Positions 1-64,000 of a stretch of DNA of 64,000 nucleotides are shown one piece after another. Each line of letters begins with the position of its first letter. Position 1 is the stretch's first letter. Source of the DNA: Octopus sinensis (taxonomy: Eukaryota); contig NC_043001.1 of the NCBI RefSeq assembly GCF_006345805.1, positions 99,696,001 to 99,760,000 on the forward strand. Reading direction: 5' to 3'. The notes under the pieces are model-generated. The model did no database searches and had not been told where the DNA came from. It saw nothing but the letters and a program-made list of their open reading frames with translations. Both the position numbers and the translations under genes were made by a program.

Positions 1-2
1 AT

Positions 3-77
3 CTGTGGAATAAGCTGCCAGATGAGATAGTGAAGATGCTGACGACTGCTCGGTTCAAAGTCTCTTTTGACCAGAAG
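3..77 (+). mobile_element. 3' ORF2 remnant of a CR1/L2-group LINE
   Basis: Translates as [25 protein letters not shown], matching the WN.LP...FK..LD C-terminal motif of this group; runs straight into (TA)n. Confidence 0.6.
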
Positions 78-700
<623 letters not shown>

Positions 701-879
701 TATGATATCCTCCTCCTTTCTTCTCTTTCCTGTATGTCCAAAACACTATACTTGTTCCACGTCCACGCATTGTGTTTTTCTTGTTCATGTTTGGATTCAC
801 TATATATATAAGTGTATATATGTATGAATATGTATGTGGTATATATAAGTATATATATATATATATATATAATATATAT

Positions 880-927
<48 letters not shown>

Positions 928-949
928 TATGTATGAATATATATTATGA

Positions 950-1338
950 GTTGCCAGAGCAAAAAGCTGGCCTCCGTGCCGATGGCACATTAAGCACACC
1001 ATTCAAGTGTGATCGTTACTGCGTCGCCTTATCAGCACTTGTGCTGGTGGCATGTGAAATATTCAAGCGAGGTCATCGCCAGTGCCACTGGAGTGGCTCC
1101 TGTGCAGGTGGCAGATATAAAGCACCATTTTGGCATGTCCGTCGCCAATACCATGAAACTGGCCCTCGTGCTGGTGGCATGCAAAAGCACCCACTACACT
1201 CTTGGAGTGGTTGATGTTACGAAGGGCATCCAGCTGTAGAAACTCTGCCAGATCAGATTGGAGTCTGGTTTGCAAGACCTCAGTCAAATCGTCCAACCCA
1301 TGCTAGCATGGAAAGCGGACGTTGAATGATGATGATAA

Positions 1339-1340
<2 letters not shown>
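950..1340 (+). mobile_element. RTE-LINE 3' UTR fragment or RTE-tailed SINE ending in (GAT)n
   Basis: Same tail (ttaggaagggcatccagctgtagaaac...gcatggaaagcggacgttaaatgatgat) as the RT-bearing copies at 42890-45761 and 56955-58942. Confidence 0.85.
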
Positions 1341-1382
<42 letters not shown>

Positions 1383-1555
1383 GTATATACGTATGTATAT
1401 TATATGTATGTATATATGTATGTATGTATGTATATGTATGTATGTAATATATGTATGTGTGTATGTATATTATATGTATATATATGTATATATATGCATG
1501 TATATATATGTATATCTATGTATATATATAAGTATATGTGTATATGTATGTATAT

Positions 1556-1593
<38 letters not shown>

Positions 1594-1735
1594 ATAGTAT
1601 ATATATGTATGTATATGTATGTTATGTATATATAATATATATATCAACAATTGAGGGTAAAATTAATTAATTAATCAATTTCACCAAGTGTTCAGTATGT
1701 AAAAGGACCATTTAAGGCGAATTCAAAATATTACG

Positions 1736-2372
1736 TTATATAATTAGGGCTTAGTAAAATAAATTACTTTGCCACATACTGAACTTAGTAGAAATAGCAG
1801 CCAAAAAAAATTTTTCTTAGCATTTCTACTACTTAAAGAAAATTTCTCTCAGATAATGTTTACTCTAGACAGCTCACGAAGGTTTGGGGGTAAATACAGA
1901 AAAATATCACAAGTACATAGATCGTTTGAGTACGTCAACGTTTCAAGATTAGCCAAATAAAATCAGCATTTCTTTCGTGGGTGGAATGGGGAGTGCAGAA
2001 TTTTACGCCTGCGCATTTTGAATTTGTTGACACTGTTTAGTTGGAGTGGTTCATCTGAAGCGACAAGTTCGCTGATAGGTAAAGTTCCTTCTTTTTAGTG
2101 TTTCCAAATCCAAATTAAGAAAATTTGAGCTGACGAAAGAAATGCTGATTTTATTTGGCTAATCTTGAAACGTTGACGTACTCAAACGATCTATGTACTT
2201 GTGATATTTTTCTGTATTTACCCCCAAACCTTCGTGAGCTGTCTAGAGTAAACATTATCTGAGAGAAATTTTCTTAAGTAGTAGAAATGCTAAAAAAAAT
2301 TTTTTTGCTGCTATTTCTACTAAGTTCAGTATGTGGCAAAGTAATTTATTTTACTAAGCCCTAATTATATAA
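1736..2372. repeat. Near-perfect inverted repeat: arms 1736-1978 and 2133-2372, 154-bp spacer
   Basis: The arms are reverse complements apart from a few differences in homopolymer runs. A diverged single-orientation relative lies at 33175-33545. Confidence 0.95.
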
Positions 2373-2640
2373 TATATATATTATATATTATATATATATA
2401 TATATAAGTATATATGTATGTATGTATGTATATATATATATAAGTATATATATATGTATGTATACATATATGTATATATATAAGTATATATGTATATATA
2501 TATGTTTGTATACATATATGTATATATATAAGTATATATGTATATATATATGTATATATATAAGTATATATGTATATATATATGTATGTATATATATAAG
2601 TGTATATGTATGTATATATATGTATATGTATGTATATATA

Positions 2641-2953
2641 TGGCATTAGGAAGGGCATCCAGCAGTAGAAACTCTGCCAAATCAAGATTGGAGCCTGGTG
2701 CAACCATCTGGTTCGCCAGCCCTCAGTCAAAATCGTCCAACCTATGCTAGCATGGAAAGCGGAGATTAAATGATGATGATGATGTATGTATATATATAAG
2801 TATATGTGTGTGTGTATATATATATATATATACAGCTGTAGAAACACTGCCAGATCTGACTGGCCTGGTGTAGCCTTCGGGCTTGCCAGACCCCAGTTGA
2901 ACCGTCCAACCCATGCTAGCATGGAAAGCGGACGTTAAACGATGATGATGATG
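2641..2953 (+). mobile_element. Two short RTE-type 3' tails (2641-2785, 2833-2953) embedded in microsatellite
   Basis: Tail consensus plus (GAT)n ends. Confidence 0.85.
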
Positions 2954-3463
2954 ATATATATATATATAAGTATACATGTATATGTACATATATATATGTG
3001 TATGTCTATATATAAGTATACATGCGTATGTATAAAAATGTATATCCATTGGCCAGATTAGTTCATAGTTTATTACACAGATAGACTCGAATTTACATTA
3101 ACATATCGCTGTTTCTGTTCCTTTTTTTCCCTTTTTCCAATTCATTTGCAAATATCCGGCCAGCTTCTTCGACATGGCCCCCCTTATTTTTTCCTTGTAA
3201 TTTTTGTTTTTTTGATAATACCTTTTCTAATGTTTTCCTTTTATTTTTTGAGACTGACCAGATTGGTAATATAGAACTGTTTTAATTATTATTACTGTAA
3301 TTGATGTTTTTTCTCACGTGTTTGTATTGCCATTTGAAATGGTCATATGTAGAAATTAATTTCTAATTTGAACTTTGAACATCTCTTCTCCATTTTAAAA
3401 AATTCTTAGTGGTGTTTTATATAAGATTTTATCTTATATATGCCTATAATGAACTTTTTACTA

Positions 3464-3464
<1 letters not shown>

Positions 3465-3545
<81 letters not shown>

Positions 3546-3667
3546 AATATATATATATGTATATATATATGTGTGTTTATATGTGTATATATTTATGTAT
3601 TTATATATATACATATATATGTGTATATATATATATGTGTATATATTTATGTATTTATATATATATA

Positions 3668-3699
<32 letters not shown>

Positions 3700-3962
3700 G
3701 TGTATATATGTATCTATATATGCATGCATGTGTGTATACATGTATATATGAATGTATATGTATATATGTTATATATATATATATATATATATATTTATAC
3801 ACACATGTATGTATGCATATGCGTGTGTATATATATATATTTATGGGTATTAATACTTTAAATGTACCACATCCTCATGCTTTTTGTTTTTCATTTTTTG
3901 GATTATGTATATATATATATATGTATATATATGTATGTGTATATACTTGTTAATATTATATT

Positions 3963-3995
<33 letters not shown>

Positions 3996-4007
3996 ATATA
4001 TATTATT

Positions 4008-4050
<43 letters not shown>
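3465..4050. repeat. (TA)n/(TG)n compound microsatellite
   Basis: Direct reading of the sequence. Confidence 0.97.
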
Positions 4051-4053
<3 letters not shown>

Positions 4054-4659
4054 ACATTCATATATACCTACTTGCATGCACACATATTTATACATCTTTA
4101 GACCGAGAAACTTGTTATGCCCAGCCAGGGTATGCATTCAAGTTTACAAACACAGTAAGATATATGCAATATACATCACATTTATATGCTGATGAGGATT
4201 TTGTTAAACATTCTTTCTTTTATATTTTCTTTTTAAATTTTTATTTTTTTAATTAAATTTTTTCAGATATTTTCATCATGCACACACACTTCAGTAGGCA
4301 AAGTATATTTTCAGAGCAGTAAAAAAATTTTTTGCAATAATCTGTCAACTGTACAATTAATAACACTAATAACATCAACTAAAGAAAAGGTAAAAAATAG
4401 CTGGTCAACAAAACAAATATAAATTCTTGTGACAATTTTGGTTGGAGACTACCAACTTCTAGGAAAACAGATTTTTCCAGGAGCAAACAATGATTTTTGT
4501 TCTGTTAGAGACATTCTTAATTTAGTGAGTTCAATACAATGTATAGTTTTCCTCTTCACTTTGTTTAATTTCAGAGAAAATTGTGGAGAATAATTTAGTT
4601 GATTAATTTAATGAAATGGTATTATAATTTTGCAGATGATTTTCTTAAGTTTCTATTAG

Positions 4660-5234
4660 AAACACAAGGCCAGCAATTTCATGGAGAAATGATTACTTGA
4701 GTCTAGTGACCACAGAACTTGGCTGCTACTTTATTTTATCAACTCCAAAAACGATGAAAAGCAACTGTGGCAGGATTTGAAATCAGAACATAATGAGCTG
4801 GAACAAATATTGCAAAGGCAGTTTTCCAAAGTGCTAATGATTCTGCCATTGATAGTAATAGTTATTTCTAATTTAGGCACATGGCAAGTAATTTTTGAAG
4901 GAAGGAGGCTAGTCAGTTGCGTTGATCCCAGCCCTTAATGTTATTGACCCCACAAAGGTTGAAAGGCAAAGTTAATTTTGCCTGACTGTAGTAGTAGTAG
5001 TGGCAATAAATGTTTCTAATTTAGATACAAGGCTAGCAATTTTGCAGAAGGGTGTTTGTTGATTTCATCAAGCCCAGTACATAACTGGTACTTGACTGTA
5101 ACAACCCTGCAGAAATGAGAAGCAAAGTTGACTCTAGCAGTGTAACTGCTGATGTAAAGAGTCAGAATAAAGGCTGCAAAGCAGTTTTCTCAATGCTCGA
5201 ACAATTCTGCCAATCCACCACCCCAATGATAATG

Positions 5235-5267
<33 letters not shown>

Positions 5268-5560
5268 TAATGATGATGATGATGATAATAATAATAGTAA
5301 TGATAATGATTTCATTTATTTGCCACAAGGGCAGAAGATGTGGCAATAATAATGATAATAATAATAATAATAATAATAATCATAATAATAATCCTCTCTG
5401 CTATAGGCAAAAGGCCTTACATTTTGGGGGAGGAGCTTGTCAATAACATTGAGCCCAGTGCTTGACTGGTTCTTATTTCATCAACTCTGAAAGGAGGAAA
5501 GGCAGTCGACCTCAGCAAAATTTGAATTCAGAATGTAAATACAGAAAATACTGCTAAGCT
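4660..5560 (+). mobile_element. Cluster of about four decayed copies of a SINE-like family (aggcacaaggcc...gaaaggcaaagtcgacctc), interspersed with (AAT)n
   Basis: Recurring segments match the better-preserved copies at 59355-60000. Confidence 0.7.
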
Positions 5561-5595
5561 AATAGTAATAACAACAATGATGATTGTAATAATAA

Positions 5596-5638
<43 letters not shown>

Positions 5639-6302
5639 TAATAAATTTTGAGTACTAACAGATATGATATTGGTAATAATTATGATAAAATTAATGTAAA
5701 AATTAAAAAAAAAAACAAATATTCAGAATATAGTATGTTTTGTAAGTTATTTAATCAGCTTCAGTAAAAATGTTGCCTTTAGTTAAACTTTAAGCTACAT
5801 TCTGATAACATTCAATAGAAATGGCAGTCCAGAGACAGAAATAAAATGAAACAAAACAGAAGGAGGAAAAGAAAATCAAAATAAAGAAAACATGTTAAAC
5901 ATTTTGCACAATTAAAAATTTGTAACGATTTTTATATAATTAAGTCTTTTGTAGTTTTTTAAATATATATAACCAAACGCAAACAACTATGCTGGTTGAC
6001 ACTTGGTGAAATGTCCACTGATATAATGAAATGTACATATATATACACATATAAACATACACATATATACACGTACATGCATATCTGTGTGTGTATGTAT
6101 GTGTGTGTGTATATATTTACACACACACATACACACATATATACATAGATACATATATATGTATACATACATATATGTATATATACATATGCATATATAT
6201 GTATACACACATATATATATTAGAATATTTGTATGTGGGTGTATATACACACATGCATACACATATATATAAATATCTATATGCATGAGTGTTGTGTGTG
6301 TG

Positions 6303-6305
<3 letters not shown>

Positions 6306-6366
<61 letters not shown>
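6306..6366. repeat. (GA)n microsatellite
   Basis: Direct reading of the sequence. Confidence 0.98.
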
Positions 6367-6369
<3 letters not shown>

Positions 6370-6669
6370 TACAAAATGTCAAAGTAAAAACTATTAAATT
6401 TATTTTGAAGAATTTAATTTAAAAAAGAAAAATAATGGTGAAATTTCAAACAACACTGGAGCTTCTGAAAATGTCATGGATGGCATCATAGTGTGAAATA
6501 TATTTTACTATTTTTAGCACAGATGTGTATAAATATAGAAACTTTAATTTTTTTTAAATTTCTGTTATTTTTTTTTTCCAACTTTTTTTTTTTGTTTCCT
6601 GTTCTTCTTTTTACTGCAAACAAAATGTTTGTTCTGGTTAGAATTTAAAAATTAAATTGAGAAAGATGA

Positions 6670-6670
6670 C

Positions 6671-6708
<38 letters not shown>

Positions 6709-6722
6709 TAGTATATGTATAA

Positions 6723-6761
<39 letters not shown>

Positions 6762-7464
6762 ATATATATATATATTATATATATATATATATTATGTATA
6801 TATATGTATATTATATATGTATATATATAATGTATATATATATATGTATATATATATATATGTATATATATATATGTATATATATATATGTATATATATA
6901 TATGTATATATATAGTATTATATATGTATATATATATATGTATGTATATATATGTATATATATATTGTATATATATGTATAATATATTTATATATGTATA
7001 TATATGTATATATATATAATTATATATTTATATATGTATATATATATATTTATATATGTTTATATATGTATATATATATTTATATATGTTTATATATGTA
7101 TATATATATATATATTATTTATATATGTTATATATTTATATATGTTTATATATGTTATATATATATATATATATATGTATATATGTGTATAATATATATA
7201 TAATTATATATGTGTATATATATTTATATATGTGTATTATATATAATAATATATGTGTATATATATATATGTGTGGTATAGTATATATATATATATTTAA
7301 TATGTTGTATATATATTATATATGTATATATATATTTATATATATTATATATATTTATATGTGTATATATATATGTATATATTTATATATGTATATATAT
7401 AAATACACATATATATTTATATATAGTATTGATATAAATACATATATATATATTTATATGTTTA

Positions 7465-7495
<31 letters not shown>

Positions 7496-7843
7496 ATGTT
7501 TATATATGTATATATATATATATATGTTTATATATGTATAATATATATAATATTATAATATTATATATATATGTTTATATATGTATATATATATATTTAT
7601 ATATGTTTATATATGTATATATATATATATATTTATATATGTTTATATATGTATATATATATATATATATTATTTATATATGTTATATATGTATATTATA
7701 TATATATATATATTATATTTATATATATGTTATATATGTATATATATATGTTTATATATGTATATATATATATTATATATATATAATGTTTATATATGTA
7801 TATATATATGTTTATATATGTTTATATATGTATATATATATAT

Positions 7844-7883
<40 letters not shown>

Positions 7884-8660
7884 TATTTATATATATAATG
7901 TATATATATGTATATATGGTTATATATGTATATATATATTAATTATGTTTATATATATATATATATGTATATATGTTTAATATATGTATATAATATATAT
8001 ATTTATATTATGTTTATATATGTATATATATATTGTATATATATATATATTATATATGTTTATATATGTATATATATATATATTTATATATGTATATATA
8101 TATTTGTATATATATATTATTTATTATATGTTTATATATGTATATATATATATATTATATATGTATATATATAAATACACACACACATATATGTATATAT
8201 ATATATTTATATATGTATTTATATAAATACGCACACACATATATGTATATTATACAAATATATAGATAGACACAGACACACAATCATTATATATAAATAT
8301 ATGCATAAATATATATTCACACACATATGTATATGTGCATATATATATGTATTTTAATGTATACATATATAGTATATAAATATATGAATAAATATATATC
8401 CACACACACATATGCGCATGTATATATATATATGTATATATAGATACTTATTTATATAATTTTTGTTTATATGCACTTATATATATGCATGCATAAATGT
8501 GTATACATGTATGTGATCAAATACCTATCTAAGTTTGCACGTATATATATATGTGTGTGTGCATAAATAGATAGGTATATGATTACATACATGTACGCAC
8601 TCACATTTACGTATGCATGTATATATGTATATGAGTGTGTGTGTGTGTGTGTGTGTGTTT
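6670..8660. repeat. About 2-kb degenerate (TA)n low-complexity tract
   Basis: Direct reading; source of many YI-repeat pseudo-ORFs. Confidence 0.97.
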
Positions 8661-11394
8661 TGAGGGAAAGAAACTGAGGAAAGAATTAACTAATTAGTTG
8701 CGTAAATTACAGTTAAGATATCACTGATGTCTCGGATTTCTTGACCACAAATTACAGCTGGTCAGTTGGCATGAGGTCCAGCCAGCAGCCAGAATAAAAG
8801 AAAAGAAAGGACCATCTTACTTTATTTTAGCTCATAGCCGGGTCCCTTGCTCACTGACACTGTCAAGAGACTACTATAATTGCTTACTTCACCATAACAC
8901 TATATACATATAAAGACACACACATATATGTGTACATATAGACATATACATATATAAAGACACACACACATACACACGCAACAGCACGCACAAATACAGG
9001 TATATCAAATGCCATAGTACTTAAATCCTCAGTCTGTTAAAATCAACACCACCCTTACAAGAGGTTACAATTAACAAATGGCAATTGAGACCAGTTCTGT
9101 TTGAGGTGAGAAAATCTCAGGAATTAAGATTTCTCCAAAGCAGACATGCCATTAAGACTTATTGTCTGGAAGTCAACAAATGTCTCGTTATCTCCAGACA
9201 ATGAACCTTCCCTTAACGGCTTCTCTCCTTTGAAGAATTCTTGATTCTTGAAATTTTATTTCCTTCTCATGTCCCAACTGCTATTTACAAAATGTGACAT
9301 CTTGATGCAACGATAATTTTTAAAAAATAAGAATTTATGTTGTTTAGTATTTAATATACCTGTATTTGTCTATGTTGTTCAAATACATATCACTAACCCA
9401 TTCTGAGTTATTTCTCTTAGATCATTTTTGTTTTATATATACAAATGAATTATAGATACATACACACTCACACACACATATATATGCATATATATATATA
9501 TATATAAATATTTATTGTTCAGTATATCAACTTAGGAAAGTAAGTGTTTTTGTGTGATTGTGTGTGAGCTGAGGAAATATACAATGAATATCTTTGAATA
9601 GTTTTAAAATTCCCATTCTCATTAATTTGCTTGTCAGAACTCAATACAAACAATAGAGTATGCAGCATTCATTGAGTTTTGTTTGAAAACCTTTTGAGTA
9701 TTGTATTCTGATTAGTTTGTGATTATCTTCAGAAGTGCTACAGTCAACAGGGAAGCATCTAGGCACAAGATGATGAGATACTGCATGTTATCATAGCAAC
9801 AACTGTTTCATTCTGCCCTATTTCACATGGTTTTCTTAATATTTCTCATAGTTTACTCTAATAATATCTGGCAGTGTTCAATTTTCTGATTTGCTGAAGA
9901 CTGGTTTAAGTGTTATACACTACACTACATACATACACACACACACACACACGCAGTGGTGATGGTGTATCTCTTCGTTCAAAATATTGGTCATGATGAT
10001 GTTATTACTATCTTGTAAGACTAAACATGGATCTATATATGTTAATGTATTTGTCAGTGTCTACAATATTGGACCAGACAAATTATGTGCAAGTGTTTTA
10101 TTGAGTTAATTATTAATGTGTATTTTCTTTTTACTATCCTCTTAAATAGAATTATGTGTGTTGTGACTGTTTTGCTTGACTGCTGTAGAAATAACTAAGT
10201 CAATGTATCTGGAGTTGGTTTGGCCATAAAATAATTCTCTGATATTATAAGTGTAACCAGATGGGTTAGAATATTAGATGGTATAAAATGTTGGTATCAT
10301 TATTTTTCTCATCCAGTGCTCTTATGGCAACAATATGGAGAGAGTTATTTATATTATTATCATTATTATTATACCGCTCCCACAAAATTTCAGGCCTTGT
10401 GCCAAGAGAGAAAGGATTATTATTATCATTATTATTATTATCATCATCATCATGATAATTATTGTGGTATGAGTTGTTAAGATGTAACCTATCTAAGTAT
10501 GGTTGCATTCTATATGAGTTTGTCAAGGGAATACAAACACACATACACACAGAATGGATATATAATTTTAATAAATCACAAATTTATGCTTGTATTTGCC
10601 TGTATTGTTCATATATATATGTCACTGGCCACATTGAGTTGAATCACTAAGCTCTTTTTAGTTCACACGCACATTTTTTTATCTATATCCTTACATTAAC
10701 TTTTATAACTTCCCCCCACCCGCATCATTCTTTTTATCTTCCATTTATTGCACATTTGTATTCACACACATCTTACTTCCACACTATTCTACATGCATAC
10801 TTACAGACATATGCACCAACATTCTCACTATCCAACATCATTATACTTCTAAACACTCATACCGCTACACACACACACACACACTTACATTTATGCCTGT
10901 TTTAAAATGGATACATTCTGTATGTATGTTTGCAGACACTTTTCTTCATTCCTTTTTCCCTGCATAGAATCACATTCCCAACTGGTTTCTAAACACTTGC
11001 CTCTTGTTTCTCGACTCAGCCACTTTTTCTCTCTCACACCCTTTGCTTTGCATTTATACATTTCTTCTGATGAACAACTAACATCCAAAAGACTCAGGCT
11101 TTTTCTTTAACACTTCCATTAGACATCTAAAATATTTGTAAAACCTTGTCTCTACTGTGCTGTCTTTCCCTTTTTTATTTTTCTTATCTGACTTCTTAGT
11201 GTGTAAGTGTGTGTACACATCTATATATATATATATACGTGTGTGCATGAGCATATATATATACACATATATTTGATATTTCTATATATAAATGCATATG
11301 TGTTTGTGTGTGTATATATATAAATATATATATATGCACACACACACACACACACAAATGCACATATATTTATGCATGTTTTTGTGTATAGTGA

Positions 11395-11650
11395 ACATGC
11401 ATGGCCTAGTGTTTAGCGGAGTTGCACTCATGATCTAGCGATCAAGATTTCACTTTTCAGATTAGGCAATACATGTTCTTGAATAAAATACTTCATTTCA
11501 CATTGCTGTGTGATTATTTTGACATCTGATGTGATATACATGTGCACCATCAGAGACAATGTCGATTTGATGGAAATAGTGAGCTAATGTGCAATAAATA
11601 GATTTGATCACTATAAATAAATCATCTTTAAAGGTTGGTCAGCAAAAACT
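11395..11650 (+). mobile_element. Decayed tRNA-derived SINE
   Basis: Head catggcctagtgtttagcggagttgcactca resembles the head at 36768 and the better-preserved heads at 51110 and 61476. Confidence 0.55.
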
Positions 11651-11832
11651 GAACATTATCTTTGACTGGAGTAGCTATCATGTCTATCTATCTATAGACA
11701 AAGATGCATATATATATATATATGTGTGTGTGTGTATGTGTGTGTGTGCGAATGCATATGTAATTTTATATACATATATATATGAATATGTATGCAGGTA
11801 TATTTATACATGCATATATGTATCTATGCTCT

Positions 11833-11895
11833 AAAGGCGGTGCTCCAGCATGGCCGCAGTCAAATGACTGAAACAAGTAAAAGAGTAAAAGAGTA
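11833..11895 (+). mobile_element. 3' tail of SINE family A
   Basis: aaggcggtgctccagcatggccgcagtcaaatgactgaaacaagtaaaagag, identical to the tail at 42748-42800. Confidence 0.85.
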
Positions 11896-12029
11896 TATGT
11901 GAGTGTGTTTGTGTGGTGGTGTATATATGTATATATATATATATATATATTACACCTACCTGTATATCTGTGTGTATGCATGTATGTGTGTGTATCTATA
12001 TCTATCTCTGCATATATATATATCTCATT

Positions 12030-12650
12030 ATTATCACGTTTAACATCCGCTTTCCATGCTGGCATGGGATGGACGGTTTGACTGGGGTCTTGGAAGTCAG
12101 GAGACAGCACCAGGCCCCAATATGATCTGGCAGTGTTTCTACAGCTGAACGCCAACCACTCTGAGAGTGTAGTGGGTACGTTTTACATGCCACTGGTACA
12201 GGGGCCAGAAGGGGCTGGCAACGACCATGATCGGTTGGTGCTTTTTATGAGTCACTGGCTCGGAAGCCAGTCAAGGTGGCACTGGCATCTGTTACATTTG
12301 GATGGTGCTTTTTATGTGCTACTGGCATAGGGATCACAACTACAATTTCCATTTGATTTTGATGTATTTGACTCAATAGGTCTCCCCAAGCATGGCATGT
12401 CACCCTACGATCCAAATGTACTTTTGAGTGGGCTGGTTATGCGACACTGGTGTAGGTTACAGCTGTGAACTCACTTTATTTGCCAGGTCTTCTCAGTCAC
12501 AGCATATCTCTAGAGGTCTCAGTCTTTCAGCATTGCCCTTGTGAAGCCCTGTGTTTGAAGGTCATGCTTCACCACCTCATCCTGTATCTTCCTGAATCTC
12601 CCTCCACCCTGGATTCCTTCAACTGCTTGGGAGTGGCACTTCGTCACACA
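12030..12650 (-). mobile_element. RTE LINE 3' fragment
   Basis: Reverse-complement tail plus the end of the ORF (EVVKHDLQTQG-like). Confidence 0.8.
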
Positions 12651-12809
12651 ACTCTCCTCATCCCTCTGTAGTACATGACCATATCCTAAGACAAGAAAGA
12701 ATTGGCCATGTCAATTTTATATGTATAGATATATATGGCAGATGAAAGATGGATGATGGAATATATAGATATATATATATGTATGTATACATATATACAT
12801 ACATACATT

Positions 12810-12858
<49 letters not shown>

Positions 12859-12940
12859 GATATGAGTGGTGTATGGAAAATCTTGAGCCTCAAAACATGG
12901 TACAAGAGACTTCAAGGCTCAAAACTTTACATACACCCCT

Positions 12941-12972
<32 letters not shown>

Positions 12973-13294
12973 AATATAATATATAGAAATAATATATAGA
13001 AATAATAATGTATATGACTTAAGATTCTTATCTTGCATTAGTGTTTGCAAAACAATATGTCCTATATAACAAATATTTATCCACTATTTCAGAAATCTAC
13101 GATGGCTCCATAACTCCCATCTCAGTTATGAGCTTGGAGCCCTGGTAATCCATTACAGAACTTACCCAGTGTACCTAGTCATTTAGATCACCTGTGAACT
13201 AAACATATTTTGTGTTTGTATATATATATACAAATGCACACACATATTTATATATGTATACATGTATAATATTTAATTTTTAATCTTTAAATTG

Positions 13295-13790
13295 CTTCAG
13301 CTTCAAAGCTTCAGCCATGCTGGGGCACTACCATTGACTGTGCTATACAATTATTTGAAACCTCCTCTGTTATATGGCATTTGGTGAATGAGGGAGTTTG
13401 ATGCCACTGCCTTCATCTGTATCTCCTGCAGTGGAGTAGGCTCATCTGGAACACTTGACTAGAGGAGATCCAGTTTTGTTTTGAAGATACCAACATCCAC
13501 ACTATGCAGGTCTTAGACATTTTGGAAGGATATTGAAGAGCTGTGAGCCCTTGAAACCCAAGCTGTTGCATTTTCTGATCCTGTATTTTGATGGAGATAC
13601 TGGGGTCTTTGGCACTATGCAGTAGTGCCCCTGTTCTGTTGTTTGTGGAACTGTCAGTGCCAAAATTTGGGACAGGGTCTTCCAGAATTTTCTAGGTGTA
13701 TATCACTGCATATCTTTCCCACCTCCATTTTAGGGAGAATAGTCTTAACTCTTTAGTCTTTACCAGTAGCTGATACATTGCATGGAAACT
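13295..13790 (-). mobile_element. CR1/L2-group LINE 3' fragment
   Basis: ORF 13692-13913 contains LRLFSLKWRWERYAVIYT, homologous to LYSLERRRERYAVIY; carries the 3' stem-loop tail at 13295-13332. Confidence 0.8.
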
Positions 13791-13987
13791 ATTTTCTTTG
13801 TGTGTGTAATATATATACATATATAATATGTGTGAGAGTGTATTTATATATATTAAAGTGTATATATATATATATACACTCACACACACACACACACATA
13901 TATATATATACATAAGTAGTAAGTATTAAATTAAATTAAAATTCTTTTATATGGTGGATGAAGGGGCCTACTATCTTTAATGAAATA

Positions 13988-14032
<45 letters not shown>

Positions 14033-14034
14033 TT

Positions 14035-14340
14035 GGGCAAGTGTCTTCGTTAGCCTTGGGTCAACCAAAGCTTTGTGAGTGGATTTGATAGACAGAAACT
14101 GAAAGAAGCCTGTTGTATATATATATATATATGTATGTGTGTCTGTATTTGTCCTCCCAACATTGCTTGAAAACCGATGTGGGTGATTTTACACCTCCCA
14201 CACCTTTGCCGTTTGAGACTGATAGAGTAAGTACTAGGTTTACAAAGAATAAGTCTTGGAGTTGATTTGCTTAATTAAAAGGGGTGTTCCAGCATGCCTG
14301 CAGTCAAATTACTGAAACAAATAGAAGAAAAAGAATACAT
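14035..14340 (+). mobile_element. SINE family A, 5'-truncated
   Basis: Matches 42490-42800. Confidence 0.8.
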
Positions 14341-15179
14341 ATATAGTTATTTATATATAGTTATATGTATATATATTTGTATATATATTTATACAAAAAT
14401 ATATTTATACATATATTTATTTATATATAGATATTTATTTATATATACATATCTATTTGTGTGTGTGTGTATATATATATTTATTTACTTATATATAATT
14501 ATCTATTTGTATATATATATATATACACTAGCACCTAAGCCTGGTTTCACCCGGTCAATTTGGATGATGTAAATGTAAAACCTGCTCTGTGTCAGCATTC
14601 AACTTGTTTGGGCATGCTTAGGTTAAAAAACAATTTTAGAATGACTTTTTTCTGTCAAAACGCTGAAAATAACTGACCAATGTAAAAAGAACTAACCAAG
14701 ATTCAACTAAATAAAAAAAAAATAAACGCAAATACTAAGCAAGCAAAGATGAACAATCCGACTTCCATTCCACACACACACATTCACAACCCCCTCCCCC
14801 ATTTACATACACACATGTTCACACAGAGTTGAAATGCTGTTTGATTTATTTTACAATTTTCATCATCCCACTACCAAGTGTGATATCACCCCTTCCTTTC
14901 TTATTCATCTCTCACCCCTTCCTTTCTCATTCATAAACACAAGACTATTATTATAGTAGATGATCTTGGTAACAATAAGAGCTATGAAAAAATACAAAGC
15001 CCAGCATCACCACCAGATCATTCTATACATCTGTGCAATTTTTTGCGCAATTCCTCCCAGCAGTTTCACTATGAATTCCAAGACAAATTTATATGTATAT
15101 ATACATATATGTACATATAAAATTGCATTATCAAACATTCTTTCATATATAATTCCACTTGTGGGTACCTTACTTCACT

Positions 15180-15201
15180 TTGTTATATATATATATACAG
15201 T

Positions 15202-15234
<33 letters not shown>

Positions 15235-15235
15235 T

Positions 15236-15267
<32 letters not shown>

Positions 15268-15780
15268 TATATATACATTTATATATATTTATATATATAT
15301 ACAGTTATATATTACATTTATATATATATATATATATATATAATATACAGTTATATATATATATTTATATATATGTATACATACATTTTATTATATATAT
15401 ATATACATACATTTATTTATATATATATATACATACATTTATTTATATATATATATATATATTTAATACATTTATATATATATATATACAATACATTTAT
15501 TTATATATATATACACATACATTATTTATATAATATATACACATACATTTATTTATATATATCTACACATACATTTATTTATATATATCTACACATACAT
15601 TTATTATATATATACTACATTTATTTATATATATACATACATTTATTTATATATTATACATTTATATATATATATATATACACATTTATTTATATATATA
15701 TATATTATTTATATATATATATATACACATTTATTTATATATATATACATTTATTATATATATATGTATGTATGTATGTA
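15180..15780. repeat. TA-rich compound microsatellite (tacatttatttatata units)
   Basis: Direct reading of the sequence. Confidence 0.95.
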
Positions 15781-18464
15781 TTGCCGTTTTGTGCTATACT
15801 GTTATTACTAAGAGCCTCCTCTAATATGTGGCACTTGGTGAAGAATAGATTTTGATATAGCTACCCTCATTTGAACCTCTTGCCGTGAGGTAGGTTCATC
15901 TGGGACTCTTGACAGGAAGATGTCCAGCTTTGATTTAAAAACTGCTACATCTACTTTATGCAAGTTCCTCAGACTTTTTGGGAGAATATTAAAAAGTTGT
16001 GGGCCCTTGAAACCCACGCTGTTGCAGTAGCTGGTCCTGAAGCATGATGGCATTGCTGGGATCTTTGGCACTATGCAGTGTCGTCCTGTTCGAGCATTGG
16101 TGTAGCTTACAATGCTAAAATTTGGCACAATTCCTTCCGGGATCTTCCAGATATATATTACTGCATACCTCTCCCGTCTTCTCTCCAGGGAGTAGAGCCT
16201 TAGCTGTTTCAACCTTTCCAAGTAGCTGAGCTGTTGCAAAGAGACGATCTTCTCTGGATTGCTTCAATGTCCGCCGTTAATTTCACACTGGTGGGTGGCC
16301 ATAGCTGTGAGCAGTAATCCAGGCAGCTGAGGACGAATGTCCACCAGAGGACCATCATGGTTTCCTTATCTCTGGTTCTGAAGGTTCTTAGGAATCATCC
16401 AGCCAGTTGTCTGCATTTTATTGCCATCCTGGTAATGTTCACTTGGAAAGAGGTATCATCACTCATGTCGATACCCAGGTCCCTCACAGACTTAGGCTCT
16501 GGGATTGAAATTCCCTGTGGACTGGTGTACCCTGTAAGTTTAATATTTAGTTTTGGATACTGGCAGTGCAGGGCCTGTAATTTTTCAGCATTAAACTGCA
16601 TATTATTATCCTCAGCCCATCTGTATATTGAGTCCAACTCCTGCTGCAGGTGTGCAACATTGCTGGGGGTTCTGTATTTTCTGTGAGACTTTCATATCGT
16701 CTGCATAGCTTGCCAGAGTGGCTATCCGGGCATATCTAAAGGGCCATTATAAAAAGCAGTGGTCCCAAGACAGTGCCCCGTGGAACACTGCTCACTATTT
16801 GTGTGTTCATAGAGGTGGCTCCATTAACCACTACTGCCTGACTCCTATCTTTCAGGAAGTCATGTAACCACACTCCAAGTTTTCCAGCTATGCCGAGGTC
16901 ACACAGTTTGTGGCATATCATACCATGATCCACCTTGTCAAAAGCTTTTGCAAAATCAAGGTAGATTACATCCACATTTGATTTGTTAAGTAACTACCTC
17001 AGCAACCAGTCATAATGTTGTAAGAGCTGGGTCAGGCAGCTCCTGCCTGGTCAAAAACCATGCTGGGTATCACTCAGCAAGTTATTTTCCTCAAGGAATG
17101 CGATTAGTTTCTTTCTAACTATCCGTTCCATGACTTTGCTGATGTGTGAAGTCAGAGAGATAGGCCTATAGTTTTTGGCATCTGCTCTACTTCCCCCTTT
17201 ATGTATTGGGCATATTATTCTCTCCTTCAGCTTGCTTGGCAGTTTGCCATTTGTAAGAAAGCTCTGGAAGAGAATCTTGAAGGGTTTTGCCAGGGCATGC
17301 TTACACGCTTTGAGGAGGATTGCTGGGAAACCATCAGGACCATCAGTTGAGTTTGTGTCCACTTCATCTATGGTTAGTAGGACATCTTCTTCGCTAATGT
17401 CAATGTATTCTATTGTAACTGCCTAGCTGGTTATAGGTGAGGCGGCAAAGAAGTCCACTGGTTCATTCACTTGTCTGTGTTCCACTGGGGTGGTAAAGAC
17501 ACTTTTGAACTGGTCATTCAGTATCTCACTGATCTTAGTTGGACTGTCTGTGAGGGAGCCATCATTTTGGAGGAGGGGTCCTATCTTGTAGTGTACTGAG
17601 ACTATTTCTTTTGCGTAATGAAAGAAGGCCTTTGGTTTGATTAATGTGTTTATAACCCAGGCTTTCTTTGTCTGCTTTCTTCCTCACATAGGATTGTTGC
17701 AGCCTTTTTCGATCTCCATCAGTGTTGTTTTTAGGCGGGACATTTCACTACTTTTGGGATGTTGGTTGAGTCGATTTGCACCCTTCGTCCATCATCTCAT
17801 GAGGATCTTCCTGTCTCTTGGAATCTTTCTCCTATTTATTTTGGCCTTGTGCTCTGGGACATATTTCTGGCATACGGCTTGCACAGAAGACATGAAACAT
17901 TCTAGTTTCATGTCAATGTCTGGTGTGGAGAGACATTTCGGCCAGTCCTCTTTGAGTATCTCTTTTTGGATCGATTTCCAATCTGCTTTGTGAAAGTTCA
18001 GATTGGAGAGATTTCGGGTGCTTCCTTTAGGGGGGGCTGTATGTCTTTGGTTAGTTTTGGCCCAAACATAGACAACTTTATTATGTTGTGATCCGAGACT
18101 AATGTCGGTGTCACTTTCACATCATGAATGATGTCCATATTGTTCGTGAAGGAGAGATCCAGAATGCTATTCACCCTAGTTGGTTTGAGTACAACTTGCT
18201 CCATGAATAAGGCATTGGTGAGGTTGAGCAGGGACTCCACGTGTACTTGTTTCCAGTGATTCATTCCTGAGAGTATGAGACCTTCGGGCCATTTGACGTT
18301 GGGGAAGTTGAAATCACCCATAAGAAATATGGTCATGTGGTGTTCCAGATTCATGAGGACTTCTTTAATTCTTGTGAGGCAATCTTCAACATTTCCTATG
18401 TGATTTGGAGCATCCGTTGGGCAATATGTATTGCATATGACTGTATTTTGTTGTCTTATATATA
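15781..18464 (-). mobile_element. CR1/L2-group LINE, about 2.7 kb, decayed APE-endonuclease and RT ORF2
   Basis: ORF pieces FLMGDFNFPNVKW and SILDLSFTN (APE), GPDGFP...[57 protein letters not shown] (RT), ERRRERYAVIY (C-terminus); several frameshifts and stops. Confidence 0.95.
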
Positions 18465-18600
18465 CTTACTTGGCAGTTTTCCATTTGCAAGAAAGCTCTA
18501 GAAGAGAATCTTGAGGGGTTTTGCCAGGGCATGCTTACACGCCTTGAGGAGGCTTGCTGGGAAACCATCAGGACCAACATTTAAGTTTGTGTCCACTTCA
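18465..18600 (-). mobile_element. Second copy of LINE segment 17231-17366, fused to the truncated end of the LINE
   Basis: 136-bp near-duplicate in the same orientation. Confidence 0.85.
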
Positions 18601-19045
18601 TATATATATATATATAATTATATGCATATATATATAATTATATGTATATATATATAATTATATGTATATATATATATATATGTAGTTTATATATGTATAT
18701 ATATATAATTATATGTATATATATATATGTAGATGTATATATGTATATATTATATATATATGTATATATATATATATTTATATATATATGTATATATATA
18801 TATATAATTATATGTATATATATATATTTATATATATATGTATATATATATATATATTTATATATAGTATGTATATATATCTATATATGTATATGTATAT
18901 ATATTTATATATATATATGTATATGTATATATATTTATATATATATATATGATATGTATATATATTTATATATATATATGTATATGTATATATATTTATT
19001 ATATATATATGTATAGTATATATATTTATATATATATATGTATAT

Positions 19046-19076
<31 letters not shown>

Positions 19077-19166
19077 ATATATATATATGTATATGTATAT
19101 ATATTTATATATATATATGTATATGTATATATATTTATTATATATATATGTATATGTATATATATT

Positions 19167-19197
<31 letters not shown>

Positions 19198-19331
19198 GTA
19201 TATATAAGTATATATATATGTATATATAAGTATATATATATATATTTATATATATATGTATATATATGTATATTATGTATGTATATCGATATTATATATG
19301 TATATATATGTATTATATGTATGTATATCGA

Positions 19332-19364
<33 letters not shown>

Positions 19365-19817
19365 GATATATATATATAAATATAAATAGATATATAAATA
19401 TAAATACATTATAAATATAAATATAAATAGATATATAAATAGATATATATAAATACATATATATATATACATAAATAGATATATATATATACATAAATAG
19501 ATTATATATATATAATATATATTCATATGTAAATATATATATATAAATATAAATAGATATATATAAATATAAATATATATATATTTATCTATATAAATAA
19601 ATATATATATATAAATAGATATATATATATAATATATAGTTATATGTAAATATATATTATATATATATATAGATATATATATATATATATAAATAGATAC
19701 ACATTTATGTATATATATATATTTATATGTATATATAAGAAATTAAAAAAGGAAAATACGCATACTTACATAGTTTTAATATAATTTTTTATTTAATATA
19801 TATATATATGTGTGTGT

Positions 19818-19850
<33 letters not shown>
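18601..19850. repeat. (TA)n compound microsatellite
   Basis: Direct reading of the sequence. Confidence 0.97.
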
Positions 19851-19857
<7 letters not shown>

Positions 19858-20280
19858 CTATGTATAGTTAATCCAAAAATGAACAATCACAACAACACGG
19901 GACGTGGAATAAGTATAGTGTTATTGGACGCTCGGGAAAGTAAAGAAAGGATTTAACCTTTCGACAGAAAAAAAATCGCCAACGATACACAAGTGACTGC
20001 GTGTGTATCTATTTATATATATATATATGTATTTTTATATCTATACATATATATATTTATGTGTCTTATAGATATATATATATATTTATATCTATACATA
20101 TATCGATGTGTATATATGTATATTTTTATATCTATACGTATATATTTATATGTATACATATATATATTATATTTATGTATACATATGTATATTCGGATAC
20201 ATATTTATTTATAAATATATATTTATATAAATGTATGTAGTCATACATAGATTTATATAAATATATTTATATATTCACAG

Positions 20281-20380
20281 CAGGAAGTGCATATGAGGGC
20301 AGCGGCATCAAACTCTTTCATAAACCAAATGTCAATTTCTAAAATGATTTAGTGATGTAAAATTATGTAGCATCTCCAAA
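20281..20380 (+). mobile_element. CR1/L2-group LINE 3' remnant
   Basis: Translates as [23 protein letters not shown], compared with [24 protein letters not shown] at 23380-23455. Confidence 0.8.
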
Positions 20381-20699
20381 TGAGTTAAAGGCAGATCTAT
20401 TTCTGCCTTATAGCATGTAAAGAAAATGGTGTTGTAGAAATGTATGCAGCACGTGTACCAGAACAGTACAAGGCAGAGCTTAAATTCTGATATTGAAAAG
20501 CAGGGGTGACTTATGCCTACCTAATCTATGAAAAATAAAACATTTTGCCTGGTAATCAAAATAACCTTCATAATTTTATTGAATTAAGTACATATTATGC
20601 CATGAGTGAAAAATGTTGCCATCAATATATTGTATTCAATGTAAGCACTGCTACCTTGCTTATCTAGGTGCCATGTCCCTGGCATGTATGTGTTTCTGA

Positions 20700-20933
20700 G
20701 TATGTATGTGTGTATATATATATATATATGTGTATGTTTATGTATATATGTATATGTGTATATGTATATGTGTATATGTATATATGTATATGTATATATG
20801 TATATGTATATATGTATATGTATATATGTATATATATATGTATATGTATATATGTATATATGTATATATATATGTATATGTATATATGTATATATATAGT
20901 ATATATATATATATGTATATATATGTATATATG

Positions 20934-20966
<33 letters not shown>

Positions 20967-21371
20967 GTATATATATGTATATATGTATATATATATATAT
21001 ATGTATATATGTATATATATATGTATATATGTATATGTGTATATGTATATATGTATATGTGTATATGTGTTATTGTATATATATATATATGTATATATGT
21101 ATATATGTATATATGAATATGTATATATATGTATATATATGTATATATGTATATGTATGTATATATATGTATATGTATGTATATATATGTATATGTATGT
21201 ATATATATGTATATGTATGTATATATATGTATGTATGTATATATATGTATATATGTATATATATGTATATATATTATGTATGTATATGTATGTATGTATA
21301 TGTATGTATATATATATATATATATATATATACGTATGTATATATATGTACGTATATATATATATGTATGT

Positions 21372-21425
<54 letters not shown>

Positions 21426-21751
21426 GTGTATACTTTGATACTTTGATAGGTTTCGGCCATTATTGGCCCAGGCCATGTCTAACTTAATAGCACCACCTGG
21501 TGAAGTCTTTCAAGTCAGAATTTGGGCACTATGGCCCACTCAAGTAGATGTATATATATATGTGTATATATGTATGTATATATATATGTGTATATATGTA
21601 TGTATATATATATATATGTATATATATGTATGTATATATATATATATGTATGTATATATGTATGTATATATATATATGTATATATATGTATGTATGTATA
21701 TATATATATGTATGTATATATATGTATATGTATGTATATATATGTATGTAT

Positions 21752-21789
<38 letters not shown>

Positions 21790-21920
21790 TATAAGTATGT
21801 ATATATATGTATGTATATATATATGTATGTATATATATATGTATGTATATATGTATGTATATATGTATATATATGTATGTATATATGTATATATATGTAT
21901 GTATATATATATAATTTTTT
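20700..21920. repeat. (TA)n/(TATG)n microsatellite with a short unique island at about 21440-21545
   Basis: Direct reading of the sequence. Confidence 0.95.
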
Positions 21921-22050
21921 TTTCTAGGTTCAGCTCAGAGCTGCGGCCATGCTGATGCACCGCTGTTTTGTGCTACACTGTTATTATGACGATCCTCGTC
22001 TAATATGTGGCACTTGGTGAAGAATGGAGTTTGATACAGCTACTCTCATA
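21915..22050 (-). mobile_element. CR1/L2-group LINE extreme 3' end with stem-loop and A-tail
   Basis: [21 protein letters not shown] matches the 15808 copy; tail cagcatggccgcagctctgagctgaacctaga(A)n. Confidence 0.85.
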
Positions 22051-22080
22051 TGTATATATATATATATATATGCATATATG

Positions 22081-22111
<31 letters not shown>

Positions 22112-22445
22112 GTATGTATATATATATATATGTATGTATATATATATATGTATGTATATATATATGTATGTATATATATATGTATGTATATATATATGAA
22201 TGTATATATATATATGTATGTATATATATATGAATGTATATATATATATGTATGTATATATATATGTATGTATGTATATATATATATGTATGTATGTATG
22301 TATATATATATATGTATGTATATATATATGAATGTATATATATATGTATGTATGTATATATGTATGTATGTATATATGTATGTATATGTATATATATGTA
22401 TGTATATATATATGTATGTATGTATATATATATGTATGTATATAG
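22051..22445. repeat. (TATG)/(TA) microsatellite
   Basis: Direct reading of the sequence. Confidence 0.97.
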
Positions 22446-23542
22446 TGAGCGGTATTCCGCAGGGCACTGTTTTGGGACCACTACTGTTCATAATGGCCCT
22501 CTCAGACATGAACTCAGCCACGCAGAGAGCCACGATCACAAGTTATGCGGATGATACAAAAGTTTCACAGGCAATACAGAACCCTGAAGACACTAAACAC
22601 CTGCAATGTGAGCTGGACAAAATATACAAGTGGGCTGAAAAGAATAGCATGCAGTTCAATGCTGAAAAGTTTCAAGCTTTATGCTATCAGCATGCAAAAC
22701 TAAATGCAATACCCAATGAATACACTGGACCCGGAGGGATTGCAATCCCGGAGGCACAATCAGTGCGTGACCTGGGTAGTTACATGAGTGATGACGCAAC
22801 CTTTCATGTACATGTTGCTAAATTGGCAATGAAATGTAGATGACTGGCCGGATGGATTCTTAGCACCTTTAGAACAAGAGAACAAGAAACCATGATGGTC
22901 CTCTGGAGGACACTTGTCCTAAGCCACTTTGACTATTGTTCTCAGCTATGGTCACCATCCAGTGTCAAGTTGATCACAGAACTTGAGGTGATCCAACGAA
23001 GCTACACGAAGAAGATAGCCTCTGTGCAGCATATAAGCTCCTGGGAAAGACTCAAGAGATTAAAACTCTATTCCTTGGAGCGTAGGCGAGAAAGATATGC
23101 CATAATATACATCTGGAAGATCCTGGAAGGACTTGTCCCAAACTTTGGCATCGAGAGTTACACAAATGCCAGAACTGGGTGCCACTGCGTGGTGCCAAGG
23201 ACTCCAAATTTGCCATCAAGATGTAGGACAAGATACTGTGATAGCCTGGGCTTCAGAGGCCCACAGCTCTTCAATATCCTCCCGAAGAACCTGAGGGACC
23301 TGCATGGGGTGGATGCAGATGTCTTTAAAGTAGGACTGGATCTCTTCCTGTCAGGTGTCCCGGATGAACCAACTTCACGGCAGGAGGTGCAGATGAGGGC
23401 AGCTGCATCGAACTCTCTCATGCACCAAATGGCAGTTGCTAAAAAGCATTCGTGAAGTAAAATCATGTAGCAACACCAAATGGCGGTGCCCCAGCATGGC
23501 CACAGCTCGAGAGCTGAAACTAGATAAAATAAAAAAAAAAAA
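22446..23542 (+). mobile_element. CR1/L2-group LINE, 5'-truncated, RT C-terminal half to poly-A
   Basis: [43 protein letters not shown]; a single in-frame TGA near 22841; ends in a stem-loop and A-run. Confidence 0.95.
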
Positions 23543-23574
23543 ATATATATATATATGTATGTATATATATGTAT

Positions 23575-23648
<74 letters not shown>

Positions 23649-23693
23649 ATATATGTATATACACGTATGTATATATATGTATATATATATATG

Positions 23694-23731
<38 letters not shown>

Positions 23732-23863
23732 TATGTATATATGTGTATGTATATATATATATATGTATATATATATGTATATGTATATATGTATATATAT
23801 ATGTATATGTATATATGTATATGTATATATGTATGTATATATATGTATATATATATATATATG

Positions 23864-23900
<37 letters not shown>

Positions 23901-23924
23901 GCATATATATATGTATATATATGT

Positions 23925-23964
<40 letters not shown>

Positions 23965-24645
23965 GTATATATATATATATATATATGTAATATATATGTA
24001 TATATATGTATATATGTATATATATGTATTATATAATATGTATGTATATATATGTATATATGTATGTATATATATGTATATATATATATGTATATATATG
24101 TATATGTATATATATATGCATATATATGTATATATATATATGTATATATGTAGATATACGTATATATATGTATATATGTAGATATATGTATATATATATG
24201 TATATATGTATATATATATATGTATATATGTATATGTACATATGTATATATATATATATGTATTATGTATATATATATATGTATATATGTATATATATAT
24301 GTATGTATATATATATATATGTATATATATATGTATATATATGTATATATGTATATATATATGTATATATATTTATATGTATATATATATATATGTATAT
24401 ATATATGTATATATATATGCATATATATATGTGTATATATATATACATGTATATATATATATACATGTATATATGTATATATGTATATATATGTGTATAT
24501 GTATATATATGTATATATGTATGTATATGTATACACATACGCATTTACATAAATTTATATATACATATTTATAAACATATATTTATATATATACATATAT
24601 ATGTGTATATGTATCTGTGTATGTATGTATGTATGTATGTATATA
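23543..24645. repeat. (TA)n/(TATG)n microsatellite
   Basis: Direct reading of the sequence. Confidence 0.97.
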
Positions 24646-26226
24646 ATATTTGCACCCATTCTTTTTCAATGCTACATATGAAAGTGGATGATTACTTAAA
24701 GAGCCATGTCATGGAGGAATTTGTAGCTGTAATACAGTGAGAGAAAAAAAATCTAATAGTAAAATCAATCTATAAATCATTTTGCAATTTGGCTGTCTCT
24801 CTCTTTTGCTTATTGCTTTTATACAGATCTTTGTGTGCATGTATATGTAACTTTGTATGATTGTATCCATATGCTTCAATCTTGCCATATTACATGGCAA
24901 CTTTAAAAAATAAAAACACCAAACAAAGCTTAACAATAGAAGAAATATACATAAAAAGAAACAATAAAAAAAACCCTTAAAGGATGATGATGATGATAGT
25001 AATAATAATAGTAATAAATGATAATAATAATGTTAGTAATCAGAAGAATTATAATCCACTTTTTTCGGTTTTTTGATCCCTGAAAAATAGTTTCAAAAAA
25101 TGATTTTTTATAAAATTTCTATAATTTCTGCTGTCCTTGTTATGTGTACTTATTTGAGTTTGCTTCTTTCCTTTATGTAACCATTAAAACATTTGTGAAT
25201 ACATACATATATAATATGAAATTTACTTTATCAAATTTCTGTATTGCTGTTCAATATATTTTATATTTTAAAGGAACTGTGTATGTAGGTAGATGTGTGT
25301 CTGTAAATAAGTGGTAGTGTTCTTCTGAGAGTAGTGTTTTTGTTTTTAATTTAGAGGAAAGGTGGTTTAGATATTTACTTTATATCATATCGCAGTAATC
25401 CTCCTCTATTCAATTATTCCTTCCTTCTCCCTAAACAATACACACCACCACTGATAGTGAAAAAATATGTTAAATGAAAATAATGGCAACAACAGTTCAT
25501 TCTTTTCTTTTATCTGAGCTTGTTATTTGTTGTGCATTCTTTCTCATGGAATTTTTCTTCCATGTTTTATGACACCGTTAAAAATTATTACCAAATAATA
25601 ATAATATCTAATGAATAAATAACTTTATTTACCCAGTTTCAATGATCCATTATAGTGATTGAGTGTCTGTGTGCCTGCTTATGTTTGCATGCGTGTACAT
25701 GGAAGTGAGTAGCTGATGCATATAGGAATTTATAGACATGGTTTTATGTTCAGTGGCTTCAAATATTTCCTGCATCTTCCTCTTTGCTTTCTTTCTAATT
25801 AAAAAATATTGTTTTCCTTTTTTTTCAAAAGATTTTCTTTCAAAATTTCCATACCTATATTCTTCATGCATGTGTGCGTGCATGTGTATGTACATACGTG
25901 AGTGTATGTATAGTGAGAGAAAGAGAGAGAGAGAGAGAGACTGGTTTCCATCTGTAACTCTAAATACATCTCATATCTTATTAATGCTACACTGTTCCTA
26001 AGTCAACTTGTCAAGTACTATAACAGAAAAAAAATAAATATTAAAAATATAATTAAAAAACACTTCTTTGTGTGCCAACTTCTTTTCCAATAACAAATTT
26101 ATCCTAGATTGTCACTTTCTTTTTTTTTTTAAATATTTTTTTTTCTTCAATTGAACTGTCTCCATTAAACAAAAATTAAGGAGTTGTTTCGATTTTATTG
26201 AAATATATTTCTTTTAATCTTTAGAT

Positions 26227-26496
26227 TCAAAGTAAGCCAATGGAGATTATAAGAATAAAAATAAGAGTTAGACATGGTGCTCTTGGAGGATTTGCAGTTC
26301 CTGTATAATAGGTACGTGGATAAATCTTTATCTGTACTATGGTGGTTGTAGTCTTTGAGCAAGGTTGTGGGGTATGTATTGGACGTTTTTTACATAACTG
26401 TTCTGATGGAGGCCGAAGCCAAATATGAATTCCATTGATTTGGAAATTTTTATTCAACATACATGCTGGTAAATAATCTTTCTGAAGTCCAGTGAA
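26227..26496 (-). CDS. Terminal coding exon (FTGLQKDYLPACMLNK...IHIWLRPPSEQLC...APCLTLIFILIISIGLL*) with a GPI-signal-like tail
   Basis: Inside ORF 26227-26535. Acceptor ttgtttttgcag|TTC, phase 0 matches the previous exon. 89 codons + TGA. Confidence 0.88.
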   Translation of the reverse strand, partial: FTGLQKDYLPACMLNKNFQINGIHIWLRPPSEQLCKKRPIHTPQPCSKTTTTIVQIKIYPRTYYTGTANPPRAPCLTLIFILIISIGLL

Positions 26497-27425
26497 CTGC
26501 AAAAACAAATAAAAAAACAAATAAATAACAAGCATATATCAATATTTGAAAAATATCTATGCATATCAAACAAAATGATGCCAAAAATGATCTGCCATTC
26601 AAGCCAAAAGGAATGAAGCTGTTCCATTTCTTTTATGATTTTGCCCCTTTTCTTGGTGATTGCAGTGCTCTTATCCCTGGAACAGTATCTTGGATATGAG
26701 CTAAAATCCATTCCTTGTCATGAATAGTTGTAAATACCATTGTCCATTGAGCCATAAACATGAGCTATTACTACCATCTTTTCACCTTTTCATAGTGTTT
26801 GATTAGTGCCATTTTATCATCCAAAGGAACGGTATAACATTGAAGGATCACCAGGATTATATTTAGAGGTAGGGCTTTTTCTGTGGGCATGGTGGATTAA
26901 GAAAAGCACAAATTTATACACAGCAAACATAAATGCATGCTTGAATTTCCTGGTACACACTACAATGCTACCTTACAGTGGATTGCTAGAACTATTGGTC
27001 CTGTTAACCATGTAAATAGTCTAAGCTTTGTAATATGTATATTTAAAAAAAATATTAGCGTTGATCTGCTTTAATCAATAATTTGCTCATATTTTCATAT
27101 GTATTTTATTTGATTTTCCACTCCAATACTGGTTTTTTAAAAAAAAATTTATTCTTTTAAATACGTTTGCTGACACAAACAGAATGTCAGATAAATTGAC
27201 TGAAGTTGAGGTTTATTTTTTTCCATTAATTTCTTTAACAGCAAACAGTGTACATCACCTAGTGTCAGCAAGGTAGAAGGGACACCAGTTCAATGATCTC
27301 AGGTTACTATGTTTACATATCGTAGCCATTTGTGAGACAAGAATTTTGAAAATGAAATTACTCACCCTGCTTCTGAACAGTTACAAGGGTGTATTCATTT
27401 ATCTTGATATGAACGCATGGAATAT

Positions 27426-28345
27426 TCATCATCATCATTATACATTTGTTTTCCATGGGTTGGACAGTTTGACAATAGCTGGCCAGTGGAAGAGCTGTCC
27501 AGGCCCCACTTGTCTGTTTTGGCATGGTTTCTAATGGCATGATGCCCTTCCTAACACCAACTACTTTACAGTGTTTACTGGGTGCATTTTACAGGGCACC
27601 AGCACAGGTGCTTTATATGTGCTACTGGCACAGATGCTTCGTACATGGCACCTGCATGGATGATTTATAAGTGGTACTAGCACAGGGACTTTGTACTTGG
27701 CTCTGAACAAGTGCTTTTCTGCATGACACTGGTACAGGTGCTTTTTATGTGACACTGGCATTGGTGCTTTCATGTGACGCCATCACTTGTGGACCCTCAG
27801 GACAAGGATCACTTGGCTGATAGAGGAATGTGCTTGTATGTTTAGATGGACAAGATTTTACTTAGCTCAATGTGTCTTCCCAAGCACAGCAAAGCTCCAG
27901 AAGCTTTGATACCTTGTCATCTCCTCAGTGAAGCTTAGCATCTGAAGATCCTTTCTCACCACTTCATCCCATTTGTCTATTTTCCTACTTACTAGGACTT
28001 TGCTCCATCAACTCTAAGGCCCTTAGCTTCTAGACCTTGCTTCCACACTTGAAATTTCTGTAACTTTGATAGCAATTCAGTAATAAGAACTAGGTCATCA
28101 GCATAGAGGAGCTCCCAAGGGCAGCTAGTCTTAAATTCTTGTTATGGCCTGGAGGACTATCATAAACAAGAGAGGGCTGAGAACCAATCACTGGTGTACT
28201 CGTACACTAAATTCCTTGCTATACTCATTGCTGACTTCAAGGTGTCCAGCAATCAATAGTCAAGAAGTACTGTAAAGAGAAGCAAATTCCATTTGAGATT
28301 CTCTTTTAGCTGCCTGCAAAATGTCATTGACTTTCATCATAATAT
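27426..28345 (-). mobile_element. RTE LINE 3' fragment with internal deletions
   Basis: Reverse complement of CPWELLYADDL (gagctcctctatgctgatgacc) near 28100-28130; (GAT)n tail at 27426-27438. Confidence 0.85.
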
Positions 28346-28399
28346 CACTCTTGTTTACATACCTCCTAACACCCCACTTCTTTACTGCAGCCTATGGAC

Positions 28400-28960
28400 C
28401 AGACTAGCATGTCTAACTTAAGTGTTCAGGCAGGATGTAACAGCAACTGAAATGGAAGAAGGCACTACACTCTATGATTTTTGGAAGACATAATATTTGT
28501 AAGGCTATTCTTAGTATCAACTCAGCATGGAAGGATGTATCAGAAATGTTTATGAATGCCATTTGGAAGACACTGAGCATCTGATTTGAGGACAATTTCA
28601 AAAGCTTTGACTGTTCAGATGCAAAAAGAGGATAGCCTTGTTGAAAGAAGTAGAAATGGGAGGAAGAAGATTTCAAGGCATTAATTGATGCTGTCATAGA
28701 ACCACTCACAAATGAAGAGTTAATGGAGCTTCAGGAACAGACACAATGAGAAGAGCAGCAACCAGAATGAGAACAAAAACATTTCATCACTAAAATGCAG
28801 CAGGCTTTTATGTATATTAAGAAATTACTAGCCATTTTTGAGGGGTTGGATCCTGATCCTAAGTGCTTGGCTAAAGTTATGGGGGCTCTTCACAACACTT
28901 ATGCTCCTTAGTGGGTTATCCTAAATAATAAGAGTAAAACTATTTAACCATTCTAGACAA
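28400..28960 (+). mobile_element. pogo/Tigger-like transposase C-terminal remnant
   Basis: Pieces translate as TLYDFWKT, AILSINSAWKDVSEMFMNAIWK and EPLTNEELMELQEQ, typical of Tigger C-termini. Confidence 0.7.
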
Positions 28961-29780
28961 GTTCTTGCAGCACATTGAAAGTTGACTGTCTGAATTGGAA
29001 ACATCTGATGGTTAACCTATTCCCTTGACATCAATATCAATGCTGTAATCCATGCTTCTCCTCCAACCTCCTTTTCTGGCCACTCAAGCACATTGAAAGC
29101 AGCAATCAGGTAAATGATTTTCTATATTTTTTATTCTTTGGTTCTTTTATTATTTCTTGACATTCACAATTTTTTATTTGTATTTAAATGTTTAAAATAC
29201 AATATTCTATACCAGCTTGAAGTCTTTCTTTTAATGAATTTCAATGATTTTTTTTATTTGATTTTTATTTTTTCCTGTCATGTCATGTTTGTGAGTTGTC
29301 ATATTTTTGAAGCAAACACCGGCATAAGTTGAGATACACCTGTACGCATTTGTTTAAAATATCAGGTGAAATTTGTTGAGGTAGTCTATCCTTCTTGTTG
29401 CCATCAAGTTAATGTTTCCAAGTAAATTTCCACAAGGCCAGACGTGTTTCCACAGGCTAGAAATGAATGGCATTGCCTGTAGTATGATGATGATGATGAT
29501 GATGCATGCTTGCAATAGGTGCATGATATCAAGACAGGGTATAGACAAACGCATGCACACACACATACACACATCTATATAAACCCATGTATACATAGAC
29601 ACACAATGGGACTCTTTCAGTTTCTTTCCACTAAGTCCATTCAATAGGTTTCGGTCAGTACATAGCTGCATGTGGAAGAAACATGCCCAAGATACCATGT
29701 GGTTGGCTTGAACATGAGACTACATAACTTTACCATACATCAGATACATGCATAAACATACATGCAGGTTTATGTATGTA

Positions 29781-31060
29781 TTAGGTCGTCAAGTATGACA
29801 TTTGTAGAAAAGAAAAAAGTTTGTATTTTATAAATACAAAGAATAGTTTTATTCATCAAAGTATGCACCCATATTATCAATACACTTTTGCCATTTCAGC
29901 GGTAGCTTGTCCAGCCCAGAACTGTAAAAGCCTGGCAATCTAGAGTCAATAAAACCTTGGAAGACCTGTTTTACAGCATCGTTGGGATTAATTTTTTTTC
30001 CTTTCAAAAAGTCATCCAAATTCTGGAAGAAGTAGTCAGTGGGGGCAAGATCAGGTGAGTATGGTGGATGATGGAGAACTTCCAACTCCAACTCCTGTAG
30101 TTTTGCCAATGTCATTTTTGCGATGTGTGGTCTGGCATTGTCTTGGAATAAAATATGAGTGGATCAGTTGACTAATCTAGGCTGTTTTTTTCCTTTGTAA
30201 ATTTCTGCATCATTTGGTCCAGTTGGCTGCAGTATACTCGGCCTTGATTGATGACCCAGGCTTAATGAAATCATAATGGATCACACCTGCTCCAGACCTG
30301 CACCAAACACACACCATCAGCTTCTTTTGATGAATTTTGTTGTGTTTTGGTGGCTTGTCTTTGTCCAACCATTGTGCTGAACATTTACTGTTGTTGTATT
30401 GGATCCATTTCTCATCACGTTACATACAATTTAATTCAAAAGTGATTCATTTTTGTGGTGAGAAGTAGCATAATGCTGGCTTCCAAACGTTGCTGTTTCT
30501 GATTTTCATTGAGTTGATGTGGATCCATTTCTCATCACGTTACATACAATTCGATTCAAAAGTGATTCATTTTTGTGGTGAGAAGTAGCATAATGCTGGC
30601 TTCCAAACGTTGCTGTTTCTGATTTTCATTGAGTTGATGTGGAATCTACATATCCAACTTTTTCACTTTACCAATTTTGAACTAGGTGAGTCAATATTGT
30701 TTGCTTGCTAACACCAAACAACAGCAATAATTCATGGGCACTTTGAGATGGATCTGACTCGACGGTGGCTTTCAGTTTGTCATTATCCACCTTTGTTTCT
30801 GAGCGACTGCATTGCTCATCTGTGAGGTCAAAGTTACCAGAACGAAATTTTGCAAACCAATTTAATACTGTCTGCTGTATAATAAACATTAATATTCCAA
30901 GATGTCTGTGATGCTGTATTTCCAAGAAAGAACTCATATTTCAAAACTGTATGAATTTCCGACTTATCCATCTCTAAACAAAAATAGCAAAAAATGATTT
31001 TTAAATACTTTATAAAGTGCAAAATGAGTTAGAACATGTGTCAGCTTTCTAACAAAAAAT
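29781..31060 (-). mobile_element. Mariner transposon (Hsmar1/SETMAR-like), decayed
   Basis: MDKSEIH...YEF start, WFAKFRSGNFDLTDE, HPPYSPDLAPTDY, LPLKWQKCIDNMGAYFDE*; TA-ttaggtcgtc TIR-like end at 29779-29790. Confidence 0.92.
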
Positions 31061-31294
31061 AAAGATTATCAAAATATAATAATGGCACATCAAAGTTTAC
31101 CATATGCCTTACTACAAATTTTATACTTGATGACCAATATGTATGTATATATGGAGGTAAATGTTATATATCATATATTGTGCAATAACATTGGTTATGA
31201 ATATACTGATGTATACCTAAATAAACTAGTGAAACAGATGTATTATACAAAAGACATATTATTAGTCTGTTTATATTTGTTAGTGTATTTGTAT

Positions 31295-31830
31295 CATCAT
31301 CATTTAGCGTCTGTTGTCCTTGCTGGCATAGGTTGAACGGTTTGACCAGGGCTGGTAAGTTGGAAGGCTGCACCAGATTCCAGACTAATTTGGCACAGTT
31401 TTTACAGCTGGATGCCCTTCCTAATGTCAACCACTCTGAGAGTGTAATCGGTGTTTTTACATGCCAGCAGCCTGGGTGTCATGTTCATGGCACCAGTATC
31501 TGCCATGACTGCGATTTTACTTGGCTTGATGGGTCTTCTTCTCAAGCACGACACAATGCCAAGATATTGGTCATTGTCTCCCAACACTTGAAAGGAGCAT
31601 CAGCCACTTTGCCTCTATGGGGCCCAATGCTTGAAAGGTGCTTTTTACGTTCCACTGGCACAGGTGCCAGTTTTGTGACACCAGCATCAGCCACGACGAT
31701 TTCACTTGGCTTGATTGATTTTTTTCAGGCACAGCATATCGCCAAAGGCCTCAGTTACTAGTCATTGCCTCTGTGAGGCCCAAAGTTTGAAGATCATGCT
31801 TCACCACCCCATCCCATATCTTCCTCTGAG
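31295..31830 (-). mobile_element. RTE LINE 3' fragment
   Basis: Tail consensus in reverse complement plus the ORF end. Confidence 0.8.
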
Positions 31831-32700
31831 TGTGTGTATATATGCATATTTATATGTATTTTTGTATCATCATTTAATGTCCATGTTCCATGCTAGCATG
31901 TGTTGGCTGTTTTGATAAGACTCCGATGTGTCTAAGGACTGTGTATATGTCTGCTGTCAAACTGTTCAATCCATACCAGCATGGGAAATGGATGTTAAAT
32001 GATGATGATGAATATACTAAACCAGGAATCACAATAATAACTAAAGAGAATTTTAAGTTATAAATTCCTAAAGATATGAATAATAATTGGAGTACTGTGA
32101 TCAACTTCCAAAATTGCATCTATTCTACTTAAATTATTTAAAAAAGTTTTTATAAATGAAAATTCTGTACAAAACAAGCCACTTTTCTGTTTTGGAGGAA
32201 TGAAGGTTAAGCTAGGTAATTTCAAAATAAATCATAAATGAATGTTAATGTTTCAAACATCCTCTTGTTTTGATTGAAGATGATACACAAATATTTACTC
32301 TGTAAAGATGATACTCTAGAATTTAGTCTGTCAACAGTGACAAAGGTTTACACAAATTACATTCAACATCAACACCATACTGAACACATTTCTAAAGCAA
32401 CTCCTTCCATTCTAATCAATGGAAAAAGGAATAAAGCATTAGCAGAAAACAATTAGCCAAGACTATTCATTTCCATAAGGAACCAGGATTTAATGATAGC
32501 TGGAAGGAATATGCATGTGAACCATCATCAGTGTTCACATTCAAACACATTAACATTTAAAGAACAAAATTTCTACAGACTGAAATTACCAACTTCACAG
32601 GAAGATACAATTGCTTGGATAAGCTATGTCTAGACACTACCAAAATCTTTGAAAAAAATGGCACAAGTTTCAATTATATGAATACTTTCTGTTGAAAAAA

Positions 32701-32753
<53 letters not shown>

Positions 32754-32833
32754 TAGTCAAATTTCCTCCTTATATTTAATTTTATGTATGTATGTATATA
32801 CATATACACACGGATATGTGTGCATGTGAAAAA

Positions 32834-32864
<31 letters not shown>

Positions 32865-32981
32865 ATATGTAGATAGATACGTACATCTCTGTCTTTACTG
32901 ATTCTTAAAAAAAATCATTGTCTTGCAATCATTATTAATTTAGTATTTTGATATCAGTTTTGATGGAAAGGTTGGACTAAC

Positions 32982-33036
32982 TTACTTGAAGACAAAAATA
33001 TGGTGCCAGACAAGTGATCTAAAATTTTTCACATTA

Positions 33037-33087
<51 letters not shown>

Positions 33088-33178
33088 TTATATATAATAT
33101 ATATATATATTATATATATATCGTAATGTGAAAAATTTTAGATCACTTGTCTGGCACCATATTTTTGTCTTCAAGTAA
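32982..33178. repeat. Perfect 58-bp inverted arms flanking a (TA)n core
   Basis: ttacttgaagacaaaaatatggtgccagacaagtgatctaaaatttttcacattacga and its exact reverse complement. Confidence 0.97.
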
Positions 33179-33545
33179 AATAAATTACTTTGCCACATAC
33201 TGAACTCATTAGAAATAGCAGCTAAAGAAATTTCTTCAGCTATTTCTAATACTTAAAGAAGATCTCTCTCAGATAGTGCTTGCCTAAACCAACTCACAAA
33301 GGTATGGGGGAAAAAACATTAAAAAATCAAGTGCAAAGGTTATTTGAGAACGTACGTTTCTAGATTAGTCAATTCGACATTTCTTTCGTCAGCTCAGAAT
33401 TCCTTGAATCGTATTTGGGAACACTGAAAGTCGGGAGCATACCCTTTCGGCTTCTTATCACCTCTAGAATTCTGCTCGAACTAAAAGTGCTATCAAATTC
33501 GAATATGCAAGCGAAGAATTTCTGCTCTCCCCTTTCCACCAGCGT
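33175..33545 (+). repeat. Unclassified dispersed repeat, diverged relative of the arm and spacer at 1750-2355
   Basis: Collinear with the reverse complement of 1975-2355. Confidence 0.85.
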
Positions 33546-34201
33546 GGGTTAAAATTGACAAACACCATGTATTATATATACTTATGTGCACAAGAATCAA
33601 AAGTTTAATAATATACAGTAACTGATCAGTTCAAGGCAATCAGATGAGATGATGCCATATTCATTAAACAGAAAACAGACTAGAGAGCAAAATGCCACTT
33701 CCAATACACTTCCAAATATATGCTAAAATTAATCATGTCATCTTCATTTAATATGAGGCTGTGAAGTGAGTGTTGTCATAAGATAATGTTTGTGGGAAAC
33801 CAAGTGTGTGAAATAGTTTTGATCCTCAGTTACAAGTGCTTCCTTCATAGTTTTAATTATCTAAGGAAGATATGAATTTTAAAATTTTGCAGTTACTTCT
33901 CATTATGAAACAAACATATTAGGCCTGTATAAAAGTTACTTATTTCAAATATCAGAGAACTCTTGGTAATCCTAGAGAATACTCAGGTATTCTCTTTGGT
34001 GATAAAGGCCCAGCAAAACCATAATCAACCTACTATAATCTCTGAAAGAGTTTTAATTAAAAAAAAATATATTTATATAAAAAAAAAAACATAAATTGAA
34101 AAAGAAAAATATTTATCAAAAATGATGTAAAGCACTTTGAAGATTTTCTGGAAATAGGATTTGTATTTATATAAAAAGTGAGAAAATATTTGTCTACTTA
34201 C

Positions 34202-34377
34202 TGCATACAAATTTGGTGGAAGATAATACCAATTCAGGTCATATTTATTATTTTTTGGTGGCTTCCCTTGAAACATCCACCCAAAGGCACCCAATTTTCC
34301 ATCAGTGTATGTGAGAAATACAGGGTATAGTTCTTCACAGTTTAACTTCTTTGAAAGGTTCATGAAATAATGTGTTC
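34202..34377 (-). CDS. Coding exon (GTHYFMNLSKKLNCEELYPVFLTYTDGKLGAFGWMFQGKPPKNNKYDLNWYYLPPNLYA)
   Basis: Inside ORF 34073-34522. A poly-T tract precedes the acceptor atgcag|GA; donor GCA|gtaagt. 176 nt = 2 + 58 codons; the join gives CVAKM-G-THYF. Confidence 0.92.
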
Positions 34378-34777
34378 CTGCATAAAAAAAAAAAGCACCA
34401 TTTTCAAAACATGTATTCTTGCAAGACTTCAGCTGTACTGGTGAGAAATACAGAATACAGGAGAGGGTAACAGAACCAAATATTTGGTTCAATTCTGAAA
34501 TCTTTGTAATTTCGAGTGACACTAGCCATAGAGAAGATAAGATCCCATGATTTGACTTGTCATTTAAGAGTGAAACACATTTCTCTTATTTGGAATCAAA
34601 TCTGTTGGAATGAAGTTGATGTTAAATTGTCAATGGTTACAGCAACAGATAGGGAAGTTATTAAAATAGCAAAATAGAAGCAGTGTTATTGTGTGTGTGT
34701 GTGTGGTGTGTGTGTGTGTGTGTGAATGCATGGAGGTAGATAACTGCATGTTGTCATTGAGTAACAACAATAGTGAG

Positions 34778-34997
34778 TGTGAGAGGGTGGTGAATAGTTT
34801 GTGGTTTTAAGGGTATCATGAAAGCATGGCTGGAGGCCCAACATTTTAAGTTCTTTCACAGGGTTGAGAAAATCAGAAGGACTGCTGCAATAAGTGTGTG
34901 AATCTGAGAGGGGAATATGTCGAATAAAACCATAATTAACCGGTGCTCCTATATTTTCTTTTAACCAAAGCCAGGAACTTTTTGGCACCGCCATGTA
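34778..34997. mobile_element. Mariner-derived MITE, about 220 bp
   Basis: Right end aaagccaggaactttttggcaccgccatgTA; decayed left end tgagagggtggtgaatagtttgtggtttt; resembles the mariner TIRs at 36225 and 50655. Confidence 0.55.
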
Positions 34998-35157
34998 TGA
35001 TAATCAACCTAAACAGGAATATGAACAGATTTCTTTTGGCAAAACATATTTGTTGGAAAGAACACACCCATTGCTGAAAACAGAAAGCATTCTTTATTAT
35101 AATGTTACTTTTTAAGAAAATCAGTCATAAAAATCATGAAACAGGCTTTGACAGATA

Positions 35158-35204
<47 letters not shown>

Positions 35205-35659
35205 AAGAAGGTTTGTGCATACATACACATAATATATAGGCTAAGAGAACATATACAACACATATCTAGATATTATTGTTGTTATAATAACTGAAAAGCA
35301 GGAATTAAAGCATTACCCCAGAAGTTAATTCCATATCTTCTAAATGGTAATTGCTTGTTAGCCAAGGTTATGAAGGCAGAAAGTGGTGCAAAGAATTGTC
35401 TGTTTATTGAGAATACCATTTTCCCGCCAATGACTGAGTAAAATAGCATAATAAGAATGACTTCATGCCATATATTATACTTCAATAGAAATAATAAGAA
35501 TTTAAAGTAAAAACAAGACAAACACAAATATAAAGCAACAAAGAAATAAAGAATGATATGAGATATGAAAATTGAGCATTTTTATATAAGCAGTAACTAA
35601 AACATCTTTTGGCAGAGTAAAACGAAGTAAAATAGATGTATCATCATTGATGTTGTATA

Positions 35660-35960
35660 TTATCATTGTCGTTTAACGTCCGCTTTCCATGCTGGCATGG
35701 GTTGGACGGTTTGACTGAGGGCTCGCAAGCTAGAAGGCTGCACCAGGCTCCAATCTGATCTGGCAAAGTTTCTACAGCTGGGTGCTAACCACTACAAGAG
35801 TGTAGTGGGTACTTTTTATGCACCACCAGCATGAGGGTCAGTCAGATGGTACTGGTATCAACTATGCTTGAATGGTGCTTTTTACGTGCCACTGGCACGG
35901 GACCAGTCAGCCAGCACTGGCATCGACCATGCTCGAATGGTGCTTTTTATATGCCACGTA
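35660..35960 (-). mobile_element. RTE-type 3' tail
   Basis: Tail consensus in reverse complement. Confidence 0.8.
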
Positions 35961-36224
35961 CATGTTCAACAAAAAATAAAAAGTTATTCCAAATGTGCAG
36001 CGTAGGAAGGAGATCTGATGCTGGAGTGTTAACAATAGTTATGCAGGTAACCGATTAATAATTTAAGTGTGCATATTTTGATAGTTTTTGCATATCAAAT
36101 ATGCAAACATTATCTGTCCGTCTCTCTTGGTGACTTTCAATTTCTTTTTCCTCAACGTGTGTGTGGGTACATATAAGTATTTGGATGTGGGCATATTTAT
36201 TCATAAGTACATACATACAGACAT

Positions 36225-36765
36225 ATGAGTGGGGTCTGAAAAGATCATAGGCTGACTGTGAAGAAGTCATGCTAGAGTTGTGAAATATTGCATGCATTAA
36301 TTTCAACCCTTCTTTTTAACTACTGCAGTGTTTTTTCTCCATGTAAACTGACACCTGACCGTTCAATGATACTTCAAAATTAACTGATAGTGACTTCTCT
36401 TGAAAAATCAACAGATATTAATTGTGACATGGTTACTACATTAACGGATGACACTCCAGCTTTAACAATAGTGAAAAAGTGGTCAGCCGAATTTAGGAGG
36501 GGAGAATTTTGAAGATGACCCAAGGGCTGGATGTTCTGCAACTGCCACCATCGACGAAAACACTGTGTTTGTCACTTGGTGATGGATGACAGGTGACTGA
36601 CTATAAACCAAATAGTCAATGCTATTAGAATTTTGTGTGACAGAGTGGAGAACATTCTTCACAATGAACTTGACATGATGAAGGTTTCTGCTCAGCGGGT
36701 GCCACATCTGACACCTGATCAAAAGCGCACTATGCTGATCACATCATAGCAAAATCTGACGTGTG
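36225..36765 (+). mobile_element. Mariner 5' half (second family)
   Basis: TIR-like gaggggtctgaaaagatcataggctgac; VKKWSAEFRRG...EDDPRAG, NILHNELDMMKVSAQRVPHL (WVPxL-like motif). Confidence 0.8.
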
Positions 36766-36767
36766 GA

Positions 36768-37065
36768 AGCACATGGCCTAGCGGTTAGGGGGTTGCACTC
36801 ACAATTGCAAGATTGATTTTGATTCCCAGATCCTGTGGTGCACTATGTTCTTGAGCAAAAACTTCATTTCACGTTACTCTGCAGTCATTTTGACACTTGA
36901 TGCATGGTACACTAGTGCACCTGTACAGGTAATGCTGATTTGACATAAGGAGTGGGCTAATGTGTAACATAAACTGTTGATCAGTATAAACAAATCACCT
37001 GCATAACTGTTTGGCAAGAAACTGTAGAACCCTCTCCTGTCATCTAACGATAGGAGAGTCCATAA
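36768..37065 (+). mobile_element. tRNA-derived SINE, decayed
   Basis: Head gcacatggcctagcggttagggggttgcactc...ttgattcccaga. Confidence 0.6.
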
Positions 37066-37099
37066 AAATATATATACACATCTATACATATATATATGT

Positions 37100-37530
37100 C
37101 ATCATCATCATCATTTAAAGTCCATTGTCCATGCTGGGATGGGTTGGACAATTAGACCAGGGCTGGTGTGTATGTGTATATATATATTTATATATATGTG
37201 TGTGTGTGTGCCAGTGGCAAGTAAAAAGTACCTTTTCAGTGTTGGGCCTCACAGAAACATTATGTTGCGCTTTAGAAGACCCATCAAGCCAAATAAAATT
37301 GCAGTCGTGGCAGAAACCAGTGTCACACAAATGACACCCAAGCTGGTAGCACCTAAAAGCACCCATTACACTCTCAGAGTGGTTGGCATTAGGAAGGGCA
37401 TTCAGCTGTAGAAATCATGTCAAATTAGACTGGAGTCTAGTGTAGCTTTCCAGCTTGCCAGCCCTGGTGAAACTGTTCAACCTATACCAGTATGGACAAT
37501 GAATGCTAAATGATGATGATGATGATATAT
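37100..37530. mobile_element. Two RTE-type tails: minus at 37100-37165, plus at 37210-37530
   Basis: Tail consensus and (GAT)n/(ATC)n ends. Confidence 0.75.
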
Positions 37531-37586
37531 ATATGGGAAAAAAAGTCAAGGTAGAAAATGCTAGGATAATTTTATAAAAAACATTT

Positions 37587-37622
37587 CAATACCGGTTTCA
37601 GTCATTGAGACTTTTTCAACTG
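37587..37622 (-). ncRNA. Minimal type-I hammerhead-ribozyme-like motif (U3-A8 variant)
   Basis: Minus strand CAG-UUGAAAA-AGUC-UCAAU-GACU-GAAA-C-CG-G-UA-UUG: stem II 4 bp, palindromic ACCGGU stem III, 3-bp stem I, GUA cleavage triplet. Confidence 0.45.
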
Positions 37623-38302
37623 TAAGTATGGAAAACAATTAAATTTCGGCAAAATTAGAAGAAAAGTCTTTTAAAAGAATATTTGCATAGTATTCAAATA
37701 CAAGGGGCATTTTTCTTGTTTCTGCCTGTCTCTGTCTCTCTTGTGGGTTCGAGATCATTGTGAATTCCTGGTAGGATATATATATATATATATATCTAAC
37801 CAATAACATTTATATAAGAGATAATACTTATCTAGTTTGATAGAAATTATACAGTTAGTGCAGTAAATAATCTGATAACTGATACTATCGTGTTATAAAT
37901 AAACAGTTAGCTTAAAATTGCTAAGTAGCCTTGATTTAAAACTGTTTTTAAAATGTCCAATATTCACTGATGGATAAAGGTATGGTGCAATGCTTATTGG
38001 ATTTAAGTGGCCAATGCGAGTAGAATAAAATTGTTATCCTTAGAGAAAGGACAAAGTGTGTCAAGAAAATGAAATGATTGGGCTATTGCTGTAGTAATGT
38101 GGTTTGTATACATGTATAAATTATATTCATACTTTTATCTATTATGTACCTCAAATGAATTTTATGAATATAATATATTCTGTTTGGTTATTATTGCTGC
38201 TGTCTTAAGCAAGTAAGGGCTTAATAAGCAGCGCAACTAATAATGAGAGTTGCTTATTTGGATGGCTGTTGACTCTTGAAAGTTCATCCGTCCTTTGACA
38301 GG

Positions 38303-38470
38303 TGCAGGAGTGGCTGTGTGGTAAGTAGATCGCTTACCAACCACATGGTTCTGGATTCATTCCCACTGCATGGCACCTTGGGCAAGTGTCTTCTACTATA
38401 GCCTCAGGCTGACCAAAGCCTTGTGATTTGATAGACGGAAACTGAAATAAGCCCTTCATATATATCTATA
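38303..38470 (+). mobile_element. SINE family A, 5' half
   Basis: ggtgcaggagtggctgtgtggtaag...ggaaactgaaa. Confidence 0.85.
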
Positions 38471-38472
38471 TC

Positions 38473-38522
<50 letters not shown>

Positions 38523-38849
38523 GTGACCAAATAGTAAGAAAAACACCTGCCTCACAAAGCAAGCTCTGTGGGGTTGATGGTTTAATCAGTGACAGCCCAT
38601 GCCTGGCACTTATGATTCAGTGGTTGGCCAAAAAATAAAAGCATAAAGAAAGAGAAAGTGGTGGTGGGTGTCCAAGAGACAGGAGTACAGAGAGGGAAGA
38701 GAACAGACTTTGACAGTAGTTCAGTTGTAGAAGCTGAGAGGCTTCAATATATTGAAGGGTAGAATGGGAGGTACTACTGCTTATTACTAGGGTTGTTATT
38801 TCCAGCAGAAGCAGCATCTCAACATTTTTCACCTTCATCATTTGAGATG

Positions 38850-39240
38850 CATCTTAGATATCATGTGGACTGACTGCATCACCAACACTGAAGTCATCAA
38901 TCATGCCAAGATACCCAATGTACTCACCCTGCTCCAGCAGCATCATCTGTGCTGGCTTGGTCATGTACATTGCATGCCAGATGGGAGGATCCCAAAAGAA
39001 CTCCTGTAAGGGGAATTGGCCACTGGCACAAGGGCACAAGGACAACCTTGTGTTCATTTCAAGGACGTCTGGAAGAGAGATATGCAGTCGCTTGATCTGG
39101 CTGTCCTGAGATGGGACGAGGTTGCAAATGATCGCCCACACACGAAATAAATTCTGCGAAAGGGGATGAAGTGAGGGGAAGTAAAACAGGAACTCACCAA
39201 CAAAGAAAAGCGCCCTCGATGGAAGCAAAAAAATCCCAAA
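38850..39240 (+). mobile_element. RTE LINE 3' fragment of a second (BovB-like) family
   Basis: HHLCWLGHVHCMPDGRIPKELL*GELATG..QGQPCVHFKDVWKRDM, matching RLRWLGHV.RM.D.RIPK.LLYGEL. Confidence 0.8.
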
Positions 39241-39344
39241 AGTATTTTAGAGGATGACTAAATGAAAATTCTTAATCAATCTAAATCTTAATTAGTCTGC
39301 TCCACCACATTGCTGTATTGTAATTATATTTTGCTTCTAAGACA

Positions 39345-39509
39345 AAAAGATTGAGGTTGAAAAGTGTTTAGTCAGAGATTTGCTTCTCAACCATGTGGTT
39401 TTCAGTTTAGTTCCACTAAATGGCACCTTGGGTAAGTGTCTTCTGTTAGAATTCAGGATTGACCAAAACCTTGTGAGTGGATTTGGTAGACAGAAACTGA
39501 AAGAAGCCC

Positions 39510-39556
<47 letters not shown>

Positions 39557-39560
39557 ATGT
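39345..39560 (+). mobile_element. SINE family A, 5' half ending in (GT)n
   Basis: Matches 42425-42600. Confidence 0.8.
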
Positions 39561-40230
39561 TTCTCATGCTTTTATGGCTTGTAAGCAATGGCTTCTTGCT
39601 AGTACCATTGGCTTGCAGTCTATCACAAAATGATGTCCAAGGAGTATCTTGACATGTCTTGACATGTGTGATCTCTGTAAAACACAAGGCGCTGTAATCA
39701 GAGTTATTTCTAGTTCCTTGCACAAAACATGCCTAGGCTGTTATTTGGTCAAAAGACTATGAGATTATTACCTTACCTAGAAATAAGTGGAGATTGGCAA
39801 CTGGAAGGATATTCAGCTATAGAAAAACTCTGCCTCAATCTTCTGTTGTCTGAGCTCTGACCCATTCTAGCATGTAGTAGTTAGATGTTAAAATGAGGAT
39901 GATTGTGTTGGAGTTTAATTTCTGGTCTGTAAACTATTGGTAGAAAGTCTGCAAGAGCTATGTTAAATGCAGACCAAGATGTCTAGTTATTGACACACTT
40001 TAATAGTGTTGGTTAATACCAGTAATTGTAAAACAATGACTAAATATATGCAATAAAGCTAATTTTTTCTTCTCCTGAATAAAATAGGTAGAAAACTAAA
40101 GTACACTACATAAAGCTTATCTGGCGAATATATATTATTTCTGATTCGTTGATGAATATAGCTACCTAACTGCATGAAATCATTAATTATGATGAAATAA
40201 CTTGGTTATGTAAGAGTATGTAAGGTACAA

Positions 40231-40410
40231 TTCAGTAGAAGGGCCAACCAGTTTGCACAATTCAGTAGAAGGGCCAACCAGTTTGCACAATTCAGTAGAA
40301 GGGCCAACCAGTTTGCACAATTCAGTAGAAGGACCAACTAGTTTGCACAATTCAGTAGAAGGGCCAAACAGTTTGCACAATTCAGTACAAGGGCAAACCA
40401 GTTTGCACAA
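40231..40410. repeat. 30-bp minisatellite, 6 tandem copies (ttcagtagaagggccaaccagtttgcacaa)
   Basis: First three units identical, last three with 1-2 substitutions; no spacers. Confidence 0.97.
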
Positions 40411-40536
40411 TAACACTAATCAGCTAACGGAAATGTGTGTTTGTTACATAAGCTAACAAAAAGTCAGTTCTGCTTCCTGTGTTTCTTATTGTATGTTTGT
40501 GTGTATACAGATCAAATATGTATATATGTATCTTAC

Positions 40537-40710
40537 CCATTTTTGCAACACATTCTGCTTTTTTCCATTTTTTTGGTAAATTTTCCAGTTTTAACGGTAT
40601 CTCCATATATTCCTTTTCTGGGTCATTACCCATCTGTATGTACAAGCCTTTATATTCTTTTGCATCTTGAGCACCAGGGTTACAGATAAGTCGAGGGTGT
40701 TTAAAATAAG
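40537..40710 (-). CDS. Coding exon (AYFKHPRLICNPGAQDAKEYKGLYIQMGNDPEKEYMEIPLKLENLPKKWKKAECVAKMG)
   Basis: Overlaps ORF 40424-40645. Acceptor aaatttcag|CT, donor ATGG|gtaaga. 174 nt, phase 1 to 1; the join gives ...LT-A-YFKHP. Confidence 0.9.
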
Positions 40711-40968
40711 CTGAAATTTAACAAAAAATTGCATTTAACAATTATTTTTATGGAAGAAAGAAATGGTATTTCATACTTTTTGAAGTCTGAGCTTAGAAGA
40801 CAATCAGATATAAACTATTAGAAAATTAAACAAAAGCTAAAATAGTTTGAGGTTTGGTCGAATTATCTCCCTTAGTTCAGCTGGCGAATTTTATGCACGT
40901 AAGGAGCGAAAGGGGAATCTCCGCTTCTAGGCCGTTTCTAATACATGCATGCATACATACATATTGTC

Positions 40969-41338
40969 AGGAGACGCAATGGTCCAGTGGTTAGGGCAGC
41001 AGACTCGCAGTCGTAGGATCGCAGTTTCGATTCCCAGACCGGGCGTTGTGAGTGTTTATTGAGCGAAAACATCTAAAACTCCATGAGGCTCTAGTGGGGG
41101 GTAGTGGCAAACCCTGCTATACTCTTTCGCCACAACTTTCTTCCTGTTTCTGTTGTACCTGTATTTCAAAGGACCAGCCTTGTCAGACTCTATGTTATGC
41201 TGAATCTCCCAGAGAACTACGTTAAGGGTACATATGTCTGTGGAGTACTCAGCCACTTGTACATTAATTTCACCAGCAGGTTGTTCTGTTGATCGGATCT
41301 ACTGGAACTCCTGTTGTTGTAACTGATGGAATGGCACA
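40969..41338 (+). mobile_element. tRNA-derived SINE (third family)
   Basis: A-box tggtccagtggt, B-box-like gtttcgattccc, followed by a non-tRNA body. Confidence 0.75.
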
Positions 41339-41702
41339 ATGATACATATTGTCAACAGATGAGATCCAGAAATTCTTGGTATAGGAAACCATTTAGTAGC
41401 ACTCAAATGATTCAGCCTTAGAATCTGATGTTTTTATGAGGGACCAATTCTGTGGGGCAAACTGGCTATAAAATGAATCCAGGTGAACAGAAATGGGGGC
41501 AATTATATTGATAAACAAATAAAATATAACAGCTTGGGTTTGGTATACAAAATATATGCAAAACGGAAAGAAAGCAAAGATTGAAGATTTTCAAACACTG
41601 AATATTTAAGTATGATTATACAGATCTATATATTAATAGCTTGAGCTTACACAGAGTACAAACTATAGGGAAAATTAAAGGGGAGGAAGTAAGGTGTTAC
41701 AA

Positions 41703-41935
41703 CTCTCTCTTTTACTCTTTTACTTGTTTCAGTCATTTGACCGCAGCCATGCTGCAGCACCGCCTTTAGTCGAGCAAATCAACCCCGGGACTTATTCTTT
41801 GTAAGCCCAGTACTTATTCTATTGGTCTCTTTTGTCAAACCGCTAAGTGACGGGGACGTAAACACACCAGCATCGGTTATCAAGCAATGCTAGGGGGACA
41901 AACACACACATACATATATATATACATATACAACA
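41703..41935 (-). mobile_element. SINE family A, 3' half
   Basis: Reverse complement of 42575-42810. Confidence 0.9.
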
Positions 41936-42257
41936 AATGTTTCTGTGGGGTCGGAGATGTTCGTAGCCAGTAATGAATTGAGCCTCTGTCATGAGGGTCG
42001 CAAAAAAGATCTTACTTTTCAGATCATGATACAGAAAAGCATAGAGGTGGAAACAGCTGTTGGACTTGTGACACCTTACTTCCTCCCTTTCATTTTCTCT
42101 GTCGCTTGTACTCTGTGTAAGCTTCATTTATTAACATATAAATAACAGTATATTTATACATAAGTATTTATTGTCTGAAAGCCTTCAGTCTTTGCTTTTT
42201 ATGTTTGCACGTGTGCACACACACATTTTGTATATTAAACCCAAGCTGTTATATTTA

Positions 42258-42410
42258 ATTTCTTTTGTTCAAATTCTGCTGAGGTTGACTTTGCCTTTCA
42301 TCCTTTCGGGGTCGATAAATTAAGTACCAGTTATGCACTGGGGTTGATGTAATCGACTTAATCCATTTGTCTGTCCCCTCTGTGTTTAGCCCCTTGTGGG
42401 AAGTAAAGAA
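42258..42410 (-). mobile_element. SINE-like element (gaaaggatgaaaggcaaagtc family)
   Basis: Reverse complement of 59765-59920. Confidence 0.85.
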
Positions 42411-42412
42411 AT

Positions 42413-42810
42413 AGGCACAGGAGTGGCTGTTTGGTAAGTAGCTTGCTAACCAACCACATGGTTCCGGGTTCAGTCCCACTGCGTGGCATCTTGGGCAAGT
42501 GTTTTCTGCTATAGCCCCGGGCCGACCAATGCCTTGTGAGTGGATTTGGTAGACGGAAACTGAAAGAAGCCTGTCGTATATATGTATATATATGTAAGTG
42601 TGTGTGAATATGTTTGTGTGTCTGTGTTTGTTCCCCTAGCATTGCTTGACAACCGATGCTGGTGTGTTTACGTCCCTGTCAAAAGAGACCGATAGAATAA
42701 GTACTGGGCTTACAAAGAATAAGTCCCGGGGTCGATTTGCTCGACTAAAGGCGGTGCTCCAGCATGGCCGCAGTCAAATGACTGAAACAAGTAAAAAGAG
42801 TAAAAAGAGT
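42413..42810 (+). mobile_element. SINE family A, near full length
   Basis: Head with gggttcagtccc B-box-like motif, central (TA/TG)n, tail (gtaaaaaga)n; at least 8 copies in the window. Confidence 0.92.
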
Positions 42811-42845
42811 AAATATATATTTAATTTGTTTAATCTGCATAATTG

Positions 42846-42889
<44 letters not shown>

Positions 42890-42890
<1 letters not shown>

Positions 42891-45761
42891 ATATCTTTGT
42901 GATTGGTGATTTCAATGGGCATGTTGGGCAGTACCCAGGTGTCTTTCAGTGGGATGCATGGTGACCTTGGAATTGGCTATCAAAATGAGGAGGGAATAAG
43001 GCTGCTAGAGTTCTGTGATGCAAATGACCTAATGATTTGCAACACCCACTCAGTAAAGCAGCTAGTCACTTGATAACCCATAAATCTGGTGACCATGCTA
43101 GCCAGATCAACTACATTCTCACTAGAAAGTGGATTCATGGCTGCTCATAAATGCAAAGTCCTTCCCCAGTGAAGAGTGTATCCGTCAGCATGGGTTACTC
43201 ATTAGGGACTTCAAACTGCAAGCACGAAGGATTCCAGGAAGCAAGCCAGTTTGGAAAAGAAAAATCTGGAAGCTTAAGGATCTTTTGAATAGTCAAAGGT
43301 TTAGGGACTTCCTAACTGAAGGATTTGATGAGAAGGAGGAGGAGTTACAGACTTGCAATATCGAGGATAACTGGAAGTTTCTACGAGACAACTTACTGAA
43401 AGCCACAGACCAAATTTGTGGGCGGTGCAAAGTCCTAACCATTCTAAGAGTTATATGGTGGTGGAGCAATGTAGTTGACAGGGCCATTGGAGCTGTATCA
43501 GGCAGTTAGAAGGGAAGCTAGGAAGCAGGTATACTCAGCCAGAAAGGAAGAAGCTTGCCACTGTTCTGCAGCATGAATATCAGCAGCTTGAAGGGTTTCA
43601 GTTTGCAAGACAATGTGCCAGGTAAAACTGTGATGTTGTGGGGAAGAAGTGTGTTTGCATGGATAATAGTTCAGTCACAGTAAGTGACTCTGCAAAGAAA
43701 GAAGCTTGGAAGTGCAATTATGAAGGGCTACTAAATTTAGGGGACTCATGGGAAAAGGGGAGGCTTCTTGATATTGATCTAACAGAAGGGACCAGCAATC
43801 TGAATAGACAGTAGCGTTGTAGACAAAGCCATGAAGGATACGAAAATGGGCAAAGACCCTGACCCATGAGGAATAACCATTGAGATACTTAGAATATCTG
43901 GCAGTGTGGATTATGGTCTAGTTACTCATACAGTTAATCAGGTGGTGCATGAAAGAGTCATACCCAATGACTGGTATACCAGCATCGTAGCCAACTACTA
44001 CAAAGGTAAAGGTGACACCTTAAATAGAAATAATTATAGAGGTATCAAGGTGTTGGATCAGGTGCTAAAGTCATGGAGAGGGTCATAACCCAATTAATTA
44101 ATGAGAGTTAGTCTAGATGAGATGCAGATTAGTTTTGTGCCAGGGAGAAGCACCACTGATGTTATACTTCTGGTAAGGCAGCTGCAGAATAAATAAAAAA
44201 AAAAACCTCTGTCCTGGACTTTTGTTGACATGGAGAAGGCCTTTGACAAGGTCCCTTGATCCCTTTTCTGATGGTCAATGCAGAAACTAAAGATATATAA
44301 GTGGTTGGTGAGAGCTGTACAAACCATGTACAGGGACACAATCAGTAAGGAATGGGTTGGCAATGAGTGTAATGATAAATTCAGGGTACAAGTAGGGGTT
44401 TACCAAGGATCTTATAAGACGGGCTGCCCCTGGGAGCACCTCTATGTTGATGACTTATTCTTATAGCTGAATCACTACTGGAACTAGAGAAGAAATTTCA
44501 GGTGTGGAAGCAAGATCTAGAATTGGAGGGCCTTAGAGTTAACCTAGCAAAAACCAAAGTATTAGTAAGTAGAAAAGCAGACAACCTACAAATGCCTTGA
44601 GGTAGATGGCTCTACTCAATCTGTGGGAAAGGCTTAGGTAGAAATTCCATAAGATGTGCTTGGTGCAAGCTATGGACACGTAAGAGGTGCAGCAATATCA
44701 GAAGAAGGTTAACTAGGAAAATAGTTTTTGTGTGTGGAAGGTACAAAAGTACAATAAACACCAAAAATGTACAGAAAATTGACTCCATTAAATGCCAGTG
44801 GGGTAAAACTAGAAGTAGTTGATAGTTTCTGTTATCTAGGTGACCCAGTTAGTAGTGGAGGTGGATGCTCCGAGAGGGTAGCAGCAAGAATAAGAACTCC
44901 TACTTCTGTTGGCAAGAAAGGGCCTCATCCTCAGAGTGAAAAGCAGAGTGTATGATGCCTGTGTGCACACAGCTATGCTATACGGCAGTGAAGCATGGAC
45001 TTTGACTGCTGAGGACATGCATAACCTTGAAAGAAATCAAACCAGTATGCTTTGCTGGATGCAATGTCAGAGTGCTTGTGTGACAAGATGTAAGCATCTG
45101 GAGAGAAAAGTTTGGTATAAGAAGCATCAGATCTGGTGTGCAAGAGCAATGACTACACTGGTATGGCCTAGTGATGTCTATAGATGAGGAGAGCAGTGTG
45201 AAGAAGTACAGATATCTAACTGTTGAGGGAACCCATGGAAGGGGGAGACCCAGGAAGAAGACAAGGGATGAGGTTGTTAAGCATGCTCTTTGAATGTTGG
45301 GCTCTCTGAATGACTTGCGACCAAGACCTTTGGCAATATGCCATGCTTGAGAAGACCTGTCAAACTAAGTGAAATCATAGTCGTGGCCAATGCTGGTGTC
45401 AACGTAACAGGCACCGGTGCCAGTGGCACGTAAAAAGCACCTTTGGAGTGTTAGGCATCACAAAGGCAATGACAAATGACTGAGGCCTTTGGCAATATGC
45501 TGTGCTTGAGTAGAAGAGCCATCAAGCCAAATGAAATCTTAGACATGGCAGATACTGGTGTCATGCAACTAGCACCTGAGCTAGTGGTACGTAAAAGGTA
45601 CCCCTTACACTCTCAGAGTATTTGGTGTTAAGAAAGGCATCTAGCCATAGAAACTGTGCCAAATCAGACTGAAATACAGTGCAGCCCCTTACATTACCAG
45701 CCTCGGTCAAACCGTTCAACCCATGCCAGCATAGACAATGGACATTAAATGATGATGATGA
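42890..45761 (+). mobile_element. RTE LINE, about 2.9 kb, decayed (EN + RT + 3' UTR)
   Basis: VIGDFNGHVG (APE), YKGKGDTLNRNNYRGIK, FVDMEKAFD, LYVDDL, LEVVDSFCYLG, AMLYGSEAW; (GAT)n tail. Confidence 0.93.
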
Positions 45762-45872
45762 TATATATATATATATATATACACACACGCACGTGTGTAT
45801 GTATGTATGTATGTATGTATGTATGTATGCATGTATGTATGTATGTATATATATATATATATATATATAATG

Positions 45873-45956
45873 TGTGACAATTATTTGGTCGGAGCAGTTT
45901 TCTGCCAAGACATCCAAAACTCAGAGTCTTATTATGGCAACCGAATAATTGTCACA
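45873..45956. mobile_element. 84-bp MITE-like element with 19-bp TIRs
   Basis: tgtgacaattatttggtcg versus the reverse complement of caaccgaataattgtcaca, 17/19 identical. Confidence 0.55.
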
Positions 45957-46023
45957 TATTACAGATAAATTCCTCTATTTACTTAATATCAAGGTCTCAT
46001 TCTTTCTTTTGTTGTTTTACCTT

Positions 46024-46057
<34 letters not shown>

Positions 46058-46075
46058 GTGCATGTATATATATTA

Positions 46076-46112
<37 letters not shown>

Positions 46113-46124
46113 ACACGTAAAAGC

Positions 46125-46174
<50 letters not shown>

Positions 46175-48090
46175 GTACATACATATATATATATATATAT
46201 ATACATACATATATATATATACACATGCGTGTATATATATATTAACATACATACATACATACACACACATATATATATACACACGGCGCACACACGTATC
46301 TCTTGAACTGATTCCTTCACGATTGCGCTACAACTATAGCTGATTTTCAAAGAATTCCCACGCAGAATCTTGCCAATTCTATAAGGCATGCAGTGACATG
46401 TCAGAAGTATATGAAACTGAAATTTAATCAAATACACCTAACTAAACGAAACAGGTGATAAAAAAAATATTGAAACACTTGAACAATTCAAAACTATTTT
46501 CTTAACCGAACAGTTCTTTCCATAAACAGCTGATTATCCAAGGGACGCAACTCACATTTAAATATCGAAGAGTTATTCCTCTTCCCAAACAAACTGCATT
46601 CATCCGTAAGCAACATTTATTTTTTTACCTTGGAAAATCTTAAGCTACTAATGACCATCTTGAGTTATAAGCTAAGACTACTTGAGTAAGGAAGTGGTGA
46701 TTGCTGGAATAAGCTTAATCATATATCTTTCTTGAAACATGACACTCAAGTTGTCATAAATGTTATAAAATACTGTTTACAAATATTCATAACTCTCAAA
46801 TGTAATGGAGTACTTTAATTTGCTCAGCCTATAAGAAAGGAATCAGGATGTGTGTGTGTATCTTGCTAAGCCTACATTTGCTATCATCTATAACACCCTT
46901 GATGCACTATAATTCTCTTGATGATCTTCACTTATCTCTCCATTTCTCATTTTTCTACCACCTGTGTTGATAACCCTTCACTTGGCGTAGGTATAAAAGA
47001 CTACATCAGACTCTCCTCATCACTTCTCCTCTATCTCTAACCCTTTCACCTATATATAACCGATTGTGCCAAATTGTCTGTACCCATGGACACAGTAACT
47101 TTCTCTACTGACAATAATCCCTCTCTCTTTCTCTCCTCCACTGCCTCCCACCCTACCCTGCTTCATTCCACATTATCCATATTGTCCTCCACACCCACAT
47201 TTTACACTCTTCTCCTTCATCCCCATGTTGAACCAAGAAATTCTGTCCTATACCTCTCTCTCTCACCCTCCTCTGATCCTATCCAAATTGCCATTGCTCT
47301 CTTGACCTCCCCATGTAAACAGTATCATCATTGTTATCCTGTTATTGCCCTCTTCTTGCATCCCTTTAACTCCCCAATTCAGTCAGCACTAACAATTTCA
47401 ATCCTTTCCTCCCCCTAGTTTCTCTGCCCCCACCCCACCCCGCATACTGAGGCGCCCCCTGGATACCTCATCACCAGTATTTATTCCTTCACAGCTACTA
47501 CTAATTCATTTTGAACACCCTCATGAATATCTGAAGCCAAGTAGCTCCCCTTTGACGAGAACCTGCTCTGTCCCACCTCCTTCCTTCATGTCCTAACCCA
47601 CATCTACTTGCATAAATCCTCCTCCCCTCAGGTTTTGTATGCCTGCAAGCTGCATGGCAACTTCCATAGTGATGGAGGCGCAAGAAAATCACCCAGCATG
47701 CATGCTAGAAAGTGATTGACATTAGGAAGGGCATTCAGCTGTAGAAACCTTGCCAAAGTAGACACTGGGTTATGATGATACAGTCCTTGGACCCATCGGA
47801 TTCTGTCCAGCCATCCAACCCATGGCCGTTTAACATGAAGACGGGTTATTAGATGATAATGAAATATATATGTTTGCTACTTTCATTAACTGCTCAATGC
47901 CATACAATAACAGAATTGTGTCAATACATTAATATTCTTTTTCAATACAATGACAAAATAAATATCAAGTGAATACCTAAATATACATACACATACTTAG
48001 ATGTATATGTATGTTGGATTGTGTTTCTATATTTGTATATATAGATATTTAGAGAGAGATAACTATACCGGTTCATATGCATACACAAAA

Positions 48091-48164
48091 CTTTACATAC
48101 GTCTTGTCAGATCCTAATGGCTGGTGGCCACCAGCCATTAGAGTCTGATGAAACCTATGTAAAG
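48091..48164. repeat. 74-bp loop-less palindrome with a perfect 28-bp core
   Basis: Arms match at 31/37 positions; core ctaatggctggtggccaccagccattag (48114-48141). Confidence 0.9.
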
Positions 48165-48174
48165 CTGGGAGCTC

Positions 48175-48920
48175 TATGGATGTAGGCTTGAAAGAAATGA
48201 AGATAGTATGCTTTGCTGGATGTGTAATGTCAGTGAGCAAGTACGACAGGGTGTAAGCATCTGGAGAAAAACATTGGACATAAGAGGATTTCAGATGTGG
48301 TGTGCAAAAGAGACGACTGTGTTGGTGTGGTCATGTGATGCATATGAATGAGGACAGCTGTCTGAAGAAGTGCCAATCTCTACCAGTGGAGGGAAACCGT
48401 GGAAGGGGGAGACCCAAGAAGACATGGGACAAGGTGGTGAAGCATGATCTTCGAATGCTGGACCCCGTGGTGGCAATGACAAATGACTGAGGCCTTTGGC
48501 AATATACCATGCTTGAGAAGCCCCCCTCAAGCCTAGCAAAATCACAGCTGTGGCCATTGACAGTGTCATGTAACTGGCACCTAAGCTGGTGGCACCTCTC
48601 AAGTGTTGGGCCCCATGGTGGCAACAACAAATGACTGAGACTTTTGGCAATATGCCATGTTTGAGTAGAAGACCCATCAAGCCAAGTGAAACCTTAGTCA
48701 TGGCAGATACTGGTGTCATGCAACTGGCAGCTGTGCCGGTGGAACATGTAAAAGCAACCATTACGTTCTTGGTGTGGTTGGCATTAGAAAAGGTATCCAG
48801 CCATAGGAAACCATACCAAATCAAACTGGAGTCTGGTGTAGCCCCTCAGCTTACCAGCCCTAGTCAAACTGTGCAACCCATACCAGCATGGACAATGGAC
48901 GTTAAATGATGATGATGATG
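48175..48920 (+). mobile_element. RTE LINE 3' fragment
   Basis: QKRRLCWCGHVMHMNEDSCLKKC...GRGRPKKTWDKVVKHDL; (GAT)n tail. Confidence 0.9.
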
Positions 48921-49304
48921 AGACACACACACACACACACCACACACACACACACTCACACACAAAACAATAAAGAAGGCAATGTCATTAACAGCTACAT
49001 TAATTCATTCCCTCATTAATTATGTACAGTTTCTGTAACATAGTTAATTAACTGTTGCCCAAACAAGGATTTATCAGCAGCACTATCTTGGGTTCATCTA
49101 AGAGCAACAATTTAATGTTTTTAATTGTATAATATTTGAAGGGTGTTAAATGTAAGAGTTCATCCTTATTTTAGAGTTATATTACAGAAAAATTGTCATA
49201 ATTATTGAAGCCAATGAACACATCCACCACCATTTGCAGTTTTCAACGTTTCACTTGTTTCTCTTTTTCCAAAGTAGTTGAGCTATTTTATTCTGCACAC
49301 CCAC

Positions 49305-49720
49305 TCTTTTTACTCTTTTACTCTTTTACTTGTTTCAGTCATTTGACTGCGGCCATGCTGGAGCACCGCCTTTTGTCAAGCAAATCAACCCTGGGACTTA
49401 TTCTTTGTAAGCCCAGTACTTATTCTATCGGTCTCTTTTGTCAAACCGCTAAGTGACGGGGACGTAAACACACCAGCATTGGTTGTCAAGCAATACTAGG
49501 GGGACAAACACAGACACACAAACATATACACACACATTTATATATATATATATACGACAGGCTTCCTTCAGTTTCCGTCTACCAAATCCACTCACAAGGC
49601 ATTGGTCGGCCCGGGGCTATAGCAGAAGACACTTGCCCAAGGTGCCATGCAGTGGGACACTGAACCCGGAACCATGTGGTTGGTTAGCAAGCTACTTACC
49701 ACACAGCCACTCCTGCGCCT
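49305..49720 (-). mobile_element. SINE family A, full length
   Basis: Reverse complement of 42413-42810. Confidence 0.92.
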
Positions 49721-50304
49721 ATATTGCCCACTCTCAAATATTTGCCCACTCAAATAATGCCCACTCTCAAATATTTTTCCCTAAACCATTCTGTTGCCTT
49801 CTCAATGAGTATGCATTTTTGTTTTTTTTTACATACTTTGTTTATGTTTTTTCAAAGGATTTTACTGTTCTTACATTTTGCTAGTAAGTATGCAAGCTAA
49901 TGACATTTTGTTTTTATTTTACTTCCTTTTGTTGTTGCTAACATCAGAATACAGGTGTGAAGGTGCATTCACTTCCCTTGTATTGGGACTTATTTTATCT
50001 TATTTCTATATTATTGTAGTGATGAATTGTTAGAAGTGCATTGTTACTCAGTCTTTCTTGATGAGTGTGTGGGTGGAATCTGCATCCTATATTGACATAG
50101 CTTCTGTTATTGGTCATAAGGTTCTGTTTTTTTTTGGGTGTCTGGGGGGGGGGAATTTTTACTTCAATATTTTTATCTAGCCATTATGTTTCTAGCAGTT
50201 GTAATTTGTTTGTTTCTTTTCACTGTATTCTCCATTGTGTTCTGCAGTTCTTTCACACAAGCTGCACACTGTCTCTCCTGTGTTGGTTGAGGTGGTGTCC
50301 TTAT

Positions 50305-50523
50305 CCCTTTAGTATTTAAACCGGCCATATCCGGCCAAAATAGTTAACCTGTTTTATGTTCAAACTGACCAGATCCAGGCTCTCACACTTACCCTACAAT
50401 GTTATTCTACATTAAGTAATTACACCATCAAGATCTTGAAGATATGAGATAATGCATGATTAATTCAAATCAATGGGAATCAATAAGCATTATGTTTGAT
50501 AGAATAATCAGAACACTAAAGGG
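50305..50523. mobile_element. piggyBac-type MITE, 219 bp
   Basis: Ends CCCTTTAGT...ACTAAAGGG, flanked on both sides by TTAT. Confidence 0.65.
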
Positions 50524-50654
50524 TTATACTGCCTTTCCACGTACCTCATATGAGAGACAATGTCTCTAATTTTGTAGTTTATTTTCAAGTTTATTGCACA
50601 TACATTGTAGTTGTTGCCAATGCAAGATGTTTTCTTAAATGGGCTTGATATACA

Positions 50655-52065
50655 TATGAAGCTGGGCTGAAAAGTTCATAGGCTGACTATGACGGAATGA
50701 TGTTAAAGCTGTCAAGTTGTGCATGCATTAACTTCAACCTTTCTTGTTAATAGCTGTATTGTTTCTTTTCAGAAACTGACATCTGACTGTTCAAAGACGA
50801 CTTCAAAAGTAACTGGTGGCAATTTTTCTTTATAAAAATCAGCAAAATTTGGCATCATGGTGTTTTCAAGTACTTACAGAAAAACAGTTTAGTGCCCAAA
50901 GGGCTCATGCTGATATGGTTGCTGCATTAGGGAATGATACTCCAGCTTTATCAACAGTGCAAAAGTGGGCTGCTTGAAGATAACCTAATGTCTGGACATC
51001 CTGCAACTGCCACCATCAAGGAAAACATGGTGATGGATGAAAGGTGACTGACTATAAATCATTTAGCCAATGCTATTAGAATTTCATGTGAGAGAATGAA
51101 GAACGTTCTGAAGGCACATGGCTCAGTGGTTAGAGCATTGGGCTCATAATCATGAGGTAGTGAGTTCAATTCCCAAACTGGTCTGTGTGTTGTGCACTTG
51201 AGCAAGACATGTTATTGCACATTGTTCCAGTTCACTCAGGTGTGGAAATGAGTTGCACCATCACTGGTGCCAGACTCTACTTTTGTCTTTCCTTTGGGTA
51301 ACATCAGTTGCCAAGAGAGAAGGGGAGGCTGGTATGCATGGGCAACTGCTGGTCTTCCATAAAAAACAACCTTGCTTAGGTTTACACTTCAGAGGGTAAC
51401 TTTGTAGGTGCAATCCCATGGTCATTCATGACCACAGGGGGTCTTTACTCTTTATCCTTACTCAATGGATGACAGGTGATTGACTATAAATCAAATAGCC
51501 AATGCTATTAGCATTTTGTGTAAGAGAGTGGAGAATATTCAGCACAATGAACTTGATATGATGATGGTTTCTGCTTGGTGAATGCCATGTTTTCTGACTC
51601 GTGGTCAAAAGTGCACCATGCTGATCACATCATGTAATAACTTGACATTGTTTGAGGCCAGTTGGTTTCTTAAATGTTTCCTAACCCAGGATGAGCAGAG
51701 TGATCATCACCTTGAACCAGGGACAAAGAGACAGTCTATGCAATGGAAGCCACCCCTCCTCACCTGCTCCTGACAAAATCAAGGTTGTTTCATCTGCAGG
51801 GAATCGAATGGTTTCAATTTTTTGGAATGCTTATTGAGTATCTTCGAAAGGGCCACACCATCAATGAGAGTACTATACCAACTTACTGAAGTAGTTATGA
51901 AGGGCTTCAAGACCAAATACCCAGGAAAACTAACAAAAGGGGCCTTGTTTCATCAGGACAATGTTCCAGTAGAGAAGTCATTGGTTCCAATGTCTGCTGT
52001 GCATGTTTGTGGCTTTGAACTGGTTGATTTAGCTCCATCTGATTCTCATCTGTTCCCCAACATGG
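50655..52065 (+). mobile_element. Mariner (second family), decayed, interrupted by a SINE
   Basis: TIR-like gctgggctgaaaagttcataggctgac; ALFHQDNVP and DLAPSDSHLFPNM (DD34D region). Confidence 0.85.
51110..51450 (+). mobile_element. tRNA-derived SINE (family D)
   Basis: A-box tggctcagtgg, B-box gagttcaattccc; matches 61138-61476. Confidence 0.88.
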
Positions 52066-52399
52066 AGAAACACCGGAAGGGCTGTGGTGGGCATGTGGGG
52101 TTGGCAAGGTGCAAGTGGCCAGTTGGAAGTGGACAGCATATGAGAGTAGACCTGTTAGATGGTATAGCAGCAGGCAGCATGTGGATGTTGTGAGTGACTC
52201 CTTTCACATAGACAGATGGTATAGTGGCAGATAAAGCACATGGACATTGTGAATTACCCCTTCCAGATAGACAGGCAAGACCACTGTAATTCTCCCTCTG
52301 CTTCTGTCTTTTCCTCCACATCACAAGTTATTTTGGCTTAAAAAAATGTATGCATCCCTTGACCATGTTTGCATGCATGAGGCTGATGATATAAGACTT

Positions 52400-53360
52400 G
52401 GAAGGCAGCTCTTTGAGCAGCATTCCTTGTCTGATAAACTTAAATACATGCCCAAAGAAGTTACACAACTCTACCTCAACATATCATTAGATGAAAGGAC
52501 GAGCATATGTGAGCAGAAAATATCATGCAATTAGTAGAAAGCTCAGATATGATAGTAACTTTGATCACCAAAGCGGTCTATCATGGACTCATAACTGGAT
52601 TACTACCTTCCAGTTTGAAGGGTGTGTTTGCAATCCAGGAACAGGAAATATGCACCAAATACCTGATACACAAAAGGGACAGAAATGCAAGAAATGCAGT
52701 AAAATGTGACAACCAATGCAGACTTGGTGGAGTTAACACTGAAGATATCACCCACATCATAATACTGTAATGACATTTTCAGACAACTGCTTATCTACCA
52801 ATGAGACATGATGTTATAGCTAGGACACTGTATCAGGAAATCCATTGAAAGGATAACCCCAAGGGCAAAGAAATAAGAACCCACTGTATGGTGCAAGCCA
52901 TAGGCACTCATAATAAAAAGGAGCATTGGTGGAATGTTCCAGTGAAAGCCTCAATAAAATGTTAACACAATAGACCTGATATAAGGATTTGGGATAGAGA
53001 AGAGAAAATGTGTACATTTGTGGAAATCAACTGCTCAGCAGAAGTTAGTATAAAGCTAAAGATCAGCAAAAAAAAATATCTATACTGAACTACTGAACAT
53101 GTGCAGGTTTATACCTGTAATTATTGGGGCACTGGAATATGTAACACACTGCCTACATACCAATCTTGAGAGATAAGGCTTCTCAAAACCAGAAAGGAGA
53201 AAGCTGATTTGAAGACTACAGATCCAATCCATCACTGGAACTGTAAAAATCTGTAAAATTTTCCAGAAGTTTATCAAGTATATATGAACATGTCTAGACG
53301 TGAAAGTTTATGCATGAGAAGACATACATAAAACAAAACATACAAATCTGTACGTACACA
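52400..53360 (+). mobile_element. RLE-type non-LTR retrotransposon 3' fragment (R4/Dong- or NeSL-like)
   Basis: Degenerate CCHC knuckle QCRLGGVNTEDITHII, YLPMRHDVIARTLY, HNRPDIRIWD...FVEINC (PD-(D/E)xK), FIPVIIGAL. Confidence 0.85.
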
Positions 53361-55033
53361 TACAAACGTACCTAGCCAAAAATAAACTTCTGTACCTGAC
53401 TTTCATTGAGATGGAGAAAGCCTTTGACAAGTTCTCCTGATCCCTTATCTGGTGATCAATGCAGAAACTAGGGAAAGATGAGTGGTTGGTGAGAGCTGTA
53501 CAAGCCATGTACAGGGATACTGTCAGTAAGGTAAAGGTTAGCAATGAGTATAGTGAAGAATTCCAAGTAGAAGTAGGGGTTCACTAAGGATCAGTCCTCA
53601 GCCCCCATTTATTCATCATAGTCCTCCAGGTAATAACAGAGGAATTCAAGACAGGCTGCCTCTGGGAACACCTCTATGCTGATGACCAGAACTATAGAAG
53701 TTTCAGGTGTGGAAGTAAGGTCTAGAATTGAAGGGCCTTAGAGTCAATCTAGCAAAAGCCAAAGTCTTAACATGTAGGAAGGCAGACAAATCACAAATCC
53801 CTTCAAGTAGATGGCCCTGCTTGAGCTGTAGAAAAGGCATAGGTAGAAACTCCATAAAATGTACCCAGTGTAAGCTATGGACACATAAGAGGTGCAGCAA
53901 TATGAAAGGAAGGTTAACTGGGGAGATAGTTTTTGTGTGGCAAATGCACAGGTGCAATAAGCACCAAAGATGTACAGAAAACAGATTCCATCACATGCCA
54001 GGGGGAAAAACTAGAAGTAGTTGATAACTTCTGTTATCTAGGTGACCAAGTCAGTAGCAGGGATGGATGGTTTGTGAGCATGGCTGCTAGAATAAGAATA
54101 GCCTGGGCAAAGTTCAGAGAGCTCCTACTTCTGCTGGTAACAAAGAGCCTCTCACTCAGTGTGAAAGGTAGATGTATGTGTGTGAACAGACATTGCACGG
54201 CAGTGAAACATGGGCTGTGACTGCTGAGGACTTGTGTAGGCTTGAAAGAAATTAAGCTAGAATGCTCTGCAGGATGTGTAATGTCAGTGTGCATACATGA
54301 CAGAGTGTAAGTGCCCTGAGAGAAAGGTTGGACATAAGAAGCATTAGATGTGGTGTGCAAGAGAGATGGCTGCAATGATCATCTGGTGTGTATGGATAAG
54401 GACAGCAGTATGAAGAACTATCACACCCTAACAGTGGAAGGAACCTGTGGAAGAGGTGGACCCAGGAAGAGATGGGGTGAGATGGTGAAGCATGACCTTT
54501 GAACGTTGGGCCTCACAGTGGCAATGACAAGTGACTGAGACCTTTGAAGATATGCTGTGCTTGAGAAGACCCAGCAAACCAAGAGAGATCGTATCTGTGG
54601 CCTATATCAGTGTCATATAACTGGCCTGTTTAAAAGTATCCTTAAATCATTGGGCAATATGCTGTGATTGAGAAGACCTGTTGAGTCAAGTGAAATTGTT
54701 GTTGTGGCCAATGCCATTGCTGCCTGACTAGCACCCATGCCAGTGGCATGTAAAAAGTATCATTCAAATGTGGACGATGCCAGTGCTGCCTGACTGGCTC
54801 TCATGCTGGTGGCATGTAAAAAGCACCATTCAAGCATGGTCATTGCCAGTGCCACCTGACTGGCCCCAATGCTGGTGGCACATAAAAACCCCACTACACT
54901 CTCAGAGTGGTTGGTGCTAGGAAGGGCAACCAGCTGTTGAAACATTGCCAGAACAGACTGAAGCCTGGTGCAACCTCCTGGCTTGCCAGTCCTTAGTCAA
55001 ACCGTCCAACTCATAAATGATTATGATGATGAT
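53360..55033 (+). mobile_element. RTE LINE, 5'-truncated
   Basis: EMEKAFDK, LYADD, LEVVDNFCYLGDQ, RIAWAKFRELL; (GAT)n tail. Confidence 0.92.
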
Positions 55034-55354
55034 ACATGCAAAAATACCCTGTTGATGCTGAAATTTCAATGAAGAAGTCTTGGATTTTGGTTAGAAACTG
55101 GCTCTTTCTCTACTGGCAAGAAATCTTGAAATAAAACCGAATAATGACATACATATGCACATAATTCACATACACACATAGGCATTTCACACCATGCATC
55201 AAGCTATAAACATCCATAAGTACATGGTATATAGTAATGTAGATGGTTGTAAGGTACAGATTTATTATACAAATGTATCCATACAAGCCCACCCAATCTT
55301 AAAACATAAATTTGATTAATTTTATTAAAGTTATGCCAGAAAGTTTATGCTTAC

Positions 55355-55481
55355 CTGTAAGAGTATATAACTTTACATCTTTCTTAATGGTCTCACCCAC
55401 CATAAATGGAGGCATCGTTTTTGGTGATGGAATGCGTATAGTGTTATTGTTAGAGTCAAAACCTTCCAAACGGCCTTTGAT
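55355..55481 (-). CDS. Coding exon (IKGRLEGFDSNNNTIRIPSPKTMPPFMVGETIKKDVKLYTLT)
   Basis: Inside ORF 55299-55496. Acceptor gaatttcag|ATC, donor ACAG|gtaagc. 127 nt = 42 codons + 1 nt (phase 0 to 1). Confidence 0.88.
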
Positions 55482-56954
55482 CTGAAATTCAGACATATTT
55501 CTAATTTTAACCCAAAGAGTAATCAGAAGGAAAATAATACAGGGAAGACTTGGTAAATAAACGAAAAATATTTTTGCATTTTGATATTTTTTTAATATTT
55601 AGCATGGCAGAAAAGAAAATATTTGACAGGTGTTGGTCTCATATGAGCATGAAGAACATTCTGTCCATTCAGAAATCAATTAAATAACAGTCACAGTGCA
55701 AAATTTACTCTGCATCAGCTTGATTCTAATTTAGCGTGGAATCTCTTATTTGTTGAATAACAGATATATTAATGCATTACATATCCACCTCCAAAAAGAG
55801 AGGAATCTCCTGATTTGAGTTCAAATGAATGTTATTAACTGATCTGAATTATATAGGATTGATTACTCAGAGAATTTCACAAGACACCATAACTTCTTTT
55901 CTGACTTGGAACTTCATTGCATATTGAAACTACATTGACAACTACCACCTCCACTTCAACTAAATAATGACAGTTCTAAACACCACAGTATAGTTCTAGA
56001 TACTACAATACACTCACCAGTAACTCTAGAGGTAGAATCTATGCTCTGTACACAAGACAGCATGCTGATTTCTTCACAAAGACATACAATGAAATGCAAC
56101 ATTTATTACTTTTATAATGAACAGTTGTGCAAGTTGCTGGAAAACAGAGGAAGATGGAAAGAATAGCATAAAATTTCTTTGTTGAGAAAAATTGAAGAAA
56201 GGTTTTATAATGGCACTAACTGCTAATAGTAAGTGGACTGGACAGTTGCCAAAGAAAGCTTTCGACTAACTTTGTTTTGTTCAGATTCTTTTTAACCTCC
56301 TTCAAACATGTGTTCAAGCATGAAGAGCTCCCACACTTTCAAATATCTTCCAGAGTTCTATTTTTGTTTTGAAGAGTCTGAAGGGCTTGTGTGTGTGTGT
56401 GTGTGTGTGTTTGTGCATGCACGCAGGTATGTGTGTGTGTCACAGAGAAGGCATTGACAAAAGATATAATATGTGATTTATACACATGTACAAATAATAG
56501 TGACATTCTCTGAGAATAGTTGCAAGGAAAAAAAAAGACAGAGTAAAATATAGAGTTATAAAACATTTCCCATTGCATGAAATGTGCATGGCAAAAGTCA
56601 GTTATTTATGTTTAATAAATGGTATTAAAAAAAACTATTATGTAACTGGCTATTTTGACCCAAAAGTTGATTTCTTAAATGATAATGATAGTTGTAGAAT
56701 ATTCTTGACACTGTGGAAATTGAAAGTAAAGAAGTATTAAAGTAAATTAGACTGGTTTCAGAACTGCTACAAATAACCAAGTGCATAAGAACAAAACAAT
56801 TTCTTCCGAAACCTAATGTCCTATTTTGTACTGTGTCCGGTCTTTCAAGGAGAAAAAAAAGAGAAATTGCATTGTCTCTACAATAAACTATACAATCTAA
56901 TGAAGAATCAGCTACAAAGACAAAATGAAATTTTCTTTGGGTTAAAAAGTGATT

Positions 56955-58942
56955 TGCTACAAAGGTAAAGGTGACGCACTAGATACAAATAATTACAGAG
57001 GTATCAAGCTGTTGGATCAGGTAATGAAGGTTACGGAGAGGGTCATAGCCCAACTAATTTGAGAGAGAGTTAGTTTAGATGAGATGCAGTTTGGATTCGT
57101 GCCAGGGAAAAGCACCACTGACGCCATATTCCTGGTAAGACAGATGCAGGAGAAATATCTAGCCAAAGATAAGCCCCTGTACCTGGCTTTTGTTGACATG
57201 GAGAAAGCCTTTGACAGGGTCCCCCGATCCCTTATCTGGTGGTCAATGAGGAAACTAGGGATAGATGAATGGTTAGTGAGAGCTGTGCAAGCCATGTACA
57301 GGGACGCAGCTCATAAGGTGAGGGTTGGCAACAAGTACAGTGAAGAATTCCGGGTAGAGGTGGGGTCCACCAAGGTTCAGTCCTCAGCCCCCTCCTATTT
57401 ATCGTAGTCCTCCAGGCAATAACGGAGGAATTCAAGACAGGATGCCCCTGGGAGCTCCTCTATGCTGATGACCTTGCTCTAATTACTGAGTCACTATCAG
57501 AACTGGAGGAGAGGTTTCAGGTGTGGAAGCAAGGATTAGAATCGAAGGGCCTTAGAGTCAACCTAGCTAAAACCAAAGTCCTAATAAGTAGGAAGGTAGA
57601 CAAGTCACAAACGCCTTCAGGTAGATGGCCTTGCTCGATCTGTATACATATATATTTATATATGTATGTGCATATATATATATAGAAAAGGTGTAGGTAG
57701 AAACTCTATAAGATGCACCAAGTGTAAGCTATGGACACATAAGAGGTGCAGCAACGTCAAGGGAAGACTAACTAAGAAGATAGTTTTTGTATGTGGCAGA
57801 TGCTCAGGAGCAATAAGCACTGAAATTGCGCAGAGAGCAACTTCCGCCACATTCAGGGAGAAAAACTAGAAATAGTTGATAGCTTCCGTTACCTAGGTGA
57901 CCAAGTCAGTAGCGGGGGCGGGTATGTTGAAAGTGTAACTGCTAGAGTAAGAATAGCTTGGGCAAAGTTCAGAGAGCTCTTACCTCTGCTGGTGACAAAG
58001 GGCCTCTCGCTCAGAGTAAAAGGCAGACTGTATGATGCATGTGTACGAACAGCCATGCTACATGGCAGTGAAACATGGGCCGTGACTGCTGAGGATATGC
58101 GTAAGCTTGCAAGAAATGAAGCCAGTATGCTCTGATGGATGTGTAATGTCAGTGTTCATACTCGACAGAGTGTAAGTACCTTGAGAGAGAAGATGGACCT
58201 AAGAAGCATCAGTTGCGGTGTGCAAGAGAGACGTTTGCGCTGGTATGGCCATGTGGCGAGAATGAATGAAGATAGTTGTGTGAAAAAGTGCCACACCCTA
58301 GCTGTTGAGGGAACCTGTGGAAGAGGCAGACCCAGGAAAACCTGGGATGAGGTGGTGAAGCACGACCTTCGAACTTTAGGTCTCACCGAGGAAATGACTA
58401 GAGACTGAGGCCTTTGGAAGTATGCTGTGCGCGAGAAGACCTGGCAGGACAAGTGAGACCATAACCCATGGCCTCAGTCCACTTATGCATACCTTTCCTT
58501 CTTGGGACACAAAACTCTACATGTGAAGACCTGTTGAGGCAAGTGTAAATACAAGACCAAAAATCAAAAATCAAAATCGATCAACATGAATGGAAATTGT
58601 AGCTGTGATACCAGTGCCAGTGGCACATAAGAGAACCATCCGAACGTGGCCGTTGCCAGCGCCGCCCTGACTAGCTTCTGTGCCGGTGGCATGTAAAAAG
58701 CACCATCCGATCGTGGCTGATTGTGGCCATTTGCCAACCTCGTCTGGCACTTGTGCCGGTGGCACGTAAAAAGCACCCACTACACTCATGGAGTGGTTGG
58801 CGTTAGGAAGGGCATTCAGCCGTAGAAACATTGCCAGATCAGACTGGGCCTGGTGCAGCCTTCTGGCTTCCCAGACCCCAGTTGCACCGTCCAACCCATG
58901 CCAGCATGGAAAACAGACGCTAAATGATGATGATGATGATGA
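56955..58942 (+). mobile_element. RTE LINE, 5'-truncated, least decayed copy in the window
   Basis: MQFGFVPGKSTTDAIFLVRQMQEKY...FVDMEKAFDRVPR, CPWELLYADDL, RRLRWYGHVARM; few frameshifts; (GAT)n tail. Confidence 0.96.
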
Positions 58943-59354
58943 ATACATCTACACTGAAAGAATTTCATTCATTCTTTCAAAAATTATATAACAGAATAAA
59001 TAAAATCAAACAGAAGTGAATTTTTATTTGATTTTTCTTTAGATAAATAATGAAGGTGAATTGCTGTTGCAGTTAGTACTATTATTTACGCTGGAAACTA
59101 CTTCATTTATGTTCATAAATATCCTTAAATACTAAAGGATATTTGTATAAAGATAATTACAGCAGCATTCATTGTATATGAAACTATGTCAAAGTAGAAT
59201 TGAGCTTATCCAAAATAATTTCGCATCTAAATACTTCGTTTTTGGTATCTGATAAAACATAATAATTAAATTTCACTAATAAAGATTATTTTGATAATCA
59301 TTTGCATTTATAGATTATTATCTTTAATTTTTTTATAATAATGTTTGAAAAATA

Positions 59355-60000
59355 ATTGTTTCAAATTTAAGCACAAAACCAGCAATTTTAGTGGGATGGG
59401 GTTAGTCAATTATGTTGATCTCAGAATTTGACTGGTACTTCATTTTATTGACCCCACAAAAGGGTGACAGGCAAATGTAGCCCATGAGTGATTTGAACTC
59501 AGAGTGAAAAGAGTTAGTATATGTGCTAATGATTTTACCAACTCAACATCTTAAATATTACTTTCTACTGTAGGCACAAGGCCTGAAATTTGTGGGGAGG
59601 GGCCAGTTGATTAAATCAACCCCAGTACAAAACTAGCTCTTAATTTATCAACCCCGAAAGGATGAAAGGCAAAGTCAACCTCGGTGGAATTTGAATTCAG
59701 AATGTAAAGACAGACGAAATACCCCGAAGCATTTCTCCCAGTGTGCTAACGTTTCTTATTTCTTGATTGCCCACAAGAGGCTAAACATAGAGGGGACAAA
59801 CAAGGACAGACAAAGGGATAAAGTCGATTAGATCGACCCCAGTGTGTAACTGGTACTTAATTTATCAACCCTGAAATGATGAAAGGCAAAGTCAACCTCG
59901 GCAGAATTTGAACTCACAACGTAACGGCAAACGAAATACCGCTAAGCATTTCACCCAGTGTGCTAATGTTTCTGCCAGCTCATCACCATTCAACATCTTA
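59355..60000 (+). mobile_element. Three head-to-tail copies of the SINE-like gaaaggcaaagtcaacctcgg family
   Basis: Repeated blocks at about 59355, 59563 and 59760. Confidence 0.85.
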
Positions 60001-60437
60001 AATATTGCATATAGCAAGTGATAGTGACTCAGCTGCTCAGAATTACCGTCTGCACAAAATTAACAGCCAAGCTAGGATTAATACACAAACTATAGAAAGG
60101 AAAAAAAAATCTTATAAAATAATAATATTCATGTTGCCAGGAGAAATGTTGATATAGGGATTCAGTGATTATTAATCTGACAAACATAAGAAAGGGTACT
60201 GAAATTGATATAAGGTTTTCTTCTCTTAACTGCATAAGCATTTTTGTTAAGGATTTTCTTTCCCTTAATAAGATAGCATTCTCTTAACTATGGACAACAT
60301 ATATGGACACAACTGGTCAAGGTTAACTGAAAAGAGAATACCACATCTAATTAAAAATATGAGGTAAGTAAACATGAGAATAAGATTTCCATGGTCTTCC
60401 TTGATAAAGATTGAATACAATGAAATCTTGTACTTAC

Positions 60438-60535
60438 TGCTGACTGAAGTCCTACAATCAAACCATTGTTGTCATATATAGGCTGTGAGAGAAGGTCATT
60501 GGGTCGCCGCCAAAGAAAACCATGATAATATTTTG
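60438..60535 (-). CDS. First visible coding exon of an uncharacterised multi-exon gene (xKYYHGFLWRRPNDLLSQPIYDNNGLIVGLQSA)
   Basis: Not in the ORF track. Acceptor ttttctttgcag|CA, donor GCA|gtaagt. 98 nt = 2 + 32 codons, no stops. Phase 0 end matches the next exon. Confidence 0.85.
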
Positions 60536-61137
60536 CTGCAAAGAAAATTTAAAGGACCTTAGAAATATATGGGAAATAGATCAAAAATGAATTATGATTT
60601 TTAAATCTCATTCCAAAGAAGATTTTCTTGTAAAATAATTGCATTGTTTACAACAGTAAATAAATAGATCCAAAACTCAGCTCTTACAACTGAGTCTTTG
60701 TAGCTCAGCAACATTATCCAACCAACGAATGAGGAAACTAAATTTCACTTGGGACAGGAGCCATTTTAAAGGGTCCTAACCATGTTGCAAACATTTTGTT
60801 CAATTGTTCATTTGTTTTATGTTTGTCTTTCTATCCTGGCAACAGGTTGGATAGGTATTTATTTCAGGAAGCATTTTTATGGTTAGATGCTCTTCCTGTG
60901 GTTAACCCCTTTAGGCTTTCACAAGTAATGGGGTGTTTTTATTCCACTTCTTAGCAAGCAGGAATGTAAACATGATGAAAGTGTGTTTTGGCTCAGACAA
61001 TCTCCGGCAAGAAGTAGAAACAATAACTTTTATGCGCATGCACACACACACACACACACACACACATTATTCACTCATTTGTTTTTGTTCTGTTTCTCAG
61101 TGCTAGCATTGATTAGACACACACACACACACATAAA

Positions 61138-61476
61138 GGGTAAAGACCCCCTTCGGTCATGAATGACCATGGGATTGCACCTAGAAAGTTACTCTCCTAG
61201 ACACAAGTCCGGGCAAGGTTGTTTATGGAAGACCAGCAGTCGCCCATGCATACCAGCCTCCCCTCTCCACGCCACCAGTGTTATCCAAGGGAAAGACAAA
61301 GGTTGATACAGCTTGGCACCAGTGACGTCGCAACTCATTTCTACAGCTGAGTGAACTGGAGCAACATGAAATAAAGTGTCTTACTCAAGAACACAACACG
61401 CAGCCCGGTCCGGGATTCGAGCTCACAGCCTCACGATCGTAAGCTCGACGCTCTAACCACTGAGCCATGCGCCTTC
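61138..61476 (-). mobile_element. tRNA-derived SINE (family D), well preserved
   Basis: Head ggctcagtggttagagcgtcg...gagctcgaatcccggacc. Confidence 0.9.
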
Positions 61477-61569
61477 ACACATATATATACACACACACAT
61501 ATAAACAAAGCATTATTTTGCGGCCAGTTGCCCTTCCTATCACTAGCCCATACCTGCTTTTCAAGTAAC

Positions 61570-61790
61570 AAAAACCTTGGGCACCTTTTTTGAATTCCAT
61601 ATGACAAACACTCATGGACATGCTTTCAAAATCAAAAAAACAGCACAGCACCCATGACTTTCAGAAACATTTTTTCACACTCAGAATTGTTGAAGCATGG
61701 AATAAACTACCTGCATCAGCCCTTAGCTGTCGAGACACTACATCTTTAAAAACTTCCATGCTTCCTGATATCTGCCAACACTACACCTGA
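61570..61790 (+). mobile_element. CR1/L2-group LINE 3' remnant (a different family)
   Basis: THGHAFKI...KHFFTLRIVEAWNKLPASALSCRDTTSFKT. Confidence 0.75.
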
Positions 61791-62084
61791 TGGGTTTTTT
61801 TTCTTAGTTGTAGTGCACCTGAGTACTGTAAACAACAATTTATTTCATATATATAAGGGAACTTTTATTTCAGACATCACTGAAGGCATAAAGTGTGTGG
61901 ATGATTTTTTTTCAAGTGACAAAAATACCAGTCATAGAGAGTGACCATTTATAGAGTACAAATGTAAGTACATAAACACATACACACAAGCATGCATGCA
62001 CATTCATACATATACATCATCATCATTGTTGTCCTTCTCCTCATCATCATCAGCCTCATCTTCATCATCTTCCTCCTAATAGGC

Positions 62085-62490
62085 ACAGGTGCGACTGTGT
62101 GATTCGGAGCTGCTTCCCAACCACATAGTTCCAGGTTCAGTCCCACTGTGTGTCACCTTGGGAAAGTGTCTTCTACTATAACCTCAAGCCGACCAAAGCC
62201 TTGTGAGTGGATTGGGTAGACAGAAACTGAAAGAAGCCTGCTGTATATATATATTATATGTATATATTTATTTGCATGTCTTTGTGTCTATGTCCTCCTA
62301 CCATCACTTGACAACTGATGTTGGTGTGTTTATGTACCCATAACTTAGCAGTTCAGTTAAAGAGACTGATAGCATAAGTACTAGGCTTACAAAGAATAAT
62401 TCCTGAGGTTGACTGTTTCAACTGAAAACCTTTCAAAGCAGTACTCCAGCATAGCTGAAGTCAAAATGACTGAAACAGGTAGAATAAAAG
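62085..62490 (+). mobile_element. SINE family A, older copy
   Basis: Collinear with 42413-42800. Confidence 0.85.
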
Positions 62491-62509
62491 AACCCTCCTC
62501 CTTATCATC

Positions 62510-63060
62510 ATCATCATCATCACCAAAAACAACATCAGGTGTCTGTTTTCCATGCTGGCATGGGTTGGATGGTTTGACAAGATCTGCTGAGCTACAGAGC
62601 TTCACTGAGCTCTAATGTCGGCTTTGGCAAGGCTTCTATGGGTGGATGCTCTTCTTATATGACCATCACCATCAACATTTAACTTCTGTTTTCTATGCTG
62701 GCATGGGTTGGATGGCTTGGCAGGAACTTGCCAGGCCCTGCAGGTTCCAAAGTCTGTTTGGGCTTGGTTTCTTCAGCTGGAAGCCCTTCCTAATGCCAAC
62801 CACATTTTTATGTGGCATTATCACCAGTGCTTTTTACATGGCACCAGCACCAACACCAGTGCTTATTATGGGACATCATGGTTTTAGGATCTCAATTCTG
62901 TTGTGGTGGGTGGGTCTTTTTGGAGTATAGCAATGCACCTCCTGTCTTCGTCCTCTGCCATCTCTTTTGTTAGGCTCAGTATTTTGAGATCAGCCTTCAA
63001 TACTTTGTCCTTGTCCTCCTGGGTCTCCCTTTCCAACAATGTCCCTCCACTTCAAGTGTA
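62510..63060 (-). mobile_element. Two decayed RTE 3' fragments
   Basis: Reverse-complement tails at about 62510 and 62665. Confidence 0.7.
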
Positions 63061-63134
63061 TACATGTGTGTGTGTGTTTGTGTATATAGTCCACTGACGA
63101 GGTCCAGAGTTTCTCAGTATAGAAGATACTCAGT

Positions 63135-63727
63135 AGTGCTCAAAAGATTCAAGCTTAGATTCTGATGTCTTTACAAGGGATTGAGACCACAAAATAAAGA
63201 ATGGCTGTAAGAGGGATCAAGTTGAGTAGATATAGAGGCAATTATATGAATAAACGAATTAGGTACATTAATTATGTTAATTATATTAAATATAACAGTT
63301 CGAATATGAAATACAAAGTATGTATATATGTATACATGCAACATGTGAGAAAGCAAAAGGTGGAACTTTCATAAGATGAATTTCTATGTATAAATCTAGA
63401 GATATTTATATTAATAAGTCCAACTTACACAGAGTACAAATGACAGAGAAAATTAAAAGGGTGGAAGAAAGGTGTTATAAGTCCAACAGCTGTTTTGCAG
63501 GGCTCAGAGATCCATAATAATGACGGTAGATGTGATTCATCTCAATATGTGGCTGTAATGGATACAATATAATCAACATTGAATGAGACCTCCATCATCA
63601 GGGTCGGGAAGATCTTACATATCAGATCTTAATGCAGAGAAGCTCAAAGAAGTTCATACTCCCAACTATTGTAGTTGATATATTTAATATAATTAATGTA
63701 CCTAATTTGTTTATTTGCATAATTACC
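63135..63727. mobile_element. Second copy of the long-TIR fold-back element
   Basis: Collinear with 41395-42050; 63679-63727 is the reverse complement of 63237-63294. Confidence 0.7.
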
Positions 63728-63877
63728 CCCCTTCTCTTCCCCTCTCTCTCATTCCTTTCTGTCGAAGAACATAGGCTCAAAACATAAATGAATCTTCCAT
63801 TTTTCCTGAGTGTCAAACTGATACACCTGCTTGTTGTTCCTACACCTGTTTTTGTCTTGTTTTTCTGTAAATTTAAA

Positions 63878-63929
<52 letters not shown>

Positions 63930-63942
63930 CATATATATGAGG

Positions 63943-64000
63943 GGAAGTGTGGTTAAGAAGTTTGCTTCCCAACCACATGATTTTGGGGTTACTCCCACTG
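63943..64000 (+). mobile_element. SINE family A, 5' end (runs off the window)
   Basis: gtgtggttaagaagtttgcttcccaaccacatg...ctcccactg. Confidence 0.75.

Follow-up and report, generated by a model that had tools for sequence, protein, structure and literature searches.

Five coding exons spread over 34 kb of repeats in Octopus sinensis belong to an ortholog of an uncharacterised, probably GPI-anchored protein with an internal duplication

Results

Five minus-strand exons in the window (the whole 64-kb stretch of Octopus sinensis DNA analysed here) join into 845 nt that, read with a frame offset of 2, give 280 amino acids with no internal stop (Table 1). This structure had been predicted from the letters alone, and an independent enumeration using the predicted intron lengths returned it exactly, as the unique solution with GT..AG borders and an open frame. 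All 4 donors read GTAAG, each of the 5 acceptors has a pyrimidine tract followed by CAG, and the start phases of exons 1 to 5 are 1, 0, 1, 1 and 0. Two near-invariant family motifs arise only through splicing, T-A/Y-F at the junction of exons 2 and 3 and M-G/x-H-Y at that of exons 3 and 4. Inspection of the open reading frame list bore out that it holds only fragments for exons 2 to 5 and nothing for exon 1, and every motif that had been quoted is found in the product.

Table 1. Exons, introns and encoded regions of the gene, in the order of transcription. Numbers attached to named residues follow the O. bimaculoides protein P0001; window residues count along the 280-residue product.
Feature	Coordinates	Strand	Length	Details
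Exon 1 in the window	60438..60535	-	98 nt	enters in phase 1; acceptor ttctttgcag, donor gtaagt; encodes (T)KYYHGFLWRRPNDLLSQPIYDNNGLIVGLQSA; carries conserved Gly50 and Gln75
Intron	55482..60437	-	4956 bp	LINE-like reverse-transcriptase copy on the + strand (~57.1-58.4 kb); SINE-like repeats
Exon 2	55355..55481	-	127 nt	phase 0; encodes IKGRLEGFDSNNNTIRIPSPKTMPPFMVGETIKKDVKLYTLT(A); N-glycosylation sequon NNT
Intron	40711..55354	-	14644 bp	two further copies of the same LINE family (~44.2-45.3 and ~53.4-54.6 kb); SINE-like families; microsatellites
Exon 3	40537..40710	-	174 nt	encodes (A)YFKHPRLICNPGAQ...WKKAECVAKM(G); Tyr121, Phe122, Cys129, Trp168, Cys173, Met177
Intron	34378..40536	-	6159 bp	30-bp tandem repeat, 6.2 copies, at 40227-40411, by the donor site (126 nt into the intron); interspersed repeats
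Exon 4	34202..34377	-	176 nt	encodes (G)THYFMNLSKKLNCEELYPVFLTYTDGKLGAFGWMFQGKPPKNNKYDLNWYYLPPNLYA; His180, Cys191, Pro196; sequon NLS
Intron	26497..34201	-	7705 bp	weak, sub-threshold mariner/IS630-like transposase remnants (29849-30937); 120-bp duplication (30400-30643); (AT)n array
Last exon	26227..26496	-	270 nt	length includes TGA
Domain-encoding part of last exon	26392..26496	-		FTGLQKDYLPACMLNKNFQINGIHIWLRPPSEQLC; Cys248, His260, Cys271; conserved domain ends here
Ser/Thr/Pro-rich linker (stalk)	26275..26391	-		window residues 227-265; KKRPIHTPQPCSKTTTTIVQIKIYPRTYYTGTANPPRAP; AlphaFold pLDDT below 50
Hydrophobic C-terminal tail	26230..26274	-		window residues 266-280; CLTLIFILIISIGLL; runs to the last residue
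Stop codon	26227..26229	-		TGA

The spliced product aligns without a gap to the Octopus bimaculoides protein XP_014768843.1 (P0001), with 270 of 280 residues identical (96%, E=3.9e-187). The Argonauta protein is 79% identical to it and those of gastropods and bivalves 43-50%, and E values to other mollusc members lie around 1e-60. Judged by this gapless alignment together with the two motifs that only splicing creates, the exon assembly is far beyond chance. The transcript evidence is cross-species: the spliced coding sequence matches an intron-less cephalopod transcript contig (L001, run SRR7548197) in a single HSP of 843 nt at 76% identity, colinear across all 4 junctions, and the genomic matches of this contig stop at the exon edges. 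The edges of exon 1, the one missed by the open reading frame list, are likewise the ends of the ortholog tblastn and blastn matches and of the L001 matches. The five exons are the last coding exons of the O. sinensis ortholog of O. bimaculoides LOC106868193, an intact protein-coding gene. The gene had been described as hidden, which is not the case for its orthologs, as RefSeq-type models are present for O. bimaculoides and Argonauta hians. The accompanying description, that several exons form a real gene whose product is a Cys-rich, uncharacterised "MGxHY" protein, agrees with the named homologs found, all of which are labelled uncharacterized or hypothetical. No literature on the family was found by LOC numbers, protein accessions or the SRA run.

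The N-terminal exons had been expected to lie probably beyond the window, and a search of the 64 kb found no upstream exon for them; the N-terminus has no coding sequence in the window. The missing part, a signal peptide and about 45 conserved residues, is seen in the Argonauta hians ortholog (P0002) and in a transcript-derived cephalopod ortholog (P0003), where the conserved segment reads W..[IL]S.RYG.W...P.T...A...GY.R.N..C. Both of these proteins begin with a normal signal peptide, whereas the O. bimaculoides model begins MANIIQNWYKEHKSDV and has none; for this reason its first exon is probably mis-called. With 11 family members as tblastn queries, only the five exons were matched in the window, and the tandem paralogs that had been considered are absent from it. 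Weak "HHGFL" matches at ~16.3 kb and ~22.9 kb adjoin LINE-like retroelement open reading frames and were set aside as part of those elements or chance.

The last exon extends beyond the conserved domain into a stalk and a hydrophobic tail, neither of which figured in the original prediction. The same arrangement, ending ...LTLIFILIISIGLL, is common to the O. bimaculoides protein and the Argonauta hians "LOC106868193" model. The product ends TGTAN-PPRAP-CLTLIFILIISIGLL before the stop, and its last 15 residues average about 3 or higher on the Kyte-Doolittle scale. By inspection only, the features of a GPI-type C-terminal signal are present: small residues, a short spacer, a terminal hydrophobic stretch and no cytoplasmic tail. 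The tail is conserved in Argonauta and P0003, and comparable tails occur throughout the mollusc clade, some bivalve homologs having a few charged residues past the hydrophobic stretch.

A family profile search gave 528 representatives at E<=1e-3, 248 of them at E<=1e-10, to which a second, word-indexed homolog search with the profile added almost nothing. The family had been regarded as an invertebrate one, and members were found in molluscs, cnidarians, amphioxus and a centipede; an amoebozoan transcriptome also has a relative, so this description is too narrow. Among the roughly 30 representatives whose organism was looked up there were no vertebrate, insect or nematode members, and prokaryotic genomes yielded no confirmed relative with alignment A4 and the pattern CFxxMGxHYW. 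Nor is the octopus protein a cephalopod-specific member, as had been suggested: it represents the cephalopods in a clade that spans the molluscs (343-467 aa in full-length models), the identity of 43-50% extending over the whole domain. Examples are Haliotis asinina P0004, Mizuhopecten LOC110462080, Mytilus LOC143082289 and Aplysia LOC101851793. Common to this clade are six Cys, TAYFKHPxLxC, GLYIQxG, CxxxMGxHYF and YPVFLxYxxxGxLGAFGWxFQG, followed by a low-complexity Ser/Thr/Pro stalk and a hydrophobic C-terminus. Cephalopods differ from other molluscs in a "TY-TDGKL" loop one residue shorter, a shorter stalk and an "INGIHIWL" variant. Several mollusc gene models exceed 150 kb, with gene ranges of 192 kb in Argonauta and 162 kb in scallop.

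Outside the molluscs are soluble homologs of ~260-300 aa, from Cnidaria (Porites, Dendronephthya, Rhopilema), Branchiostoma, Strigamia, Stygamoeba and many marine transcripts, which align with the two-repeat domain over its full length (22-31% identity). They keep the six Cys, Gln75, TxYF, MGxHY(W) and the final xHxY...C, and carry an extra "RWEHP" motif that is missing from molluscs; most stop right past the last Cys, with neither stalk nor anchor. An N-terminal hydrophobic, signal-like segment is present in most distant members, and a few soluble homologs are fused to a Pro-rich N-terminal region or to a PAN/Apple domain, the latter at a borderline score (PAN_4 at 26.4 bits in one distant member, against a cut-off of 27). 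Two kinds of annotation met among the members were discounted: the Utp12, COesterase and mS31 matches in long models lie outside the domain and look like gene-model fusions, and the label "charged multivesicular body protein 7" on two JGI members looks like a spurious transfer.

Searches for a known domain or fold were negative. Pfam has no match on the spliced product and no curated family over the domain in 25 mollusc and 20 distant members, the matches in these 45 relatives being sub-threshold chance, borderline PAN or fused regions outside the domain. PDB searches by phmmer and with two profiles gave nothing below E=0.46; a weak resemblance to the antibody light-chain "LLIYDVN..PSGV" (E=0.5) was taken as chance. 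In Foldseek, run with two models against the PDB and one against BFVD, the best PDB match of the AlphaFold model (pLDDT 84.9) had E=0.32, with TM at most 0.16, and BFVD gave a best E of 0.2 and no neighbour.

Alignments A1-A3 define the conserved set as the six Cys, Gln75, Thr119-x-Tyr121-Phe122, Trp168, Met177-Gly178-x-His180 and His260. The window copy preserves five of the six Cys and every other conserved residue of the family; the sixth Cys, Cys43, is encoded in an upstream exon beyond the window. Long oyster paralogs have other residues in place of Met177 and His180 ("RLGHQY" in P0049, "GQGTHF" in P0093). In the conserved region of ~255 aa a module of ~110-140 aa occurs twice in tandem, as an internal duplication. 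Aligned by hhalign, its N-terminal and C-terminal halves match with a probability of 89% (E=2.3e-6) and a score of 36.2, against column-shuffled controls with a mean of 10.6 (SD 2.3, maximum 18.5) and a reversed control of 9.7. A short helix and then beta-hairpins make up each module, which ends in a strand pair of the form [FL]-[IL]-[FY]-[DN]-x-x-G-x-[LI]-x-[GA]. The intron positions in the two repeats are, by eye, about 5 residues out of register and thus give no support for or against the duplication.

Discussion

The best overall explanation of the locus, which we hold at a probability of about 0.6, is an intact ortholog gene for a GPI-tethered, stalked, two-repeat ectodomain that is a putative surface binding protein. 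The full protein would open, as in Argonauta and the transcript-derived ortholog, with a signal peptide from coding sequence upstream of the window, would be N-glycosylated at the NNT and NLS sequons, and would probably form three disulfides from its six Cys. A GPI anchor would then replace the terminal hydrophobic tail and tether the protein to the outer face of the plasma membrane, where the Ser/Thr/Pro stalk would keep the domain off the membrane. Beyond this the proposal is a guess of low confidence: the two repeats might pack into a single globular, beta-rich body, in which Gln75, Thr119-x-Tyr121-Phe122, Trp168, Met177-Gly178-x-His180 and His260 might make up a single asymmetric putative site. 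Were this site to bind an extracellular ligand or a metal or cofactor, the protein could be imagined to work as a receptor or binding protein of the cell surface and not as a structural component of the matrix. The conserved aromatics and His in the strands may, for their part, be purely structural.

Fungal LPMO-like copper-binding proteins (X325/Bim1) present a GPI-anchored ectodomain on a stalk. The likeness, an analogy, takes in the signal peptide, the compact, disulfide-bonded, beta-rich domain, the Ser/Thr-rich linker and the GPI signal, and by the same analogy the conserved His may hint at a possible metal site. The octopus family has no sequence or fold similarity to X325/Bim1 and is without the N-terminal histidine brace; the comparison bears on how the protein might work and not on membership.

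Two departures from the preferred explanation deserve weighing, both of them unlikely in our estimate. In the first, the ectodomain is an ecto-enzyme, a His-dependent hydrolase or oxidoreductase, possibly requiring a metal, for some extracellular substrate; His180 and His260 would be catalytic or metal ligands. Two His, Gln, Tyr and Thr are nearly invariant across phyla at 20-25% overall identity, a pattern seen more typically at catalytic or metal sites than at lectin sites, and most non-mollusc members keep R-W-E-H-P. However, neither Pfam nor the PDB sequence profiles nor Foldseek offers a similar enzyme family, the EHP motif is lost across the mollusc clade, and Met177 and His180 vary in the long oyster forms.

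The second departure, equally doubtful, concerns the anchor. The protein had been described as secreted; with the typical signal peptides of P0002 and P0003, and with the stalk and the 15-residue tail that the last exon adds, it is, going by sequence features, rather a probably GPI-anchored protein of the cell surface. Most distant members are tail-less and soluble, and several bivalve tails continue into basic residues (e.g., KKYVVQR), as would suit a short transmembrane or tail anchor or plain secretion; a short type-I anchor is possible in view of these charged residues past the hydrophobic stretch. In the octopus, however, the tail ends the protein with no cytoplasmic residues and, at ~15 residues, is too short to span the membrane as a helix. 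Small residues and a Pro-rich spacer come before it, and the cephalopod sequences conserve it.

Finally, the five-exon structure might be spurious: a chance open frame, an open reading frame of transposon origin, a pseudogene or parts of different genes. The surrounding 34 kb, mostly LINE, mariner and SINE-like debris with simple repeats, could raise this suspicion, but an artefact of this kind is extremely improbable and effectively already refuted. The product matches an annotated ortholog gaplessly at 96% identity, and its coding sequence runs colinear with a transcript from another species. Neither stops nor frameshifts interrupt the coding sequence, and the conserved residues that the window encodes are all intact. 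Pfam shows no transposon domain in the product, RVT_1 and weak, sub-threshold DDE_3 and HTH_Tnp matches being confined to intronic open reading frames, and none of the repeat families found in the window overlaps an exon. A transposon origin, one worry attached to the original prediction, is contradicted both by annotated homologs and by a product with no reverse transcriptase, endonuclease or transposase domain.

For annotation, the gene of the preferred explanation is ordinary, orthologous models being already in existence, although a sequence-only reading did reassemble a genuine gene from exons scattered through 34 kb of repeats. The wider value is modest and lies in the family, a widespread and well-conserved extracellular domain with no Pfam entry and no solved relative. 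The domain appears old, being present in cnidarians, molluscs, amphioxus, a myriapod and possibly Amoebozoa. More tentatively, and with less than even confidence, we suggest that the "TAYF/MGxHY" two-repeat domain is an undescribed, old extracellular fold or family, born by duplication of a helix-plus-beta-hairpin module, with a putative metal, cofactor or ligand site of His, Met, Trp, Gln and Tyr, and GPI-anchored in molluscs. Families with a confident predicted structure and no PDB neighbour may hold new folds and new extracellular biochemistry, and for this one the internal duplication and the His-containing conserved set provide handles for structural and mutational work.

Gene structure and orthology

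The five minus-strand exons are a real, intact gene, and the product is an extracellular, two-repeat domain protein of an uncharacterised family. The structure given in the original prediction was reproduced in all details: exon lengths were enumerated from exon 1 and the four intron lengths, and only one set combined GT..AG introns with an open frame and a sum of 845 nt. Read from the third base, the joined exons encode 280 aa and end in TGA. Each of the four donors reads GTAAG, and each of the five acceptors has a pyrimidine tract and then CAG. Exon starts fall in phases 1, 0, 1, 1, and 0; since exon 1 starts in phase 1, one base is needed from an upstream exon. As had also been stated, the mechanical ORF list holds only fragments, from four exons, and nothing at exon 1. 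Two near-invariant family motifs are formed only by splicing, T-A/Y-F across the exon 2/3 junction and M-G/x-H-Y across the exon 3/4 junction. The window copy has lost no conserved residue and carries neither stop nor frameshift.

Exons and repeat features in the window
Feature	Position	Strand	Remarks
Exon 1	60438-60535	minus	
Exon 2	55355-55481	minus	
Exon 3	40537-40710	minus	
Exon 4	34202-34377	minus	
Exon 5	26227-26496	minus	
LINE-like copy	57165-58441	plus (antisense to gene)	intron 1
LINE-like copy	53378-54571	plus (antisense to gene)	intron 2
LINE-like copy	44197-45256	plus (antisense to gene)	intron 2
30-bp minisatellite	40227-40411		6.2 copies, 94% matches; 126 nt into the intron, downstream of the exon 3 donor
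120-bp tandem duplication	30400-30643		98% identity; adjoins mariner/IS630-like remnants
Mariner/IS630-like transposase remnants	29849-30937	minus	weak DDE_3, HTH_48, HTH_Tnp_IS630 matches, below Pfam thresholds
LINE-like retroelement ORF fragments	~22.5-23.5 kb	plus	interrupting AT-rich arrays
LINE-like retroelement ORF fragments	~15.8-18.4 kb	minus	interrupting AT-rich arrays

The product aligns without gaps to O. bimaculoides XP_014768843.1 (LOC106868193, 325 aa; P0001) with 270/280 identities (E=3.9e-187), and is 79% identical to an Argonauta hians protein, 73% to the transcript-derived cephalopod protein P0003, and 43-50% to gastropod and bivalve proteins. P0003 is encoded by L001, a 1245-nt intron-less contig assembled from run SRR7548197. 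The spliced window CDS matches L001 in one 843-nt HSP at 76% identity that spans all four junctions, and the genomic matches of L001 end at exon edges (60535-60439, 40713-40534, 34378-34203, and 26497-26208). Since its ortholog is an annotated locus, the gene as such is already known and not "hidden" as proposed; nor is it cephalopod-specific, given the gastropod and bivalve homologs and the family's presence in further phyla. A tblastn search with eleven family members matched the five exons only, and thus revealed no pseudo-exon in the window and none of the tandem paralogs whose presence had been raised.

Nothing in the 3.5 kb upstream of 60535 corresponds to the ~45-70 N-terminal residues of the orthologs or to nt 1-298 of L001; hence the 5′ exons lie beyond the window, as anticipated. 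The P0001 model, of RefSeq type, begins MANIIQNWYKEHKSDV, without a signal peptide; the N-termini of the Argonauta protein and P0003 read MDLL...signal peptide...W.NISMRYGKWY. On these sequences, the O. bimaculoides model probably has a wrongly called first exon.

Introns and surroundings

None of the repeats found in the introns overlaps an exon. The three intronic LINE-like copies are one diverged element (70-85% identity), with an RVT_1 match in the ORF of one (57084-57407), and the introns also carry several SINE-like families and TA/CA microsatellites. The minisatellite yields an artefactual ORF in which ELCKLVGPST is repeated. The first 26 kb of the window consist of AT-rich simple repeat and LINE-like retroelement fragments; within positions 1-25000, extremely AT-rich simple-sequence arrays (GC down to 0.13 at 6-8 kb) give long artefactual IYIYIY ORFs. 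In Argonauta hians (GCA_054771915.1) and Mizuhopecten yessoensis (GCA_002113885.2), the models of the orthologous genes cover 192 kb and 162 kb, respectively, and encode proteins of 350-377 aa. Either molluscs seem typically to have very long introns in the LOC106868193-type gene, or the models have been extended too far.

A widespread family and its domain

The window gene is ordinary, and its family, though uncharacterised, is widespread. An exhaustive profile search returned 528 cluster representatives at E<=1e-3, 248 of them at E<=1e-10. Named members come from Mollusca, Cnidaria (Porites, Dendronephthya, Rhopilema, and Actinostola), Branchiostoma, and the centipede Strigamia, with another from the amoebozoan Stygamoeba (an MMETSP transcriptome). 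No relative turned up when 185,579 prokaryotic genomes were scanned by pattern. The uncharacterised-protein interpretation is upheld, with the corrections already given: members are named uncharacterized or hypothetical, bar some labels that seem spurious or derived from gene-model fusions. Pfam has no family spanning the domain, whether in the product, in 25 mollusc homologs, or in 20 more distant homologs; neither phmmer nor two family profiles matched a PDB chain, and a literature search by identifiers found nothing. Two JGI/IMG members (P0066 and P0160) carry the label "charged multivesicular body protein 7," and a Branchiostoma lanceolatum model (P0223) takes its name from ribosomal protein mS31; such names appear to have arisen by annotation transfer or gene-model fusion and are no guide to function.

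Three family alignments (A1-A3) show a signal peptide and a conserved domain of ~255 aa with six near-invariant cysteines (43, 129, 173, 191, 248, and 271; P0001 numbering) and a near-invariant polar/aromatic set (Gln75, Thr119-x-Tyr121-Phe122, Trp168, Met177-Gly178-x-His180, and His260). Most of the distant members terminate directly beyond the last Cys. Members of the mollusc clade have, in addition, a Ser/Thr/Pro stretch of low complexity and a hydrophobic C-terminus. GPI-attachment signals classically comprise ~15 hydrophobic residues at the very end of the protein, with small residues a short way upstream. The window copy ends KKRPIHTPQPCSKTTTT...TGTANPPRAP, then CLTLIFILIISIGLL, then stop, which by inspection is probably such a signal. 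Long bivalve paralogs of 585-646 aa (P0049 and P0186 from oysters, P0093 from Pinctada) have, N-terminal to the domain, a Pro/Gln-rich region and a further conserved, unknown segment, '...YPNVPPLRR...LPYP.L.V...YPVY[IL]PFQP'.

AlphaFold gave pLDDT 72.7 with 25 sequences and 84.9 (pTM 0.77; five models 83.6-84.9) with 110; core residues 21-275 are mostly >90 and the Ser/Thr/Pro-rich stalk <50. The model is beta-rich with a few short helices. Foldseek searches returned no neighbour, the best PDB match having E=0.32 and the TM values not exceeding 0.16, and the best match in the viral BFVD library having E=0.2. The first-half 'F.G.RY...LIFD.NG.IAGIQ' resembles the second-half 'MG.HY...FLLYN.G.LNAFGW'. 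Profile against profile, hhalign matched P0001 residues 20-135 with 136-275 (window exons 60438-60535 through 26392-26496) at 89% probability, E=2.3e-6, and a score of 36.2, against scores for 40 column-shuffled controls (mean 10.6, SD 2.3, maximum 18.5) and the reversed control (9.7). The domain thus goes back to an ancient internal tandem duplication.

Proposed working and significance

We infer, with a probability of about 0.6, that the protein would enter the secretory pathway, be N-glycosylated at NNT and NLS, and be disulfide-bonded, and that in molluscs a GPI anchor and a mucin-like stalk would display it at the cell surface. More tentatively, the asymmetric conserved set (His, Met, Trp, Gln, Tyr, and Thr) may form a single putative site for a ligand or a metal/cofactor, although odds are against it. 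A serious rival, itself unlikely, is that the ectodomain would be an ecto-enzyme rather than a binding protein. Caveats to this working model are that Met177 and His180 are substituted in the long bivalve paralogs P0049, P0186, and P0093, and that molluscs lack the RWEHP motif seen in non-mollusc members. Since the family has no curated description, solved relative, or fold neighbour in the PDB or BFVD, it may, as a possibility and not a finding, and at roughly one chance in three, represent an undescribed extracellular fold with a conserved putative functional site.
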